This document shows, one piece after another, positions 1 to 64,000 of a DNA stretch of 64,000 bases (its first letter is position 1; each line of letters begins with the position of its first letter). Origin of the DNA: Halarcobacter sp. (GTDB taxonomy: Bacteria > Campylobacterota > Campylobacteria > Campylobacterales > Arcobacteraceae); contig CP182352.1 in NCBI GenBank assembly GCA_048571215.1, forward strand, positions 3,456,001 through 3,520,000, in the 5' to 3' direction. The notes under the pieces were generated by a model. That model had not been told where the DNA came from. It worked only from the letters and a program-made list of their open reading frames with translations, and ran no database searches. The position numbers were made by a program, and so were the translations under genes.

Positions 1-141
1 TCAGTTATGATGGATGAGGTTCAATTTAAAGCTTTAGATAAACTATTTGAGATAGGGTATAAAAATGGTTTTTATGAAAATCTTATAAAAGCAGAAGATT
101 TTTTAATCCCAAGTGAGTATGAGGAACTCCGTTCTAAATGA
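1..141 (+). CDS. 3' end of a menaquinone biosynthesis (MqnA/MqnD family) protein, partial
   Basis: Frame 1 is open from the window edge (SVMMDEVQFKALDKLFEIGYKNGFY...LIPSEYEELRSK*) to TGA at 139-141. It resembles the C-terminus of epsilon-proteobacterial MqnD-family proteins. Confidence 0.55.
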   Translation, partial: SVMMDEVQFKALDKLFEIGYKNGFYENLIKAEDFLIPSEYEELRSK

Positions 142-158
142 AAAGTGAAAAATAAAAA

Positions 159-938
159 GTGAATAATTATGTTAAGCAGATAGATTTTTCAAAATATTCA
201 TCAATACATATAGGTCCTGTTGTTGATGTTCTTGTTATAAATGAGATAGGAGATTATAGCGATTATCAAATAATTGGTCGTGCAAATAATCTTTTGATAT
301 CTAATACTCCTCCAAAATTTGCAATTTTAGGTGAAGAGTTTGATTATATAAAACAAGTTGATGATAAATTGTATGTGGGTTGTGCTACAACATCAGGGAA
401 ACTTTTAACATATTGTAGAAAAAATGATATTGCAAACTTAGAATTTTTAGCTAAGTTGCCTGGAAATCTTGGTGGTTTAGTTAAGATGAATGCAGGATTA
501 AAATCTTGGGAAATCTTTAATTATATTAATAAAATTAAAACAAAAGATGGCTATATAAAAAAAGAGGATATAAACTACTCTTATAGGCATACACATTTAG
601 ATACAATAGTTTATGAAGTGGTATTTAATATTGAGTTTGGTTTTTCTAAAGAGAAACTAAAAGAGTTTAATAAAATGAGAGATAATCAACCACAAATGGC
701 AAGTGCAGGAAGCTGTTTTAAAAATCCCAAAGGGGATTTTGCAGGAAGACTTATCCAAGAGGTTGGTTTGAAGGGATTGAAAAAAGGTGGTATGTCCTTT
801 AGTGAGGTTCACGCAAATTTTTTAGTAAATGAGGGTTCTGGAACATACGAAGAAGCAATATATTTGATAAAAGAAGCAAAAAATAGAATTAAAGAAAAAT
901 TTAATATAGAAATAGAAGAAGAGGTAGTTATATTTTAG
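159..938 (+). CDS. murB: UDP-N-acetylenolpyruvoylglucosamine reductase
   Basis: Motifs GRANNLL, LPGNLGGLVKMNAG, YSYR, SAGSCFKNP and HANFLVN. Confidence 0.95.
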   Translation: MNNYVKQIDFSKYSSIHIGPVVDVLVINEIGDYSDYQIIGRANNLLISNTPPKFAILGEEFDYIKQVDDKLYVGCATTSGKLLTYCRKNDIANLEFLAKLPGNLGGLVKMNAGLKSWEIFNYINKIKTKDGYIKKEDINYSYRHTHLDTIVYEVVFNIEFGFSKEKLKEFNKMRDNQPQMASAGSCFKNPKGDFAGRLIQEVGLKGLKKGGMSFSEVHANFLVNEGSGTYEEAIYLIKEAKNRIKEKFNIEIEEEVVIF

Positions 939-962
939 AATTAATTGCTTTTAATTTATTTA

Positions 963-971
963 TGTTAGAAT
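963..971 (+). promoter_or_regulatory. Extended -10 sigma70 promoter of topA
   Basis: TGTTAGAAT (TGn-TAGAAT) about 30 nt upstream of the GTG start; AAGGG RBS follows. Confidence 0.55.
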
Positions 972-1002
972 TTCAGCTTTATAAAGAAAAGGGTATTTAA
1001 TA

Positions 1003-3351
1003 GTGAAAAATTTAGTAATAGTAGAGTCACCAGCAAAAGCAAAAACAATATCAAAGTTTTTAGGAAAAGATTACAAGGTTATGGCATCAATGGGACATGT
1101 AAGAGATCTTCCTAAATCAAAACTAGGCTTTGACCCAGATAAAAACTTTGAACCAAAATATTTAATCTCAACAGATAAAAAAAGAGTTATTAGTGATTTA
1201 AAAAAAGAGATTACAAAAGATACTACTATTTACCTAGCTGCCGATGAGGATAGAGAGGGAGAAGCTATTGCCTGGCATTTAATCCCTGCCCTTAAAATTG
1301 AAAAAAACCCTTTAAAAAGAATTGTATTTCATGAGATTACAAAAGATGCTATCTTAGAAGCTATAAATAATCCAAGAGAAGTAAATCAAGACTTAGTGGA
1401 TGCCCAACAAGCAAGAAGAATTCTAGATAGAGCTGTTGGTTATGAACTTTCTCCACTACTTTGGAAAAAAGTTAGATATGGTCTTAGTGCAGGTAGAGTT
1501 CAATCTGTTGCAGTAAGAATTATAGTTGATAGAGAACAAGAGATAAGAGCATTTATTCCAGAAGAGTATTGGAAAATAACTGCAAACTTCATAAACCCAA
1601 AGTTTGAAGCTTTATTAGCAAAAATTGATGGAAAAGCAAAAAAAGTAAAAAATGAACAAGAAGCAAAAGCTATTGAAACTTCTATAAATCAAGGAAACTT
1701 TGAACTTTTTGATATAGAAGAGAAAGATAGTACAAGAAACCCAGCTGCACCTTTTACTACATCAACCTTACAACAAGAAGCTAGTAGAAAAATTGGACTA
1801 TCTGTTAAACAAACAATGGTTATAGCTCAACAACTATATGAAGGAAATGTAGGAAATATACCAAACCACACTGGTGGTTTGATTACATATATGAGAACAG
1901 ATTCCCTAAATCTTTCAAAGGTAGCAACAAGTGCAGCTAAAGAGGTTATTGAAAAAGAGTATGGAAAAGAGTATTCATTAAATAAACCTAGAGTTTATAA
2001 GTCTAAAGCAAAAGGTGCACAAGAGGCACATGAAGCTATTCGTCCTGTTAATATGGCTTTGAAACCAACAGATATAAAACCATATGTTGATAATGCTCAA
2101 TATAGATTGTATTCACTTATTTGGAAAAGAACTCTTGCAACACAAATGGCACCAGCAAAAATTGCAAATACTACATATAAAATAAGTGCAGGAAAAGATA
2201 AAGAGTATGAGTTTCAAGTAAAGGGACAAAGAATCATTTTCCCAGGGTTTATGAAAGCTTATACAGAAGGAAGTGACAATCCAGAATCAGCACTTGATAG
2301 TTCAGAAAAGCTTTTACCAACAATCAAGGTTGGAACAGTTTTAGATTTAGAAAAACTTGATTTAGAACAAAATTTTACAAAACCACCAGCAAGATATACT
2401 GAAGCTTCTTTGGTTAAAAAACTAGAATCTGAAGGGATTGGAAGACCTTCAACTTATGCTCCAACTATCTCAACTATTCAAGCTAGAGAATATGTTGTTA
2501 AAACAGAAGATAAAAAACTTGCACCAACTCCAACTGGAGAGATTGTAAATAGTTTTTTAGTTGACCATTTCCCAGGAATCGTTGATTTAGGATTTACGGC
2601 AAAGGTTGAAGAGGAGTTTGATGATATAGCAGATGGGAAAATCGCATGGCAACAAGTTATGCAAGATTTTTATGGAAACTTTAAAAAAACAATTACAGAA
2701 AAAGAAGAGAGTGTAAATAAAGAGGATTATCTTCAAATAAGAGAAGTGGGAATTGATCCAAAGTCTGGGAAGCCAGTTAGTGCAAGAGTTGGAAGGTTTG
2801 GTCCATTTGTTCAAATAGGAACAAAAGATGATGAAGAGAAACCAAAATTTGTAGCAATTCCTGAACATCTAAATATGGATACAATCACTTTAGATGAAGC
2901 TATGTTTTTATTTACTCTTCCTAGAGTGGTGGGACAAAATAGTAGTGGGGAAGATATTGTTGCAAATATAGGAAGGTTTGGTCCATATTTGCAAGTAAAA
3001 ACAAAATTTTATTCATTAAAAGAGGATGATCCTTATACTATTGAATTACCAAGAGCTTTAGAGGTAATCAAACAACTTGATGAGGCAAAAGCAAAAGCTA
3101 CTATAAAAGTTTTTGAAAAAGAGAAAATTCAAGTTTTAATAGGTCAATATGGTCCCTATATTAAACAAGGAAGAAAAAATTATAAAATACCAAAGGGTGT
3201 AGAGGCTGAAGATTTAACTTTAGAGCAGACTTTAGAGATAATTGAAAAAGACCCAAAATCAAAAACTGGTGCAAAAAAAGCACCTGCAAAAAAAACAGCA
3301 AGAAAAAGAGCACCCGCAAAAAAGAGTACTAGCAAAAAAACTGAAAAGTAA
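1003..3351 (+). CDS. topA: DNA topoisomerase I (type IA) with C-terminal Topo_C repeats and a Lys/Ala-rich tail
   Basis: LVIVESPAKAKTI, DEDREGEAI, SAGRVQS, ITYMRTDS, three GRFGP/GQYGP repeats and an AKKAPAKK tail. Confidence 0.97.
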   Translation: MKNLVIVESPAKAKTISKFLGKDYKVMASMGHVRDLPKSKLGFDPDKNFEPKYLISTDKKRVISDLKKEITKDTTIYLAADEDREGEAIAWHLIPALKIEKNPLKRIVFHEITKDAILEAINNPREVNQDLVDAQQARRILDRAVGYELSPLLWKKVRYGLSAGRVQSVAVRIIVDREQEIRAFIPEEYWKITANFINPKFEALLAKIDGKAKKVKNEQEAKAIETSINQGNFELFDIEEKDSTRNPAAPFTTSTLQQEASRKIGLSVKQTMVIAQQLYEGNVGNIPNHTGGLITYMRTDSLNLSKVATSAAKEVIEKEYGKEYSLNKPRVYKSKAKGAQEAHEAIRPVNMALKPTDIKPYVDNAQYRLYSLIWKRTLATQMAPAKIANTTYKISAGKDKEYEFQVKGQRIIFPGFMKAYTEGSDNPESALDSSEKLLPTIKVGTVLDLEKLDLEQNFTKPPARYTEASLVKKLESEGIGRPSTYAPTISTIQAREYVVKTEDKKLAPTPTGEIVNSFLVDHFPGIVDLGFTAKVEEEFDDIADGKIAWQQVMQDFYGNFKKTITEKEESVNKEDYLQIREVGIDPKSGKPVSARVGRFGPFVQIGTKDDEEKPKFVAIPEHLNMDTITLDEAMFLFTLPRVVGQNSSGEDIVANIGRFGPYLQVKTKFYSLKEDDPYTIELPRALEVIKQLDEAKAKATIKVFEKEKIQVLIGQYGPYIKQGRKNYKIPKGVEAEDLTLEQTLEIIEKDPKSKTGAKKAPAKKTARKRAPAKKSTSKKTEK

Positions 3352-3354
3352 GCT

Positions 3355-3873
3355 ATGAAGATAGGGGTTTTATCAGATAGTCACTATAAAACAGACTATA
3401 CAAAAGAGCTTATTGACTTTCTAAAAGAACAAGGGAGTCAATACCTTATCCATGCAGGTGATTTATGTGTAGAAGAGAATCTTAAACACTTAGAAGAATC
3501 AGGCTTAAAATACATAAGTGTTTTTGGAAATAATGATAGGGGTTTAATATCTTGCTCAAACAAGTATAATATTAAACAAGAGCCATATTTATTTAAAATA
3601 GAAGATACTACCTTTAAACTTATGCATTTACCTTTTTATTTAACAGGTGATAGTGATATTGTAATTTTTGGTCATACACATATTTTTGAAAGTGATTATA
3701 AAAATGGAACACTATTTTTAAACCCAGGAGAGGTGTGTGCCAGAGAAAAACCTCTTGCCGAATGTGTGTTGTTAGAAATTAAAGAAAATGAGTATATAAT
3801 TAATTATTACTCAAAAGATATAAATAAAAACGAATTAAAAAAAGAAGAGATAATTTATGAGCGAAAAAGTTAA
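3355..3873 (+). CDS. YfcE-family metallophosphoesterase
   Basis: Motifs DSH, HAGD, GNND, GHTH and NPG. Confidence 0.9.
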   Translation: MKIGVLSDSHYKTDYTKELIDFLKEQGSQYLIHAGDLCVEENLKHLEESGLKYISVFGNNDRGLISCSNKYNIKQEPYLFKIEDTTFKLMHLPFYLTGDSDIVIFGHTHIFESDYKNGTLFLNPGEVCAREKPLAECVLLEIKENEYIINYYSKDINKNELKKEEIIYERKS

Positions 3874-4720
3874 TCAATCCAAAGATATATTTTTATGTGC
3901 TATTTGTAATATTGAAAGTGGTACATGTAATGAGGATTGTAAGTTTTGTACACAAAGTGTAAAATACAAAGCTGATATTCAAAGATATAAACAAAAACAA
4001 ATAGAACAGATTGTAGAAGAGGCAAAAAGAGCAAGGGCAAATAATGCAAATGGTTTTTGTCTAGTTACAGCAGGGAAAGGGCTTACGGATAAAAGATTAG
4101 AGTTTGTTGTCCAAGCTGCAAAAGCTGTAAAAAAAGAGAACTTAGGCTTAATATTGATTGCCTGTAATGGTACCGCAAGTGTTGAACAATTGCAAACGCT
4201 AAAAGAAGCTGGTGTAGATGCATATAATCATAACTTAGAAACAGCACAAGACTTTTATTCTCAAATTGTTACAACTCATAGCTGGGAAGAGAGATATCAA
4301 ACTTGTAAAAATGTAAAAGAGGTGGGATTAAGACTTGTCTGTGGTGGAATATTTGGTTTAGGTGAAACTCAAGAGCAAAGAGTATCTATGCTTGAGTCTA
4401 TTGCTTCACTTGATCCTATGAATGTACCTTTGAATTTTTTCATCTCAAATGATGCCTTACCAATAAAACCAAGTACAATCACAAGAAAAGAGGCTTTTGA
4501 GTTAATATCTTTAGCTAAAAAGATGATTCCAAATGCAAAAAAAATTATGGTTGCTGGTGGAAGAGAATTGATGTTTGGTGAAGAACAATATAAGATTTTT
4601 GAAAATGGTGCAAATGCTTTTGTTATTGGAGATTATTTAACTACAGCTGGAAAATCACCAAAAGAGGATATGGAAGAGTTAGAAAAGCTAGGGTTTACGA
4701 TTACTAGAGAAAGAAACTAG
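3857..4720 (+). CDS. bioB: Biotin synthase
   Basis: CNEDCKFCTQS radical SAM motif, YNHNLET, CGGIFGLGE, VPLNF, AGGRE and GDYLTT. Confidence 0.93.
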   Translation: MSEKVNQSKDIFLCAICNIESGTCNEDCKFCTQSVKYKADIQRYKQKQIEQIVEEAKRARANNANGFCLVTAGKGLTDKRLEFVVQAAKAVKKENLGLILIACNGTASVEQLQTLKEAGVDAYNHNLETAQDFYSQIVTTHSWEERYQTCKNVKEVGLRLVCGGIFGLGETQEQRVSMLESIASLDPMNVPLNFFISNDALPIKPSTITRKEAFELISLAKKMIPNAKKIMVAGGRELMFGEEQYKIFENGANAFVIGDYLTTAGKSPKEDMEELEKLGFTITRERN

Positions 4721-4735
4721 GTTTGGGAGATTTAA

Positions 4736-5899
4736 ATGACTGATGAAATTCTAATAATCATTTCGATTTCATTGATTATTTTTATATCTCCATTAGTATC
4801 AAGAGTTGTAAAACTTCCAACTATAACTATTGAGATAACACTTGGGGCTCTTGCTGCGTATTTAGCATTTATCACTGAGCATGCTATTTTGGAACTAGTT
4901 GCAGAGCTTGGTTTCTTATATCTTATGTTTCTAGCAGGACTTGAGGTTGATTTAAAAAGAATTTTAAATATGTCTTCTAGTTTACTCAAAAAATCTATAT
5001 TTTATAATGTGATTTTATTTTCACTTGCTGCTGTGATAACCTTTTATTTGGAATTAGGTCATATTTTTATTGTAATATTCCCTCTTATTTCTATAGGTTT
5101 ATTAGCTGCTCTTAAAAAAGAGTATGGAAATGTAGAGTGGATAAAAATCTCTATAACTGTAGGTCTTATTGGGGAAATTATCTCCATCTTTGCTCTTACA
5201 ACAGTATCTGCTGCTCTTAAATTTGGTATCAATTTTGAATTTTATAAAACAATGTTTTTATTTACAGCTTTTTTAGTACTTATGTTATTTGTTTATAAAA
5301 TCTTTCATAATCTAATTTGGTGGTATCCAGAGATAAAAGCTTATCTTATGCCAGAAAATGATCACCAAGAGCAAGATATAAGAGTCTCTATGGCTATCTT
5401 TTTCCTTATGATTACTGTTATGATTTATCTAAATCTTGAGGTTGCCTTTGGGGCATTTATTGCTGGAACTTTTATTACAACATTTTTTGAAGAGCATAAC
5501 AAACAATTACCACACAAATTAGAACACTTTGGTTTTGGTTGGTTGGTTCCCATATTTTTTATATATGTTGGTTCCTCTTTTGAGTTAGAATCTCTATTCC
5601 ATGATGGCTTAATAAAAAAAGCATTGCTAATCACCGCTACAATGATTATTATTAGGTTAGTAGCTTCTATGTTATTTATAAAAGATATGGGATGGAATAG
5701 ATTTTATATGGTTGGGCTTTCCCACTCAATGCCATTAACACTTCTAATTGCAGTAGCTACTTTAGCATATCATAATCACTCAATTACACAGTTTTATTAT
5801 TATACTTTTATTTTAGCTTCAATTTTAGAAGTATTAATCGTGATGGTTGTAATTAGACTTTTGTCACACTTTACCAATCTTTCAAAAGCTATTAAATAA
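4736..5899 (+). CDS. Cation:proton antiporter (CPA2 family)
   Basis: Many hydrophobic segments; ELGFLYLMFLAGLEVD, GAFIAG and PIFFIYVG motifs. Confidence 0.88.
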   Translation: MTDEILIIISISLIIFISPLVSRVVKLPTITIEITLGALAAYLAFITEHAILELVAELGFLYLMFLAGLEVDLKRILNMSSSLLKKSIFYNVILFSLAAVITFYLELGHIFIVIFPLISIGLLAALKKEYGNVEWIKISITVGLIGEIISIFALTTVSAALKFGINFEFYKTMFLFTAFLVLMLFVYKIFHNLIWWYPEIKAYLMPENDHQEQDIRVSMAIFFLMITVMIYLNLEVAFGAFIAGTFITTFFEEHNKQLPHKLEHFGFGWLVPIFFIYVGSSFELESLFHDGLIKKALLITATMIIIRLVASMLFIKDMGWNRFYMVGLSHSMPLTLLIAVATLAYHNHSITQFYYYTFILASILEVLIVMVVIRLLSHFTNLSKAIK

Positions 5900-5928
5900 G
5901 CTTTAAAAGCTTGGTATAAGTATTTAAA

Positions 5929-6621
5929 TTATTGATAAAGTTTTATAATAGAAACTTTAGTATCATCATAGGTGACTTCATAATCTTCAGGCATATCAGC
6001 TAATTCAATAACAACTCTAAAGAAGTTCTCTTTTTTGTGATTTCCTACTGCGATTTTTTTGAAGTTTGTTGATTCTAAAGTGGCTCTTTTAGTGTAAAAA
6101 TTTTCTTTTGCAGTATAGTCTAATACTATTTTTCTTTCATTTGGCAAAGTGATTTTTTTAGATATTTTATATTTTGAGATAATATCAATTCTATCATTGT
6201 CATACTCTACTTTTACAAAAGGTAAAAGCTCTTTTTCGTACATAACATCAAGTCTAGGTTTAACATAAACAATCTGTTCAGTTTTTTTATTAGGTTTAAC
6301 TGCTTTTTCAACAATCTCTTTTGTCTTTTCAACTGTTTGTTTTTGGGAATCTTGAATCAACTTCTTTATTTTTTCTTCTGTTAAATCATCTTTTTTCTTT
6401 TCTTTTTCTTCTTCACCAACTTTTTGCATCTTTTCATAGGTATCAGCTATATATTGTTGTTCTCTTTGAAACTCAAGTCCATAGTCCTCTTCAACTTGTG
6501 AAATCTCAATGGTTCTAGCTTGTTCTTCTTGATAAGCAGTTGTTGGCTCAAAAGGGTTCTCTCTAGCAACTAATATAGTTGCGAAGATAAATACTATTGT
6601 AAATAAAGATAGTTTTCTCAT
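5929..6621 (-). CDS. AMIN domain-containing exported protein
   Basis: Signal peptide followed by ARENPF; C-terminal KIVLD...IAVGNHK..FFRVVIEL; usual position downstream of recA-eno. Confidence 0.75.
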   Translation of the reverse strand: MRKLSLFTIVFIFATILVARENPFEPTTAYQEEQARTIEISQVEEDYGLEFQREQQYIADTYEKMQKVGEEEKEKKKDDLTEEKIKKLIQDSQKQTVEKTKEIVEKAVKPNKKTEQIVYVKPRLDVMYEKELLPFVKVEYDNDRIDIISKYKISKKITLPNERKIVLDYTAKENFYTKRATLESTNFKKIAVGNHKKENFFRVVIELADMPEDYEVTYDDTKVSIIKLYQ

Positions 6622-6860
6622 TGTTCAGGCTCCAAATTTTTTAATTCAAAATACTCTTTTTGCAAATGGGCATTTTCTTGTTGTAGTCTTTTTATTTCAC
6701 TCTTTAGATAGCTTTTTTTATATTTTAATGAGTTATAAACCTCTAAAGAGTTGTCTCCAAACAGAATATTAGCAACATGATAACCAAGAAACATCGTAAT
6801 TGCAAGTGATATAATCGCAATTAACGAGAATTTCTTTAGTTCACGAAAATTTTCTCTCAT
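6618..6860 (-). CDS. Septum formation initiator (FtsB/DivIC-like)
   Basis: One transmembrane helix, LFGDNSL, then a coiled coil (LQQENAHLQKEYFEL); follows eno. Confidence 0.75.
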   Translation of the reverse strand: MRENFRELKKFSLIAIISLAITMFLGYHVANILFGDNSLEVYNSLKYKKSYLKSEIKRLQQENAHLQKEYFELKNLEPEQ

Positions 6861-6863
6861 ATT

Positions 6864-8144
<1,281 letters not shown>

Positions 8145-8257
8145 CTAAAAAATCATAAAATTTATTTATTATACATAATTTTTTATTTTTTGTTGCTTTG
8201 ATAATTGTACTTAAAATGTAATTTTGTTATTTAAGTGAAAAATAAGAGATGTAAGGC

Positions 8258-8274
8258 GGGGAAAATTATTCCCC
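8258..8274 (-). terminator. Hairpin overlapping the recA stop codon (putative terminator or stabiliser)
   Basis: Minus-strand GGGGAA-UAAUU-UUCCCC, with the UAA stop in the loop and a U-rich stretch further downstream. Confidence 0.45.
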
Positions 8275-9300
8275 TTCGTCTAATTCTGTATCGTCAGTAT
8301 TTGCTTGATCAGTTACACCCATTGCAGTTAAAATCTTTTCTTCAATCTCTTTTGCAATCTCTGGGTTATCTTTTAGGAACACTTTTGAGTTTTCTTTTCC
8401 TTGCCCAATTTTGTTATCCCCATAACTAAACCAAGCTCCAGCTTTATCAACAATATCAAGTTTTACCCCATAATCGATAAGCTCTCCTGTTTTTGAAATA
8501 CCCTCTCCAAACATAATATCAAATTCTGCTAATTTAAATGGAGGTGCAACTTTATTTTTAACAACTTTAACTTTTACTCTATTACCAATAGAGTTTTCCC
8601 CTTGTTTTAAGGTTGCAATTCTTCTAATATCAAGTCTAACAGAAGAGTAAAATTTAAGTGCATTCCCACCAGTTGTTGTTTCAGGACTTCCATATCCAGT
8701 CATACCAATTTTCATTCTAATTTGGTTGATAAATATAACTGTACATTGCATTTTATTTAAAAGACCTGTGATTTTTCTAAGAGCTTTTGACATAAGTCTA
8801 GCTTGTACACCAACTTGTTGGTCATCCATATCTCCATCAATCTCAACTTTTGGAGTAAGTGCAGCAACTGAGTCAATAACAACTAAATCAACAGCTCCTG
8901 ATCTAATTACAGTTTCAAGTATCTCTAAAGCTTGTTCTCCATAATCAGGCTGTGATACAAGAAGATTATCAATATCAACTCCAAGATTTCTTGCATATGT
9001 TGTATCTAAAGCATGCTCCGCATCAATAAAAGCACAAACTCCTCCTGCTCTTTGACATTCAGCAATTGCATGTAAAGTAAGTGTAGTTTTACCAGAAGAT
9101 TCAGGACCATAAATCTCAATAACTCTACCTTGTGGAAGACCCCCAACACCTAAAGCTAAATCTAAACCTAAAGAACCTGTTGATATTGATTCTGTTGGAA
9201 CAACCTCTTTATCTCCTAATCTAATAAGAGTACCTTTACCAAAAGTTTTATCTATTTGTTTGATTGCTAAGTCTAACGATTTTTTTTGATTTTCATCCAT
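8266..9300 (-). CDS. recA: Recombinase A
   Basis: [24 protein letters not shown] and GGNALKFY. The ATG at 9300 is preferred over 9306 because of AGGA spacing. Confidence 0.98.
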
Positions 9301-9343
9301 CTTCATTTTCCTATTTTGTTCTGTATTTTTGTTTTATATTGGA

Positions 9344-9352
9344 ATTTTAACA
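9344..9352 (-). promoter_or_regulatory. Extended -10 promoter of recA
   Basis: Minus-strand TGTTAAAAT about 45 nt upstream of the start. Confidence 0.5.
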
Positions 9353-9397
9353 GCTTTTTTTTAAAGTACTAAATAATATTGCAAATTGTAAGATTTT

Positions 9398-9619
9398 TTA
9401 ATCTTCATTTTTTTCATCTGTATTTGAATCTTTGTCTTGGGAAAACTTTTGAATGTTTTCAATAGTCTTAATATGGGAATTAACTCTTCTTTGCATACTA
9501 TATCTTTTGATATGTTTTGCAAGAATTTTTGTATATTTTTTATAGTTCCTAGAATCTTTTTCAAAAGTTGCTAGTTTTTTTTGTATTTTTAAAATATTTT
9601 CTGGAATATCGTTTGCCAT
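9398..9619 (-). CDS. Small basic hypothetical protein
   Basis: 73-aa ORF with AGGT RBS and ATG start; Lys/Arg-rich; no recognised motif. Confidence 0.65.
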   Translation of the reverse strand: MANDIPENILKIQKKLATFEKDSRNYKKYTKILAKHIKRYSMQRRVNSHIKTIENIQKFSQDKDSNTDEKNED

Positions 9620-9648
9620 ATTTAACCTATAAAATTTAGTTGTAATAA

Positions 9649-9663
9649 ATTATTGCATATAAT
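9649..9663. promoter_or_regulatory. Abutting divergent sigma70 -10 elements (island operon on +, small ORF on -)
   Basis: Plus-strand TATAAT at 9658-9663, upstream of the AGGAG RBS and TTG at 9700. Minus-strand TGCAATAAT at 9657-9649. Confidence 0.5.
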
Positions 9664-9699
9664 AGTTGAATAACCTTTTAATAAATTGTAGGAGTCTCT

Positions 9700-10440
9700 T
9701 TGGATTTACAAAATTATATACTTAGTCCTGATTCTTTGATAATTGAGGCATTAAAAAAGATAGATGAAAATAAACGGGGTTTTTTACTTGTATGCCTTGA
9801 CAAAGAGGTTATTGGTATTACGACTGAAGGTGAAATAAGAAGATATTTAATAAATGGTGCAACTTTAGAAAATAAAATACCATATTCTAAAAATTTTATT
9901 TTTATTCGAAATAATGATTCTTTTTTAGAACTTTTTAAATGTTTTAAATCTGAAAAAATCAATTTTGTTCCTATTTTAGATCAAAATAATTTATTAATTG
10001 AAATTGTTTCAAAAAAACAATTTCATGGATTACTTTTAAAAGATATTGAATATAATATGGCAAAATTACCTGAAATGGATGAGAATGAGATAGATTTTGA
10101 AATATTTGAGAGACCTTGGGGTTTTTATAAAACTACACTTCTTGCTAAACATGTACAATCAAAGATTATTACAGTTTTTCCAAAAGGTGAATTGAGTCTT
10201 CAAAAACATAAAAGAAGAGAAGAACATTGGATAATAATAAAGGGTGAAGGTAAAATAATACTTGAGGATTCTATTTTGGAAGTTCAGCAAGGAAGGTATA
10301 TTTATATTCCAAAGGGATGTAAACATAAAGTTATAAATAGTTCTTACACAGATAATTTGATATTCGCAGAGGTACAGTTAGGGGACTATTTTGGTGAAGA
10401 TGATATTATAAGGTATGAGGATAAATATGGGAGAGTTTAA
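9700..10440 (+). CDS. CBS-pair plus type II mannose-6-phosphate isomerase-like cupin fusion
   Basis: N-terminal CBS-like region (GITTEGEIRRYL, VPILD). C-terminal RPWG...LSLQKHKRREEHW...HKVIN...EVQLGDYFGEDDIIRYED matches the ManC/PMI cupin. Confidence 0.85.
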   Translation: MDLQNYILSPDSLIIEALKKIDENKRGFLLVCLDKEVIGITTEGEIRRYLINGATLENKIPYSKNFIFIRNNDSFLELFKCFKSEKINFVPILDQNNLLIEIVSKKQFHGLLLKDIEYNMAKLPEMDENEIDFEIFERPWGFYKTTLLAKHVQSKIITVFPKGELSLQKHKRREEHWIIIKGEGKIILEDSILEVQQGRYIYIPKGCKHKVINSSYTDNLIFAEVQLGDYFGEDDIIRYEDKYGRV

Positions 10441-11321
10441 TGGCATTTAAGTTTGATTATAAAGAACCCAAAGTGGTTGCAGAAATAGGTTGTAATCATA
10501 TGGGTGACTTTGAAATAGCAAAAGAATTAATAGATTTAGCAAAACAATCAGGTTCAAAATATGTAAAGTTTCAAAAAAGAAATAATAAAGAGCTTTTAAC
10601 AAAAGAACAATATAACGCTCCCCATCCTGTTCCTGTAAACTCATATGGAAAAACTTATGGTGAACATAGAGAGTTTCTAGAGTTTACAAAAGAACAACAT
10701 AGAGAATTAAAAGAGTATAGTGATTCTATTGGCATGGCATATTCCACTTCAGTATGGGATGTTACTAGTGCTAAAGAGATGTTAGAATTTAATCCAGAGT
10801 TTTTAAAAGTACCTTCTGCTTGTAATAATAATTTTGAGATGCTAAGAATCTTAAGAGACGATTATAAAGGGCAAGTTCAACTATCTATTGGAATGACAAG
10901 TAGAAAAGAGGTTGAAGAGATTGTAAAGTTTTTTGAGCAAACAAATCAAGCAAAATCGAGACTTTTAATATATTCTTGCACTTCAGGGTATCCTGTACCT
11001 TTTGAGGATGTATCTTTATTAGAGATAAATTATTTGTATGATAATTATGAAGATAGAATATGTGAAATAGGATTCTCTGGACACCACTTAGGTATAGCAA
11101 TTGATATTGCAGCATATACTCTAGGAGCAAGATGGATTGAACGTCATTTTACCAAAGATATAAACTGGAAGGGGACAGATCATTCTGCATCATTGATGCC
11201 AGATGGATTAAGAAGACTAAATAGAGATTTAACTGCGACATATAAGTCTTTACATAAGAAAAAAGAGGATATCTTACCTATAGAGCAAGTACAAAGAGAT
11301 AAATTAAAAAATAGAAAGTAA
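10440..11321 (+). CDS. neuB: Nonulosonate (N-acetylneuraminate-family) synthase lacking the C-terminal SAF domain; candidate KDN-9-phosphate synthase
   Basis: AEIGCNHMG, VKFQKR, KVPS, CTSGYP, GFSGH, IERHFT and GTDH; only 293 aa long. Confidence 0.88.
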   Translation: MAFKFDYKEPKVVAEIGCNHMGDFEIAKELIDLAKQSGSKYVKFQKRNNKELLTKEQYNAPHPVPVNSYGKTYGEHREFLEFTKEQHRELKEYSDSIGMAYSTSVWDVTSAKEMLEFNPEFLKVPSACNNNFEMLRILRDDYKGQVQLSIGMTSRKEVEEIVKFFEQTNQAKSRLLIYSCTSGYPVPFEDVSLLEINYLYDNYEDRICEIGFSGHHLGIAIDIAAYTLGARWIERHFTKDINWKGTDHSASLMPDGLRRLNRDLTATYKSLHKKKEDILPIEQVQRDKLKNRK

Positions 11322-11377
11322 AATAAGCTTTTGTAAAGATAAAAAGTATATAAAAGAGATGGAAGTAAGGAAGACTA

Positions 11378-12547
11378 ATGAATATTGCATTTATCCCTTT
11401 AAGGTGTGGAAGTAAATCAATACCTTTTAAAAATATAAAAAATTTTTGTGGAAAACCACTTGTATATTGGAATTTAAAGGCTATAGAAGAATCAAAAAGT
11501 GTAGATATAGTTTATATTGCAACAGATTGCAAAGAGGTAATTGATACTATTAACAGTTTTTGTTTTAAAAAAGTTGTTATTTATAAAAGAGACCCTATTA
11601 ATGCAAGGGATATTTCTCCCACAGAGGATGTAATGTTGGAGTTTTTGGAAAAAAGAAAACAAGATAATGAAGACTACTTTTTATTGGTTCAAGCAACCTC
11701 TCCAATAACACAATCATATGATTTTGATAATGCTATAAAACAGTTGAAAAATTCAAAAAAAGATTCATTATTGACTGTTGTAAATGAAAAAAGATTTTTT
11801 TGGAATAAAGATGGCACGCCTATAAATTATGACTATAAAAATAGACCAAGAAGACAAGATTTTGAAGGTTTTTATCTCGAAAATGGGGCTTTTTATATAA
11901 ATAAGGTGAAAAATATTTTAAGAGATAAAAACAGACTTTCAGGTGAGATTGAATTATATGTTATGAATGATTATACTTCAATCGAGATAGATGAACCTCT
12001 TGATTGGCATATAGCAGAAAGTTATATGCAAAATCATATATTATCAAAAGAAGAGATAAAGCTAGAAAGAAAAATAAAACTATTTTTATCAGATGTTGAT
12101 GGAACTTTGACAGATGCAGGGATGTATTATGGAGAAAATGGGGAAGAGTTAAAAAAGTTTAATACCCATGATGGAAAAGGGTTTGAACTTTTACGTGAAA
12201 AGGGAATAAAAACTGGTTTAATTACAAGTGAAAAAACAAAGATTGTAGAGAATAGAGCAAAAAAATTAAAAATCGATTATTTATATCAGGATGTTAAACA
12301 TAAAGGTAAACTAAAAGTTGCTAAAGAGATATGTAAAAAAGAGGGAATAAGTCTAGAAGAGGTAGCGTATATCGGGGATGATATAAATTGTAAAGAGTTA
12401 TTAGAACAAGTAGGAGTATCCGCTTGTCCTTCGAAGTCATTAAGTGAGATTAAAGAATTGTATAGTATAATTAAATTAACTCAATCTGGCGGAAATGGTG
12501 CAGTAAGAGAGTTTATTGATTTATTAATACAAAAGAGATATATATGA
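11378..12547 (+). CDS. CMP-nonulosonate synthetase fused to a KdsC-like HAD phosphatase
   Basis: N-terminal IPLRCGSKSIPFKN, QATSP, RPRRQD, ENGAFY and EIDEPLD. C-terminal DVDGTLTD, YIGDDIND and GGNGAVREF. Confidence 0.92.
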   Translation: MNIAFIPLRCGSKSIPFKNIKNFCGKPLVYWNLKAIEESKSVDIVYIATDCKEVIDTINSFCFKKVVIYKRDPINARDISPTEDVMLEFLEKRKQDNEDYFLLVQATSPITQSYDFDNAIKQLKNSKKDSLLTVVNEKRFFWNKDGTPINYDYKNRPRRQDFEGFYLENGAFYINKVKNILRDKNRLSGEIELYVMNDYTSIEIDEPLDWHIAESYMQNHILSKEEIKLERKIKLFLSDVDGTLTDAGMYYGENGEELKKFNTHDGKGFELLREKGIKTGLITSEKTKIVENRAKKLKIDYLYQDVKHKGKLKVAKEICKKEGISLEEVAYIGDDINCKELLEQVGVSACPSKSLSEIKELYSIIKLTQSGGNGAVREFIDLLIQKRYI

Positions 12548-14187
12548 GTAGTGAACAACTTCAAATACAAACAGAGCTTTCTAATTTGATTCAAGAAGAT
12601 TTTATAAATGCTGCAACAACTTATTCCCAAAATAATCAATTAGATAGACAACAAGTTTTAACACTAATTCAAGATATCACTTTGTTAAAAAAATATAGTG
12701 TTGCATATATTCATAATAATGAGTTTAATGAAGTTATAGATGTTTTTAAAGAGGAATTAAAAAATTCAATTTATCCATATGATATTGCATTTGTAATTGC
12801 AATTGAGTATCTACAAAATAGTAAGAATATAGATTTTTTACAAAAATTTTTTGTAGAGATTTTTTTAAGAACTCCTAAAGAGTTATTTCTTGATGTATTT
12901 TCAATTTTTAATATTTTATGTGGCAGTGTAAAAGAACTGTATACTTATTTTATCGAATATGTTTTTAATAATAAGTTTTTATTATTGGATGAAAATATGC
13001 AAATTGATTGTTTATATAAAGCATGGAACTTATCTTTACAAGTTTATCATGATAATGAAGCTTCACAGTTTGCATACAATGAGTTAAAACACCTATTTCA
13101 AAATGCCTTAAATTATCAAAAAACAGAAGTTGCTTTTTGGTTATACTACACTCCTTTACACTATTTTAATTCAGGAACTCATGCAAATAAACATGAAGCT
13201 AATCAACGTTTTCAGGATGAGATTGAAAAACCATTAGAAAAATATATTAAAAATCATATTATTCCAAAATATAAAATTACTCCAAATAAAAAGAAAGTGA
13301 AAGATTCTTCAAAGAAAAAAGTTGCCTTTGTAATGCAAAGGATTATAAGACACTCTACAGTGAAAGTTTTGTATTATTTGATGGAATCAATTATGAAAAA
13401 ACAACATGAAAACTACGAGTTTGTCTTATATGACTTAGCTTTCCCTGAATCTGGAGGAAGTGATGTTGTATTTATAAAAGAGTTTGAAAAACTTGGGCTA
13501 AGATATGTAAATTTACATGAAAAAATATTTAATAATACAAGTGAAACTTATTCTTTACTTGAAAAATGTATAAAGAGTAGAGAAATTTTAATAGAAGATG
13601 ATATTGATATATTTATTGGTTTACATACAAGAGTTGAGTATATGTTTTTATATCTTACAAGAACTGCATCAGAACAAATATATTGGTATCATGGAAGTAA
13701 TGTAGAATATGATGTTGAAGGCATTGATAAAAGAATTACACATAGTAGTATTCCAGAAAAATCAAATTTTGAAATGAAGAAGTTTTTTATATCAAAAGAA
13801 TATAATGATGAAGAAAAAATGGAGTTTGAAAAAGAGGAAAAAAAAATCAGATCTACTTATCCAGAAGATTTTGTTATATTAGGAAGTATAGGTCGATTAA
13901 TTAAAATTGATAATGATGACTATTTAGCTACAGTATGTGAAATATTAAAACAAAATCCTAATACAATATATTTAGCATGTGGTGATGGGGATAAGAGTAA
14001 TATTATTACTTTTATCAAAAAGAATGATTTAGAAGATAGATTTTATTTTCCAGGGTTTGTTAATTCAAAAATATATGGTAGAGTGATTGATATATACTTA
14101 AATACTTTTCCAGATCCTGGTGGTGAGAGTGTAAATGAGTTTGTGTCTTTAGATGAAAATAAATATGTAGTAAGTTTAATAGATTAA
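12544..14187 (+). CDS. Putative GT-B glycosyltransferase (GT41/OGT-like C-terminus)
   Basis: Helical N-terminus; C-terminal LGSIGRLIKI and DIYLNTFPDPGG resemble the GT41 motifs FGSFNxxxK and DxxLDTFPxxGG. Confidence 0.6.
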   Translation: MSSEQLQIQTELSNLIQEDFINAATTYSQNNQLDRQQVLTLIQDITLLKKYSVAYIHNNEFNEVIDVFKEELKNSIYPYDIAFVIAIEYLQNSKNIDFLQKFFVEIFLRTPKELFLDVFSIFNILCGSVKELYTYFIEYVFNNKFLLLDENMQIDCLYKAWNLSLQVYHDNEASQFAYNELKHLFQNALNYQKTEVAFWLYYTPLHYFNSGTHANKHEANQRFQDEIEKPLEKYIKNHIIPKYKITPNKKKVKDSSKKKVAFVMQRIIRHSTVKVLYYLMESIMKKQHENYEFVLYDLAFPESGGSDVVFIKEFEKLGLRYVNLHEKIFNNTSETYSLLEKCIKSREILIEDDIDIFIGLHTRVEYMFLYLTRTASEQIYWYHGSNVEYDVEGIDKRITHSSIPEKSNFEMKKFFISKEYNDEEKMEFEKEEKKIRSTYPEDFVILGSIGRLIKIDNDDYLATVCEILKQNPNTIYLACGDGDKSNIITFIKKNDLEDRFYFPGFVNSKIYGRVIDIYLNTFPDPGGESVNEFVSLDENKYVVSLID

Positions 14188-14199
14188 GAGAGAAAAAAA

Positions 14200-15165
14200 T
14201 TGAAAAAGATTATTGTACCAGAAGATTATAACTATATAGGAGCTTTTGTTTCTTTAGGATGTAATCTTAGTTGTAGTTATTGTATAAATTTAAATGAAGA
14301 GAATTCAACAAGAAAAAGTGTTTCAAGAAAGGCTATGTCAGGTAAAAATTGGGCTAAAGCAATTAATAGATTAAAAATATTAAATCTTGATTTGCCTGTA
14401 ACTTTACAAGGTGGAGAACCTACAATACACAAAGAGTTTTTTGATATTGTAAATGGTGTGGATGATGATATAAAACTTGATTTACTTACAAATATGGTTT
14501 TTGATGTGGATGAGTTTATAAACAATATTGACCCAAAAAAATTTACTAGAGAAGCTAAATATGCAGCTATTAGAGTTAGTTATCATCCTGGAGAAAATGA
14601 TATAGATGATTTAATAGCAAAAGCAAAAAAATTTGATAAAGCAGGTTTTTATATAGGTATTTATTCTGTTATGGTTCCTCAAAATCAAAAACATATTGAA
14701 GAGGTAAAAGAAAAATGCCTCAAAGAGGGTATAGACTTTAGGGTAAAAGAGTATTTAGGTTTTGATGGAAAAGAGTGGCATGGAACCTATAAATATCCTG
14801 AGGCTATTTCACAAAAAGTAGAGAAATATTGTGATTGTAAAACAACAGAACTTATAATTGCACCAAGTGGGCATGTATTTAGATGTCACTCAGACCTTTA
14901 TGAGAATAGAACACCTATAGGGCATATTTTAGACCCAAATTTTGATATAGAGCAGATACATAGACCTTGCTATGTTTTTGGTCATTGTAACCCTTGTGAT
15001 ATAAAAGTAAAAACAAATAGACATCAAATTTTTGGGCATACTTCTGTAGATATCAAAAATATTAGAGAGTTAACTGAAGAAGAAAAATTAGATTTGAAAA
15101 CTAATGAAAATTATGGTTTAGGAATCTACAATTATGAAAAAGATGAAGAGTATATAGATGGCTAA
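14200..15165 (+). CDS. Radical SAM protein with C-terminal auxiliary Cys cluster
   Basis: CNLSCSYC, QGGEP and LLTN; C-terminal CDC...RCH...PC..GHCNPCD. Confidence 0.9.
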   Translation: MKKIIVPEDYNYIGAFVSLGCNLSCSYCINLNEENSTRKSVSRKAMSGKNWAKAINRLKILNLDLPVTLQGGEPTIHKEFFDIVNGVDDDIKLDLLTNMVFDVDEFINNIDPKKFTREAKYAAIRVSYHPGENDIDDLIAKAKKFDKAGFYIGIYSVMVPQNQKHIEEVKEKCLKEGIDFRVKEYLGFDGKEWHGTYKYPEAISQKVEKYCDCKTTELIIAPSGHVFRCHSDLYENRTPIGHILDPNFDIEQIHRPCYVFGHCNPCDIKVKTNRHQIFGHTSVDIKNIRELTEEEKLDLKTNENYGLGIYNYEKDEEYIDG

Positions 15166-16222
15166 ATTTGACTTTGATGGACACAAACTTTTTTATCAGT
15201 TTGAAACAACGTATAAACTTTTAACTGAGCAGGACATTAATCCTGTATATATTGAGTATTCACCAGTTGGACATTGCAATCATAGATGTACTTTTTGTGC
15301 TTATGATTATATTGGTTATCAGTCAAGAAGACTTGATAAAGAAAAAACTATTCAATCAATAAAAGATTTTGCAAAGCTTGGTACAAAGGCGATGTTGTTT
15401 GCCGGGGAAGGGGAACCTTTAATCCATCCAAATATAGATGATTTTATAATAACTTGTTTTGAAAATGAAGTAAGTAGTGCTATATATACAAATGGGGCAT
15501 TACTAACTCCTAAAAGAGTGAATAAGATCTTAGATAAATTAACTTTTGTTCGTATCTCTTTTAATGCAGGTACAAAAGAAAATTATGAAGAGATACATAA
15601 AAGTGATGATTTTGAAAAAGTAGTTGAAAATCTTAAATATGCAACCAAATACAAAAAAGAACATAATCTACAAACAGATATAGGGCTTCAAATTGTTGTT
15701 TTACCTGAAAATTTACATACTATAATTGATTTAGCAAAACTAGGTCAAGAGTTAGGTGTTGATTATTTAGCAATTAAGCCTTTTGTTCAACACAATGATC
15801 AAGAAGGCTATCAGTTTTCAAAAAACTTTTCATTAGATGAGATAGAACCAGTATTGGATGAAGCAGAAAAATATAGTACAGATAGTTATAAAGTTATAGC
15901 AAGAAAAGAAGCTTTTAGAAAATATCATGACAGAACTTATAATCATTGTTTAGCATTGCCTTTATTTGGTGTGATATTAAGTGATGGAAATATGTATAGT
16001 TGTGGTCCATATTTAGACAACAAAGATTTTTGTTATGGAAATATACATGAGCAAAGTGTAGAAGAGATAGTTTTAGGTAATAAAAGAAAAGAGATATTAG
16101 AATTTGCAGCAAAAAAACTTGATTGTAAGGGACAGTGTATGCCAAACTGTAGATTAGATGCAATCAATAGAAGTCTTTGGGAATTAAAAAACCCAACAGT
16201 TAAGCATATAAACTTTATTTAG
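15158..16222 (+). CDS. Radical SAM/twitch-domain protein (paralogue 1)
   Basis: CNHRCTFC, AGEGEP and YTNG; C-terminal C..DGNMYSC..YGNI..CMPNCR; ends HINFI. Confidence 0.92.
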   Translation: MAKFDFDGHKLFYQFETTYKLLTEQDINPVYIEYSPVGHCNHRCTFCAYDYIGYQSRRLDKEKTIQSIKDFAKLGTKAMLFAGEGEPLIHPNIDDFIITCFENEVSSAIYTNGALLTPKRVNKILDKLTFVRISFNAGTKENYEEIHKSDDFEKVVENLKYATKYKKEHNLQTDIGLQIVVLPENLHTIIDLAKLGQELGVDYLAIKPFVQHNDQEGYQFSKNFSLDEIEPVLDEAEKYSTDSYKVIARKEAFRKYHDRTYNHCLALPLFGVILSDGNMYSCGPYLDNKDFCYGNIHEQSVEEIVLGNKRKEILEFAAKKLDCKGQCMPNCRLDAINRSLWELKNPTVKHINFI

Positions 16223-16230
16223 GATAATAG

Positions 16231-17028
16231 ATGCAAGATATGAAAAAAATAGCAGTAAATATTAGAAAAAATATTTTACGTATTGCAAATAGTTCAAAAG
16301 GTCCTCACACAGGAACAGCATTGTCATGTGTTGATATTTTAGCTTCACTTTATTTTAAGCATTTAAAAATAGAAACGTATAAAGATGAAAATAGAGATAT
16401 TTTTATTATGAGTAAAGGTCATGGGGCAATGGCTTTATATTCAACACTTTATGAAAAAGCTATTTTATCTAAAGATGATTTTTTTAGTTATTATCAAAAT
16501 AATGGAAAACTTCCTGCTCACTTAGACAAAAATACAAATGAAGCAATAGAGGTTTCAAGTGGTAGTTTAGGGCATGGATTGCCACAAGCATTGGGTTTTG
16601 CATATTCTAAAAAATTAAAAAATCTAGATTCCAAAGTATATGTTTTGATGGGTGATGGAGAAACTCAAGAGGGTTCTATTTGGGAGGCTGCAATGTTAGC
16701 ACCTAAAATGGGCTTAGATAACCTTACTGTATTTATAGATAGAAATAATCTTCAAGGATATGGAAGACCATCTGAGTTAGTTTCTTTTGAATCATTAGAT
16801 GAAAAGTTTAAAAGTTTTAATTGGGATGTATATAGAGTAGATGGACATGACTTAAACGCATTAGATGAAGTAATATCAAAAACATCACAAAATCCAAAAG
16901 TTATTATTTGCGATACTATAAAAGGTAAAGGTGTTTCATTTATGGAAGATGAAATGAAATGGCATTATTTTATAGTAACCGATGAGTTTATGAATCAAGG
17001 GATAAAAGAGTTAGAGGAAAGCTTATGA
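16231..17028 (+). CDS. Transketolase, N-terminal (ThDP-binding) subunit
   Basis: RDIFIMSKGH, GSLGHGL, GDGETQEGSIWEA and TIKGKGVSFME. Confidence 0.93.
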   Translation: MQDMKKIAVNIRKNILRIANSSKGPHTGTALSCVDILASLYFKHLKIETYKDENRDIFIMSKGHGAMALYSTLYEKAILSKDDFFSYYQNNGKLPAHLDKNTNEAIEVSSGSLGHGLPQALGFAYSKKLKNLDSKVYVLMGDGETQEGSIWEAAMLAPKMGLDNLTVFIDRNNLQGYGRPSELVSFESLDEKFKSFNWDVYRVDGHDLNALDEVISKTSQNPKVIICDTIKGKGVSFMEDEMKWHYFIVTDEFMNQGIKELEESL

Positions 17029-17918
17029 GAAATAGTGCTGCGAAAATAGTATATGAATATTGTAAATCAAACAAAGATGGCTTTTTAATCTCTGGGGATG
17101 CTGGTTTTGGAGTATGGGAAAAGTTTCAAGAGGAATTACCAACTCAGTATATAAATACAGGAGTAAATGAAGCAGCAATGACAGGTTTAGCAGCTGGTTT
17201 AGCACTAAGTGGTCATAAGGTTTTTATTTATAATATTATTCCATTTTTATTAATGAGAAATTATGAACAAGTAAGAGTAGATATTGCTTATCAAAATCTT
17301 CCAGTGATTTTAATAGGTATTGGGTCTGGAGTTACTTATGCACCTGCAGGGATGACTCACTATTCTATTGAAGATATTACAATAGCTAAAAGTATGCCAA
17401 ATCTAAATATAATATCACCTTCAGACCCTATCCAAGTAGAAAAAGCAATGCATTATGCGATTGCTTCAGATAATCCTACTTTTATAAGAATTTCAAGAAG
17501 TGGTGAACCAAAAGTATTTGATGACAATATTGATATCACTAAACCAATCATAATAAAAGATGGAAATTCAAAAGCTATTATATTTCATGGTTCAATTGTT
17601 GATGAAGTTTTAGAAGCATCAAAAGAGCTAGATGATTGTGCAATAATCTCTTTTCCTATGATTGCACCTATTGATGAAAAAGAAGTAGCAACAATATTAG
17701 AGAAATATAATGAAATTTTTGTTGTAGAAGAACATTTTAAAGATGGTGGATTAGGGACTATATTAAGTGATTTAACAATACAACTTGGAATTTTTGTAAA
17801 AATAAAAAAATTAGGTATACCAAATCATTACATTCATAAAATTGGGAATTGTGATTATCTTAGAAAAAAGTATGGTATAGATAAAGAATCAATTATAAGA
17901 GAGATAAATCATGGGTAA
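17025..17918 (+). CDS. Transketolase, C-terminal subunit
   Basis: GVNEAAMTGLAAGLA, RNYEQVRVD, GMTHYSIED and VEEHFKDGGLG. Confidence 0.92.
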   Translation: MRNSAAKIVYEYCKSNKDGFLISGDAGFGVWEKFQEELPTQYINTGVNEAAMTGLAAGLALSGHKVFIYNIIPFLLMRNYEQVRVDIAYQNLPVILIGIGSGVTYAPAGMTHYSIEDITIAKSMPNLNIISPSDPIQVEKAMHYAIASDNPTFIRISRSGEPKVFDDNIDITKPIIIKDGNSKAIIFHGSIVDEVLEASKELDDCAIISFPMIAPIDEKEVATILEKYNEIFVVEEHFKDGGLGTILSDLTIQLGIFVKIKKLGIPNHYIHKIGNCDYLRKKYGIDKESIIREINHG

Positions 17919-18573
17919 ATTATTATATATATTTAATAAACTTCATAAAAAAACACAAAGAAAATATATTGATAGAATGGTTGATGAAAAGATTTTGTGT
18001 ATGCAAAAAGCGAAAGAGTATGAGTTTGATTATTGGGATGGAGATAGAAGGTTTGGCTATGGGGGTTATTTTTATGATGGAAGATGGGAACCTATTGCCA
18101 AGGATTTAATAGAAGAGTACAACTTAACAAATGATTCTAAGATTTTAGATGTGGGATGTGGAAAAGCATTTTTACTTTTTGAATTAAAAAAACTTTTACC
18201 GGGTATTGAGGTAAAAGGTTTTGATATCTCAAAACATGGACTAAATGAAGCAAAAGAAGAAGTTAAAAATGATTTATTTATTCATAAAGCACAAGATATT
18301 TATCCTTTTGGTGATGATGAATTTGATTTAGTAATCTCTTTAGGAACTTTACATAATTTAAAAATTTATGAATTAAAAAGAGCAATTAGTGAAATTGAAC
18401 GTGTAGGTAAAAATAAATTTATTATGGTTGAAGCATATAGAAATGATACAGAGCTTTTTAATTTACAGTGTTGGGCTTTAACTTGTGAGAGTTTTTTTAG
18501 ACCAAATGAGTGGATATGGTTATATGAAGAGTATAGCTATACTGGCGATTATGAATTTATATATTTTGAATAG
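17911..18573 (+). CDS. Class I SAM-dependent methyltransferase
   Basis: ILDVGCGKA, GFDIS and FDLVISLGTLH; N-terminal YWDGDRRFGYGGY. Confidence 0.88.
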   Translation: MGKLLYIFNKLHKKTQRKYIDRMVDEKILCMQKAKEYEFDYWDGDRRFGYGGYFYDGRWEPIAKDLIEEYNLTNDSKILDVGCGKAFLLFELKKLLPGIEVKGFDISKHGLNEAKEEVKNDLFIHKAQDIYPFGDDEFDLVISLGTLHNLKIYELKRAISEIERVGKNKFIMVEAYRNDTELFNLQCWALTCESFFRPNEWIWLYEEYSYTGDYEFIYFE

Positions 18574-18587
18574 GTTAGGAGTAAATT

Positions 18588-19655
18588 ATGTCTAAATATT
18601 CACAGTTAAAAATATTTCATTTTAAAGAAAAAATAGATTCTTTACCAAAAGATAATAAAGATATTAAAGCACCATTGCATATTAGAATCAAACCAACAAA
18701 TGTTTGTAATCATAACTGTTGGTACTGTGCTTATAAAGTTGATAATCTTCAGTTAGGTCAAGATATGGTTGAAAGAGATTTTATCCCTGAAGATAAGATG
18801 ATGGAAATTATTGATGATTGTATTGATATGGGAGTTAAAGCAATAACTTTTAGTGGTGGTGGAGAACCTTTTGTATATAAACATATGTTAAAAGTTGCAA
18901 AAAAACTTGCAAATTCTCCAATAGAGTTTGCATCATTGACAAATGGTTCAAAACTAAAAGGAGAAGTAGCTGAAATTTTTGCGAAACATGGTACTTGGGT
19001 TCGTGTATCAATAGATGGTTGGGATGATGAGAGTTATGCTGATTATAGAGATACAGGCAAAAAAGAATTTTCAAAAATATTACAAAACATGAAAGATTTT
19101 AAAGCATATGGTGGAAAATGTGCTTTAGGTGTAAGTTTTATTATTGACCAAAAAAATTATCAACATGTATATGATTTTATAAAAACAATAAAAGAAACAG
19201 GTGCGGATAGTATTAAACTCTCAGGCTGTGTTGTAGATAATGATGGTGCAAAAAATAATGAGTATCATAAACCAATTTATGAGGAAGTTAAAAGACAAGC
19301 TAAAAAAGCTATTGAAGAATTACAAGATGATATATTTGAAATATATGATACATATCATCTTTTAGAGGATAAATTTGAAAAAGATTATGAATGGTGCCCT
19401 TATTCTCAAATTCTTCCTGTAATTGGTGCAGATTTAAATATTTATCCTTGTCAAGACAAAGCGTATAATTTGGATAATGGTTTAGTTGGTTCAATAAAAG
19501 ATAAAAGTTTTAAAGAATTTTGGTTTAATGATAAAGATAAGTTTTTTAAAATCAATCCAAAATGTCATTGTAATAATCATTGTGTAGCAAATTCAAAAAA
19601 TAAAATGATTTTAGATTATTTGAATGTTGATAGTGAGCATTTAGGTTTTGTTTAA
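18588..19655 (+). CDS. Radical SAM/twitch-domain protein (paralogue 2)
   Basis: CNHNCWYC, SGGGEP and LTNG; C-terminal C..ADLNIYPC..VGSI..CNNHC; ends HLGFV. Confidence 0.92.
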   Translation: MSKYSQLKIFHFKEKIDSLPKDNKDIKAPLHIRIKPTNVCNHNCWYCAYKVDNLQLGQDMVERDFIPEDKMMEIIDDCIDMGVKAITFSGGGEPFVYKHMLKVAKKLANSPIEFASLTNGSKLKGEVAEIFAKHGTWVRVSIDGWDDESYADYRDTGKKEFSKILQNMKDFKAYGGKCALGVSFIIDQKNYQHVYDFIKTIKETGADSIKLSGCVVDNDGAKNNEYHKPIYEEVKRQAKKAIEELQDDIFEIYDTYHLLEDKFEKDYEWCPYSQILPVIGADLNIYPCQDKAYNLDNGLVGSIKDKSFKEFWFNDKDKFFKINPKCHCNNHCVANSKNKMILDYLNVDSEHLGFV

Positions 19656-20389
19656 TGAGTGAAGTTATTCTTGTTACTGCTTCAAGTAGAGGACTTGGTT
19701 TAGAAATTGCAAAAGATTTATCAAATAGTGGTTATTCTATTTTATTAAATGGGAGAAATAAAGAATCTTTATTTGCTGCAATGGAAAAGTTAAGTTGTGA
19801 AAAAGAACATTTTCTTTTTACCTATGATTTAACAAAAGAAGATGCTGTCAACAGATTGAAATTTTTTTTGGAAGAAAAAAATATTACTATTATTGGTGTA
19901 GTACATAATTTAGGAGGGAAAGTTGAAAATGATATTCAACCTTTATTTCCTAAAACACTGGCAAAGTCAATACGTTTAAATCTAGAAAGTGCAATAGATA
20001 TTAATAATTTTTTGATACCAAAAATGATGAACAATGGATATGGAACAATTATTCATATAGGTTCTAGTTCAGGATATAATGGTAATGCAGCACCTGCTTA
20101 TGCTATAAGTAAAGGGGCTTTAAATACTTATGTAAAAAATACTGCACGATTTTATGCAAAAGATGGGATTCGAATTTGTGCAGTTTTACCTGGAATTCTT
20201 GATCATGAAGGTAGTGAATGGGATAAAAAGCGTTTACTTGAACCAGAAAAATATCAACAAAGAAAGCTTCAAATGCCATTGCAACGTTTTGCAAAACCTA
20301 ATGAAATTGCTCCCTTTATTAGCTCAATCTTTAAAACAAACAGTATGCAAGTTGCAGGGTCAATTATAAGTTTAGAAGGTGCAGTTTAA
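19655..20389 (+). CDS. Short-chain dehydrogenase/reductase
   Basis: TASSRGLG, IGSSS, YAISK (YxxxK) and VLPG. Confidence 0.92.
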   Translation: MSEVILVTASSRGLGLEIAKDLSNSGYSILLNGRNKESLFAAMEKLSCEKEHFLFTYDLTKEDAVNRLKFFLEEKNITIIGVVHNLGGKVENDIQPLFPKTLAKSIRLNLESAIDINNFLIPKMMNNGYGTIIHIGSSSGYNGNAAPAYAISKGALNTYVKNTARFYAKDGIRICAVLPGILDHEGSEWDKKRLLEPEKYQQRKLQMPLQRFAKPNEIAPFISSIFKTNSMQVAGSIISLEGAV

Positions 20390-21531
20390 TGAATGAATAT
20401 GTTAAGTTTTATGAAAAAAATAATATTTCTCCTGTAAGACAAAATATTGATGATTTTAATCAACATATCAAAAGACGTAGTAGTTTATATAGACAGTTGG
20501 GAGTATTACCTAATTTTTTTAAAGGGAAAAAGGTTTTAGAAGTTGGACCTGGAGGTGGATATAATGCACTTGCAACTTATACTTTTGAACCTTCTAAATA
20601 TGTCTTTGTTGAGCCAAACAAAACGGGGTATGAAGAATTACAAGCTAATTTTTCAAAATACGGTTTTTCTAATAATGTTGAGTTTTACAATTGTTTCCTA
20701 GAATCATTTGAGTCAGATGAAACTTTTGATATTGTGATATGTGAAGGTCTAATTCAAGGATTACCAAATAGAGATGAGTTTTTATCTCAGTTATCAAATA
20801 AGGTTGCAGATGGTGGAATATTAATTATTACCTCTGCTGATGAAATTTCAATGTTTTTTGAAATACTCAGACGTTATTTGTCAAATGAACTTATTAAAAA
20901 TGAAGCAAATTTTAATCAACAACTTGAAATTTTAGTTAGTGCATTTAGTTCACACCTTGATACTTTAAAAGGGATGACAAGAAGATATGATGATTGGTGT
21001 GCAGATTTAATATGTGATGCAATATATAATCATACATTCAGTGTTAGTGATGCGATAGAATATTTTAAGGAACAATATTTTTTTTATGGAGCTTCTCCAA
21101 ATATTTTTCAAGATTATCGATGGTATAAAGCATTACCAACTTCGACCATTGAATTTAATAAATATTTTATAACACAGTTTGATGAACTTAGACATAATTT
21201 TATAGATTGTCAAAAAGTATATGATAAGCAAGATAAAGCAATTAATAAGGAACTCTCTATACGAACAAGAGAACTTATTTTAATTATAAAATCATTGGAA
21301 AAAAAGGATGGAGAGTATTCCAAATCAGAGTTAATAAATATTTTTGATATTATTGGGAAATTACTGAATAAATTTGATCCTCATTTATGTAAAATTCTTA
21401 TGGAGTTAAAACAGCTTGTAGAATCCAAAGAAAATATTGATGCTAAAGATGTTTCAAATTTAACATTACTTCAACCTATGTTTGGTAGAGGTCAAACCTT
21501 TATATCTTTTAATAAGGCATTTAATGATTAA
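20389..21531 (+). CDS. Class I SAM-dependent methyltransferase
   Basis: VLEVGPGGG, FVEPN, FDIVICEG and GGILII. Confidence 0.85.
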   Translation: MNEYVKFYEKNNISPVRQNIDDFNQHIKRRSSLYRQLGVLPNFFKGKKVLEVGPGGGYNALATYTFEPSKYVFVEPNKTGYEELQANFSKYGFSNNVEFYNCFLESFESDETFDIVICEGLIQGLPNRDEFLSQLSNKVADGGILIITSADEISMFFEILRRYLSNELIKNEANFNQQLEILVSAFSSHLDTLKGMTRRYDDWCADLICDAIYNHTFSVSDAIEYFKEQYFFYGASPNIFQDYRWYKALPTSTIEFNKYFITQFDELRHNFIDCQKVYDKQDKAINKELSIRTRELILIIKSLEKKDGEYSKSELINIFDIIGKLLNKFDPHLCKILMELKQLVESKENIDAKDVSNLTLLQPMFGRGQTFISFNKAFND

Positions 21532-21576
21532 TCTATTTAAATATAAGAAAAGCAATTAGTAGCTTAGGGGTTAAAA

Positions 21577-23274
21577 TTGTCTAAAAAAATTATTGAAGAA
21601 TTGATAAGTACTTTAAAAGAGTGTTTTAGAACTAATGGACTTGATGAAAATGAAGTAATCAAGCAAATTGAGTTTGCACATGATGGAAGTTATTTTAATT
21701 CGATGCTAATGCATGATAAAAATAGTTTTATGTATGCAGTTAAAGCATTAATTCAAAACAAAAATATGAAGAAGATTGTAATTTATCCATGTAACACTTA
21801 TTTAGAAAATATAATAGAGGTTTTTAAAGAGTATGAGCTTTTTTTATGTGATGATTATAAAGAGGGTGAGACACTTAATGGATATGAAGTTCATTCTACT
21901 GATATTATTAATAGGGAAAAATTTGATTTAGTACTTATTATTTCTTATCGAGATTTAGTTAGAGATAATTTATTAAATAAAGTGGAATCTAATGAAAATA
22001 TTTTTTGGATTTATGATGTTGTAAAGAAATATATTGAATTAGATACTAATATTTTTGATAAGTTAATGAAAAAGCCTTTTAATAATCATAAAGTAGAAAA
22101 AATATTAGATTTAGTAAAAAATTCAAAGAAACCAATAGTATCTATAAATGGTCTTTTATTTAATAATTATGGTCCAACCTATAGAGCTTTAGAAGAGAAG
22201 GGGTATGAACCGATTATTCTTACTCGAAACAGTTATCTATGTTATGCAAAACCAGGAAGTAATATTAATGAGTTTAATATAAAAAATACTTTTCAGTTAG
22301 AATTACTAGAGTTAATTTATATTGCAAAGCAGTTGAAAAATTGCCCTGTAGTTATTAATGATATCTCATTCTTGATTCCATCTTTTGATGCAAGCAAAGC
22401 TAGGGTTAACTTTGCTTTTGTTTTGTTTTTGTTAAAAATTATAGAGTCAAAAAAGTATTTGTTTTTATACGATGTTATTCATTCTGTAATGAAAAACCAT
22501 CAAGATGTTGATTCTTATTTTAGATTATATAAAGAGGTTTTGAATAGTAGTGATGGCTTGATTTGTAATTCAAATACAAAAGAAGTTCATAGTTCAATTA
22601 GATATGCATTAGATGTTAATAAGCCTATGATTTCATTTTATCGTTATAATGAGTATGTATCTAAGTTAAAGCCTAAGATTAATGATGATGAATTTCATAT
22701 GGTAATTATAGGTGGAATGGATGATAAGTTACGTGACTCAACACAAATGCTTAAAAAAATTTTATCTCAAAAGATACATGTACATAATTATGTGAACAAT
22801 AATGCAATAGTAGAGTTTTTAGAGATTTTGACAGATAGTGAAAAAGCTTATTTTCATAATCATGAATCAATTGTTTCTCAATCTGAGTTGATTGAAGAGA
22901 TTAGTCAATATCATGCAGGGTGGATAATGGATAATGGCTTTGAAGTTTTAAACATGATAAATAGTGCTTCAAGACTTGATTTTAAAGAGATGCTTATGAT
23001 GTTTAGATTAACAACAGTATCTTCAAGTTTGTTGGCTATAGCTTCAGCTGGTCTTCCAATGTTTATTAATAAAATGGTTGTACATGTTACATATCAATTT
23101 CCAAGTGAATATTTTATTCCTATTGAAGAGCCTGAAGTTCATAACTTTAAATTAATTGTTGATACTATAGATTGGCAAAAGCGTTATGATGTAACTCAGC
23201 AATATCGAGATTTATTTAGTATTGATAAAAATATAGATACATTTATAGATTGGATAGAGAATAATAATGTATGA
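21577..23274 (+). CDS. Putative glycosyltransferase (GT-B-like) with an N-terminal Rossmann-like module
   Basis: KKIVIYP...CDDYKEG...FDLVLIIS module; C-terminal ELIEEISQYHAGW...IASAGLPMFI resembles GT4-like donor-binding motifs. Confidence 0.5.
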   Translation: MSKKIIEELISTLKECFRTNGLDENEVIKQIEFAHDGSYFNSMLMHDKNSFMYAVKALIQNKNMKKIVIYPCNTYLENIIEVFKEYELFLCDDYKEGETLNGYEVHSTDIINREKFDLVLIISYRDLVRDNLLNKVESNENIFWIYDVVKKYIELDTNIFDKLMKKPFNNHKVEKILDLVKNSKKPIVSINGLLFNNYGPTYRALEEKGYEPIILTRNSYLCYAKPGSNINEFNIKNTFQLELLELIYIAKQLKNCPVVINDISFLIPSFDASKARVNFAFVLFLLKIIESKKYLFLYDVIHSVMKNHQDVDSYFRLYKEVLNSSDGLICNSNTKEVHSSIRYALDVNKPMISFYRYNEYVSKLKPKINDDEFHMVIIGGMDDKLRDSTQMLKKILSQKIHVHNYVNNNAIVEFLEILTDSEKAYFHNHESIVSQSELIEEISQYHAGWIMDNGFEVLNMINSASRLDFKEMLMMFRLTTVSSSLLAIASAGLPMFINKMVVHVTYQFPSEYFIPIEEPEVHNFKLIVDTIDWQKRYDVTQQYRDLFSIDKNIDTFIDWIENNNV

Positions 23275-24901
23275 TAAACTAGGGATACACTTTATTGTTC
23301 CTGTGTGGGGTGAAAGTTATACTGAACTTTTTCTTAAGTTTTGTCTACCCAGTCTTCTAGCTTCAAAGAACTTACCCTTTTTAGATAATAAGAATAATAT
23401 TTTTACAATTTGTACAGAAGAAGCTCAAAGTGAAACAATTATTGAAAATAAATACTATAAAAAGTTAACTGAACTCATGGAGGTAAACCTAGAGTTTATT
23501 GATGATATATTATTGCAAGAAGAAGCTTACAGTAGTGAGTTTAGGTGTCAAAATCATTTTAAGAAAATGACAAAAGCACATAATAGAGCAATCAAATTAT
23601 CGAAAGATAGAGAGATTATTTATTCATTTATTATGCCTGATAATATTTTTTATGATGGGTCTATTTCTAATGTAGTTAAACTTATTGATGATTCAACACA
23701 GGTTGTTTATGCATATGGTTTACATATTAATGAAGAAGAATTGTATGAAAGTTTAGAACAACTTGATGTAATTGATGAAGGGATAATTAACATTGATGGA
23801 TTTAGTTTGGCTTCTTTATCATCAAAAAGATTACATATAGCCTCATCAAAGTCTTTAATAGACTCTAAACCTTTCTTACCAAATGGTAATCTATTTTTGA
23901 AAGAAAAAAATCAGATGTTATTAAAGTTATGTTATCTACATCCATTTTTGGTTCTCCCTAAAAAAAAGGGAATGTTTATACCTCCTGATTCTACTTTTGA
24001 TGATGGAGATTATGTCAATAAGTCTAGTACTAAAAATAAACAAAAGAAGATTTTAGATTCTAGAGTTTTTTTTATGTATTCAATTGATAGTAAAGAGAAT
24101 AAAAAAGATTTGTCAAAATATTATGTTAGTATGTTTAATATTTTTGAACAAGCTTCACGTATTAAGAATATAGATGTCCAATATCAAGATAATTTAGATT
24201 CTACATGTATTCTTTATTTTAATGAAGAAAAGTTAAATGAAAAAACTTTAGAAGAATTTAACTCTTTGGGTATGATGTTACTTTTTTTAATAAAAAATAG
24301 TGATTATATTCCCAATATTCAGGATTTAAAAGTTCAAATAATCACATCGAATAACCCTTTTACAACTTATTTAGATATCCTTCAAAATTTTATAAAAATT
24401 TTGAAGAAAATAGTCAAGTCAGATATGGATAAAAATATTAAGATTTATTATGAAAATGTATTATATAGTTTTGAACAATTAAAAGAGAATTCAAGTATTG
24501 AATCTAATCCTTTTAAGGTATTAAAATTGATAGAAAACCTCTTTGATATATTAAATTTTAATCAAGAAACAAATATATTTCAGATTAAAGAACTTCAAGA
24601 AAAAATAAAGAAAGTTGAAACAATCTTAGTCAAACATACAAAAGTGTCTTTATATGCTGCAGGAGATGATACTCTTATATTATGTTCATTATTATCTTCC
24701 TTAAAAGGTATTGAAACTATTTATGATGAGAATATAGAAAAAGTTGGAACTAAAATAAAGGGTATTAAAGTTCAACCTTTTATAGAAGAGAAGATAAAAA
24801 ACGAGGTAATTATTATATCTTCTTCTTTGCATGAAGATAAAATTTATGAAAAATTAGTAAAATATGATGGATTGACATTATATAAATTGAATAAGATATA
24901 A
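23267..24901 (+). CDS. Hypothetical glycan-modification protein (GT-A-like N-terminus, Rossmann-like C-terminal module)
   Basis: HFIVPVWGESY...CLPSLLA and PDNIFYDG; C-terminal VSLYAAG...IYDEN..KVG..IKGIKV...IIISS. Confidence 0.5.
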   Translation: MYDKLGIHFIVPVWGESYTELFLKFCLPSLLASKNLPFLDNKNNIFTICTEEAQSETIIENKYYKKLTELMEVNLEFIDDILLQEEAYSSEFRCQNHFKKMTKAHNRAIKLSKDREIIYSFIMPDNIFYDGSISNVVKLIDDSTQVVYAYGLHINEEELYESLEQLDVIDEGIINIDGFSLASLSSKRLHIASSKSLIDSKPFLPNGNLFLKEKNQMLLKLCYLHPFLVLPKKKGMFIPPDSTFDDGDYVNKSSTKNKQKKILDSRVFFMYSIDSKENKKDLSKYYVSMFNIFEQASRIKNIDVQYQDNLDSTCILYFNEEKLNEKTLEEFNSLGMMLLFLIKNSDYIPNIQDLKVQIITSNNPFTTYLDILQNFIKILKKIVKSDMDKNIKIYYENVLYSFEQLKENSSIESNPFKVLKLIENLFDILNFNQETNIFQIKELQEKIKKVETILVKHTKVSLYAAGDDTLILCSLLSSLKGIETIYDENIEKVGTKIKGIKVQPFIEEKIKNEVIIISSSLHEDKIYEKLVKYDGLTLYKLNKI

Positions 24902-24915
24902 GAAAGGTAATAAGT

Positions 24916-26409
24916 ATGAGTCTGCTAGAAAAAGTTAGCTATTTAATGACAGCAAAAAAATTAAAAGTAGAAGGTCAACCTGATTTAGTAAATAAAATAT
25001 CTTATTATATATCAAATTATTTAAATCCTAATATAAACTTTATTGAAGGTGAATCAAATATATTAGTTATTAAAGATATCACTACTTTTGAAGATTATGT
25101 AAATAAAATTGAAGATGATAATTGTATCTATGTTATTGATTTGTCAATTGTTTCAATTATTTATAATAAATTTCCATTGCTTTATATTCAATTTGAAGAG
25201 AAAATGAAAGAGTATCTAAAAAATAATGACATTGATAAAAAATTGATTAAGTTTATATATGCAGATATTTTTAAAGAAGTTATTTTAGAAAGCTTTGAAA
25301 TATTCAGTATAAATACAGATAATAAAAATTTTAAAATTGATAAACAACAAGTTAGGTGTGCTTGGCCATGGTACAATATGTACATTCGTGGAAATACTTT
25401 GGAGTGGTGTTGTGGTTATTCCCATACTCAAGAAAAACAGACTTGGGATGAAAATACAGGTAAACTTAATATATTAAAAGAATGGAGTAGTGAACCTTTC
25501 CAGAAAGTAAGAGATGTACTTACAACAAAAGATACTGAAGCTAATTGTAGTAAGTGTCATAATTTATATTTTGAACAGTTTTTTCCTTATATCTTTGATT
25601 TTTTATCTCTTAACAAAGAACAACAAGAAAATGTAAATAAAGTAATTTATAACTATTGGATGAAGAATAAAGTTTTAGATTCATATCCTATTCGATATGA
25701 GATTATTACTAGTTATAAATGTAATATTAATTGTATTATGTGTAATCAAGAGGAGTACAATAAGTTAAAATATGAACTACCTGTTTCTGTTATTTTAGAT
25801 AACAAGAAAAACTTTCAAAAAGCAGTAGATATAAGTCTTTTAGGAGGTGAATTTTTTGCTATAAAGAATGCAAAAGAAATATTAGAAATTTTTGCTTCGA
25901 AAGATTTTGAGAATGTAAGGTTCTTATTTATTACTAATGGAACTTTAATTCATAGATATTTTGACCAATTAAAAAAGTTGAAGAATATTATAATTAGTTT
26001 TAGTTTAGACACTATAGGTGAAAATTATGAGTATATTAGAGAAGGTGCAAACTGGAATAAAGTGGAAAAAAATATTTTAGATTTTCTTGAGATGTATAAA
26101 GAGGAAAAGATTAAAAATCCTTCTTTAAATTGGCAAATTCAATCACCTTCAATTATGATGAAAAGTAGTGTTAAAAGCTTATTAGAATATGTTAAGTGGT
26201 GTATTGAACATAATATACAACCAGCATTTATTAAGTTAGAACCTTATGGTGTTAATGTGGATCAAGAGGATATATTCAGAAATAAGAGATTATTAAATGA
26301 AATAGAAGAGTGGGAAAACATTTTTGAAGAAAGTTTATTTTTACTAAAAGAAAAACATTTTTATCACTCGTTTAATACACTAAATGAAATTTATAAACAG
26401 TTGAAATAA
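24916..26409 (+). CDS. Radical SAM protein with a twitch/SPASM-like domain N-terminal to the core
   Basis: CAWPW...WCC...WSSEPFQKVR...CSKC precedes CNINCIMC, LGGEF, ITNG and SLD...YEYIREGANW. Confidence 0.88.
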   Translation: MSLLEKVSYLMTAKKLKVEGQPDLVNKISYYISNYLNPNINFIEGESNILVIKDITTFEDYVNKIEDDNCIYVIDLSIVSIIYNKFPLLYIQFEEKMKEYLKNNDIDKKLIKFIYADIFKEVILESFEIFSINTDNKNFKIDKQQVRCAWPWYNMYIRGNTLEWCCGYSHTQEKQTWDENTGKLNILKEWSSEPFQKVRDVLTTKDTEANCSKCHNLYFEQFFPYIFDFLSLNKEQQENVNKVIYNYWMKNKVLDSYPIRYEIITSYKCNINCIMCNQEEYNKLKYELPVSVILDNKKNFQKAVDISLLGGEFFAIKNAKEILEIFASKDFENVRFLFITNGTLIHRYFDQLKKLKNIIISFSLDTIGENYEYIREGANWNKVEKNILDFLEMYKEEKIKNPSLNWQIQSPSIMMKSSVKSLLEYVKWCIEHNIQPAFIKLEPYGVNVDQEDIFRNKRLLNEIEEWENIFEESLFLLKEKHFYHSFNTLNEIYKQLK

Positions 26410-28017
26410 ATGCATTATAAATATATACAGTCATGGTTGATACATTTTAAGAATTTTTTTTTAAATCAAGAAATTTTTTCAAATCGTTATAGTGCTTTTT
26501 TTTATGAGTTATTTCATTTATCTTCTATGAAAAACAAAAAAATTGCATTTATTCCTTCAGGTAATTTTATAAAAGAATTCTCAGAACAGTTTCAGTCCCC
26601 TAATTTTTTTTATTTTGATGATGTGAAAAAGGATATGGATAATTTTTATTTATTTGATAGCAATAAATTTTACGAAATGGATTATATAATAATTACATCA
26701 AAAAAATTTGAAAAAATAATTATTGAGAAAATCCCTAAAAATTTATATTTCAAAGTATATAAATTTGGAGATTTTGTCGAACTTGATAGGTTTGATAATT
26801 TAATTCATAAAACAATTTCAAATTATCAATTTTTAAAATTTTTAATTTTTTTTAAAAATTTTCATAGGTCAAATATTCAGTCTTTAGTAGATAAAAATAA
26901 AAGAATTATGTTTGTACGACAAAACTATTATTCTGATGTAAATGATAAGGTCAATATTATTAAAGATGTTTTAGATTGTAATGTTATTGTTGAAAATAAT
27001 CAAGTAAATAAATCAATTAAAGTTAATTATGGACATATAAATAGTAGATTAAAAGATATAACAATACTTTTTTTAAAACTTAAAAGAAATGAAAAAGCTA
27101 TTATATTCTTTATCCCTATTATAATGGATGGATATGGATTATCTTATTGTTTGAAAAAACATTTTAAAAATGTACAGATGATTTTAAATATGACTGATTA
27201 TATATGGCATTTATGTTCATATAAATATAGAGAACTATTAGCTTTTAATCATAATTGGAGTTTAGATTATGTAGAGTCAGAGTATTACTTTGCAAAACTT
27301 ATACAAAGTCAACATATAGTTGATGTAATAATCCATAGGCATGGAGAACTTCCTTTTTCATGGGCAAAAAATTATCAAACTCCAAACCTTTATTTTCCTC
27401 CTTATCAAAGACAATATAGTTTAAAGCCCACCGTGTCAAATGGAAAAAAATTATTATTCATTGGTACAATTCATTCTAAAAATTATGATAATAAACTTTA
27501 TAGTTCTATTTTTTTAGAGGAGTTGTTTAAAAAATTTATTGATAAAGGATTTAGTATAGATTTATATTATTCAAAAGGTTATGAACAACATGCTTTAGCT
27601 TATAGTAAATATATAAATTCAGATAAATTTAAAACTTTTGAAGGAAAATCACTAGACATATTATTACCAGAGATTAATGGTATTTATGACTGGGGATTAA
27701 TTTTAAATGATTTAAGCAAGGATATTGAAAAAATAAATCAGAATCTTTTATATACTATACCTACAAAAATTTTTACATATGCAGCAATAAATTTGCCTAT
27801 ATTATATATTGGAGATGAAAAAGATTGTTCGAAATATTTAATAGAAGCAGCAGGAATAGGAAAAGTAATTAATGGAGATTTAAATAATTTAAGTCATATT
27901 ATAAATGATACTGGAATAAATGTTATTAAAGATAACATAGTTACATTTAATAAACATAATAATTTAATATCTAAAAAAGACAAATTAGAAGCTTTTATAA
28001 GGGAGTTTATATTATGA
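26410..28017 (+). CDS. Putative glycosyltransferase (GT-B-like) with an N-terminal Rossmann-like module
   Basis: KKIAFIPSG...FDD...DYIIITS module; C-terminal LLFIGTI, YDWGLI and IPTKIFTYAAINLPIL. Confidence 0.55.
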   Translation: MHYKYIQSWLIHFKNFFLNQEIFSNRYSAFFYELFHLSSMKNKKIAFIPSGNFIKEFSEQFQSPNFFYFDDVKKDMDNFYLFDSNKFYEMDYIIITSKKFEKIIIEKIPKNLYFKVYKFGDFVELDRFDNLIHKTISNYQFLKFLIFFKNFHRSNIQSLVDKNKRIMFVRQNYYSDVNDKVNIIKDVLDCNVIVENNQVNKSIKVNYGHINSRLKDITILFLKLKRNEKAIIFFIPIIMDGYGLSYCLKKHFKNVQMILNMTDYIWHLCSYKYRELLAFNHNWSLDYVESEYYFAKLIQSQHIVDVIIHRHGELPFSWAKNYQTPNLYFPPYQRQYSLKPTVSNGKKLLFIGTIHSKNYDNKLYSSIFLEELFKKFIDKGFSIDLYYSKGYEQHALAYSKYINSDKFKTFEGKSLDILLPEINGIYDWGLILNDLSKDIEKINQNLLYTIPTKIFTYAAINLPILYIGDEKDCSKYLIEAAGIGKVINGDLNNLSHIINDTGINVIKDNIVTFNKHNNLISKKDKLEAFIREFIL

Positions 28018-28733
28018 ATAAGCATGATTACATTAAAATAGTAGATTCATTGATTAAAAGGAAAAGTGCAACTATAGTTGATGGAATTCAATATCGAAAA
28101 AACTTAGGAATCAAAGAAAAATATTTAATTAGTTCTGATACTTTGATTGATCATAAACATATTGAGTTAGTAGTAAATATTGTTTTGAATCTACCTGATA
28201 CAAAATATATTAGTGTTGATACTAATATAAATCTTAAAAATTATGTGTTAACTTTATCAAAAAATGATCAAGAGAGATTTTTATTTCTTGAAGAAGTTAA
28301 TAGATTTAAATATATTAAATGTTTAGATTTTTATTTATATTTCTTTGAATACGATGCTTTTGAGTTTTTATATGATTATGATGTAATGCTGATAAATGTA
28401 TTAGATGAATCATATCATAAAACAAGAGAAGAAATTGCAGTAGAATACTCTAAGAATCATGAAGAGTTTGATAAAAAACTTTTTAATAAAGAAAACTACC
28501 TTAAATATTGTATGGATTTTTATGGGAAATATGCAGGATTTAATATTAAAGATATCCAGTTTTTATATGAACATAAAGAATATAAGGGGTATAAATTTAT
28601 TGCAAAATTTATTGAGTTTTCGATGTATGATAATATTTTATACACAAGACAATTAAATCTTCATCGATTAAATAAAATTAAATTAAGAAAATCTCATTCG
28701 AAAGAGGAATTATGCTTTTTAGATATATTATAA
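28014..28733 (+). CDS. Hypothetical protein
   Basis: 239-aa ORF with an ATGA overlap to the upstream gene and a GGGAG RBS; no motif recognised. Confidence 0.6.
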   Translation: MNKHDYIKIVDSLIKRKSATIVDGIQYRKNLGIKEKYLISSDTLIDHKHIELVVNIVLNLPDTKYISVDTNINLKNYVLTLSKNDQERFLFLEEVNRFKYIKCLDFYLYFFEYDAFEFLYDYDVMLINVLDESYHKTREEIAVEYSKNHEEFDKKLFNKENYLKYCMDFYGKYAGFNIKDIQFLYEHKEYKGYKFIAKFIEFSMYDNILYTRQLNLHRLNKIKLRKSHSKEELCFLDIL

Positions 28734-28761
28734 ACAAATTAAAAAGTTATAAGGTTAAATA

Positions 28762-30354
28762 ATGAATAAAAATGTATGTGCTGCATGTAATGGAAAAGAG
28801 TTTCAAGTTGTAACTTCTCAATTTAAAAAAGTAAAGAATGAAAAATTTATAGTTGAAGATGAATCTCTTTATCAATGTAATAAATGTGGGACGTTAAATG
28901 CTTTACCAATAAAAGAGTTTGATTTTGAAAAAGATGGAGATAGGTATTATAGTCAAATGAGACTTTCCCATGAGGAGAAAGACGGATTATTAGAGCATAT
29001 CAAATTATCGCAAGTTCCTAAATATGATTTTTTAAGAGATAATGTTTTAAGTAAAAAATTCAAAAATTATAAAAAGTGGTTAGATGTTGGTTCTTGTGGT
29101 TATGCAACAACTTTTAGTAAGTTTGATTTTACAACTATAGAACCTGATAAGCAAATGGTTTCTTTAGCAAAAGAGTTATTTGATTGTAATAAGATATTTT
29201 GCTCAGATTTGATTAGTTTTAATTGTTTAGAGAAGTTTGATGCAATTTTATTTAATCATTCATTTTATTGTGTAGCTAATACAACAGATACTTTACAAAA
29301 AATTAATCAATTATTAAATAATCAGGGTATAGTTTTAATTGGAATTGGACATATTTTTATGGATGCAGTTTTTACGCAAGATGCTATAATAAGATCTGTA
29401 GAGGATATTTTTGTAGGGGAAACTCATAAGGTGTATTATTCAAAAGAGAGTTTGGAGTACCTTTTTCAACGATTTTCATATACTTTAATTGATGATTTAA
29501 TAGTGAAACATAATATTCCTGTACATGGATCGTGCTCAAGATATCTTGTTTTTAAAAAAGGTAATGTTTATATTGATGAAAAGTTAATAAAAAAATCTAA
29601 AATAAAGATTGAAGAAACACTAAAATATTATCTTCAAAAGTTTGAAGTGGATGCAAAAAAACAGTTTAAAAAATTTAATAATAAAAAAACAGTTTTTATT
29701 GGAAATAAAAATTTATTTTTTGAGGCTTTTGAGTACTTTGATCTAAAAAATATTTTTGGTTTTATTTCTTATGGTGAAGATTTAAATGATGTTCAGATAA
29801 ATAATGTAAAATTTCTTAGCATTGACTATTTAAAGAGTAAAGATATTGAAAATATTGTAATCCTAGATTTAAAATATACTAATGATATTTTACAATTATT
29901 GGAAAATAAACTGGACGTATATCATAGTATAAATATACTTTCAAGAACAATTACTTCTAACACACTTTTTAGTGAAATAAAATCTAGAAGAAGAGTTAAT
30001 AATGATTTCTTTTTTCAAACATATAGTACATTTTTAAATAAAATATATACAAAAATAAAAGAAGCAATAAAAGACAAACAAGAAAAAGTTGCAATTTTTG
30101 GTACAGCAAATGCAGGAAAAATTGCTTATGAGGTTTGCAAAAAGCTAAATTTAGAAATAGAATGTTTTATTGATGATTTTAATAAGAGTGAATTATATGG
30201 TAATACTGAAATCCCAATTATTTCTAGAAATAAATTTTTAAAAGAAAAGTCAAATATTGTAAGTATAATTATTAAAGGTCCTAATCAAAAAGGTTTGGAT
30301 GAAGTTCAATTAAATGGTATTAACATTATAGAGGTCGAGAATTATGCTGATTAA
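28762..30354 (+). CDS. Zn-ribbon class I methyltransferase with C-terminal Rossmann-like modules
   Basis: CAAC and CNKC, WLDVGSCG, IEPD and FDAILFNHSF; C-terminal KVAIFGTANAG...FIDD. Confidence 0.78.
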   Translation: MNKNVCAACNGKEFQVVTSQFKKVKNEKFIVEDESLYQCNKCGTLNALPIKEFDFEKDGDRYYSQMRLSHEEKDGLLEHIKLSQVPKYDFLRDNVLSKKFKNYKKWLDVGSCGYATTFSKFDFTTIEPDKQMVSLAKELFDCNKIFCSDLISFNCLEKFDAILFNHSFYCVANTTDTLQKINQLLNNQGIVLIGIGHIFMDAVFTQDAIIRSVEDIFVGETHKVYYSKESLEYLFQRFSYTLIDDLIVKHNIPVHGSCSRYLVFKKGNVYIDEKLIKKSKIKIEETLKYYLQKFEVDAKKQFKKFNNKKTVFIGNKNLFFEAFEYFDLKNIFGFISYGEDLNDVQINNVKFLSIDYLKSKDIENIVILDLKYTNDILQLLENKLDVYHSINILSRTITSNTLFSEIKSRRRVNNDFFFQTYSTFLNKIYTKIKEAIKDKQEKVAIFGTANAGKIAYEVCKKLNLEIECFIDDFNKSELYGNTEIPIISRNKFLKEKSNIVSIIIKGPNQKGLDEVQLNGINIIEVENYAD

Positions 30355-31216
30355 TGAATTTGGATTATATGGATTAATTGGTCGTGCAGGTACTACTTTA
30401 ATTAGGAATCAGTTAGGAAAATATAATAATATAATGTGTTTAACAACTGATATGCAGATAAAACTTTTAATGAATAATTATACTGAAATTAAAATTTCAA
30501 CCTATATAATTAATGAATATAGTGATTATGATATAAAGAATCAATTTTCTAAATATAAATTTGATTATAAACAGGTAGATAAATTATTTTATAAATTGCC
30601 ATTATACCAAGTGTTAAATAAAAGCTCTTTAGAGTATTGTAATCGAATTAAGCCAATATTTGTTATTAGGAACCCAGTACATACTGTTTATTCATCTTCA
30701 AAGCAATCTTTTTTGAATGATTCCGAAGATTTGGATATTATTAAAGAAATGATTTTAGAATCATGCACATTACTAAAAATCAAAATGCCAAAAGTGTATT
30801 TAGAAGATTTTAAAAGATATTCTAATGATATTTTACTAAAAAATGCTGTTTTGTTTAAAATGAGTTTTTTTTTATATCAAGAATATTTTAAAAAGTTCTA
30901 TAAAGATAATATTCTATTTTTATGTTTTGAGGATTTTTTAGATAATCCTTATGAAAATATGAAATTGATATTGGATTTCTCAAATGTACAATATAATAAA
31001 GATCAAATAAATAAAAAATTAAATGAATTGTTTTACGATGAGGTTATAGAAGAGGGAGGTATTCTTATGTCTGAGAATTTAAAAAAATCAAAAAAAATTA
31101 TTATTAATGATAAGTTTGAAAGAATTTTTAAGTATTTAGAAAATGAAATGAACTACTTTGGATATTCTTTAGATAATACTATTTATCCTAAATCAAAGAT
31201 TCTGCAAGAAATTTAA
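30344..31216 (+). CDS. Sulfotransferase-family protein
   Basis: GRAGTTLI (5'-PSB-like), IRNPVHTVYS (3'-PB-like), FEDFLDNP and MNYFGY. Confidence 0.72.
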   Translation: MLINEFGLYGLIGRAGTTLIRNQLGKYNNIMCLTTDMQIKLLMNNYTEIKISTYIINEYSDYDIKNQFSKYKFDYKQVDKLFYKLPLYQVLNKSSLEYCNRIKPIFVIRNPVHTVYSSSKQSFLNDSEDLDIIKEMILESCTLLKIKMPKVYLEDFKRYSNDILLKNAVLFKMSFFLYQEYFKKFYKDNILFLCFEDFLDNPYENMKLILDFSNVQYNKDQINKKLNELFYDEVIEEGGILMSENLKKSKKIIINDKFERIFKYLENEMNYFGYSLDNTIYPKSKILQEI

Positions 31217-31228
31217 AAGGAAAAAAAG

Positions 31229-31897
31229 ATGACAAAAGAACCACAATATGGGATATTTATTGATGAATTTAAAGAAAATGGTGCTGTGATATTAGGTCCG
31301 ATGTCCTCTTATATGGCTCGTCATGATCCTAAAATGATGGCAATTAAGCTATCTAGATATAAGTTTATTGCGAAAATGCTTTCTGGAAAAAATGATGTAT
31401 TAGAAATAGGCTGTGGTGATAGTTTTGGTAGTACAATAGTAAAAGATGAAGTGAAAAACTTAACTTGTACTGATTTTGATCCTTTGTGGATTAATTATTG
31501 TAAGCAGATAAATAATAATGAGATTAAATTCAAATTATTGAATGTGATTGATGATAAAATAGATGAAAAGTATGATGCCGTTTTTTCTATGGATGTTTTT
31601 GAACATATTTTACCAAAAGATGAAAAGAAGTTTATTCATGGAGTGATTAATTGTTTAAAAGATAGGGATAGTGTATGTATTATTGGCATTCCTAGTTTAG
31701 AAAGTCAAAACTATACTTCTCAAATTAATAAAGAAGGACATGTAAATTGTAAAACAGGAGATGATTTAAAGAGTTTATTATTAGAATATTTCAATAATGT
31801 ATTTATTTTTTCTTCAAATGATGAAGTAGTTCATACTGGATATTTTAAAATGGCACATTATTTAATAGCGGTTTGTTGTGGAGTTAAAAGATTATAA
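31229..31897 (+). CDS. Class I SAM-dependent methyltransferase
   Basis: RYKFIAKML, VLEIGCGDSFG, YDAVFSMDVFEHI and GHVNCK. Confidence 0.9.
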   Translation: MTKEPQYGIFIDEFKENGAVILGPMSSYMARHDPKMMAIKLSRYKFIAKMLSGKNDVLEIGCGDSFGSTIVKDEVKNLTCTDFDPLWINYCKQINNNEIKFKLLNVIDDKIDEKYDAVFSMDVFEHILPKDEKKFIHGVINCLKDRDSVCIIGIPSLESQNYTSQINKEGHVNCKTGDDLKSLLLEYFNNVFIFSSNDEVVHTGYFKMAHYLIAVCCGVKRL

Positions 31898-31900
31898 AAT

Positions 31901-32830
31901 ATGTTATATTTTTCAGGAAGGTATTCAAATATAGTAGAAAGCTTTGAAGGTGGAGTGTCTGGAACTTTTTCTTTTAAAGAAGGTAAAGAATTTGTCAAAT
32001 TTAATTTTATTAAAAGAGATATATCTGACAAAATTAGTTTTTTAGATAGAGGAAAGTATTTTGATTTAATTAGTCCTTTTGATTATGGTGGCATAGAATA
32101 TTCTAATCCATTAGTTTTAGAATCTTTTTTTAAAGCTTTTTCTGTTTGGTGTGAAGAAAATCAAATTATTAGTTTATTTATTCGGTTTGCTCCAATGTAC
32201 AATTTTGATTTTGATATTATAGAAAAATTTATAGAGATTAAAAAGATTAATGAGTTAATATATATAGATCTTTCTCACGATTTCTGGAAAGATTATTCAA
32301 GAGGAAGAAAATCAAATATTAATCGTATTAAAAAAATGGATTATAAGGTACAACTTGTTGATATTGAGGACTTTTATCCTTTATATATTGAATCAATGAA
32401 ACGTAACAAAGCACACGCTTACTATTTCTTTGATAAAGAGGTATTATATTCATTAGTTAAAGAAAATATTGCTAGATTATATGGAATATATATAGAAGAT
32501 AAATTGGTTTCGACAATTATGATTTTTGATGATATAGATAAATCATACTATTTCCTTGGAGGGGCAATAACTAATAAGTTAGTATTAGATGCAAATGCAA
32601 TGTTATTTCATGAAGTGGCATTGATATTAAAAGAGGAAGGTAAGACTATGTTCTTTTTAGGAGGAGGGCGTGATGGAGTATATAACTTTAAACAACGTTT
32701 TTCAAAAAAGACAGTACCTTATTATATAGGATATAAGGTTTATAATACTAAAATATACAATGAGTTAATTAATCTAACTCAAAGATTTGGAAATCAGTTT
32801 TTCCCACAATATAGAGAAAAAATTATTTAG
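31901..32830 (+). CDS. FemAB/GNAT-like acyl- or aminoacyl-transferase
   Basis: SPFDYGG, FIRFAP, YYFLGG, FLGGGR.GVYNFK.RF and FFPQYR, typical of GNAT proteins in glycan loci. Confidence 0.8.
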   Translation: MLYFSGRYSNIVESFEGGVSGTFSFKEGKEFVKFNFIKRDISDKISFLDRGKYFDLISPFDYGGIEYSNPLVLESFFKAFSVWCEENQIISLFIRFAPMYNFDFDIIEKFIEIKKINELIYIDLSHDFWKDYSRGRKSNINRIKKMDYKVQLVDIEDFYPLYIESMKRNKAHAYYFFDKEVLYSLVKENIARLYGIYIEDKLVSTIMIFDDIDKSYYFLGGAITNKLVLDANAMLFHEVALILKEEGKTMFFLGGGRDGVYNFKQRFSKKTVPYYIGYKVYNTKIYNELINLTQRFGNQFFPQYREKII

Positions 32831-32837
32831 GATTGTT

Positions 32838-34535
32838 ATGCTAGTTATCGGAATACATAATACGGGATATTTTTCATCATGTTCAATTTTTAAAGATAAT
32901 AGTCTAGTTTTTGCATCTGCAGAAGAACGCTTAAGTAGAATAAAGTTTGATAATCAATTTCCTTTTAATGCAATAGATAAAGGGTTGAAAAAAATAGGTG
33001 CTACTTATGATGATGTTGACGAATATATTATAGCATGGAATCCGTATATAAATGCATCATCACGATATAGAGCAGGTTTTTCTAGATGGACTGCTCACCC
33101 TATGCAAAGATTATACTCTAATATAAATGCAATTTTACCAAGAATTGAAGATAAAGAAATTGATGTTTCCTCTCAAATTATAAAATATAAAAATAAAGAG
33201 GTAAAATTTACTTTTGTAAATCATCATTTTGCACATATTGGAATGGTATATAATACTTCAGGTTTTGATAACAGTGCAATATTTATAGCTGATGGATATG
33301 GGGAAGAAACTTCAACATTACTTGCAGTTAATGAAAATGATAAATTAAGAATATTAAAAGAGCACAAATTCCCTCATTCTTTGGGAATGTTTTATGCTGC
33401 AATGACTGAGTTTATTGAATTTAATCCTGAGCAAGATGAATGGAAAGTAATGGGAGCTTCAGCATATGGAGATGAAAACAAATATTATAATCAAATAAAT
33501 AAATTAATTCATGTATCAGAAGGTGATTTAGAACTTGATTTAAATTATTTCAATTTTTATAATTTTGATACTCAAGGTTATTTTTCAAATAAAATGATAG
33601 AGTTATTAGGTGAGCCTTGTAATTATGAAGAAAATGAACAAAAGGTTTATGATATTGCAGCAGCAACACAAAAAGTTTTTGAAGAAAAAGCATTAGAATT
33701 ATTAACTTGGCTTAATACACAATATCCATCTATAACAAATCTTTGTTATGGAGGTGGAACTGCTATGAATGGTCTTTTAAATGGAAAGATAAAAAAGTTA
33801 ACACCTTATGAAAACTTACATATCTCTTTTGCTCCTGATGATATTGGAAATAGTATAGGTTCAGTTTTATATCATCATAATATTAAATTGCCAAATTTAC
33901 AATCATATCTTGGTCTAGAATATAATAATGATGAGATTGAAACAATTTTAAGTAAGTTTAAAATAAAAGCGAACTATTTTGAAGATGAAGAACTTTTTGA
34001 TGTAGTTTCAAATGCTTTAATAGATGAATCTATAGTCGCATGGTTCCAAGGTAAAATGGAGTTTGGTCAAAGAGCATTAGGAAATAGAAGCATTTTGGCA
34101 AATCCAGAAAAAGCTTCAATGAAAGATAAGTTAAATAGTGCAATAAAATATCGTGAACCCTTTCGTCCTTTTGCCCCTTCAATTTTAGAAGAAAAAGCAG
34201 ATGAGTATTTTGAAGATTATATAGAATCACCATATATGGAAAAAATATTAACTGTAAAAGAAGTATATAGAGATAAAGTAGCCGCAATAGTTCATGGAGA
34301 TTTTACAGGAAGACTTCAAACGGTTTCAAAAAACACAAATAATAAATATTATAGCTTGATTAAAGCTTTTTATGAAAAAACAGGAATCCCTTTATTGGTT
34401 AATACATCATTCAATGTTGCAGGAGAACCAGTTGTATGTAGCCCTGAAGATGCTGTAAAAACTTTTTTTACTAGTGGATTAGATATTTTGGTTTTAGGTA
34501 ATTATGTAATAAGAAAGGATAATAGTGATACTTGA
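32838..34535 (+). CDS. Carbamoyltransferase (NodU/CmcH family)
   Basis: EERLSRIK, HHFAH, DGYGE, SLGMFY, EWKVMG, EFGQRALGNRSILA, KYREPFRPFAP and NTSFN. Start placed at ATG 32838, after an AGGA. Confidence 0.95.
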   Translation: MLVIGIHNTGYFSSCSIFKDNSLVFASAEERLSRIKFDNQFPFNAIDKGLKKIGATYDDVDEYIIAWNPYINASSRYRAGFSRWTAHPMQRLYSNINAILPRIEDKEIDVSSQIIKYKNKEVKFTFVNHHFAHIGMVYNTSGFDNSAIFIADGYGEETSTLLAVNENDKLRILKEHKFPHSLGMFYAAMTEFIEFNPEQDEWKVMGASAYGDENKYYNQINKLIHVSEGDLELDLNYFNFYNFDTQGYFSNKMIELLGEPCNYEENEQKVYDIAAATQKVFEEKALELLTWLNTQYPSITNLCYGGGTAMNGLLNGKIKKLTPYENLHISFAPDDIGNSIGSVLYHHNIKLPNLQSYLGLEYNNDEIETILSKFKIKANYFEDEELFDVVSNALIDESIVAWFQGKMEFGQRALGNRSILANPEKASMKDKLNSAIKYREPFRPFAPSILEEKADEYFEDYIESPYMEKILTVKEVYRDKVAAIVHGDFTGRLQTVSKNTNNKYYSLIKAFYEKTGIPLLVNTSFNVAGEPVVCSPEDAVKTFFTSGLDILVLGNYVIRKDNSDT

Positions 34536-35577
34536 TGCTTCATCAAAATTAATTTTTCATTATGAAAAAATTAATGAATTGTTTAAAATGGGAAAGACTT
34601 ATCCTATTCACATTACAATTGGATTGACAAACTATTGTAACCATAAATGTACTTGGTGTTATATAGATTATGCTAAAGATATAAAACATCAAATTAATGC
34701 TGATAGAAAAAAATTTATGGAAGCACTCTCATCTGCAAAAAAATTTGGTGCAAAAGCAATTACAATTGTGGGGGATGGTGAACCAACATTACATCCAGAG
34801 TTTTCTGAGTTTTTAGAGGATATTAATAATTTAGGTTATGATATAGGGTTATTTACAAATGGTGCGTGGAAAAAGGATAGTATAACAGATTCTATTGCTA
34901 AGTATTGTAGATTTGTAAGATTTAGTGTTGATGCAGGTAGTTCAGAGAAACATAAAGAGACACATTTAACAAATGATTTTAATTTAGTTTTAGCAAATAT
35001 AGAAAAGGTAGTTCAAAAAAAAGAAAAAAATTTAACTGTAGGAGTGCAGTTTGCTTTTAATCAAGATAATTTAGAGGATATAGAAAAGGCAGCAGATCTT
35101 TATAAGAGTTTAAATGTTGATTATCTAGCATATAAGCCTGTTTATAAAAATGAATTAAATGATGAACATAAAGAAAATACAGTAGAATCAGAAACAACTT
35201 ATGAGATGTTAAAAAAGGCAAAATTAAAAGAGACTGAGAATTTTAAAGTGTATTGGAAAGATTGGCAGCTTAATGCATTGGTATATGAAAAAGATTCTTC
35301 TCGAGGATATGATACTTGTCGTGCAATTTGGTTGTCTCCCTATTTTGATGAAAATGGAAACGTAGAGTTTTGTGGAAATTTAAAAGGAAGAGGGTTTACT
35401 ATAGGGAATATTTATGAAAATAAATTTGAAGAGATATGGATGAGTGAAGAACATTTAAAAAAAGTTGATAGTATTGATTTGAAATCTTGTCCTCAAGGGT
35501 GTAAATTACATGGAATAAATTTAAAATTAGAATCTATTGTAAATCCAAATCCTAATGAACATACGAATTTTATATAG
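34525..35577 (+). CDS. Radical SAM/twitch-domain protein (paralogue 3)
   Basis: CNHKCTWC, VGDGEP and FTNG; C-terminal C..NGNVEFC..IGNI..CPQGC; ends HTNFI. Confidence 0.92.
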   Translation: MILDASSKLIFHYEKINELFKMGKTYPIHITIGLTNYCNHKCTWCYIDYAKDIKHQINADRKKFMEALSSAKKFGAKAITIVGDGEPTLHPEFSEFLEDINNLGYDIGLFTNGAWKKDSITDSIAKYCRFVRFSVDAGSSEKHKETHLTNDFNLVLANIEKVVQKKEKNLTVGVQFAFNQDNLEDIEKAADLYKSLNVDYLAYKPVYKNELNDEHKENTVESETTYEMLKKAKLKETENFKVYWKDWQLNALVYEKDSSRGYDTCRAIWLSPYFDENGNVEFCGNLKGRGFTIGNIYENKFEEIWMSEEHLKKVDSIDLKSCPQGCKLHGINLKLESIVNPNPNEHTNFI

Positions 35578-35585
35578 GTATAGAT

Positions 35586-36650
35586 GTGAAAGATAAGTTT
35601 AATTTGGATTCCCATAAATTTCATTATCATATTGATGCAATAAATGATTTTGTCCAGGGGAAAGAAGCAAAACCGATTTATGTAGAGATATCACCTACTG
35701 CATATTGTAATCATGAGTGTACTTTTTGCCATTACAATTATTTAGGGCATAAAGGTAGATTTGAAGATAATAATAGATTGTATACATTGATTGATGAAGT
35801 GAAATCTATAGGTGCGAAAAGTGTAGTATTTGCTGGAATAGGAGAACCTACATTGAATAAAGAGACTATTCCTGCTATCTTACATGCAAAAGATTTAGGA
35901 TTAGATGTTGCTATGAGTACAAATGGTGCATTATTGAAAGAAGATGATATAAAAAAACTAGTTGAGACTTTGACTTGGATTCGTTTCTCTTTTAATGCAA
36001 CAAATAAAGAATCATATGCAAAAATACATAAAACAAAAGAGAGTGATTTTGATTTAGTTTTAAGTAATATTGAAAAAATGTCAAATTGGAAAAGAAAGCT
36101 AAATAAAAATATTACTATAGGGGTTCAGCTTATCTTAATTCCTGAAAACTGTGAAGAGATTGAGAGTTTAGTAAAACGCTTAAAGTCAATTGGTGTTGAT
36201 TATTTTGTAGTGAAACACTTTTATTCTCATGAAAAGAATGAGTTTAAGTTAGAAAAAACATTCCCTGATAAAAAGGTAATGAATAATTTATTTGAGTTAA
36301 GTGTAAAATATAATTCGGATAAATTCAATATGATTGTTAGAAGCCCAGAAATATTGTTAGAAGATAGAAAATATAATAAATGTTATGGATTACCATATAT
36401 TTTATATATTCGTGAGGATGGAAATCTTTTTTCATGTTTTGCATATCAACATGATGAAAAGTTTGTATTGGGGAATATATTTGAAAATAGTTTACAAGAT
36501 ATTTGGGAATCTAAAAAGAAAAAAGATGCTATAGATTATATAAATAATTGTATTGATAAAAATAATTGTCAACCTAGTTGTCGTCATCATCAAATTAATA
36601 ATTACTTATGGGATTTAAAACATCCTAATGATCATATAAATTTTATTTAG
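35586..36650 (+). CDS. Radical SAM/twitch-domain protein (paralogue 4)
   Basis: CNHECTFC, AGIGEP and STNG; C-terminal C..DGNLFSC..LGNI..CQPSCR; ends HINFI. Confidence 0.92.
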   Translation: MKDKFNLDSHKFHYHIDAINDFVQGKEAKPIYVEISPTAYCNHECTFCHYNYLGHKGRFEDNNRLYTLIDEVKSIGAKSVVFAGIGEPTLNKETIPAILHAKDLGLDVAMSTNGALLKEDDIKKLVETLTWIRFSFNATNKESYAKIHKTKESDFDLVLSNIEKMSNWKRKLNKNITIGVQLILIPENCEEIESLVKRLKSIGVDYFVVKHFYSHEKNEFKLEKTFPDKKVMNNLFELSVKYNSDKFNMIVRSPEILLEDRKYNKCYGLPYILYIREDGNLFSCFAYQHDEKFVLGNIFENSLQDIWESKKKKDAIDYINNCIDKNNCQPSCRHHQINNYLWDLKHPNDHINFI

Positions 36651-36657
36651 GTTAATT

Positions 36658-37758
36658 ATGAATATAAAATATATTAATTTATCAGTTAGTGAAGATGAAT
36701 ATAATAAAAATATCTCTCCTTTAATTAAAGAGGTACTTTTTAAGGGAGATTTTATTGGTGGTGAAGTTGTAGAACTCTTTGAAAAGAATTTTGCAAAATA
36801 TTGTGGAAGTAAATATGCTATCTCAGTAGCTTCTGGAACAGATGCTTTAATCTTGGCATTAATTGCTTATGGTATAGGAAAAAATGATGAAGTTATCACT
36901 GTATCAAATTCATTTATTGCTACAGCAAATGCAATAGTAATGGCAGGTGCAAAACCAGTTTTTGTTGATATAGAAGATGATTTATTAATTGACTATCAAA
37001 AAATTGAAGAATCAATCACTTCGAAAACAAGAGCAATTATGCCTGTTCATTTGATGGGCTTGTCATGTGACATGGATGAGATAAATAAAATTGCAAAAAA
37101 ATATAATTTAGTTGTAATTGAAGATGCTGCTCAAAGTGTTGGGAGTATTTATAAAGAAAAGAAGACTGGTGTTTTAGGTGATGTTGGTTGCTTTTCTTTA
37201 CATCCTTTAAAAAATTTAAGTGGTATTGGAGATGGTGGAATAATAACTACCAATCAAAAGAGTATTGCAAAAAAGCTTTTACAATTAAGAAATAATGGAT
37301 TAAAAGATAGAGACTCTCAAGTTGTATTTGGAAGAGTTTCAAGATTGGATACTATAAAAGCATCTGTATTAAATTATAGATTACAATATTTAGATGCAAT
37401 TATTAGTGAAAGAATAAAAAAGGCTAAAAAGTATATAGAAAATTTAAAAAAAGTGAAACACTTAGAGCTTATTGAATATGAACAAGAAATTAAATTACAT
37501 AGTTATCATATCTTTGTTGTAAAAGTAAAAAAAAGAGATGAATTACAACAGTTTTTATTGGATAATGGGATTGAGACTAAAATACATTATCCTAAATTAA
37601 TACATAAAAATAAAACATATAAATCTAATAAGTATCATTTACCTAAAAGTGAAAAACTAGTAAAAAAGATTTTAACTTTACCTTTAGCAAATGTTTCTAA
37701 TGAAGAAATAGAATATATATGTAAGAAAATTAATCAATTTTATATGAAGGAAAATTAA
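36658..37758 (+). CDS. DegT/DnrJ/EryC1/StrS sugar aminotransferase
   Basis: SGTDAL, MPVHLMG, IEDAAQ and FSLHPLKNLSGIGDGG. Confidence 0.95.
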   Translation: MNIKYINLSVSEDEYNKNISPLIKEVLFKGDFIGGEVVELFEKNFAKYCGSKYAISVASGTDALILALIAYGIGKNDEVITVSNSFIATANAIVMAGAKPVFVDIEDDLLIDYQKIEESITSKTRAIMPVHLMGLSCDMDEINKIAKKYNLVVIEDAAQSVGSIYKEKKTGVLGDVGCFSLHPLKNLSGIGDGGIITTNQKSIAKKLLQLRNNGLKDRDSQVVFGRVSRLDTIKASVLNYRLQYLDAIISERIKKAKKYIENLKKVKHLELIEYEQEIKLHSYHIFVVKVKKRDELQQFLLDNGIETKIHYPKLIHKNKTYKSNKYHLPKSEKLVKKILTLPLANVSNEEIEYICKKINQFYMKEN

Positions 37759-37759
37759 T

Positions 37760-38635
37760 ATGAAAATATTAATAATAAAACTAGGCTTTTCAGAAACTTT
37801 AGATGAAGAGATTAGTAGATTTAGTTCTTTAGGAGATGTTTTAAGAACAACACCAATTTTGCCAACATTGAAAGAGCAATATCCTGATTCAAAAATCACA
37901 TGGCTTGTTGATGAAGCACCATATGCACTTTTAAAAGATAATGAATATATTGATAGAATATTAATATGGGATAGTTTTGTAGGTTTTCAATTATTAGAAG
38001 AGCGTTTTGATATAGTTATAAATCTTGAAAAAATAGCAGGACTTTGTGCTATTACAAATCGTATTAATGCTTGGAAAAAATATGGCTTTAGATTTGATGA
38101 ACTAAATGGTTCATATAATGTATATGAGGGAAGTGAGTATGCTTTAGATTTGTGTACAAAACATGAGATAAAGAAAAATAACAATAAAATTTGGCAAGAG
38201 GTTTTAATAGAGATGGTTGGTGGAACTTGGCAACATCAACCATATGTATTAGGTTATAAGCCTAAAACTAAAGAGATAAATGATATTGGGTTTAATTATA
38301 AAGTAGGTGCAAAATTTCCAGAAAAAGCATGGGCTGATGAGAATTGGGAAGAGTTAGAAGATAAACTAAAAAATGACAATTTAACAGTTTCATGGCAAGA
38401 AGGTTTAGCAAACTTATATGAATATATTGATTGGATAAATACAAATAAAATTATTGTTACAAATGATAGTTTAGGTCTTCATATCGCCTTAGCATTAGGG
38501 AAGCAAGTTGTTGCTATGTTTGGTCCAACAAGTTCAAAAGAGGTCTTTTTTTATAACTCTCAAGTAATAGATAAAGATAGAATGTCTAAAATTAGTGTTG
38601 AAGAAGTTTATGAAAAAATCAAATCCTTTAGTTAG
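37760..38635 (+). CDS. Glycosyltransferase family 9
   Basis: SSLGDVLRTTPIL and TNDSLGLHIALALGKQVVAMFGPT. Confidence 0.9.
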   Translation: MKILIIKLGFSETLDEEISRFSSLGDVLRTTPILPTLKEQYPDSKITWLVDEAPYALLKDNEYIDRILIWDSFVGFQLLEERFDIVINLEKIAGLCAITNRINAWKKYGFRFDELNGSYNVYEGSEYALDLCTKHEIKKNNNKIWQEVLIEMVGGTWQHQPYVLGYKPKTKEINDIGFNYKVGAKFPEKAWADENWEELEDKLKNDNLTVSWQEGLANLYEYIDWINTNKIIVTNDSLGLHIALALGKQVVAMFGPTSSKEVFFYNSQVIDKDRMSKISVEEVYEKIKSFS

Positions 38636-39773
38636 TGTAATTATTACAACTTATAATAGATATAGTTTATTAAAGTTTGCATTAAAAGAATTAGCAAAAC
38701 AAACTTATAAAAATCTTGAAATAATAGTTAGTGATGATTGTTCTTCTGATAATACAAAAGAAATAAAAAATGACTTTCCTTTTATAAAATATATAAAAAA
38801 CACTAAACAAAGTGGTTATTTATTAAATGCAAAATATGCACTGTCATATGTAACTGGTGATTATGTAATATTTGCTACAGATGATGATCTTTTTGGAAAT
38901 AAATTTTTTATTGAAAAATCAATAGATATGTTTAAAAGTGATAGAAATATTGATATGATTTTTTCTAGAGTGGAGATTATTTATGGAAAGACAAAAATAC
39001 TTAATAAGTTTCCATTTAAAAACTGTTATACACGTGAGGGATTTTTTGATAATTTTGAGGAACTAAATTTAAACTTTGATGATTATTATGTATTAAGCTC
39101 TATAGTATTTAAAAAAGAAAAACTTGATTTGATAAATCCATTTAATTCAATTTTTGAGAATTCTGCAACAATTGATAGTAGTATTATTTTTAGATATGTA
39201 AGTATTTGTGAGAAAATTGCATTTTTAGATTTAGTAGGATATCGTTGGAATAGACCAATAGAAAATAGTTTAAGTAATTCAAATAGAAATGACTTAGTAA
39301 AACAAGCGAAGTTTAATTTAGTTTTTCCCTTTGATGTTGATTCTTTTGTGGATAAATTAGATAATATTGATTTAGGTTTAAAGAAAAAAATAAAGTCAAT
39401 AATGAGTAAAAGAGTTGAATACGTGTTTCAAGCAGTTTTATCAGAAAAAGAGCGTTTAAATAACCAAACTAATTTTAAAAACTTAGTTAATAAACTAGAT
39501 TTAAATAATACCATTTATATTTATGGTAGAGGGTGGACAGGTTTAGAACTTAAAAACTTTTTTTATGAAAATAAGATTACAGATTTTATATTTGTTGATG
39601 ATTATAAAGTAGGCTTTGATGATACAATGGGTTTTGATGAGTTTAAATCAATAGGATCTTATAAACAAACAGTTATTACAAGTTATAAATATAAAGATAT
39701 TTATAATATATATCGTAAATTAAATAAGTTAAATAATATAGAGATATATGATTTATTAGGTACAGATGAATAA
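38610..39773 (+). CDS. Glycosyltransferase family 2 with a C-terminal Rossmann-like module
   Basis: VSVIITTYNR, IIVSDDCSSD and TDDD; C-terminal IYIYGRG...FVDD. Start placed at ATG 38610. Confidence 0.9.
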   Translation: MKKSNPLVSVIITTYNRYSLLKFALKELAKQTYKNLEIIVSDDCSSDNTKEIKNDFPFIKYIKNTKQSGYLLNAKYALSYVTGDYVIFATDDDLFGNKFFIEKSIDMFKSDRNIDMIFSRVEIIYGKTKILNKFPFKNCYTREGFFDNFEELNLNFDDYYVLSSIVFKKEKLDLINPFNSIFENSATIDSSIIFRYVSICEKIAFLDLVGYRWNRPIENSLSNSNRNDLVKQAKFNLVFPFDVDSFVDKLDNIDLGLKKKIKSIMSKRVEYVFQAVLSEKERLNNQTNFKNLVNKLDLNNTIYIYGRGWTGLELKNFFYENKITDFIFVDDYKVGFDDTMGFDEFKSIGSYKQTVITSYKYKDIYNIYRKLNKLNNIEIYDLLGTDE

Positions 39774-39784
39774 GGGTATGAAAT

Positions 39785-41065
39785 ATGAGTAAAATATTAA
39801 AATGGGCACAAGAACTTTATACTGCCGAACATCAAAAGAAGATAAAGTATCCAGTCACAAAAGAAAGAACTATTACAAAGCGAGGTGTAGTATGGCTAGG
39901 ACAAACCTGTAATATAGAGTGTTATTTTTGTTTTTACAAAGATAAAATAGAAGATAAAACACATCCAGAGCACCCTTTCATGTCACTAGAAAAAGCAAAA
40001 AAGATTTTTCATACCTTAAGATATACATATGGTAATACAGCAATTGATATTCAAGGTGGAGAACCAACTATTTATCCACATATCTTTGAGTTAATTGAAT
40101 ATTGTAATGAGATAGGATTAAAGCCAACACTTATAACAAATTCAATTGTTTTAGCAAATAAGGCACAAGCACAAAAGTTCAAAGATGCAGGGGTAAATGA
40201 TTTTGTAGTAAGTACCCATGCTATAGGTGATGAGTATGACAGAATTGTAGGGCACAAAGGTGGAAGTAAAAAACAGATGCAAGCATTAAAAAACTTGCAA
40301 GAGTTAGAAATACCTTTTCGTATGAATTGCACTATGACTAAAGAGGTTATCTCACAACTTCCACAAATTGCTAAAATGGCAATTGATGTGGGAGCTAAAG
40401 TTGTAAACTTTATAACATTTTTACCATTTGCAGATCAGCAAGGAAATAGGGACTTAAAAGATGTTCCAAACTATACGGCAATTTCAGAAAACATATCTGA
40501 TGCAATTGATACTTTAGAGGATGCAGGTATAGAGTGTAATGTAAGATATTTCCCTTTTTGTATGTTAAAAGAAAAGCATAGAAAAAATATTTATAATTAT
40601 CAACAGCTCTCTTATGACCATCACGAATGGGATTATAACTCTTGGACATGGACAACAAGATTTAATCAGCGTTCAAATTCTGATACACTGGATGAGCCAA
40701 TTCCAATTTTAATGTATGGGATTGATGAGTATAATGATATTGATTTTTCTATAATGTCTAAGCATGGTACAAAAGAGCATTATATGAAAAATATAGACTT
40801 AAAAGAGCATCTATTAAAACTTTTTAACGCTGATATTCCAAAAGAGTTATTATATAAACAAAATGGTAAATTAAGAGCTCAAAAACATTGTGAATACAAG
40901 TTTGCTAAGGTTTGTGAACAGTGTAGTGTAAAAGATATATGTGATGGAATGCATAATGATTATAGAGATGTATTTGGAGAAGATGAATTAAAACCAATTG
41001 TTTTAGATGAAGAAATAACTGATCCAACTTATTATATAAAACATCAAGAAAAAATTATAGATTAG
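39785..41065 (+). CDS. Radical SAM protein with a C-terminal CxxCx5C cluster
   Basis: CNIECYFC, QGGEP, LITN, RYFPFC and CEQCSVKDICDG. Confidence 0.9.
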   Translation: MSKILKWAQELYTAEHQKKIKYPVTKERTITKRGVVWLGQTCNIECYFCFYKDKIEDKTHPEHPFMSLEKAKKIFHTLRYTYGNTAIDIQGGEPTIYPHIFELIEYCNEIGLKPTLITNSIVLANKAQAQKFKDAGVNDFVVSTHAIGDEYDRIVGHKGGSKKQMQALKNLQELEIPFRMNCTMTKEVISQLPQIAKMAIDVGAKVVNFITFLPFADQQGNRDLKDVPNYTAISENISDAIDTLEDAGIECNVRYFPFCMLKEKHRKNIYNYQQLSYDHHEWDYNSWTWTTRFNQRSNSDTLDEPIPILMYGIDEYNDIDFSIMSKHGTKEHYMKNIDLKEHLLKLFNADIPKELLYKQNGKLRAQKHCEYKFAKVCEQCSVKDICDGMHNDYRDVFGEDELKPIVLDEEITDPTYYIKHQEKIID

Positions 41066-41072
41066 GATTAAA

Positions 41073-42005
41073 ATGTCAACTTTTGTATCTATTTTAATTG
41101 ATAATTACAATTATGAAAAATATATATCAAATGCTATTGAGTCTGCTTTAAACCAAACTTATAAAAACTATGAGATTATTATTGTAGATGATGGTTCAAT
41201 AGATGATTCTAAGAAGATTATAGATTCTTATGTTCAAAAATACCCACAAATTATTAGAGCAATATATAAAGAAAATGGAGGACAAGCCTCAGCATTTAAT
41301 GTTGGAATAAAAGAGATAAAGGGGGAACTTATTTGCTTTTTAGATAGTGATGATGAGTTTGAAAGTAATAAGTTAGAAGAGATTGTAGATTTATATGAAA
41401 AGGGGTATGAATATATTTTCAATGATCATACAATGATTTTTGACAATAATGCTCCTAAAGGTTATGAACCAATTAGATACCCATATAACGGTCAAAATCT
41501 ATTTTTGCTGTATTATATCTCAAAATACGTGGGTGGTATTTGCTCAACCTTAAGTATTTCTAAAAAAATTGCAGAACAAATTTTTCCAATAGAGGATGAA
41601 AAGGGGTGGAGAATACAAGCTGATGATGTTATTGTTTATATGTCAGCAATGTTAACACAATCTTATTTCTCTACAAAAAGGTTGACTCGTTATAGAATAC
41701 ATGGTAATAACGGATACTATAACAAACCCATACCAAATAATAGAAAATTTGAAAGATTGAAACGTATTGGAACTTTGAAGAAAAAAGCAGTAGAGATATT
41801 AGATTTAGATGAGGGTTTTTTTAAAAATAGTTTTAATTTAGTTGCTGAGTTCAAAACTCATCATAATTATGATTTTGAACTTTTAAAACTTTACACAAGA
41901 GTTCTTTTCCAAGAGATGGATATCCCTTTTGTAAAAAAGCTAATTGCTTATTATGATATAATGAAATATTATTTAGAACATAAAACAAAAAAAGAGAATA
42001 AATAG
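41073..42005 (+). CDS. Glycosyltransferase family 2
   Basis: [31 protein letters not shown] and YRIHG. Confidence 0.93.
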
Positions 42006-42943
42006 TGAAAAAAAGAGTATTAGTAACAGGTGGTGCTGGATTTTTAGGTTCACATCTTTGTAGAAGATTATTAGATGAGGGTAATGATGTTGTTTGCGTA
42101 GACAATTTTTTTACAGGGGATAAATTTAATATTATTGATTTACTTTCTCATCCATACTTTGAATTGATTCGTCACGATATAACTTTTCCTTTATATATTG
42201 AGGTGGATGAGATATATAATCTTGCTTGTCCTGCAAGTCCTATTCATTATCAATTTGACCCTGTACAAACTACCAAAACATCTGTTATTGGTGCTATAAA
42301 TATGTTAGGTTTATCAAAAAGAATTAAAGCAAAAATTTTACAAGCAAGTACTTCTGAAATTTATGGTGACCCAGAAATACATCCACAGCCTGAAAATTAT
42401 AAAGGTGCAGTAAATACCATAGGTCCAAGAGCATGTTATGATGAGGGGAAAAGGTGTGCTGAAACATTATTCTTTGATTATAATAGACAACATGGGGTTG
42501 ATATTAAAGTAGCTAGAATATTTAATACATATGGCCCAAATATGCATCCAAATGATGGAAGAGTTATAAGTAATTTTATTGTTCAGGCTTTAAATGATGA
42601 AGATATTACAATATATGGCAAAGGTGATCAAACTAGAAGTTTTTGTTATGTAGATGATTTAATAACTGGGTTAATAGATTTAATGAATAGTGAAAATTTT
42701 ACAGGTCCTGTTAATCTTGGAAATCCTCAGGAATTTACTATTTTGCAGTTAGCACAAAAAGTAATTGAGTTAACAAGTAGTTCTTCAAAATTGGTATTTA
42801 AAGAATTACCTCAAGATGATCCAATGCAACGAAAACCAGATATAACACTCGCAAAAGAAAAGTTAAATTTTAGTCCAACAATTGAGCTAGAAAGTGGTTT
42901 AGTAAAAACAATTGAATATTTTAGAAAAATTTTAAAAGGTTAA
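42005..42943 (+). CDS. UDP-glucuronate decarboxylase (UDP-xylose synthase)
   Basis: [38 protein letters not shown] and [10 protein letters not shown]. Confidence 0.95.
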
Positions 42944-42948
42944 TAAAA

Positions 42949-44052
42949 ATGTCAAGAGAATATAGAATAGAAGATATATCATATCAAGTATCAGACTATT
43001 GTCCAGGACCATGTAGATTTTGTTCTATGTGGAAACTTCCAAAAAGACAAGATGAAGAGCTTACAAGCGAAGAGTTAGATTCTATTTTTTCATCTAAATA
43101 TTTAGATTTGAAAAAAGTTCATATAACAGGTGGTGAACCACATTTAAGTGATAATTATTTTAGGGCTATTGATTCTATTGCTAAATTTCATCCTGATACA
43201 GTAATTGACTCACCAATTACTGGATGGTTCCCCGATAGACATGAAGAGATTGCAAAATATGCATTGAAAAAAATGGATTTAATTAGACTTGACATCTCTT
43301 TGGATGGAGATGAAGAGGTTAATGGTAAAATTAGATTACATAAAGATGGGTTTGCAAAATCTATAGAAACTATTGAAAGACTTAAAAAAATAAAAGGTGT
43401 AGCATTAAGACTTCAGTTTACAATTTATAAACAAAACTTACATCAAATTGAGTGGGCATATAATTTTGCTAAAGAGTTAGGAGTGGGACTTTATATAGGA
43501 TACGGTAGGTTTAATCCGGAGAGATACCGAAATGTCAAAGATAATTTAACTCAAAAAGAGCTTGCAAAAGATGATTTCTTTTTAACTGTTGAAGATAGAG
43601 CTGAGATAGATAGACAACTAAAAGCTATAGGGTATGATAAGAGTAGATATGCTTTTAAATATCAATTTCAAAAATCACTTTTTGATGGTAAACCATTTGA
43701 TATGAATTGTTATATGGGAAGTAGAAATGTTGATGTTGATCCATATGGAAATCTATATCCATGTCTTCTTTGGCTACCTTACTTAAAAATGGGGAATATT
43801 AGAGAAGATGGAGGTTTTGATCAAGCTTTAGAAAAAAATATTCATATTTTAGATAAAATTGAAAACAAAGAGTGCCAAAAAGATTGTTTATTTACTTGTG
43901 CAAATAAATGTGAGATAGTAAACTCTGATATTAAATCTGTGGGAATGATTCCATATAGTGGTGGTAAATATGGTTTTGTATTTAGTGAAAATGATTTAAT
44001 CCCTTTAAGACCTTGGTGGTATGATGAATATAAAGAGAAAGGTTTAATATAA
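42949..44052 (+). CDS. Radical SAM/SPASM-twitch protein
   Basis: CPGPCRFC, TGGEP and ISLDG; C-terminal CYMG...DPYGNLYPC...MGNI...CQKDCLFTC. Confidence 0.9.
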   Translation: MSREYRIEDISYQVSDYCPGPCRFCSMWKLPKRQDEELTSEELDSIFSSKYLDLKKVHITGGEPHLSDNYFRAIDSIAKFHPDTVIDSPITGWFPDRHEEIAKYALKKMDLIRLDISLDGDEEVNGKIRLHKDGFAKSIETIERLKKIKGVALRLQFTIYKQNLHQIEWAYNFAKELGVGLYIGYGRFNPERYRNVKDNLTQKELAKDDFFLTVEDRAEIDRQLKAIGYDKSRYAFKYQFQKSLFDGKPFDMNCYMGSRNVDVDPYGNLYPCLLWLPYLKMGNIREDGGFDQALEKNIHILDKIENKECQKDCLFTCANKCEIVNSDIKSVGMIPYSGGKYGFVFSENDLIPLRPWWYDEYKEKGLI

Positions 44053-44056
44053 ACTT

Positions 44057-45118
44057 ATGATATGGTTTGATCTAGTAACTCCAAAATCAGTATTATTTTT
44101 TATTCCTATAATAAAAGAGATAGAGCGTCGTGGTCGAAAAGTTTTAATTACTGCACGTGAGGGAGCTGGTTATTCTGAGGTAGTAGAGTTATTAAGACTA
44201 TATGAAATGAAGTTTGTTAACAGAGGGGAGTTTGGTGGAGCAGGGTTAAAAGATAAACTCCATGCTTCAATTGAGCGTCAAAAATCTCTTATGGAGTTTG
44301 TAACTTTATATGATATAAATAGACTGGTATGTTTATGTTCTGTAGATGCAAACAGGGTAGCTTTTGGATTGGGAATTCCTGTTGTTAATTTTTATGATAT
44401 TCCTTTATCTGATTATAATACAAATTTTAAAAAAGCTTTGCCTCAAGCTAGACTTACTTTGCCTTTATCCTCAAAGGTATTTAAACCTTTTGTTGTTCCA
44501 GATGAAATTTTTTTAAGATTTTCTTTAGATGAAGAGCAAATATTTGATTATAATTTTATAGATCCACTTATTTGGTTAAAAGATATTAAACCAGATTTCT
44601 CTTATGTAAAAGATGTATTGAAACCTTATGGTTTAAATTTAAATAAGAAGTTAATAATTATAAGGGAAGAGGAGTATAAATCTTCATATGTAGATAAAAA
44701 ATATCCTATCCTTTATGAAGTTTTAGAAGATATACAAAAGAAACATGATGCAAATATTGTAATTATTCCAAGATATGAGAGTAGTTATTTAAAAGAGGAA
44801 TTCCCATTTGCAACTATTTTAGAAGAAAAAGTTGTAATTCAACATCTATTAGCTTATGCTGATTTATTCATTGGAGGGGGAGGTACTTTAAACACTGAAG
44901 CATGTTTTTTCAATACTCCTACAATCTCTACAAGAAGTTTTATTTGTCATTATGATAAATATCAAATAGATAATGATTTAATGGTTTGGGTAAACTCTAA
45001 AGAGGAATTGCTTCTTCGTGTAGACGAGTTTATAAATAGAAAACAAAGAAAAAGAAAAAATATTTTTGATAGTATGAGTTTAGATATTTCAACTTTGACA
45101 GATCAGATACTTGCATAA
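44057..45118 (+). CDS. DUF354-family protein (predicted GT-B fold)
   Basis: MIWFDLVTPKSVLFF, ITARE, RVAFGLGIP and LFIGGGGTLNTEA. Confidence 0.8.
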   Translation: MIWFDLVTPKSVLFFIPIIKEIERRGRKVLITAREGAGYSEVVELLRLYEMKFVNRGEFGGAGLKDKLHASIERQKSLMEFVTLYDINRLVCLCSVDANRVAFGLGIPVVNFYDIPLSDYNTNFKKALPQARLTLPLSSKVFKPFVVPDEIFLRFSLDEEQIFDYNFIDPLIWLKDIKPDFSYVKDVLKPYGLNLNKKLIIIREEEYKSSYVDKKYPILYEVLEDIQKKHDANIVIIPRYESSYLKEEFPFATILEEKVVIQHLLAYADLFIGGGGTLNTEACFFNTPTISTRSFICHYDKYQIDNDLMVWVNSKEELLLRVDEFINRKQRKRKNIFDSMSLDISTLTDQILA

Positions 45119-45127
45119 AGGAAACAA

Positions 45128-47185
45128 ATGTCTTTAGAAAAATCCCAAGAACAATTGCAAAAAATATTAATAGAAACTTATTTTTCAAATTTAGAGTTTT
45201 TAAAACAATTTGATAAAAACCTTTTTAATAGAGTAGAGCAGCTATCTTCAGTGATTAATAGTGGACTTTATCCTGAAAGATATTTTTTAGAATTTATTCA
45301 AGATGTTGGAGAGTTTGATATTTATGATTCCCATACAAAAGAATATTTATATAAAAAAAATCCTAAAAAGATTAACCATAAATTAGTAAATGATATAAAA
45401 CTTGATAAGAGTTCATATTTTTCTTCGATGTTAACTGAACCATATGATTTAAAGTTAGAATCTAAAGAGATTAATATGGATTATGAGACATATGAAGATA
45501 TAGAGTATTTAATAGTTAATGATATGAAAAAATTTACCCAAATATTAAAAGATGACACTTTAAGTAGTAAATCATATAAATATGTAGAAAAATTTATTTT
45601 TATGGGAACACTTTTAGGTAGACATATTTTAGATGCTCACAAAAAAATAAAAGCAAAAAGCTATTTTATTTGCGAAGATAATTTAGAAGTTTTTAGATTA
45701 TCTTTGTTTGTTATAAATTATGTAGAAGTTTATAGGGATTCAAAGTTAACTCTTTCAATAATGGATGATGAAAATATTTTTATAACAAAATATCAACTCT
45801 TTTTAGAGCAAAATCCAGATGAAAACTATTATATAAAATATTGCACAACAAATTACAATGTTTCATCAATGATGCAAAGGGTGATTTCAACGATGTATAA
45901 AACAAATCCAATGGTATTTGATTATACAAGGGTATTGTATAACTTGGTAAAGTTAACTTCCCAACGAGTAAATAAAGATAATATATTAACTATCTCTAAA
46001 AAAAGAGATAGTTTTAATTTTGCTGAAGGTAAACCTGTGATATTTGTTGCTGCAGGACCATCTTTGCAAGATAATATTTCATGGCTTAAATCAAATCAAA
46101 ATAAATTTATTGTTGTTGCTATTGGTGCTTCTTATAAAATGTTATTAAAAAATGGAATTACACCAGATATAATAAGTACTATTGAACCAAGTTTTAGAGA
46201 CTTGAAAAAATTTCATTTTACAGATGAAGACTTAGAGAAATTACAAGAAACAATTATTTTAGCTTCTGTTATTACACCTGAACAATTAACAAATAAATTT
46301 AATAAAGAAAAAGTTTTTTATTTTGAAATAAATAATTCATTTAAAAGTAACTCAACACCATATAAAGGGTATAGTGTAGGAGAACTTACTGTAGCAATCT
46401 TATTACATTTAGGTATAGAAAAACTATATTTGTTGGGTACTGACTTGGCAATTAATTCAAAAACTGGGGAAACTCATTTCTCTGATTATAAAGATTTAGA
46501 AAAAAAAGATATAAAAGAGAAAGACTCTAATAAATCATTGAAGACAACAAAAACAACTTTTAAAGATGATTTGGTTCCTGTAAAAGGAAACTTTAATGAT
46601 GAAGTTTTAACCACCCGCATATTTATAATGTCTATTTTTGCTTATATGCAAATTTTACAAGAGTTTAAAAAAGAAAATCAAAAAGTAATTAACCTCTCTG
46701 ATCATGGAGCATATTTAGAAGGAACTATCCCATTAAAAATAGAAGAGTTAGACTTAACAAACAATGAAAATATAGATAAAAAAGTTTTAAATAATTTTTT
46801 AGTTGAAAAGCTAAATGAAGTTAGTGAAAATAGATTGACACAAGAAGAGTTAGAAGGGGTAAAAAAAGAGATAGCATATTTTGATAATTTAGTTTTTGAG
46901 TTGAAAAATGACTTATCAAGAGATATTAATAGTTTTAAGGATTTAAAATCATTAATGTATGATACGGAACAGAGTATTAAAAAAATAGGTTATCCCACAC
47001 TTATGAACTATCTTATGGAACAGTATTCAAAATTTGCAAATCTTTATATATGCTATCATTTTAATGACAAGAAATTAAAAAATGAGTTTAAGAAGATTAA
47101 AGCTGTAAAAGAGGTATGGCTAAAACAAGTTATTAATTTATTAGAACAATATCTTAAGTATTTGAAAAATATGATTGATTCTTAA
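45128..47185 (+). CDS. Motility-associated factor (Maf, DUF115) flagellin glycosyltransferase
   Basis: FIFMGTLLGRH, VFRLSLF, VAAGPSL, GITPDI and YLLGTDLA...GETH; adjacent to the flagellins. Confidence 0.88.
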   Translation: MSLEKSQEQLQKILIETYFSNLEFLKQFDKNLFNRVEQLSSVINSGLYPERYFLEFIQDVGEFDIYDSHTKEYLYKKNPKKINHKLVNDIKLDKSSYFSSMLTEPYDLKLESKEINMDYETYEDIEYLIVNDMKKFTQILKDDTLSSKSYKYVEKFIFMGTLLGRHILDAHKKIKAKSYFICEDNLEVFRLSLFVINYVEVYRDSKLTLSIMDDENIFITKYQLFLEQNPDENYYIKYCTTNYNVSSMMQRVISTMYKTNPMVFDYTRVLYNLVKLTSQRVNKDNILTISKKRDSFNFAEGKPVIFVAAGPSLQDNISWLKSNQNKFIVVAIGASYKMLLKNGITPDIISTIEPSFRDLKKFHFTDEDLEKLQETIILASVITPEQLTNKFNKEKVFYFEINNSFKSNSTPYKGYSVGELTVAILLHLGIEKLYLLGTDLAINSKTGETHFSDYKDLEKKDIKEKDSNKSLKTTKTTFKDDLVPVKGNFNDEVLTTRIFIMSIFAYMQILQEFKKENQKVINLSDHGAYLEGTIPLKIEELDLTNNENIDKKVLNNFLVEKLNEVSENRLTQEELEGVKKEIAYFDNLVFELKNDLSRDINSFKDLKSLMYDTEQSIKKIGYPTLMNYLMEQYSKFANLYICYHFNDKKLKNEFKKIKAVKEVWLKQVINLLEQYLKYLKNMIDS

Positions 47186-48990
47186 GTTAGTATTTTTATT
47201 AAGTAATCAATCACTTCTAATCTTTGTTTATGAAATATATTTATATTGTTTTTTTGTTTTGTAGCTTTGAAATAAGGACTTACGAGTTTTTCAAACTTGA
47301 TTAAAATATTTAAAACTATAGACTCTGGGTATTCTTTTTTTAAGTTTACTAATATTATATCAAACTCTTTTTCATCACTTTTTTTTAGTTCTTTAAGTAA
47401 AACTATCTCTTTTTTACAATTTTCTATACTTGCTTTACCAAGTTTACTTATGGATTGAGAATTTAATTCCTTGGTTAAAGTTTTTTGTATTGATGACTTG
47501 TCTTCTATTTTTTTATTTTTGATAGTATCTATTTTTGTAGGGATACAATTTTTAAGATAAGCTCCATCAGATAAGTTAAAAACCTTTTTATTTATTGTTT
47601 TTGATAGAGTTTCAAATCTATCAATAATCTCTTTAAAGGCCAAGCTAGTATCTACAGTTTTTTTAAAGTTACCTTTGATTTTTATTAGTGTAGTTTTATA
47701 GTCTGAACTATTTTGCATATTTTCAAGTTGTATATTTTGTTGGTGCAAGGAGTCATGTGAATTTAGGGTATTTGAATATGCAGCATCAATTCCTAATAGA
47801 TATAAAGATGAAAAATTAAATATAGAGGCTATCTCAAACATACAATCACCAACAGATACAGGATAAAAGCTTTTTACTTCTTTTATGAAATTAATTGAAA
47901 TCTCAATCATATAAGTTTTTGAAGATAGTATTCTCTCAATAACTAGTCTATTAGTTTTGGAAGATACAAGAATGGTACTTGTTTCATAAAACTTTTTATC
48001 AACATTAAACTGCTCTAATATCTCCTTTTTTTTCTTATCTATACAAACAACCATATCTGGAACTACATCAAGAAAAGCTAATCTTTTCAGTGCAGCAGAA
48101 GCACATATAATATAAAAGTTTTTGTGGTGTTTTTTTATAAACTCTTGATATTTTTCCAAAGATGGACCTGCCCCAAGAATCAGTGCAGGTATGTTTTTTT
48201 TCTCAAAGTTATCTTTAAAAGATATAAATGGAATTTGTGTATGGTTTAGATTATACAAAGCTCTTTTTATATTTATAATATCTTCTGAATAAACATCAAT
48301 AAATGGATTTTTGGAAATCAACAAATTTTTAAGTAAAGATATTAAATCAATATACTCTTCGCTTGCAAGTTCAAATTTTATTAAATTGTTATCTTGATAT
48401 TTATATTCTAAGAACTCTTCTACCGTTTGGCTTAACTCTTTTTGATTTTCTTCTATTGAAAAAAATAGTTTTGATGTTTTTGCAATTTCTGTATAATCTG
48501 TTAGAAATAAACTTAATCTAAATATTTCAATATTAGGTTCAACAATTAAATAAGTTGATTGTTTTTCAATTCTATGAATATCATTTAGATGTACTCCTAA
48601 CAATGTCCCAATAAAAATAAATTTTTTATTACTATTTGTTTCTATTTTATTTAAATAAGTATGAACAAGTGAATGTCCTGATAATTCATCACTATCATTA
48701 AGATTTTTATCATCTATAGAATCAACTATAATTTTAAAATAAGCGTTTGAACTTTTAATAGATTCAGCTCTACATTTTGCATCATAAAAGGGATCACAGT
48801 TATACACCTTTTTATTTTTAATATATAGTTCAAAGTGGTTGTTCTCAAAATTAATATAACTATTCTCAATACCTTTTTTTTCAAAATCATATATTTTTTT
48901 ATAAATCAATGGATAGTTTATTTTTAGGTATGTAGTATTTTGTTGATAAATTTCTAATAGGGTATTTTGTAGATTATTTAAATCATTCAT
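47182..48990 (-). CDS. Second Maf (DUF115) flagellin glycosyltransferase
   Basis: FIFIGTLLGVH, EPNIEIFRLSLF, LGAGPSL, PD and YLLGIDAAY; convergent with the first Maf, sharing TTAA at the stops. Confidence 0.88.
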   Translation of the reverse strand: MNDLNNLQNTLLEIYQQNTTYLKINYPLIYKKIYDFEKKGIENSYINFENNHFELYIKNKKVYNCDPFYDAKCRAESIKSSNAYFKIIVDSIDDKNLNDSDELSGHSLVHTYLNKIETNSNKKFIFIGTLLGVHLNDIHRIEKQSTYLIVEPNIEIFRLSLFLTDYTEIAKTSKLFFSIEENQKELSQTVEEFLEYKYQDNNLIKFELASEEYIDLISLLKNLLISKNPFIDVYSEDIINIKRALYNLNHTQIPFISFKDNFEKKNIPALILGAGPSLEKYQEFIKKHHKNFYIICASAALKRLAFLDVVPDMVVCIDKKKKEILEQFNVDKKFYETSTILVSSKTNRLVIERILSSKTYMIEISINFIKEVKSFYPVSVGDCMFEIASIFNFSSLYLLGIDAAYSNTLNSHDSLHQQNIQLENMQNSSDYKTTLIKIKGNFKKTVDTSLAFKEIIDRFETLSKTINKKVFNLSDGAYLKNCIPTKIDTIKNKKIEDKSSIQKTLTKELNSQSISKLGKASIENCKKEIVLLKELKKSDEKEFDIILVNLKKEYPESIVLNILIKFEKLVSPYFKATKQKNNINIFHKQRLEVIDYLIKILT

Positions 48991-49078
48991 CTTCTCTCTT
49001 TTAATTAATTGATTATAATGAGAGTAATATTAAATAAAGGTTAGTTAGTTTTTTTTGATTGATATAGGAAGTTGAGAT

Positions 49079-49116
49079 ATGTAGTTAGCAGTAACTTAAA
49101 GTTACTACTACTACAT
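49079..49116 (-). terminator. Long 3' hairpin after flagellin 1
   Basis: Minus-strand AUGUAGUAGUAGUAACU-UUA-AGUUACUGCUAACUACAU, with one G-U pair and one bulge. No clean U-tract follows. Confidence 0.65.
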
Positions 49117-49129
49117 GAAAGGATTATTA

Positions 49130-49978
49130 CTATTGTAATAATCTTAAAACATTTTGTTGTGTATTGTTAGCTTGCGAAATAGCATAAGATCCCGCTTGCG
49201 AAATAATGTTTTGTTTATTGAAATTAGCTGATTCTTGCGCATAATCAACATCTCTAATGATAGACTCGGCTGCTTTAACATTTGTAGCTTGAGTCATAAG
49301 GTTTCTAACTGCAGATTCAACTTGATTTTGAGTAGAACCTATCTCCCCTCTATTACTATTAAGAGTAGTAATAGCAGAATCAATAACTGTTTGTTGAGAA
49401 GCAGCAAGAGTTTTACTAATACCACCAGCATCAACAGAAGTTTTTAAAGTAGCTAAACTTAATCCGCCTGTATTTGACTGAATTGCAGCAGTTGAAATAG
49501 TATCAGATGAAGTTTCTCCAATTTGGAAATTTAATCCAGCAGTTGCAGCAGAAGAAGTTGCACTAGATTGTAAAAGATACGTACCATTGTAGTTTGTTTG
49601 TGACGCAATATTATTTAACTGAGTAAGTAATTTACTAACATCATCGGCAATAGCATTTCTACCAGCAGTAGAAGTTGTATCAGTGTTTGCTTGAATCAAT
49701 TTAGCTTTGATAGTATCTAAGATATTAGATTGTTCTGACATAGATTTATCAGCGATTTGAAGTAAAGCAACAGCTGAATTACCATTGTCAACAGCTTGGT
49801 TAATAGATGAAGCTTGTGTTCTTAATTTATCTGCAATAGCAAGACCAGAAGCATCATCTGACGCTTTATTGATTCTAAGACCTGAACTTAATTTTTCTAA
49901 CGAATTTTTGATATTAAAATTCGTATTACTTGCACTTTCTTGTGCAGTTAATGATGAAACATTTGTATTAATTCTCAT
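49130..49978 (-). CDS. Flagellin 1 (282 aa)
   Basis: MRINTN, LEKLSSGLRINKASDDASGL, IRDVDYA and NVLRLLQ. Start is ATG 49978, after AAAGGA. Confidence 0.97.
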   Translation of the reverse strand: MRINTNVSSLTAQESASNTNFNIKNSLEKLSSGLRINKASDDASGLAIADKLRTQASSINQAVDNGNSAVALLQIADKSMSEQSNILDTIKAKLIQANTDTTSTAGRNAIADDVSKLLTQLNNIASQTNYNGTYLLQSSATSSAATAGLNFQIGETSSDTISTAAIQSNTGGLSLATLKTSVDAGGISKTLAASQQTVIDSAITTLNSNRGEIGSTQNQVESAVRNLMTQATNVKAAESIIRDVDYAQESANFNKQNIISQAGSYAISQANNTQQNVLRLLQ

Positions 49979-50090
49979 AATAGATCCTTTCTTATTATGA
50001 CACAATGTAAATATAATTTATATTTACTCCTAAAACATTCTTGTTTTATCAAGCATGGAGAACAAGTCTCCTCGGAATCCATTGATCCCT
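49979..50090 (-). promoter_or_regulatory. Structured 5' leader of flagellin 1 (four hairpins plus RBS)
   Basis: Inverted repeats at 50074-50089, 50057-50071, 50040-50053 and 50007-50027, conserved with compensatory changes in the flagellin 2 leader. Confidence 0.7.
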
Positions 50091-50098
50091 ACACTGAA

Positions 50099-50132
50099 AT
50101 TATGACACTATTAAACTTAAAATTAGATTAAA
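50099..50132 (-). promoter_or_regulatory. Sigma70-type promoter of flagellin 1
   Basis: Minus-strand TTTAATCTAATTTTAAG-N8-TGTCATAAT; the same architecture is found upstream of flagellin 2. Confidence 0.6.
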
Positions 50133-50281
50133 TTTATAAAAAATCAAGAAATGGATAAAATTATTTAAAATATTTTGAATTTAATTTCTAAGAGAGAGAT
50201 TTCATTTATACTATATTATCGTATTTATATACTTAAAATTAGATTAATTAAGTATATAAATAGAAATGGTAAAAATTATTA
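50115..50281. repeat. Imperfect direct repeat of about 50 bp (duplicated promoter module)
   Basis: acttaaaattagattaa is identical at 50115-50131 and 50231-50247; each copy is followed by agaaatgg..aaaattatt. Confidence 0.65.
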
Positions 50282-50383
50282 TTTTAATATAGTCAAATTA
50301 TTGATTTTAGTTGGATATATAAAAGTAGTTATATAAATATTGATATTTAAACTTGGAGAAAAAAATCTTTACATAAAAATACA

Positions 50384-50410
50384 TAAAGTAGTAGTAAACC
50401 TACTACTTTA
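50384..50410 (-). terminator. Intrinsic terminator of flagellin 2
   Basis: Perfect 11-bp inverted repeat UAAAGUAGUAG-GUUUA-CUACUACUUUA followed by UGUAUUUUU. Confidence 0.75.
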
Positions 50411-50479
50411 AGCATTTTTGTAATAATCTTAATAGAAATGCAATCTAAGTAAATAAATTTACTACTGCTAGATTACTTC

Positions 50480-51328
50480 TTATTGAAGTAATCTAAGAAC
50501 GTTTTGAGCGGTATTGTTAGCCTGCGAAATAGCATAAGATCCCGCTTGCGAAATAATGTTTTGTTTATTGAAATTAGCTGATTCTTTTGCATAATCAACA
50601 TCTCTAATGATAGACTCGGCTGCTTTAACATTTGTAGATTGAGTCATAAGGTTTCTAACTGCAGATTCAACTTGATTTTGAGTAGAACCTATCTCCCCTC
50701 TATTACTATTAAGAGTAGTAATAGCAGAATCAATAACTGTTTGTTGAGAAGCAGCAAGAGTTTTACTAATACCACCAGCATCAACAGAAGTTTTTAAAGT
50801 AGCTAAACTTAATCCTGTTGTATTTGACTGAATTGCAGCAGTTGAAATAGTATCAGATGAAGTTTCTCCAATTTGGAAATTTAATCCAGCAGTTGCAGCA
50901 GAAGAAGTTGCACTAGATTGTAAAAGATACATACCATTGTAGTTTGTTTGTGACGCAATATTATTTAACTGAGTAAGTAATTTACTAACATCATCGGCAA
51001 TAGCATTTCTACCAGCAGTAGAAGTTGTATCAGTGTTTGCTTGAATCAATTTAGCTTTGATAGTATCTAAGATATTAGATTGTTCTGACATAGATTTATC
51101 AGCGATTTGAAGTAAAGCAACAGCTGAATTACCATTGTCAACAGCTTGGTTAATAGATGTAGCTTGTGTTCTTAATTTATCTGCAATAGCAAGACCAGAA
51201 GCATCATCTGACGCTTTATTAATTTTAAGACCTGAACTTAATTTTTCTAACGAATTTTTAATGTTAAAATTTGTGTTAGCAGCAGCTTCCTGCGCATTTA
51301 ATGATGATATATTTGTATTAATTCTCAT
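50480..51328 (-). CDS. Flagellin 2 (282 aa)
   Basis: Same flagellin terminal motifs as flagellin 1. Start is ATG 51328, after AAAGGA. Confidence 0.97.
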   Translation of the reverse strand: MRINTNISSLNAQEAAANTNFNIKNSLEKLSSGLKINKASDDASGLAIADKLRTQATSINQAVDNGNSAVALLQIADKSMSEQSNILDTIKAKLIQANTDTTSTAGRNAIADDVSKLLTQLNNIASQTNYNGMYLLQSSATSSAATAGLNFQIGETSSDTISTAAIQSNTTGLSLATLKTSVDAGGISKTLAASQQTVIDSAITTLNSNRGEIGSTQNQVESAVRNLMTQSTNVKAAESIIRDVDYAKESANFNKQNIISQAGSYAISQANNTAQNVLRLLQ

Positions 51329-51442
51329 AATAGATCCTTTCTTATTATGACACAATGTAAATATAATTTATATCTACGCCTTAAAACCTTCTTGAAAAAA
51401 TCAAGCATAGAGAGAAAATCTCTTCGGAAGCCATTGCTCCCT
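51329..51442 (-). promoter_or_regulatory. Structured 5' leader of flagellin 2 (four hairpins plus RBS)
   Basis: Inverted repeats at 51426-51441, 51409-51423, 51391-51405 and 51357-51377. Confidence 0.7.
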
Positions 51443-51456
51443 AAAGTTATAATGTA

Positions 51457-51490
51457 ATTATTACACACCAATTCTTAATATTAGTTTAAA
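51457..51490 (-). promoter_or_regulatory. Sigma70-type promoter of flagellin 2
   Basis: Minus-strand TTTAAACTAATATTAAG-N8-TGTAATAAT. Confidence 0.55.
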
Positions 51491-51680
51491 TATATTATAG
51501 TTACTGAAATATTTTTATATTTTGTATTAAAATAAAAATTATTCTATAATAAAGAAAACATATGTTTTGTATGTAGTAGTGAAAACTAGTGCTATAAGAG
51601 TTATTTTAAAATTTTTGATTGATTTAGATTACTTTTTATTAAAGTAGTCCAAGAATATTGTGACAGCAATGTATAAAGTA

Positions 51681-51705
51681 AAAGTAGCAGTTCTGCTGCT
51701 ACTTT
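51681..51705 (-). terminator. Intrinsic terminator of flagellin 3
   Basis: Perfect 10-bp inverted repeat AAAGUAGCAG-CAGAA-CUGCUACUUU followed by UACUUUA; homologous to the flagellin 2 terminator with a U-A to C-G covariation. Confidence 0.75.
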
Positions 51706-51779
51706 AATGATTATTATAATAATTTAAGAACGTTTTCAAGGAAACATTCTGCGTAGCTTACGCTACTAGTCCTAGATTA

Positions 51780-52628
51780 CTATTGAAGTAATCTAAGAAC
51801 GTTTTGAGATACATTGTTAGCTTGCGAAATAGCATAAGATCCCGCTTGCGAAATAATGTTTTGTTTATTGAAATTAGCTGATTCTTTTGCATAATCAACA
51901 TCTCTAATGATAGACTCGGCTGCTTTAACATTTGTAGCTTGAGTCATAAGGTTTCTAACTGCAGATTCAACTTGATTTTGAGTAGAACCTATCTCCCCTC
52001 TATTACTATTAAGAGTAGTAATAGCAGAATCAATAACTGTTTGTTGAGAAGCAGCAAGAGTTTTACTAATACCACCAGCATCAACAGAAGTTTTTAAAGT
52101 AGCTAAACTTAATCCTGTTGTATTTGACTGAATTGCTGAAGTTGAAATAGTATCAGATGAAGTTTCTCCAATTTGGAAACTTAATCCAGCAGTTGCAGCA
52201 GAAGAAGTTGCACTAGATTGTAAAAGATACGTACCATTGTAGTTTGTTTGTGACGCAATATTATTTAACTGAGTAAGTAATTTACTAACATCATCGGCAA
52301 TAGCATTTCTACCAGCAGTAGAAGTTGTATCAGTGTTTGCTTGAATCAATTTAGCTTTGATAGTATCTAAGATATTAGATTGTTCTGCCATAGATTTATC
52401 AGCGATTTGAAGTAAGGCAACAGCTGAATTACCATTGTCAACAGCTTGGTTAATAGATGTAGCTTGTGTTCTTAATTTATCTGCAATAGATAAACCAGAA
52501 GCATCATCTGACGCTTTATTGATTTTAAGACCTGAACTTAATTTTTCAAGAGAGTTTTTTATTGCACTATTTGTATTAGCTGCAGCTTCTTGAGCAGTCA
52601 ATGATGATATGTTTGTATTAATTCTCAT
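51780..52628 (-). CDS. Flagellin 3 (282 aa)
   Basis: Same flagellin motifs; only 47 bp downstream of trmA; AAGGG RBS. Confidence 0.97.
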   Translation of the reverse strand: MRINTNISSLTAQEAAANTNSAIKNSLEKLSSGLKINKASDDASGLSIADKLRTQATSINQAVDNGNSAVALLQIADKSMAEQSNILDTIKAKLIQANTDTTSTAGRNAIADDVSKLLTQLNNIASQTNYNGTYLLQSSATSSAATAGLSFQIGETSSDTISTSAIQSNTTGLSLATLKTSVDAGGISKTLAASQQTVIDSAITTLNSNRGEIGSTQNQVESAVRNLMTQATNVKAAESIIRDVDYAKESANFNKQNIISQAGSYAISQANNVSQNVLRLLQ

Positions 52629-52675
52629 TTTTTAACCCTTACAGTTTGTATACTTAAATAATATCTAAGCTAAGT

Positions 52676-53797
52676 TTAAATTTTGTTTAAAATAACGCCA
52701 CTTTCTATGTGATTTGTATATGCAAATTGATCAAATAATGCAAATTTGGCAATTTTATGGGTTTTTGAGAGTATTTTTAAATCTCTATGAAGTGTTTCTG
52801 GATTACATGAGATATAAATAATTTGCTCAAAATCTTTAGCTAAATCTCTCGTAGTATCATCTAATCCAGCTCTTGGTGGATCCATAAAAATTGTACTAAA
52901 ATTATACGATTTTAAGTCTAAACCTTTAAGTCTGTTGAAAACCCTTTTTTCTTGTAATGCTTCAACAAATTCTTCTGAACTCATCCTAATAAAATCTATA
53001 TTTTTTATATTATTTAAATCACAATTTATTTTTGCAGATTTTATTGAGGTTTTTGAAATCTCAGTTGCTAAAACTTTTTTAAATTTGAAGCTTAAAGGTA
53101 TGGTGAAATTCCCCCCTCCACAATACAGTTCACATAGGTCATTTTCACTAGAATCTATATTATCTAAAACCCACTCAATCATTTTAATATTTACTTTACT
53201 ATTTGGTTGGGTAAAACCACCCTCCTGGTAGTAGAATTTAAGGTCTTTTTCTTTTATACAAATTGTATCCTCTATAAACTCTTTGTTTAATACAAGTTTT
53301 TGACCTCTACTTCTACCAATAATACTAATATTTAATTCTTTTTCTAATAGTTTTGCTTCTATTTCCCATTTGTGTTCAAGTTTTTTATGATAAATTAGGG
53401 TTACTAAGATATCACCTGTAGTGGATGTTAAAAACTCTATTGCATAAAGTTTGAAGCTTAATTCTTTATTTTCTTGAATTTTTTTTAAGAGTACTGGCAT
53501 AAGCTCTTTTATCTGTTTTGATACTATTTCGCAGGAGTCTATCTCTACAATTTTTTTGTCAAAACTTGTCATTGCATAGGATAGTGTTGGTTTGTCTTCA
53601 TCATCAAAATTTTTCCATATCCTAAACTCTGCTCTATATCTAAAATTTTGAGTTTCACTTTTTATCACATCAAAATCTATGTTAGTTAAATCTAAAAATC
53701 TATTTTTTTCTCTATCTTTTTTAAATAAAAGTTGTTCTTCATATGACATCTCATATAAGGTGCAACTACCACACTCTCCAAAATATTTACAATTCAT
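52676..53797 (-). CDS. trmA: tRNA (uracil-54-C5)-methyltransferase
   Basis: CKYFGECGSC, RYRAEFRIW, FTQPN, ELYCGGGNF, DPPRAGL, YISCNPETL and DQFAYTNHIE. Confidence 0.95.
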   Translation of the reverse strand: MNCKYFGECGSCTLYEMSYEEQLLFKKDREKNRFLDLTNIDFDVIKSETQNFRYRAEFRIWKNFDDEDKPTLSYAMTSFDKKIVEIDSCEIVSKQIKELMPVLLKKIQENKELSFKLYAIEFLTSTTGDILVTLIYHKKLEHKWEIEAKLLEKELNISIIGRSRGQKLVLNKEFIEDTICIKEKDLKFYYQEGGFTQPNSKVNIKMIEWVLDNIDSSENDLCELYCGGGNFTIPLSFKFKKVLATEISKTSIKSAKINCDLNNIKNIDFIRMSSEEFVEALQEKRVFNRLKGLDLKSYNFSTIFMDPPRAGLDDTTRDLAKDFEQIIYISCNPETLHRDLKILSKTHKIAKFALFDQFAYTNHIESGVILNKI

Positions 53798-55196
53798 CTA
53801 TTAACCTATTAAGTTGATTTATACATTTATTAATATCATCATATTTTAGTATAGTTAAACTTTCATACCAAATTGATTTTTGATTTATTTGTTCCCATCG
53901 AAAATCAAATTGCATATTGTTATTTAAAACAATACCTTTTTTTCCCAAGGCTCCACATAAGTGAGCTACTGCTGTATCTACACTTATAACTAAATCTAGT
54001 GATGATATAGCAACCGCAGTATCATAAAAGCTTTTGAATTCTTTTCCTAAATCTGATATATTGTTATAATTTACTAAATCTTCTTTATTATCTATTTGTA
54101 GTGAATGAAATTTTCTATTTTCATAGTTAAATAATAATTCAAAATTATTTAATTCTAAAGATTTTTTATTAGCAAATTCACTTGTTTGTGAACCTTTCCA
54201 TACAATTCCAATATTTTTAAAACCTTTTAAAATATTTTTTTCTTTAAAATTCTCAATATCTTTTTTATCAACTGTAAGATAACTTTTTGCATCAATTTTA
54301 TTGATATTAAAAGAGTAAGGAATACTCATACTTGCAATTGAATAATCAAAACTATCGGTACTGCTAATCTCTTTTAGAAACTTTATATTTGGAAAATTGT
54401 AAGAAAAAAGTTTATTTAAACTGTTTTGTATCCCATATGATATGTTTTTGCATGGGATATCTTTTAGAAATCTTGCAAATTGAATATTGTCTCCAAATCC
54501 TTGCTCATGATAGATTAATAAGTTTTTATCTTCTAAGTTTTCATTTTTGTACTCTTGAAAAGGCATATAGGCATACTTACCTTTTTGTGTATCAAGTTTT
54601 TTTCTATATTCAAAATGTTTAAATCCATTTTTAAAATCCCCTTTTTTTAAGAGAGTATAAGCATAATCTGTATTAGCTATTGCATTTTCTGGATTTAACA
54701 TTAAAAGTATTTTTGAAAAATTTTCAATTGTTTCTAAATCATTTTGCTTTTTTGCAATACTTAAAATACAATTATAAGCATCTTCACATCTATCATCTAT
54801 TTCAAGAGCCTTTTGGGCATTTAATAAAGCATTATTAGTATCTTCTAATTTAATAAATGCAGCTGCAATATTTGAATAGATAATTGCAACTTGTTCATGT
54901 TTTAAGCCTTCCTGCCAAATCCCAATAGCTTCGTGGAAAAAATTTGCAGTAAATAGGGTATTGCCTAACATATAATAAGCTTCAACAAAATCCTCTTTTT
55001 GATTAATAGCTGTTATAAAAAAGTTTTTTGCACTATCTAAATCATTTTGTTTAAAAAAGATATTTCCTAATAAATTCCATGTATGTGGATGATTTTGGTC
55101 AATATCCACTATTTTATTACAAATTTTAATGCTATCTTCAAAACGACCTTTATTGTATAATTCTAAGGCTTGGTCATATGTTTCATCTAAGTTCAC
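53787..55196 (-). CDS. TPR-repeat protein fused to a GT-B (GT9-like) glycosyltransferase domain
   Basis: N-terminal TPRs (WNLLGNIF, AYYMLGN); EQGFGDNIQFARF, IGIVWKG and DLVISVDTAVAHLCGALGK. Confidence 0.85.
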   Translation of the reverse strand: MNLDETYDQALELYNKGRFEDSIKICNKIVDIDQNHPHTWNLLGNIFFKQNDLDSAKNFFITAINQKEDFVEAYYMLGNTLFTANFFHEAIGIWQEGLKHEQVAIIYSNIAAAFIKLEDTNNALLNAQKALEIDDRCEDAYNCILSIAKKQNDLETIENFSKILLMLNPENAIANTDYAYTLLKKGDFKNGFKHFEYRKKLDTQKGKYAYMPFQEYKNENLEDKNLLIYHEQGFGDNIQFARFLKDIPCKNISYGIQNSLNKLFSYNFPNIKFLKEISSTDSFDYSIASMSIPYSFNINKIDAKSYLTVDKKDIENFKEKNILKGFKNIGIVWKGSQTSEFANKKSLELNNFELLFNYENRKFHSLQIDNKEDLVNYNNISDLGKEFKSFYDTAVAISSLDLVISVDTAVAHLCGALGKKGIVLNNNMQFDFRWEQINQKSIWYESLTILKYDDINKCINQLNRLIDEL

Positions 55197-55224
55197 AGGG
55201 ATCCTTTTTGATATTTAATCTACT

Positions 55225-55246
55225 ATTATATTGAAATGTATATAAT
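55225..55246. promoter_or_regulatory. Back-to-back divergent TATAAT -10 boxes
   Basis: Minus-strand TATAAT at 55230-55225 (TPR-GT gene) and plus-strand TATAAT at 55241-55246 (helicase). Confidence 0.6.
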
Positions 55247-55252
55247 ACACCT

Positions 55253-56779
55253 ATGAAAGAAAATTGGCAACAACAACTACAAACACTTTTAGACTGTGAT
55301 TTAAAGTCTTTATATCCATTGGCAAGAAGTTTAAATAGAAAATTAAAATTTTTTGTGGGTCCGACAAATTCGGGTAAAACCTATAGTGCCATGGTGGAAT
55401 TAAAAAAAGCAAACAGTGGATTATATCTAGCTCCATTAAGACTTCTTGCTCTTGAAGGCTTTGAGGATTTAAAAGAGTATAAAATAGGAACATCATTAAT
55501 TACTGGGGAAGAACAAATAATAGATGAAGATGCTTCCCATGTATGTTCAACTATAGAGATGGTAGATTTTGATATGGATGTTGATGTAGCAGTTATAGAT
55601 GAAGTTCAAATGCTTGATGATGATGACAGAGGTTGGGCTTGGGTAAATGCTATTATTGGTGCTCCTGCAAAAACTATTATAATGACAGGTTCTGTAAATG
55701 CTTTGGATTCTATAAAAAAAATTGCTGCTTATTTGGGTGAAGATTTAGAAGTGGTTAAATTTCAAAGAAAAAATCCTCTAAAGGTTCTAACAAAACATAC
55801 TGCTCTTGATAATATAGAAACAGGAACAGCTTTAATAGCTTTTTCTAGAAGTGATGTTTTAAAACTAAAACAAAGACTTCAAAAAAAATATAAAGTATCT
55901 GTAATATATGGAAACCTTTCTCCTGAGGTACGAAGAGATGAAGCAAAAAGATTTAGAGAGAAAAAAAGCGATATTTTAATAGCAACAGATGCAATTGCAA
56001 TGGGTTTAAATCTTCCTATTAAAACAGTTTTATTTACTACTGATTCTAAGTTTGATGGAGTAAGTAGAAGAAAAATTACTGTTAATGAGATAGTTCAAAT
56101 AGCAGGGCGTGCTGGAAGATTCGGGCATTTTGAAGCAGGTTTTTTAGGAGCAACCAGAAGGGATGTTTTAAAGCATATTACCAAAGAGTTTGAATCTCCT
56201 ATTAAAACAATCAAACCACCTTTTAAAGTAAAAATAAATGCTCAACAACTTGAAGATTTAGCTTCACATATAAAAACAGATTCCTTGACAAAAGTTCTAA
56301 AATTTTTCAAGGATAATATGTATTTTAATGGTCCCTTTGTTGCTTACAATATCTCTTCAATGATAGAAACTTCTAAGATTGTTGATTTTAAAGAAAAACT
56401 TACTTTACAAGATAAATATTTACTTGCTCAAGCCCCTGTAACTTCTAAATCAAAAATAGTTTTACAAGCTTATGAAGCATATATAGCAGCAGTCGTAAAA
56501 AACAAAGTTTGTAGATACAAACCTTCTATTACTTTACCTAAAAAAGCACAAACACAAAAAGACTTGTTATTAGTTGAAGATGAAGTAAAAAAGATATCTT
56601 TATATTTATGGTTGTCTTATAAGTTTCCTGAGCTTTTTCCTGATTATGAAAAGGCAGTAATTTTAAGAAATAATTTTAATAGCTTTATTGAAAGCTCCTT
56701 AAAAAGGAACCTTAAACAAGAGGATAATAGAGGGTTTACAAAAAGTCACAGATATAATAGACAAAGAAGACAAGGTTAA
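55253..56779 (+). CDS. SUV3-like SF2 RNA helicase
   Basis: GPTNSGKT, LAPLRLLA, IDEVQM, RGWAW, ATDAIAMGLNL and QIAGRAGR. Confidence 0.92.
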   Translation: MKENWQQQLQTLLDCDLKSLYPLARSLNRKLKFFVGPTNSGKTYSAMVELKKANSGLYLAPLRLLALEGFEDLKEYKIGTSLITGEEQIIDEDASHVCSTIEMVDFDMDVDVAVIDEVQMLDDDDRGWAWVNAIIGAPAKTIIMTGSVNALDSIKKIAAYLGEDLEVVKFQRKNPLKVLTKHTALDNIETGTALIAFSRSDVLKLKQRLQKKYKVSVIYGNLSPEVRRDEAKRFREKKSDILIATDAIAMGLNLPIKTVLFTTDSKFDGVSRRKITVNEIVQIAGRAGRFGHFEAGFLGATRRDVLKHITKEFESPIKTIKPPFKVKINAQQLEDLASHIKTDSLTKVLKFFKDNMYFNGPFVAYNISSMIETSKIVDFKEKLTLQDKYLLAQAPVTSKSKIVLQAYEAYIAAVVKNKVCRYKPSITLPKKAQTQKDLLLVEDEVKKISLYLWLSYKFPELFPDYEKAVILRNNFNSFIESSLKRNLKQEDNRGFTKSHRYNRQRRQG

Positions 56780-56792
56780 TTAATAATAATTT

Positions 56793-56801
56793 TGATATAA
56801 T
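56793..56801 (+). promoter_or_regulatory. Extended -10 promoter of the ankyrin-glmU operon
   Basis: Perfect TGATATAAT about 33 nt upstream of the ATG; GAGGA RBS. Confidence 0.65.
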
Positions 56802-56834
56802 CAAGCAAAATAGGTAAAATCTGAGGAAAACTAT

Positions 56835-58772
56835 ATGTTAAATATGTTTAAAGCTGATGGTGTAGAGACTTTACATAAAGAGTTGATGAAGAACTATGTA
56901 GATGAAAAAAAAGTTCAATCTCTTATAGATAGTGGAATAAATATTAATAGAAGAGATGCAAAAGGAAGAACTCTTTTATTTGAACTCTCAGCAAAAAGAA
57001 GAATAGAATCTATAAAAATATTAATAAACAATGGGATTAATGTTAATGTAGAAGATAATTATGGAAAAACTGTTTTAAGTGAAGCTGTAGATAAAATGGA
57101 TGGTATGATGATACGGTTTTTACTTAGTAATGGAGCTTCTGTAAACCATATAAATTCCTCAGGAAGAACTGTCTTACAAGATGCTGCATTAGAAGAAAAT
57201 GAAAAAGTTTTTAATATTTTAATGGCACATAACCCTGATTTATCCATAAGAGACCATTATGGAAAAACAGTGCTTTTTGATGCGATTGAGGGTGGAAATT
57301 TAGATATTATAAAAGAGCTTATTAATAATATCGATGATATTAATATTGTGGATAATGATGGAAGAAGTGTACTTTTTTATTCAGTTTTAAAAGATGACCC
57401 AAGTATTACAAAACTTTTAATTTCAAATGAAATTGATGTAAACATTTTAGATAAAAAAAGACAAAATGCCCTTTTCCCTGCTGTTGTGTTAGGTTCTGAT
57501 AATCTTGCAACAATTGATTTACTTATAAAAAAAGGTATAAAATTAAATATAAAAGATTATGCAGATAAAACACTTTTAGATGAAATATTAAAAGTACTTT
57601 CTTTAGTTAAAAATCCAGATGCAAAACTAAATGGTAGATATAGATTAGCATCAGCAGAGCGTAATTATCTAAAATTAACTGGGTTTTTAATAGAAAATGG
57701 ATTAGCAATTGATAGAATGGATTCTTTAGGAAAAACTGTTCTTTATAAAGAAGTTGAAAGAGAAAACTACGATACTATAACTTTTTTAATATCTTCTGGT
57801 GCAGATATCAATACCCAAGACAATGAAGGGAAAACAGTACTTTTTGATGCTATTTTAAAGGGACCTTCAAACTCTACGATGATAGATTTTTTAATATCAA
57901 AGGGTGCAGATATTGATCATAGAGATTATACTGAAAGAACTGTTATTGATGATTTAGTTGAAGCCGTAATGATCACTCATAACAATAGAAAGCCTACTTC
58001 AAAACGTTTTTTAGAGTTAAGAGAAAATGAAGATTATTTTGTATTGTTGAAAAAGATGTTGCTTTTTAAACCTAAAATTAATTCCCCTAGAAAAGATGGA
58101 AGAACTATGGCTTTTGATTTAGTAATACAAAATAATTTAGAGCTTCTAAAATTAATGATAAATGCAGGTTTAGATATAAATGTTCAAGATAATGAGAATA
58201 ATACACCCCTTTCTTTTATGATAGATGAAGGCTTGAAAATAACTAATCAAAGAGGTAAAGAAGCCTTTTTAGAAAGACTTGTATTTTTATTGAAATTTAG
58301 AATTGATGTTAATACTTTAGATAAAGAGGGAAGAACCATATATCATAAAGCTGTTATGGCAAACGATTTAGAAGTGGTTGAGAAGTTATTAACAAAGAAA
58401 AATAATTTGGATATAAAAGACAAACAAGGTAGAACTGCTCTTCATCATACCCAATGGAAGGGTAATTATAAGATTGCAAGATTGCTAATAGCAGCAGGTG
58501 CAGATATCAATGCCTCAGATTTTGCAGGTTTTACTATCTTGAATTATGCTGCAATTTTAGGACATACTCGATTGGTTATAGTTTTAATAGCCTCAGGAGT
58601 ATTAATGTATAATCACAACAAAAAAAGTAAATCTGTAGCGAAATTTTTTAAAGAAAGAGAAGCTAATCTTGAGAATCTTTTAGATGCAAATATAACAGAT
58701 AGTAAAATGAGAAGTGCAATAAAAGAGGTTATAAACAATCTAAAAAATGAGATTGACGAAGCATTAAAATAA
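56835..58772 (+). CDS. Ankyrin-repeat protein
   Basis: Many repeats of about 33 aa (D..GRT/GKT.L..A.......LI..GADIN). Confidence 0.92.
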   Translation: MLNMFKADGVETLHKELMKNYVDEKKVQSLIDSGININRRDAKGRTLLFELSAKRRIESIKILINNGINVNVEDNYGKTVLSEAVDKMDGMMIRFLLSNGASVNHINSSGRTVLQDAALEENEKVFNILMAHNPDLSIRDHYGKTVLFDAIEGGNLDIIKELINNIDDINIVDNDGRSVLFYSVLKDDPSITKLLISNEIDVNILDKKRQNALFPAVVLGSDNLATIDLLIKKGIKLNIKDYADKTLLDEILKVLSLVKNPDAKLNGRYRLASAERNYLKLTGFLIENGLAIDRMDSLGKTVLYKEVERENYDTITFLISSGADINTQDNEGKTVLFDAILKGPSNSTMIDFLISKGADIDHRDYTERTVIDDLVEAVMITHNNRKPTSKRFLELRENEDYFVLLKKMLLFKPKINSPRKDGRTMAFDLVIQNNLELLKLMINAGLDINVQDNENNTPLSFMIDEGLKITNQRGKEAFLERLVFLLKFRIDVNTLDKEGRTIYHKAVMANDLEVVEKLLTKKNNLDIKDKQGRTALHHTQWKGNYKIARLLIAAGADINASDFAGFTILNYAAILGHTRLVIVLIASGVLMYNHNKKSKSVAKFFKEREANLENLLDANITDSKMRSAIKEVINNLKNEIDEALK

Positions 58773-58787
58773 TATATTAGGAATGGT

Positions 58788-60083
58788 ATGAATAAAAAAT
58801 CAATTATTATATTAGCTGCTGGTGCAGGTACTAGGATGAAATCTGCTACCCCGAAGGTTCTACATAAAATCTCTGGTAAACCTATGTTATATTATTCGAT
58901 TAAAGAAGCAAAAAATATTAGTGATGATATTACCGTTGTTTTATATCATCAAGCTTCATATGTTCAAGAACAAATGAATCTATACTTTGATGATATAAAC
59001 TATGTTATACAAGACCATGAAAACTATCCAGGAACAGGTGGCGCTGTTATGGGAATAACTCCAAAATATAATAAAACATTAGTTTTAAATGCAGATATGC
59101 CACTAATCCAAGCACAAGAGTTAGAAAAATTTAATATAGACGCAACTATAGTTATGTCAGTTTTAGAACTTAAAAGTGCAGATGGTTATGGAAGAGTTGT
59201 TATAGAAAATGGTGATGTAAAAAAAATAGTTGAGCAAAAAGATGCAAATGAAGAAGAGTTGAAAATCACAAGTGCAAACGCAGGTGTATATCAATTTGAT
59301 ACAAAGTTTTTATTGGAAAATCTACCAAAACTTTCAAATAATAATGCCCAAAAAGAGTATTATATAACAGACCTTATAGAACTAGCAATAAAAGAAGAAA
59401 AGGTTTTAAAACCAATAGTTGTAGAAGAGGAAAACTTCAAGGGGGTTAATTCAAAAGTTGAACTAGCTGATGCTGAAGTTATTCATCAAAATAGAATAAA
59501 AAAAGCTTTTATGCAAAATGGTGTAATAATGAGACTCCCTGATACTATTTATATAGAAGAGGGTGTAGAAATTATTGGAGAATCTATAATAGAAAATGGA
59601 GTATCGATTTTAGGAAATTCTAAAATTATAAATTCCCATATAAAAACTAATAGTGTGATTGAAGATTCCATTTTGGAAGATAGTGATGCAGGACCAATGG
59701 CAAGAATAAGACCAGGGTCACAACTTTTTGGAACTCATATTGGGAATTTTGTAGAAACAAAAAAAGCAAAACTAAATAAAGTAAAAGCTGGACACTTATC
59801 ATACCTAGGTGATTGTGAAATAGATGAGGGTACAAATATAGGTTGTGGTACTATTATGTGTAACTATGATGGAATAAATAAATATAAAACAATTATAGGG
59901 AAAAATGTTTTTGTAGGTTCAGATACTCAATTTGTAGCACCAGTCAATGTTGAAGATGATGTTTTTGTAGGTGCAGGAAGTACTGTTACCAGCGATTTGA
60001 AAAAAGGGCAACTTTATACTACAAGGGCTAAAAAAAGAGTAGTAGAAGGGTATTTTTACAAACATTTTGAAAATAAAAAATAA
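58788..60083 (+). CDS. glmU: Bifunctional UDP-GlcNAc pyrophosphorylase / glucosamine-1-phosphate acetyltransferase
   Basis: [41 protein letters not shown] and NYDG. Confidence 0.97.
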
Positions 60084-60092
60084 AGAGTATAT

Positions 60093-61355
60093 ATGCTATT
60101 AAAAGATAAAAATATTTTAGTTGCAGTTACAGGTTCTATTGCTGTTTATAAAGCTTTAGAGTTGATAAGATTATATATAAAAGCTGGTGCTAATGTAAAA
60201 GTTATCATGACCCAAGCATCACAAAAATTTGTAAGCTCTTTAACTTTTGAAGCGATTTCCCAAAACAAAGTTTTGTGTGAAGATAGTGAGTCTTGGGATA
60301 AAAATGGGGTTTATAACCATATTGATATGGGAAAATGGGCTGATATTTTTGTTATAGCTCCATGTAGTGCAAATACTATCAATAAACTTTCTCATGGAAT
60401 TGCAGATAACCTTTTGACTCAAACTGCTTTAGCTTATCCAAGACTTAAACTTTTAGCACCAGCTGCCAATACAAATATGTTGAAAAATCCAATAACCCAA
60501 GCAAGTTTAAAGATGTTAAAACTTTGTAATTTTGAGATCATATCTTCACAAACTAAAGAGTTAATTTGTAAAGATGTTGGAGATGGTGCCATGGCTGAAC
60601 CACAAAATATTTTTTATGCAACTTGTAAGGCTTTATTAAAAGATGATTATTGGAGTGATAGAAAAGTTGTTTTAAGTGGGGGTGGAACTTTAGAAAAAAT
60701 AGATGATGTAAGATATATCTCTAATTTTTCATCAGGTAAAATGGCTAGTTCTTTAGCTTTGGCTTTATATTTCAAAGGTGCTGATGTGTGTTTGGTAAGT
60801 TCTAGAGGACATGAAAATTTGCCAAATGATATCCATACTATATCAGTAAAAAGTTCATATGAGATGTATGAGTATTTAGTTGATTCTATTAGGGTTGCAA
60901 AAAAAGGGAAAATGAGTTCTAGTACACTAATGGATGATTCAAATCCAAAACTTATACAAAAAAAACCATATCTATTTATGGTTGCTGCTGTTTCTGATTA
61001 TGTTCCAAGTTTTCCCCAAGATGGAAAACTAAAAAAAGATATGTTGGGAGATTCTTGGAGTCTTGAATTAAAACAAAATATGGATATATTATCTTCACTT
61101 GATAAAGATGATATAGTATCTATTGGTTTTAAAGCTGAGATGGATGAAACTGTAGCATTATCAAATGCACAAAATATGTTATCAAAGAAGAAACTTGATG
61201 GGGTTTGTCTAAATATTTTACAAGATAGTGATAGTTTTGGTAAAGAGGATAATAAAATAGAATTAGTATTAGATAATAAATCAAAACATTTTTTAGGGGA
61301 CAAGCTTTCTTTATCTATAGATATGTTGGATTTTTTAAAGGAAGAGTTTGAATAA
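60093..61355 (+). CDS. coaBC: Phosphopantothenoylcysteine decarboxylase/ligase
   Basis: TGSIAVYKA, APCSANTINK, IDDVRYISNFSSGKM, AAVSDY and GFKAE. Confidence 0.95.
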   Translation: MLLKDKNILVAVTGSIAVYKALELIRLYIKAGANVKVIMTQASQKFVSSLTFEAISQNKVLCEDSESWDKNGVYNHIDMGKWADIFVIAPCSANTINKLSHGIADNLLTQTALAYPRLKLLAPAANTNMLKNPITQASLKMLKLCNFEIISSQTKELICKDVGDGAMAEPQNIFYATCKALLKDDYWSDRKVVLSGGGTLEKIDDVRYISNFSSGKMASSLALALYFKGADVCLVSSRGHENLPNDIHTISVKSSYEMYEYLVDSIRVAKKGKMSSSTLMDDSNPKLIQKKPYLFMVAAVSDYVPSFPQDGKLKKDMLGDSWSLELKQNMDILSSLDKDDIVSIGFKAEMDETVALSNAQNMLSKKKLDGVCLNILQDSDSFGKEDNKIELVLDNKSKHFLGDKLSLSIDMLDFLKEEFE

Positions 61356-62043
61356 TTTTAATAATCAAATGCCACCTGAACATATTGCAATAATTATGGA
61401 TGGAAATGGTCGTTGGGCAAAAGAAAGAGGATTAAAAAGAACAGCTGGACATGAAGAGGGTGCCAAAGTTGTAAGGGAAATTACAACCCATTGTTCAAAT
61501 ATTGGAGTAAAGTATTTAACATTATATGCTTTTTCAACAGAAAATTGGAGTAGGCCAAAACTAGAAGTTGAGTTTCTAATGAAGCTTTTAGATAGATATT
61601 TAAAAAATGAATTACCATTATATTTAAAAAATAGTGTTAAATTTAAGGCTATAGGAGATATCTCTAAGTTTTCTAAATCTTTGCAAAAGACTATAAGAGA
61701 CACAGAAGAGAAAACAAAAAATGGAAATAAACTAACTCAAATTTTAGCTTTAAATTATGGTTCTCAAGATGAGATATTAAGAGCTATTAAACTTTTAGAT
61801 GAAAAAAAATTAGAGATTACAAAAGAGAATTTTGAAAGTTGTTTAGATACGGCAGGAGTTTCCCCTGTTGATATGTTGATTAGAACAAGTGGTGAGGTTC
61901 GATTGTCAAACTATCTTTTGTGGCAAAATGCCTATGCTGAGATGTTTTTTATAGATACCTATTGGCCTGAGTTTAGACCTTCTATATTAGATGATTTAAT
62001 TAGTGATTTTAATAATAGAGAGAGACGATTTGGAGGTATTTAG
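61348..62043 (+). CDS. uppS: Undecaprenyl diphosphate synthase
   Basis: HIAIIMDGNGRWA, YAFSTENW.RP, RTSGE.RLSNYLLWQ and RRFGG. Confidence 0.96.
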   Translation: MNNFNNQMPPEHIAIIMDGNGRWAKERGLKRTAGHEEGAKVVREITTHCSNIGVKYLTLYAFSTENWSRPKLEVEFLMKLLDRYLKNELPLYLKNSVKFKAIGDISKFSKSLQKTIRDTEEKTKNGNKLTQILALNYGSQDEILRAIKLLDEKKLEITKENFESCLDTAGVSPVDMLIRTSGEVRLSNYLLWQNAYAEMFFIDTYWPEFRPSILDDLISDFNNRERRFGGI

Positions 62044-62791
62044 TTTTATTTTTGGTTTATTGTTTGGGTCATTTTTAAATGTACTAATAATAAGATTACC
62101 CCAAAACTTATCTTTTGTGAAACCTAGAAGTTATTGTCCAAAATGTAAACATCAAATCTCTTGGTATCACAATATCCCTGTTTTTTCTTTTTTCTTTTTA
62201 AAAGGTAAATGTGCTTATTGTAGTGAAAAAATCTCAATACAATACCCAATAGTGGAACTTATTACTGCTTTTGTAAGCTTGGCTTTATATGTGAAATTAG
62301 GATTTAGTTTAGAGTTTTTATTTTCTTTAATATTTTTTTATACTTTGATAGTTTTGTCTTTTATAGATTTTGAGTATAAAGCAGTACCAGACTATTTACT
62401 TTTAATAGCTTTTATAAGCTCTTTTTTCTTTTCCTCTTTTTCTATTATAGATATGTTTAAGTATGCTTTCTTATTTTCTGGGGCCTTTGTGATTTTAAAT
62501 TTTTTATTAACTTTTTATATCCAAAATATAAAAGCAAAAATAAAAAAAGATGAAAGTTTAAAAGAACAAGAAGCATTAGGGGAGGGCGATATTCCTATAA
62601 TTGCAGCTATTGGTATACTTTTGGGAGTTAAAGGTGCACTTATCGCAATATTTTTATCAGCATTTTTTGCTATAATACCCTCAATCTATTTTAGTTTTGT
62701 AAAAAAAGATATTCAAACTCCATTTATTCCATATTTATCACTGGGACTTGCTGTTGAGTATTTTTTTGGTATCTCAAAGGTTTTTCATTGA
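62030..62791 (+). CDS. Prepilin peptidase (A24 family)
   Basis: GSFLNVLIIRLP, RSYCPKC..WYHNIP..GKCAYC, ID, GEGD and PFIPYL. A TTG start at 62030 is preferred over the GTG at 62003. Confidence 0.9.
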   Translation: MEVFSFIFGLLFGSFLNVLIIRLPQNLSFVKPRSYCPKCKHQISWYHNIPVFSFFFLKGKCAYCSEKISIQYPIVELITAFVSLALYVKLGFSLEFLFSLIFFYTLIVLSFIDFEYKAVPDYLLLIAFISSFFFSSFSIIDMFKYAFLFSGAFVILNFLLTFYIQNIKAKIKKDESLKEQEALGEGDIPIIAAIGILLGVKGALIAIFLSAFFAIIPSIYFSFVKKDIQTPFIPYLSLGLAVEYFFGISKVFH

Positions 62792-63804
62792 AATTAAAGC
62801 AATATTTATTAAGTCAACTATCATACACTTTTTTCCCAATTTTTTTAGCTTTATATTTTATAACTTCAATTATATTTTTAGTAAAGATTGCAGCTTTGAC
62901 TTCTATTATTACAATAGATATATTTGAATTATTTAAGCTTTATATGTATGTTATTCCTACAATTATATTTTTTACTATGCCAACCTCATTTTTTATCTCT
63001 TTAGTTATAACTTTAACTAAATTGTCAAATGAATATGAGCTTATTGTTATAACCTCATTTGGTTTAAATCCCATAAGAATTATGAAGATATTTTTACCTA
63101 TTACACTTTTTTTAACTATCTCCTTACTTGTTATATCTGTAGGACTTATTCCAAAAGCAAAGTTTTTAAATCAACAGTTTTTAGACCAAAAGAAAAAAGA
63201 GGCAAATTTTAATATTAAAGCCTCTGAATTTGGTCAAAAGTTTGGGGATTGGTTGATATATATAAGTCAAAAAGAGGATAAAGATTACAAAGATATAGTG
63301 CTTTTTAAAACAGATGGAAAACAAGATGAATTTATTATGTCTCAAAAAGCTTCTTTACAAAATGAGCAGGGGGAACTTAGTTTTAAACTTTTTGAGGGGA
63401 AAAGTTTTAATATAACTGAAAATGAGTTAAATCAAATAGAGTATAAAACTATGCAAATCAATGATTCTATTACAAATAAAAATGATAGATTTTTTAGTAC
63501 CTCATATAACTATTGGAAAACTTTACTTTCTAATGGAGCAGGAGTTGATAAATTCACTTATTATATATTAACTTCAATTTTTCCACTTATATCACTGTTT
63601 TTAGTGGTAAGCTTTGGGTATTTTAATCCTAGGTATGAAAAAAGTAGAGCTATTACTTTTAGTTTAATATCTATTATAATATATTATATTTTTATTAAAA
63701 TATTAAGTGATAACTTACTTCTACACTCTTTATATTTGGTTCCATTCTTATGGCTTGTTGGTACCTATATTTTATATAGAAAAAAAATAAAACCCCAATA
63801 TTAA
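62788..63804 (+). CDS. LptF/LptG-family LPS export permease
   Basis: Three N-terminal and three C-terminal transmembrane segments; KLSNEYELIVITSFG. Confidence 0.88.
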   Translation: MKLKQYLLSQLSYTFFPIFLALYFITSIIFLVKIAALTSIITIDIFELFKLYMYVIPTIIFFTMPTSFFISLVITLTKLSNEYELIVITSFGLNPIRIMKIFLPITLFLTISLLVISVGLIPKAKFLNQQFLDQKKKEANFNIKASEFGQKFGDWLIYISQKEDKDYKDIVLFKTDGKQDEFIMSQKASLQNEQGELSFKLFEGKSFNITENELNQIEYKTMQINDSITNKNDRFFSTSYNYWKTLLSNGAGVDKFTYYILTSIFPLISLFLVVSFGYFNPRYEKSRAITFSLISIIIYYIFIKILSDNLLLHSLYLVPFLWLVGTYILYRKKIKPQY

Positions 63805-63806
63805 AA

Positions 63807-64000
63807 ATGAATGCTAAATTTACTATTTCATATGATGGAACTAAGTTTTTAGGCAGTCAAACCCAAGCAAATGGATTAAGTGTTGAAGATAAAATTCAAG
63901 AGGCTTTTAAATCCATAAATATAGAAACAAAGATAATACTAAGTGGAAGAACAGATAGAGATGTTCATGCTACAGGGCAAGTATTTAATTGTATTCTTCC
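63807..64000 (+). CDS. truA: tRNA pseudouridine(38-40) synthase, 5' part
   Basis: MNAKFTISYDGTKFLGSQTQ...SGRTDRDVHATGQV, open to the window end. Confidence 0.92.
   Translation, partial: MNAKFTISYDGTKFLGSQTQANGLSVEDKIQEAFKSINIETKIILSGRTDRDVHATGQVFNCIL

Follow-up and report, generated by a model that had tools for sequence, protein, structure and literature searches.

Eight radical SAM enzymes in a probable flagellin glycosylation island of Halarcobacter

Proteins of the Maf family transfer nonulosonates to Ser/Thr residues of flagellin. The available parts of two reports on the group II islands of Aeromonas describe a Maf-attached nonulosonate primer, two maf genes and many glycosyltransferase and tailoring genes, which lead to penta- to heptasaccharides (PMC7874193; bioRxiv 2024.06.23.600306), and in Caulobacter FlmG substitutes for Maf (available text of PMC7591256). 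Sugar radical chemistry is represented by DesII, which deaminates or dehydrogenates a TDP-amino sugar or TDP-quinovose to give a keto sugar (available text of PMC11434129). Branched sugars are made by YerE (yersiniose) and ErwE (erwiniose) through ThDP-dependent carboligation onto a 4-keto NDP-sugar and subsequent NAD(P)H reduction (available text of PMC9306805). The bradyrhizose island of strain ORS278 is listed as a kinase/cytidylyltransferase fusion, a nucleotidyltransferase, a phosphoheptose isomerase, a dehydratase, an APH-family protein, a methyltransferase and an SDR (available text of PMC3899966), and caryose biosynthesis was 'currently unknown' as of 2022 (PMC9092360).

Layout of the island

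ORF calling on the 64-kb window (the whole stretch of Halarcobacter sp. DNA that was analysed) gave 33 ORFs between 9700 and 47185, all on the + strand and with intact frames. Fourteen of the 32 junctions overlap, bearing out the frequent stop/start overlaps originally predicted, and the widest gap is 56 nt. The ORF calls and Pfam also agree with the prediction that the genes end in a maf, adjoined by a second maf and three flagellins.

9700..10440, +: g01, CBS and mannose-6-phosphate-isomerase-type cupin, likely Man-6-P supply (PF00571, PF01050)
10440..11321, +: g02, NeuB-family synthase, likely KDN-9-P synthase (PF03102)
11378..12547, +: g03, fusion of a CMP-nonulosonate synthetase with a KDN-9-P phosphatase-like HAD phosphatase (NF058599 and PDB 3E81 matches)
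12544..14187, +: g04, helical N-terminus and GT-B domain, GT41/FlmG-like lead (PF00534, Atlas)
14200..15165, +: RS1, a short radical SAM protein in which six further Cys are conserved; moves with GT9 (PF04055, homologues)
15158..16222, +: RS2, DesII/BlsE-like twitch family, immediately 5' of the transketolase (PF04055, PDB sequence match)
16231..17028, +: N chain of the split transketolase, retaining the donor-side His and the ThDP motif (Pfam, residue comparison)
17025..17918, +: C chain of the split transketolase, with Gly and Ala in place of the acceptor-side His and Asp (residue comparison)
17911..18573, +: MT1 methyltransferase, travels with transketolase and RS3 (Pfam, locus comparison)
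18588..19655, +: RS3, twitch family of RS2/RS5/RS6, own clade (homologue comparison)
19655..20389, +: SDR ketoreductase (Pfam; 61% orthologue in the same order in L064)
20389..21531, +: MT2 methyltransferase (Pfam; 63% orthologue in L064)
21577..23274, +: g13, GT-B glycosyltransferase, GT4/Gtf3-like (Atlas, weak Pfam)
23267..24901, +: g14, no assigned function; a 28% homologue adjoins the cassette in L064 (locus comparison)
24916..26409, +: RS4, N-terminal-twitch-type radical SAM (NF033640, 94.9 bits, under the cut-off of 170)
26410..28017, +: g16, possible transferase, without meaningful family match
28014..28733, +: g17, without family match
28762..30354, +: MT3 methyltransferase (Pfam)
30344..31216, +: sulfotransferase (PF00685)
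31229..31897, +: MT4 methyltransferase (Pfam)
31901..32830, +: GNAT/FemAB-like acyltransferase (weak family matches)
32787..34535, +: carbamoyltransferase, NodU/CmcH type (Pfam, NCBIfam)
34525..35577, +: RS5, twitch family of RS2/RS3/RS6, long branch (PF04055, homologues)
35586..36650, +: RS6, twitch family of RS2/RS3/RS5, top folds DesII and BlsE (structure model)
36658..37758, +: DegT-family sugar aminotransferase (Pfam)
37760..38635, +: GT9 (g26), heptosyltransferase family, non-canonical against WaaC/WaaF (Pfam, comparison)
38595..39773, +: GT2 glycosyltransferase, g27 (Pfam)
39785..41065, +: RS7, tail module (PF04055, locus comparison)
41073..42005, +: GT2 glycosyltransferase, g29, tail module (Pfam, locus comparison)
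42005..42943, +: UDP-glucuronate decarboxylase (UXS)-like SDR, tail module (PF01370/PF16363)
42949..44052, +: RS8, tail module, orthologues of 94% and 80% in two relatives (locus comparison)
44057..45118, +: DUF354 protein, final gene before maf, co-occurs with g04 (Pfam, family-genome comparison)
45128..47185, +: Maf1, flagellin nonulosonate transferase (PF20157, PF01973)
47182..48990, -: Maf2 (PF20157, PF01973)
49130..49978, -: flagellin 1, 282 aa, start ATG 49978; 20 Ser/Thr in residues 146-205
50480..51328, -: flagellin 2, 282 aa, start ATG 51328; 21 Ser/Thr in residues 146-205
51780..52628, -: flagellin 3, 282 aa; 23 Ser/Thr in residues 146-205

The original prediction left out the first three genes (the nonulosonate pathway), g04 and DUF354. 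Its split transketolase, SDR, four methyltransferases, sulfotransferase, carbamoyltransferase and DegT enzyme were all confirmed by Pfam. The GNAT gave only a weak match (E = 0.0015); the UDP-xylose synthase is a UXS-like gene of the epimerase family (PF01370/PF16363), the UXS label coming from sequence motifs and not from a family match. As to the six or more GT-like genes expected, four are found by Pfam (g04, g26, g27, g29) and g13 by Atlas with weak Pfam support, giving at least five glycosyltransferases besides Maf; DUF354, g14 and g16 are putative. No precursor peptide had been seen, and inside the operon this held, since intergenic gaps of 56 nt or less leave no room for a precursor ORF.

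The radical SAM enzymes and the core cassette

All eight ORFs predicted as radical SAM enzymes carry CxxxCxxC and GGE/GxGE motifs and match PF04055 with 32-88 bits (cut-off 29.5); at most two motif carriers arose in any of 2000 shuffles of the 33 proteins. Eight of the genome's 31 above-cut-off radical SAM matches fall in 1.04% of its length. The predicted auxiliary Cys are conserved among homologues for seven of the eight, RS4 having no homologue within the thresholds in the comparison pool. RS2, RS3, RS5 and RS6 are one twitch family, marked out by an N-terminal Lys, a four-Cys twitch cluster and an H-x-N/G-F-I/V tail of its own; PF13186 is found by Pfam in RS2, RS5 and RS6. The single auxiliary four-Cys set conserved after the core in all four is a putative cluster site.

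The RS6 model (pLDDT 86) gave DesII as its first Foldseek match; DesII scored Z 25.1 (343 aligned residues, rmsd 4.7, identity 17%), with the dehydratase BlsE close behind (Z 24.3, 298 aligned residues, rmsd 3.4). DesII is also the best PDB sequence match of RS2 (E = 9e-9). Family cut-offs were missed by far for DesII (TIGR04426, 54 and 48 bits against 450) and BlsE (TIGR04466, 40 bits against 400). BtrN, originally offered with NeoN as an analogue, is weaker in fold (Z 15.8), and NeoN was absent from the matches. Because the top modelled folds are DesII and BlsE, the radical enzymes most likely act on nucleotide sugars.

The core module is widespread, with 531 stretches in GTDB, and the cassette of twitch family, thiamine carboligase and heptose genes spans phyla. 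A ThDP pair accompanies the cassette at 66 of the 80 distant loci (at 50 of the 56 where the downstream sequence reaches 6 kb or more), lying 1.5 kb or less away in 42 of the 80, and GmhA/reversed HldE genes are present in 53, although such counts span related genomes and overstate independence. In sister cassettes, E1 alpha/beta can take the place of the split transketolase. The island transketolase retains the donor-side His residues and the GDG...N motif. The His and Asp of its H...GEDG.TH motif, which we take to be aldose-acceptor-binding residues, are Gly and Ala in the island C chain; they are missing from all 42 cassette C chains spanning the motif and retained in the genome's own transketolase.

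RS1 moves with GT9 across loci, and MT1 with the transketolase and RS3. Heptose-activation genes were found in none of nine RS1+GT9 loci against 39 of 42 loci (flanks of at least 4 kb); four family loci have RS1+GT9 and none of GmhA, HldE or HddC, and eight the reverse. RS1 and GT9 thus appear, from these gene patterns, to replace the dedicated heptose-activation genes of other cassettes. The island itself holds no heptose genes, the heptose link being through sister cassettes and GT9; a housekeeping gmhA-hldE-gmhB set is present in the genome. The eight enzymes had been read as one bespoke pathway. That view gave way to a mosaic in which three or more modules travel separately, and the islands of relatives hold from 0 to 8 radical SAM genes, so that eight is the upper end and not unique. 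The pathway was called undescribed, and our literature search found neither a characterised equivalent cluster nor an experimental study of the core enzyme set.

Anchor, destination and competing readings

The genome, which is complete, has its only two maf genes at the island, and g02 is its sole NeuB; a nonulosonate synthase and a CMP-synthetase are both in the locus. Single queries for NeuC, PseB, LegB and PglD gave no match in the genome, and the PseI, PseF and PseC family cut-offs were missed. g03 scored 168.5 bits with NF058599, 11.5 short of the cut-off of 180, and outscored the KdsC models; it matches PDB 3E81 (E = 2e-40), which we take to be a Bacteroides KDN-9-P-phosphatase-like enzyme. 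In 17 of 24 family genomes, maf has an RS6 homologue no more than 40 kb away. Since the sole maf and neuB genes are here, and maf and fla occupy the recA-trmA slot in most of the relatives viewed, the locus reads as the flagellin glycosylation island originally proposed, and its product would be carried on flagellin. Among the literature matches listed, none reports KDN on a flagellin.

Among 184 family genomes, g04 and DUF354 co-occur in 19 of 20 carriers, a bracket tied to the maf slot, and in 10 of 19 relatives g04 comes after NeuA. Atlas places g04 in the GT41/HMW1C cluster (score 0.90); its match to SPINDLY is weak (E = 0.086), no TPR was found by Pfam at E 0.5, and the helical N-terminus comes from a low-confidence single-sequence model (pLDDT 45). 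It is a candidate for the first extending or a second protein-attaching transferase.

From the observed gene content, families, folds, residue changes and co-occurrence we favour, at about even chances, an oligosaccharide on flagellin with a KDN-type anchor attached by Maf, extension by glycosyltransferases and at least one C-branched heptose derivative made by radical SAM enzymes and the remodelled transketolase. Quite probably, g01-g03 convert mannose-6-phosphate and PEP to CMP-KDN, from which Maf1 and Maf2 would move KDN onto Ser/Thr. g04 and DUF354, flanking the variable region, may start and finish the extension or run it jointly (compare Fgi-1 in Aeromonas), a role suggested by their position and co-occurrence. 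Branching of a heptose by the core cassette is slightly favoured. RS1, in place of the NAD-dependent epimerase of other cassettes, would first convert housekeeping ADP-heptose; RS2 or RS6 would abstract a carbinol hydrogen and, by dehydration or oxidation, give a keto-heptose, to whose ketone the transketolase would add a C2 unit. MT1 would methylate, RS3 would perform a second radical step, the SDR would reduce, and GT9 would transfer the finished derivative. We infer, weakly, that the carbamoyltransferase-RS5-RS6-DegT block tailors an amino sugar and the GT2-RS7-UXS-RS8 tail a uronate- or pentose-derived sugar. The predicted oligosaccharide with radical-made sugars thus keeps its flagellin island, its nucleotide-sugar action and its lack of a characterised equivalent, and loses its single bespoke pathway; destination and chemistry we infer. 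If this is true, a widespread enzyme set puts a rare carbon-branched sugar into a flagellar glycan.

It is unlikely, though deserving of weight, that LPS core/O-antigen or some other surface glycan receives the cassette sugars, either exclusively or together with flagellin, and that only KDN reaches flagellin via Maf. Cassettes outside Campylobacterota mostly have no flagellin link (maf in 3 of the 80 distant loci, absent from 77), G114 and one G181 copy lie in maf-free glycan clusters, and an Aeromonas island is reported to supply both flagellin and O-antigen (available text of PMC7874193). Canonical WaaC/WaaF are absent from the genome though gmhA/hldE are retained, so GT9 could serve the LPS core; G088, however, keeps the island GT9 although other parts of its genome match WaaC/WaaF strongly (E 1e-42, 2e-35). 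Against this destination, the g04/DUF354 bracket goes with the maf slot, and wzx/wzz/wza clusters lie apart, at 1.13-1.16 and 2.06-2.10 Mb. As predicted, wzx, wzy and ABC exporters gave zero Pfam matches in the island; Pfam and hydropathy found no flippase, polymerase, exporter or membrane initiator there, and no island protein has a 19-residue window above 1.9 (Kyte-Doolittle).

It is improbable that the radical enzymes act on the nonulosonate itself, modifying or lengthening it, so that Maf transfers one large modified (possibly C10+) ulosonate and not an oligosaccharide. A C10 CMP-ulosonate is reported in Magnetospirillum (available text of bioRxiv 2026.04.20.719630), and a short NeuB and fused phosphatase head the operon, but the five or more glycosyltransferases argue otherwise, as do relatives combining the cassette with KDN-, Neu-, Leg- or Pse-type genes, and NeuB is near only 9 of the 80 distant loci. 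There is likewise little chance that the island is a partly working mosaic of accreted modules with several redundant radical SAM passengers. This would suit the low GC of the genes from 21.6 to 31.2 kb (0.21-0.26 each, genome 0.285), the few or no close homologues of RS4, g13 and g16-g19 in fetched loci, and the likeness of both RS2 (36% identity) and RS6 (55-57%) to the relatives' transketolase-adjacent enzyme; yet all 33 frames are intact and closely coupled, cluster Cys are conserved, and sub-modules recur in the same order in L064, G158 and L207. Direct RiPP-maturase-like modification of a peptide or flagellin by some of these enzymes is very improbable: SuiB ranks first in the profile search and SkfB also stands high there, SkfB and SuiB come within 2 Z of DesII in the RS6 fold comparison and the best NCBIfam matches of RS7 include PqqE- and HxsC-type models, but every NCBIfam maturase cut-off was missed, the operon has no precursor space and the neighbours are sugar enzymes in all families examined.

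Comparison with known systems

The favoured flagellin oligosaccharide resembles the group II systems of A. piscicola AH-3 and A. hydrophila ATCC 7966 in its big island, second maf, multiple glycosyltransferases and nonulosonate genes. Those islands have Pse genes and luxC/fgi-1 (GT2) where Halarcobacter has KDN-type genes and g04/DUF354; PseB had no match in the genome and no LuxC family was found among the 33 genes. The available text of PMC7874193 contains neither 'radical' nor 'transketolase'. The CMP-KDN pathway of Bacteroides thetaiotaomicron likewise has a NeuB-type synthase, a CMP-synthetase and a KDN-9-P-phosphatase-like HAD protein, but the island has the synthetase and the phosphatase as a single fusion, coupled to Maf and flagellin. 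Like FlmG and GT41 proteins (SPINDLY/HMW1C), g04 has a helical N-terminal part, in a low-confidence model, and a GT-B C-terminal part, and it adjoins a CMP-nonulosonate synthetase gene; unlike FlmG, it coexists with Maf, and it has no TPR match in Pfam.

DesII (desosamine) and BlsE (blasticidin S) are the best RS6 folds, but at 16-17% identity, and their context is antibiotic whereas that of the island is a surface glycan. The ORS278 bradyrhizose island, for the O-antigen of a photosynthetic Bradyrhizobium, shares its families with the sister cassettes as far as the available gene list goes, which is without BRADO5166 and BRADO5169-5172; BRADO5168 would be the mutated gdh gene. The ten carbons of bradyrhizose (PMC9912281) equal a heptose, a C2 unit and a methyl. 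YerE and ErwE are each followed by a reductase. The ThDP enzyme of the island differs from them in being a split transketolase, predicted to act on a heptose whose ketone radical chemistry would supply.

Layout of the island and its radical SAM genes

The host genome, G000, is complete on one contig of 3.61 Mb, and its named homologues suggest that it belongs to the Arcobacteraceae. The original prediction of 33 co-oriented genes held, with 33 intact open reading frames followed by a second maf gene and three flagellins, the whole lying between recA and trmA. The eight radical SAM genes it listed (RS1 to RS8) were also recovered, all 8 scoring above the PF04055 cut-off. Shuffles never gave more than two motif-bearing proteins, compared with these eight, and 8 of the 31 radical SAM matches of the genome fall within the 1% of its length occupied by the island. 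The main features of the window are as follows.

3857-4720: biotin synthase, the ninth CxxxCxxC protein of the window, outside the island
9700-47185, + strand: the 33-gene operon
21.6-31.2 kb: middle of the island, higher in AT and poorly conserved
49979-50110 and 51329-51465, - strand: leaders of flagellins 1 and 2
53787-55196, - strand: TPR and GT9-like protein, just past trmA
55253-58772: SUV3-like helicase and 645-aa ankyrin protein

Eight radical SAM genes is the upper end of the range, since the islands of relatives hold from 0 to 8 CxxxCxxC proteins (BioB left out: 8 in G053, 7 in G158 and in G181, 6 in G019, 5 in G106, up to 5 in G138, 4 in G088, and 0 in G156 and G087). From its base composition and poor conservation, the middle of the island is likely to be the part most recently acquired. 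G158 (68-94%) and the metagenome contig L207 both repeat the tail, GT2-RS7-UXS-RS8-DUF354, whose SDR gene is presumably UXS. None of the island proteins contains a hydrophobic segment long enough to span a membrane, the island contains no G/C homopolymer of 7 or longer, and no Rfam match lies within the window. Family searches left the island genes g14, g16 and g17 without an assignment.

Twenty-six sets of stretches from relatives were compared. The usual plan is recA, nonulosonate genes, a variable block, maf, flagellins and trmA, with the order or a flank deviating in G130, G138, G152, G157 and G181. The two island maf genes and the one neuB are the only copies in the host genome. The housekeeping gmhA-hldE-gmhB genes, like wzx, wzz and wza, sit in other clusters (30 of the 109 ORFs of those regions scanned). 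The island is a real feature and probably an extended flagellin glycosylation island; the literature searched contains no description of its core chemistry.

Several neighbouring features were recorded in passing. A fourth flagellin-like gene lies outside the island (G000:C1:1058976-1059758, 48% identity). Flagellins 1 and 2 are preceded by a shared, conserved leader, roughly 125 nt long, which contains small hairpins (z -2.1 and -1.5) and has no Rfam match; it may act as a regulatory 5' UTR, or the DNA may just be duplicated. The helicase and ankyrin genes keep their length and their position by trmA in relatives and are an ordinary flank. The TPR and GT9-like protein has a 30% paralogue at 1.117 Mb, adjoining an ORF of more than 3,600 aa and an ABC gene for type I secretion; both are possible protein glycosyltransferases.

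The probable primer sugar and the g04/DUF354 bracket

The first three genes, g01 to g03, encode a mannose-isomerase-type cupin, NeuB, and a fusion of NeuA with a HAD phosphatase. The top model for that phosphatase is KDN-9-P phosphatase, at 168.5 bits (below the cut-off of 180). It matches PDB 3E81, presumably the Bacteroides enzyme, with E=2e-40, and KdsC types at 9e-29 or worse; a separate KdsC-like gene is present in the genome. Single queries for NeuC, LegB, PglD and PseB gave no match in the genome. Judged from these sequence matches, the Maf donor is likely to be CMP-KDN. Promiscuity of Maf towards its donor has been reported (PMC7591256).

Two further genes bracket the variable region of the operon: g04, a GT41/FlmG-like candidate, and the DUF354 gene, the last before the first maf. 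The family contains 19 g04 homologues, each in a different genome, of which 10 directly follow NeuA. DUF354 has strong matches (E<1e-24) in 20 genomes, a count that leaves out about 60 further genomes with weak partial matches or a fragment only, and DUF354 adjoins maf in 9 of the 15 relatives viewed. The 20-genome g04 set and the 20-genome DUF354 set have 19 members in common, all from kin genomes and so not independent, and the two genes also occur together on two metagenome contigs. The links of g04 to GT41 are weak, its single-sequence model is poor (pLDDT 45), and it has no similarity to Maf. The bracket mirrors the group II islands of Aeromonas, where a conserved glycosyltransferase (Fgi-1) puts the first sugar on Maf-attached pseudaminic acid (PMC7874193). 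Because g04 is present in only 8 of the 25 RS6-positive genomes, the bracket and the cassette (RS2/RS6, transketolase, MT1, RS3 and SDR, where MT denotes a methyltransferase) are separate modules.

Enzymes of the core cassette and their relatives

RS2, RS3, RS5 and RS6 are paralogues of 23-36% identity, with an invariant N-terminal Lys, four auxiliary Cys and a His-x-Asn/Gly-Phe tail in common. RS1, RS4, RS7 and RS8 form four separate unnamed groups apart from this family, and RS1 has no informative PDB relative. Homologues total 2265 for RS3 and 794 for RS7, and among the 120 matches listed for each no function name is both specific and curated. Radical SAM sugar lyases have been described in antibiotic biosynthesis. 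The RS6 model (pLDDT 86) aligns with DesII (Z 25.1, rmsd 4.7, 343 aligned), BlsE (Z 24.3, rmsd 3.4, 298 aligned), SkfB (Z 23.8), SuiB (Z 23.3) and BtrN (Z 15.8), so that on this predicted structure DesII and BlsE appear tied as fold matches, with a small margin over peptide maturases. The reactions of DesII that lead to keto NDP-sugars are a deamination and a dehydrogenation (PMC11434129).

The split transketolase of the island keeps the residues that we take to serve the donor side, and has Gly and Ala in place of the His and Asp, presumably acceptor-side residues, of a solved split transketolase. The genome's own transketolase retains both; they are missing in 42 of the 42 cassette chains that span the motif (one of 43 chains was cut short). 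A keto-NDP-sugar acceptor would fit, by analogy with YerE/ErwE, for which such an acceptor is described in PMC9306805. In many relatives (L046, L031, L022 and others) the C chain is just 160-185 aa long and is without the C-terminal domain.

A scan of GTDB genomes gave 531 relatives of the cassette, spread over many phyla and an archaeon. The locus scan used an 11-sequence alignment, a 22-sequence one being too divergent, and the 80 loci examined are for that reason the best 80 of 531, nearest RS2. They come from Campylobacterota, Desulfobacterota, Planctomycetota, Nitrospirota, Omnitrophota, methanotrophs and a Methanoperedens; at least 2 are from Arcobacteraceae and may duplicate family genomes. 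A ThDP pair is present in 66/80 (split transketolase 38, E1 alpha/beta 30, both 2), and GmhA or reversed HldE in 53/80. MT1 accompanies RS3 in 14/16 loci, mostly alongside transketolase. The transketolase-adjacent radical SAM protein of relatives is nearer to RS6 (55-57%) than to RS2, and either RS2 or RS6 would be the enzyme feeding the transketolase.

RS1 and GT9 co-occur, in 11/13 and 11/12 loci respectively. With 4-kb flanks, GmhA or reversed HldE accompanies RS1 plus GT9 in 0/9 loci, vs 39/42 in the comparison loci, and this split was repeated in 12 family loci. The NAD epimerase family is found in 1/13 RS1 loci vs 30/67 others. The RS1 plus GT9 form, which is that of the island, would draw on housekeeping ADP-heptose. 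One locus near a flagellin, L064, has the order RS1-RS2-TK-MT1-RS3-SDR-MT2 (TK, transketolase), identical to that of the island.

Some more distant loci were also noted. The archaeon Candidatus Methanoperedens (L096) has the cassette too, with GmhA, HldE, RS, RS3, TK and MT1. In glycan clusters on Solidesulfovibrio and Azospirillum plasmids (L060, L061), 4-5 annotated radical SAM genes are accompanied by SIS/PfkB genes and ThDP pairs. A cluster on a Streptomyces vietnamensis plasmid (L062, 14827-22122) carries an RS2-family gene, a SPASM protein, UDP-galactopyranose mutase, WbqC, DegT and a GT; its product is possibly an uncharacterised sugar or nucleoside.

Destination and product class

The mechanism we prefer, a Maf-attached KDN-type anchor on flagellin extended with a C-branched heptose derivative from radical SAM and transketolase chemistry, stands for us at an even balance. 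Against flagellin as the destination, the cassette is mostly without flagellin linkage elsewhere, with maf in 3 and flagellin in 3 of those best 80 of 531 loci, and could feed an envelope glycan instead. Furthermore, G000 is without canonical WaaC/WaaF, whereas strong GT9 matches occur in 19 of 24 congeners. Within the family, 24 other genomes of 184 have an RS6 homologue, and in 17 of these it lies within 40 kb of maf. Of the remaining seven carriers, six have assemblies in 110-490 contigs, where maf lies at another place or was not detected; in G114 the homologue is on a 149-kb contig without a maf match. G114 and one copy in G181 are the two maf-free cassettes among the relatives viewed.

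G181 (L049-L052) has the cassette head, RS-TK, twice and near-identical, one copy by maf and flagellins and the other in a maf-free glycan cluster. Despite the missing heptosyltransferases, G000 has gmhA, hldE, gmhB and an HldD-like epimerase at 2.06 Mb; five congeners are likewise without strong GT9 matches.

A literature search, thin on subscription papers, found nothing on radical SAM enzymes in flagellin glycan pathways or on this cassette, nor on flagellin glycans of Arcobacter or any tie of DUF354 to flagellin. No radical chemistry appears in the characterised flagellin glycan pathways of the literature searched. The word 'radical' does not occur in the available part of PMC4875605, a glycosylation passage was not found in that of PMC2147049, and that of PMC13663882 does not cover gene context.

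In most carriers, which are uncultured organisms, the cassette presumably feeds an envelope glycan that is difficult to isolate. Here it adjoins flagellin, a small, abundant and shearable acceptor protein on which each radical step could be read, so the origin of branched or carbocyclic higher-carbon sugars becomes directly testable. The island further provides what may be the first KDN-primed flagellin, a candidate function for DUF354 and potential new biocatalysts, a predicted radical dehydratase and a predicted ketone-accepting transketolase.

A bolder and, in our view, unlikely extension is that the cassette converts ADP-heptose to a carbocyclic sugar of the bradyrhizose/caryose class, which a new g04/DUF354 transferase pair would put on KDN-primed flagellin. 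RS2/RS6-TK-MT1-RS3-SDR would then perform radical dehydration, two-carbon branching and radical ring closure. If true, it would be the first protein glycan with a radical-built carbocyclic sugar, and it would explain how hundreds of species make sugars of this class, for which a route is missing. Calditol synthase is a precedent for radical carbocyclisation of a sugar, and caryose synthesis was unexplained in 2022 (PMC9092360). Rhizobium plasmid GmhA-like matches, tried as a bradyrhizose-type cluster, pointed to an unrelated cluster without radical SAM genes. Bradyrhizose itself requires an 11-gene cluster that includes a dehydratase (PMC4743980). The link to this class is a lead, drawn by analogy. 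The ten carbons of bradyrhizose equal a heptose plus two carbons plus a methyl (PMC9912281), and the Bradyrhizobium ORS278 island has matching heptose-activation, dehydratase, APH, methyltransferase and SDR families, in the text of PMC3899966 and in its supplementary gene list, which is restricted to strain-group-specific genes.

Follow-up and report, generated by a model that had tools for sequence, protein, structure and literature searches.

Three flagellin genes, each encoding 282 amino acids, are read from the minus strand of the window (the whole analysed stretch of 64,000 nucleotides from Halarcobacter sp.): flagellin 1 (49130..49978; Pfam Flagellin_N 1.6e-37, Flagellin_C 5.9e-26), flagellin 2 (50480..51328; Flagellin_N 6.1e-37, Flagellin_C 2.9e-26) and flagellin 3 (51780..52628). 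Since terminator-like hairpins lie after flagellin 2 (50384..50410, minus strand) and after flagellin 3 (51681-51705), each flagellin gene is regarded as its own unit; among the family genomes, flagellin tandem arrays reach up to 11 units. Two of the three genes are preceded by a leader of about 115 bases with four hairpins, P1 to P4, while flagellin 3, which starts 47 bases after a TrmA-like gene, has no leader and gave no match to R1, the covariance model of the leader that was used for the genome searches. From P1 to the start codon, leader 1 occupies 49976..50094 and leader 2 51326..51446, both on the minus strand and both full-length R1 matches (G000:C1:3505976-3506094, 111.4 bits, E 1.7e-18, and G000:C1:3507326-3507446, 108.7 bits, E 5.6e-18, respectively).

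Read as minus-strand RNA, P1 folds as GGGAUC-AAUG-GAUUCC in leader 1 (50074..50089) and is GGGAGC-AAUG-GCUUCC in leader 2 (51426-51441). It is followed by P2, a hairpin of variable length (GGAGA-CUUGU-UCUCC, 50057..50071, and AGAGA/UCUCU, 51409-51423), and, in leader 1, by an AUG junction at 50054-50056 that is AUG in 104/104 alignment rows. P3 comes next (CUUG-AUAAAA-CAAG, 50040-50053, and CUUGA/UCAAG, 51391-51405) and then P4 (GUAAAUAUA-AAU-UAUAUUUAC, 50007..50027, and GUAGAUAUA/UAUAUUUAC, 51357-51377). The interval from P4 to the ribosome-binding site holds a conserved box, UGUGUCAUAAU (49994..50004 in leader 1, with 71-99% conservation per column, and 51344-51354 in leader 2), within which TGTCATAAT can be read at 49994-50002 and 51344-51352. 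The Shine-Dalgarno AAGGA of flagellin 1 (49985-49989) and the Shine-Dalgarno of flagellin 2 (51335-51339), again on the minus strand, stand before the start codons at 49976-49978 and 51326-51328. The four hairpins and the differences between the paralogues, which the initial annotation had described, are present in the sequence, as are the three GGA motifs it had listed as differing between the leaders; its statement that an identical segment runs down to the ribosome-binding site is also borne out, as the final 60 or so bases before the ATG are the same in both leaders. Single-sequence folding recovered P1, P2 and P4 in both leaders and P3 in leader 2 only, with z scores of -2.25 and -2.09.

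In the genome searches, R1 matched 110 of the 151 genomes of the family Arcobacteraceae, in 18 of its 22 genera (Arcobacter, Halarcobacter, Aliarcobacter and Malaciobacter among the named records), and none of the 144 genomes from 12 sister families of the class. A BLASTN search with a 150-nt leader as the query gave matches in 79/184 family genomes. Across the window's own 3.6-Mb genome, R1 found the leaders of flagellins 1 and 2 only, and among 130 matches at 98 loci, all 125 full-length ones end at a flagellin ATG, the remaining five being truncated by the end of the locus. Flagellin start codons are the only setting of the leader, which stands immediately ahead of them. It is not indispensable, since three flagellated genera (g22, g4 and g10) have no detectable leader.

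P1-P4 show strong covariation. In the model-fitted alignment of 104 distinct rows (A3), 94.5% of cells are paired, compared with 81.0% in shuffles, and double changes fill 349 cells against 98.8 in shuffled alignments (0/500 shuffles reach 349) and 25-50 in slid controls, although such cell counts overstate the independent events because sequences within genera and within tandem arrays are related. An alignment made by MAFFT only (A2) agrees, with double changes in 13/26 pairs against 8.0 and in 104 cells against 31.7 (0/500 shuffles). Every helix contributes: over the 104 distinct leaders, covariation is seen in 4/6 pairs of P1, 5/5 of P2, 2/4 of P3 (with the variants CUUG/CAAG, CUCA/UGAG and CUUA/UAAG) and 5/5 modelled pairs of P4, which also contains the top mutual-information pair of the entire alignment. 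The column pairs with the highest mutual information are helix pairs, the scan showed no pseudoknots or tertiary pairs beyond the helix pairs and their neighbours, and RNAalifold recovers P1-P3 unaided. An alignment-free closure test, in which a segment closes if at least four end pairs form (about 3% of shuffles), was passed by 41/47 segments of P1, 57/58 of P3 and 65/77 of P4, and by 58/61 distinct segments of P2 (12-47 nt long) against 2.6% of shuffles. The observation that stem changes preserve pairing, previously made on two paralogues, thus extends to A3, A2 and the alignment-free test and goes far beyond chance.

The helices contain 105 G.U pairs and only 5 A.C mismatches, which means that the folded strand is the flagellin sense strand, and P1-P4 are upheld on it by compensatory change in 18 genera. 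That they covary also indicates that they are transcribed, and we consider it very probable that the structured leader RNA is real. The bases at the junctions (UA-GG, CC-RA, AUG-CU, AG-AA) are invariant, and AAAGGA and AUUAUG vary little or not at all. A leader peptide starting at the invariant AUG was considered and rejected, because no such frame is conserved: the open stretches vary between 3 and over 26 codons and fall in all three frames.

The initial annotation was mistaken in holding that similarity between the two leaders stops just upstream of P1, since a promoter-like block, TTTAAnCTAAnnTTAAG..GTGTnATAAT, is common to both farther upstream. This putative distal promoter module lies at 50099..50134 for flagellin 1 (AATTTAATCTAATTTTAAG-N11-CATAAT) and at 51457..51490 for flagellin 2 (TTTAAACTAATATTAAGAATTGGTGTGTAATAAT, with one mismatch to the pattern), on the minus strand in both cases; a family consensus was drawn from 70 upstream regions. 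The pattern TTTAAtCTAAtTTTAAGAAwTG..TGnnATAAT is found in 74 of 105 distinct upstream regions, 30-46 nt before P1 with a mode of 35. Some 15 bases separate this conserved flagellar promoter module from P1 downstream of it, and transcription is predicted to start about 10 bases before P1. The same module precedes a rod/hook-family gene adjoining flgH, and it precedes the flagellins of leaderless genera. A simple sigma-70 consensus scan returned 23 sites where 21.6 were expected, an uninformative result. Sediment metatranscriptome contigs (X1, word share 0.09) represent relatives only, leave most of the leader uncovered at 80% likeness, and are of a kind that cannot show transcript starts.

The box raises the question of a second promoter, as it has the same sequence as the extended -10 element of the distal promoter, TRTGnCATAAT, and for this reason it may have a role at the DNA level. 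The second TGTGTCATAAT could itself be the real promoter or serve as one more, or it could be a site of sigma-dependent pausing that is read from the non-template DNA strand. P1-P4 would then belong to an upstream transcript, or else only to a longer isoform; in favour of this, the distal module is missing from 30/105 upstream regions, some of which lie directly behind a terminator. However, the hexamer of the box ends just 6-8 nt ahead of the GGA, so that an mRNA from the box would start at the Shine-Dalgarno, and no TTTAAnCTAAnTTTAAGAA module stands before the box; every other instance has that module ahead of it, about 30 nt upstream of the Shine-Dalgarno. In addition, the GURUCA of a variant leader type (type B, described below), which lies inside a CCC/GGG hairpin, is no -10 element, the covariation of P1-P4 implies their transcription, and P4 has no U-run, so nothing would terminate an upstream transcript. 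A promoter or pause site at the box is improbable in our judgement, and as the main promoter the second TGTGTCATAAT is unlikely, being too near the ribosome-binding site.

On the RNA, the box is predicted to pair through CAUAAU with AUUAUG, which would hold the start codon. In the 83 leaders of the main type, leaders 1 and 2 included, pairing between the box region and the G of the AUG has a mean probability of 0.84, and the AUG as a whole has a paired probability of 0.91, compared with 0.56 at 18 other ORF starts, while the Shine-Dalgarno has a paired probability of 0.16. When added to the model as P5, this start-codon hairpin showed no covariation, and its inner pair was unpaired in 39/92 cells. 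The 17 type-B leaders differ in that UAAAUCUUUU is predicted to pair with AAAGGAUUUA, giving the Shine-Dalgarno a paired probability of 0.96, with GURUCA in the loop of the CCC/GGG hairpin.

Such an arrangement recalls fourU RNA thermometers, in which a U-rich strand pairs with the Shine-Dalgarno, as predicted for the type-B leaders. Unlike those thermometers, the main type is predicted to leave the Shine-Dalgarno open and to occlude the AUG, and the large P1-P4 domain upstream has no counterpart in them. More generally, the leader could sense a signal directly, either as a small-molecule riboswitch (for which a motility signal, e.g., c-di-GMP, would be a sensible ligand) or as a thermometer that melts the start-site hairpin; the invariant junction bases where three neighbouring helices begin and the predicted occlusion of the start site in two different ways would suit such a sensor, as would the U-rich strand of type B. 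However, the hairpins stand in a row, with neither an enclosing multi-stem junction nor a pseudoknot and with no extra mutual-information pairs, no Rfam riboswitch family matches, and the main-type Shine-Dalgarno is itself predicted to be open. As to riboswitch features, the leader has no terminator, and its predicted occlusion of the start site does not covary. We see only a slim chance that the leader is itself the sensor.

CsrA and FliW control flagellin leaders in Campylobacter jejuni (flaA) and Bacillus subtilis (hag), and the initial annotation had proposed that CsrA binds GGA motifs in leaders 1 and 2 with a sensitivity differing between the two paralogues. Like the CsrA/FliW-controlled leaders, the present one is the 5' UTR of a major flagellin with hairpins, the GGA of the Shine-Dalgarno (AAGGA) sits in the loop of a predicted hairpin much like a CsrA site, the window's genome encodes FliW, and the presumed purpose, coupling flagellin translation to assembly, is the same. 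Unlike them, the Arcobacteraceae leader (about 115 nt, four hairpins) shows no sequence or structure homology, its second GGA site is not conserved, and no CsrA gene was found in the family: CsrA (PF02599) was matched in 0/7 family genomes, including the window's own complete genome (completeness 100%), compared with 129/144 genomes from other families of the class. The loss of CsrA in Arcobacter is also in print, in Mo et al. 2022 (PMC9321776), which cites the C. jejuni and B. subtilis systems as well. The three GGA sites named in the initial annotation carry GGA in just 32, 6 and 12 of 99 distinct leaders, whereas that of the Shine-Dalgarno, present in 98/99, is the sole conserved one. FliW, found in 76/151 family genomes, does not track the leader either, as it was not found in the leader-bearing genera g13 (0/21), g19 (0/6), g3 (0/8), g8 and g9 and is present in the leaderless g22, g4 and g10; FliW was for this reason rejected as a partner. 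Its neighbours in the window's genome are an ArsC-family gene, an uncharacterised gene and a RecD2-like gene, none of them CsrA-like. The proposal of CsrA control with paralogue-specific sensitivity therefore fails, and we regard it as exceedingly improbable.

Two further candidates were rejected. In Caulobacter, FlbT and FlaF control the 5' UTR of the fljK flagellin, a protein-bound leader whose translation is repressed until assembly proceeds, and this offers a model for how the present leader might act; however, the models of both proteins (PF07378, PF07309) matched nothing in the window's genome at E up to 0.1, while both matched a Caulobacter control genome, so neither is encoded here. 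A protein of 220 aa (L116:1560-2222) whose gene follows the same promoter, and which belongs to no Pfam or NCBIfam family, occurs in 104/151 genomes but is not co-distributed with the leader, being present in 0/7 genomes of g17 (with leader) and 4/5 of g22 (without).

Structured RNAs upstream of flagellar genes have precedents. The flg-Rhizobiales RNA motif, likewise structured and conserved, lies ahead of flagellar genes within a single lineage, and no mechanism is established for it; this motif and other flagellar-gene motifs of Rfam resemble the leader in placement and lineage restriction, although no Rfam family matches the leaders. With a threshold of E up to 10, nothing in Rfam 15 matched window positions 48500-52500, and on 10 related loci, at E up to 1, it gave seven weak matches (22.8-35.1 bits against gathering scores of 50-114), none overlapping a leader. 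Our literature search returned no description of the element and no map of transcription starts for Arcobacter, and no motif associated with flagellins appears in the table for Arcobacter sp. L in Stav et al. 2019. With the wide covariation, the lack of an Rfam match and a predicted promoter upstream of the hairpins, the earlier suggestion of an undescribed cis-regulatory RNA is supported in the form of a conserved, cis-acting flagellin leader.

How the leader acts is a separate matter. We consider it probable that it acts in cis on translation initiation or on mRNA stability, while its dependence on a dedicated, putative trans-acting factor is plausible but somewhat doubtful. A stabiliser or expression enhancer would need no dedicated regulator, as its 5'-proximal hairpin and the later ones would block 5'-dependent decay and keep the ribosome-binding site accessible. 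The 5' UTR of ompA in E. coli and other enterobacteria works in this way: on a very abundant mRNA, more than 100 nt that carry one hairpin close to the 5' end and others ahead of the ribosome-binding site protect from 5'-dependent decay and leave that site accessible. The layout of the leader is alike, with P1 placed by the promoter spacing some 10 nt into the predicted transcript and with the main-type Shine-Dalgarno predicted to be unpaired; flagellin is moreover a bulk product, and the search for partner proteins (FliW, FlbT, FlaF and the 220-aa protein) found none. On the other hand, there is no homology to ompA, and a stabiliser needs stems, not family-wide junction bases that stay invariant over 18 genera while the stems drift. 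Nor would an enhancer sequester the Shine-Dalgarno as type B is predicted to, and flagellin 3 manages without the leader, as do flagellins in three genera. Stabilisation alone is thus rather unlikely in our opinion.

Our preferred explanation is that the window holds two copies of a family-conserved four-hairpin flagellin leader, absent from Rfam. The leader probably works in cis on the flagellin mRNA, and by binding a putative factor it is predicted to govern how well the start site is used; taken as a whole, we think this as likely to be right as wrong. Under this explanation, the UCAUAAU box would pair with AUUAUGA to form a weak hairpin that holds the start codon and has the Shine-Dalgarno in its loop, whereas in the Malaciobacter-type variant UAAAUCUUUU would pair with the Shine-Dalgarno instead. 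P1-P4 and the invariant junctions may form a recognition platform whose occupancy opens or closes the start-codon hairpin, and flagellin synthesis would thereby be coupled to a signal, e.g., filament assembly. More tentatively still, the leader could be the RNA half of a post-transcriptional checkpoint that replaced sigma-28/FlgM, sigma-54/FlgRS and CsrA once these had been lost in Arcobacteraceae; a factor, either an export-linked protein or a small signal molecule, would read the invariant P1-P3 junction platform and the GUGUCAU box and open or close the start-site hairpin, which would restrict flagellin production to times when export is possible. We offer this as a possible scenario and hold it with clear reserve.

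On the regulation of flagella in Arcobacter and its relatives, two genome papers (PMC2147049, PMC9321776) report that none of the phylum's known flagellar regulators is present and that the actual ones have yet to be found. Two concrete, testable handles on this question are now at hand: a flagellin-specific covarying leader RNA in more than 100 genomes, and a conserved promoter module that flagellins share with at least one more late flagellar gene. Either of them could be used as bait for the missing regulators, and the leader, for which an alignment and a covariance model have been made, is well suited to be proposed as a new RNA family. Because its hairpins keep pairing by matched changes in a family without the usual flagellar regulators, the leader is likely a new control element for the making of the flagellar filament.

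Three flagellin genes lie in tandem on the minus strand (flagellin 1, 49130-49978; flagellin 2, 50480-51328; flagellin 3, 51780-52628), each encoding 282 aa with Pfam Flagellin_N and Flagellin_C domains, with Maf-type genes downstream, a TrmA-like gene upstream, and terminator-like hairpins 3' of flagellin 3 and flagellin 2. Two Maf-type genes (45128-48990, MptE-like and Maf_flag10_N domains) adjoin the flagellins, and the run of same-strand ORFs upstream of them may represent a flagellin glycosylation island. A leader of about 115 bases stands in front of flagellin 1 and of flagellin 2; it was not found at flagellin 3, which starts 47 bases after the TrmA-like gene. Flagellin 3 with its upstream region (51780-52675, minus strand) shows a different conserved upstream motif, GCTTAGATAwTAT, and the same layout of a leaderless flagellin behind a TrmA-like gene is seen in several relatives (L009, L010, L011, L019, L021, L022). 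All hairpins of leaders 1 and 2 listed in the initial annotation (P1 to P4), and the differences between the paralogues, were present on reading the sequence. Single-sequence folds of the two leaders gave -25.2 and -26.2 kcal/mol (z -2.25 and -2.09) and recovered P1, P2 and P4 in both, and the noted P3 in leader 2 only. Since two paralogues are too few to judge chance, relatives were collected.

A BLASTN search with the 150-base leader found two copies and no other match below E 0.01 in its own 3.6-Mb genome, and matches in 79/184 genomes of the Arcobacteraceae (13/22 genera); a protein-guided scan added 71 loci, whose record titles name Arcobacter, Halarcobacter, Aliarcobacter, Malaciobacter, Poseidonibacter and Arcobacteraceae MAGs. 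The collected loci contain 159 flagellin starts, and a simple P1 pattern matched 59 distinct regions upstream of them. Of these, 45 were aligned with MAFFT (alignment A2); the 14 others, which differ in their 3' part or contain very long inserts, were regained later by model search. A covariance model (R1) was built from A2 with a hand-written structure of P1 to P4 and a start-codon hairpin, P5. It gave 130 matches in 98 loci, with 104 distinct rows (alignment A3); the 125 full-length matches all end at the flagellin ATG, and the remaining five are cut by the locus end.

On A2, RNAalifold predicted P1, P2 and P3 unaided, with double changes in 10/15 of its pairs. The share of paired cells was 94.5% in A3 vs. 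81.0% in shuffles, and 94.5% vs. 85.8% in A2, which was aligned by MAFFT only. Double changes filled 349 cells in A3 vs. 98.8 in shuffles and 104 vs. 31.7 in A2 (reached by 0/500 shuffles in both), although these counts overstate independent events, as there is kinship among the rows of one genus or one tandem array; how varied the pair types are at each position, over 18 genera, is unaffected by it. When partners were slid by 1-3 columns, the counts were 25-50 in A3 and 4-25 in A2. Pairs with double changes numbered 16/26 in A3 (P1 4/6, P2 5/5, P3 2/4, P4 5/5) and 13/26 vs. 8.0 in A2; because A3 is fitted to R1, its counts lean toward the structure, while those of A2 are free of that bias. 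The compensatory pattern read from two paralogues thus extends to a wider alignment, in which P1 to P4 covary against shuffles. In a scan of all column pairs the helix pairs rank top and no pseudoknot was seen, and P5 shows no covariation on A3, with 39 cells unpaired at its inner pair. Closure was also assessed free of alignment, on segments cut at invariant anchors (12-47 nt long for P2): at least four consecutive end pairs formed in 41/47 distinct segments for P1, 58/61 for P2, 57/58 for P3 and 65/77 for P4, and in about 3% of shuffled segments. The excess of G.U over A.C pairs (105 vs. 5) assigns the fold to the flagellin sense strand.

The initial annotation had similarity between the two leaders stopping at P1; a promoter-like block common to both lies further upstream (50099-50134 and 51457-51490, minus strand). 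This module of about 35 nt, TTTAAnCTAAnTTTAAGAAwTG then TGnnATAAT, is family-wide, and its strongly conserved form aaTTTAAtCTAAtTTTAAGAAwTGgTrTGtmATAaT was found in 74/105 distinct upstream regions, to which the variant of flagellin 1, outside the search pattern, would add a 75th. The other 30 regions stand behind another flagellin gene, some 15-60 nt past its stop codon and others directly after a terminator hairpin. In two genera (g22 and g10) the module precedes, by about 30 nt, the Shine-Dalgarno sequence of flagellins without P1 to P4, and since leaderless flagellins also carry it, we infer that the module is the flagellin promoter, with the leader placed between promoter and ribosome-binding site. 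Its TAAGAA precedes P1 by 30-46 nt (mode 35), a spacing with which the transcript would start about 10 nt ahead of P1. The proximal TGTGTCATAAT has no such module in front, and it is a poor main-promoter candidate because it ends only 6-8 nt before the GGA; it may serve as a minor promoter or mark a sigma-dependent pause. Sediment metatranscriptome contigs of relatives (one library) cover the coding start and reach into the leader, one of 271 letters bridging coding start and P1 and running 150 letters more; they hint only weakly at transcription of the leaders, as contigs cannot show starts and the library may contain DNA. According to the available part of Miller et al. (2007, PMC2147049), RpoN and FliA are missing in A. 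butzleri. The module resembles a late flagellar promoter, in a family that has neither FliA nor RpoN.

In the module, 11 nt separate the two TTTAA repeats. Flagellin 1 has a second full copy (TTAATCTAATTTTAAG-N11-GATAAT; 50215-50247, minus strand), placed about 115 nt further upstream, and flagellin 2 has one module only. Elsewhere in the genome the module recurs with zero mismatches at G000:C1:989014-989035 and 3614331-3614352, once before a 220-aa gene and once in the interval that separates flgH from an ORF with a rod/hook N-terminal domain. The 220-aa protein directly behind the perfect module (L116:1560-2222, G000:C1:989073-989735) matches no Pfam or NCBIfam family and is conserved in 104/151 family genomes. 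The Flg_bb_rod N-terminal ORF behind flgH (L117:1564-1677, the last 120 bases of G000:C1) has a stop after 37 codons, just past an A-run and near the end of the single contig, which may reflect a frameshift, phase variation or an artefact of the assembly end.

By R1, the leader is present in 110/151 family genomes (100/133 of good quality) and 18/22 genera, and in 0/144 genomes from 12 other families of the class; of the 151 family genomes, 137 have a Flagellin_N match. In three flagellated genera R1 detected no leader (g22 0/5, g4 0/2, g10 0/2). Tandem units reach 11 in one genome (G169:C1:3387741-3398327, leader plus flagellin at about 1.05 kb spacing). The leader matches no Rfam family, and we found no description of the element in the literature searched; the study of Arcobacter flaA/flaB by Ho et al. 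(2008), outside that search, may discuss the promoter. For Arcobacter sp. L, the available part of the GC-IGR survey of Stav et al. (2019, PMC6429828) gives 14 intergenic candidates, none beside a flagellin gene.

The proposal that CsrA sensitivity differs between the paralogues did not hold, as the CsrA Pfam model gave no match in the complete genome of the window or in six other family genomes, vs. 129/144 genomes elsewhere in the class (including 53/53 and 57/60 in the two large sister families). Mo et al. (2022, PMC9321776), in the part available, report the same CsrA loss, plus that of RpoN, FlgRS and FliA/FlgM. Nor are the three proposed GGA sites conserved, with GGA at 32, 6 and 12 of 99 leaders, vs. 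98/99 for the Shine-Dalgarno GGA. As other partners, FlbT and FlaF are both absent, while FliW is encoded in this genome but in only 76/151 family genomes, a distribution not following the leader. The FliW gene (L109:1483-1857, G000:C1:1041240-1041614) occurs with no CsrA in the same genome; FliW is patchy across the family, with two copies in some genomes. The invariant AUG as start of a leader peptide was rejected, since neither length nor frame is conserved.

Near-invariant or invariant positions are the UA before P1, its two outer G-C pairs, the A-U in its loop and the A after it; AUG between P2 and P3, the CU/AG foot of P3 and AA-K-GU after it; G before P4, AAUGUGUCAUAAU after P4, AAAGGAU and AUUAUG. 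P2, P3 and P4 are free to vary in loop and in length. The junction bases stay invariant at the feet of helices that drift, which suggests that P1 to P4 are specifically recognised; direct sensing of a ligand or of temperature by the leader is a lesser alternative to recognition by a partner. In 18/103 distinct rows, Malaciobacter-like (type B), CCC-GURUCA(U)-GGG replaces P4, and UAAAUCUUUU, complementary to AAAGGAUUUA, replaces the region of the box, the conserved stretch between P4 and the ribosome-binding site. With its hairpin context, type B keeps the GURUCA core even where a -10 role is impossible. Internal copies in Malaciobacter-type flagellin arrays are without the promoter module (L028, L033, L050, L057, L065, L084, L095), and these internal type B leaders have a common GGnnTTGAAACA motif 8-12 nt before P1.

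Thermodynamic folding covered 100 distinct leaders, each with 27 nt of coding sequence. In the main type (n = 83) the start codon has a mean paired probability of 0.91 (0.56 for 18 other ORF starts in the window), with its G paired to the box region (0.84), and the Shine-Dalgarno sequence is open (0.16 paired); in type B (n = 17) it is the Shine-Dalgarno sequence that is paired (0.96). That two unrelated forms of start-site occlusion follow one conserved upstream domain suggests control at the level of translation initiation. The main rival is a plain mRNA stabiliser or enhancer; a DNA-level role of the box is a lesser one. In the reading we prefer, the leader would act as a cis-acting translational operator of the flagellins, together with a putative partner.
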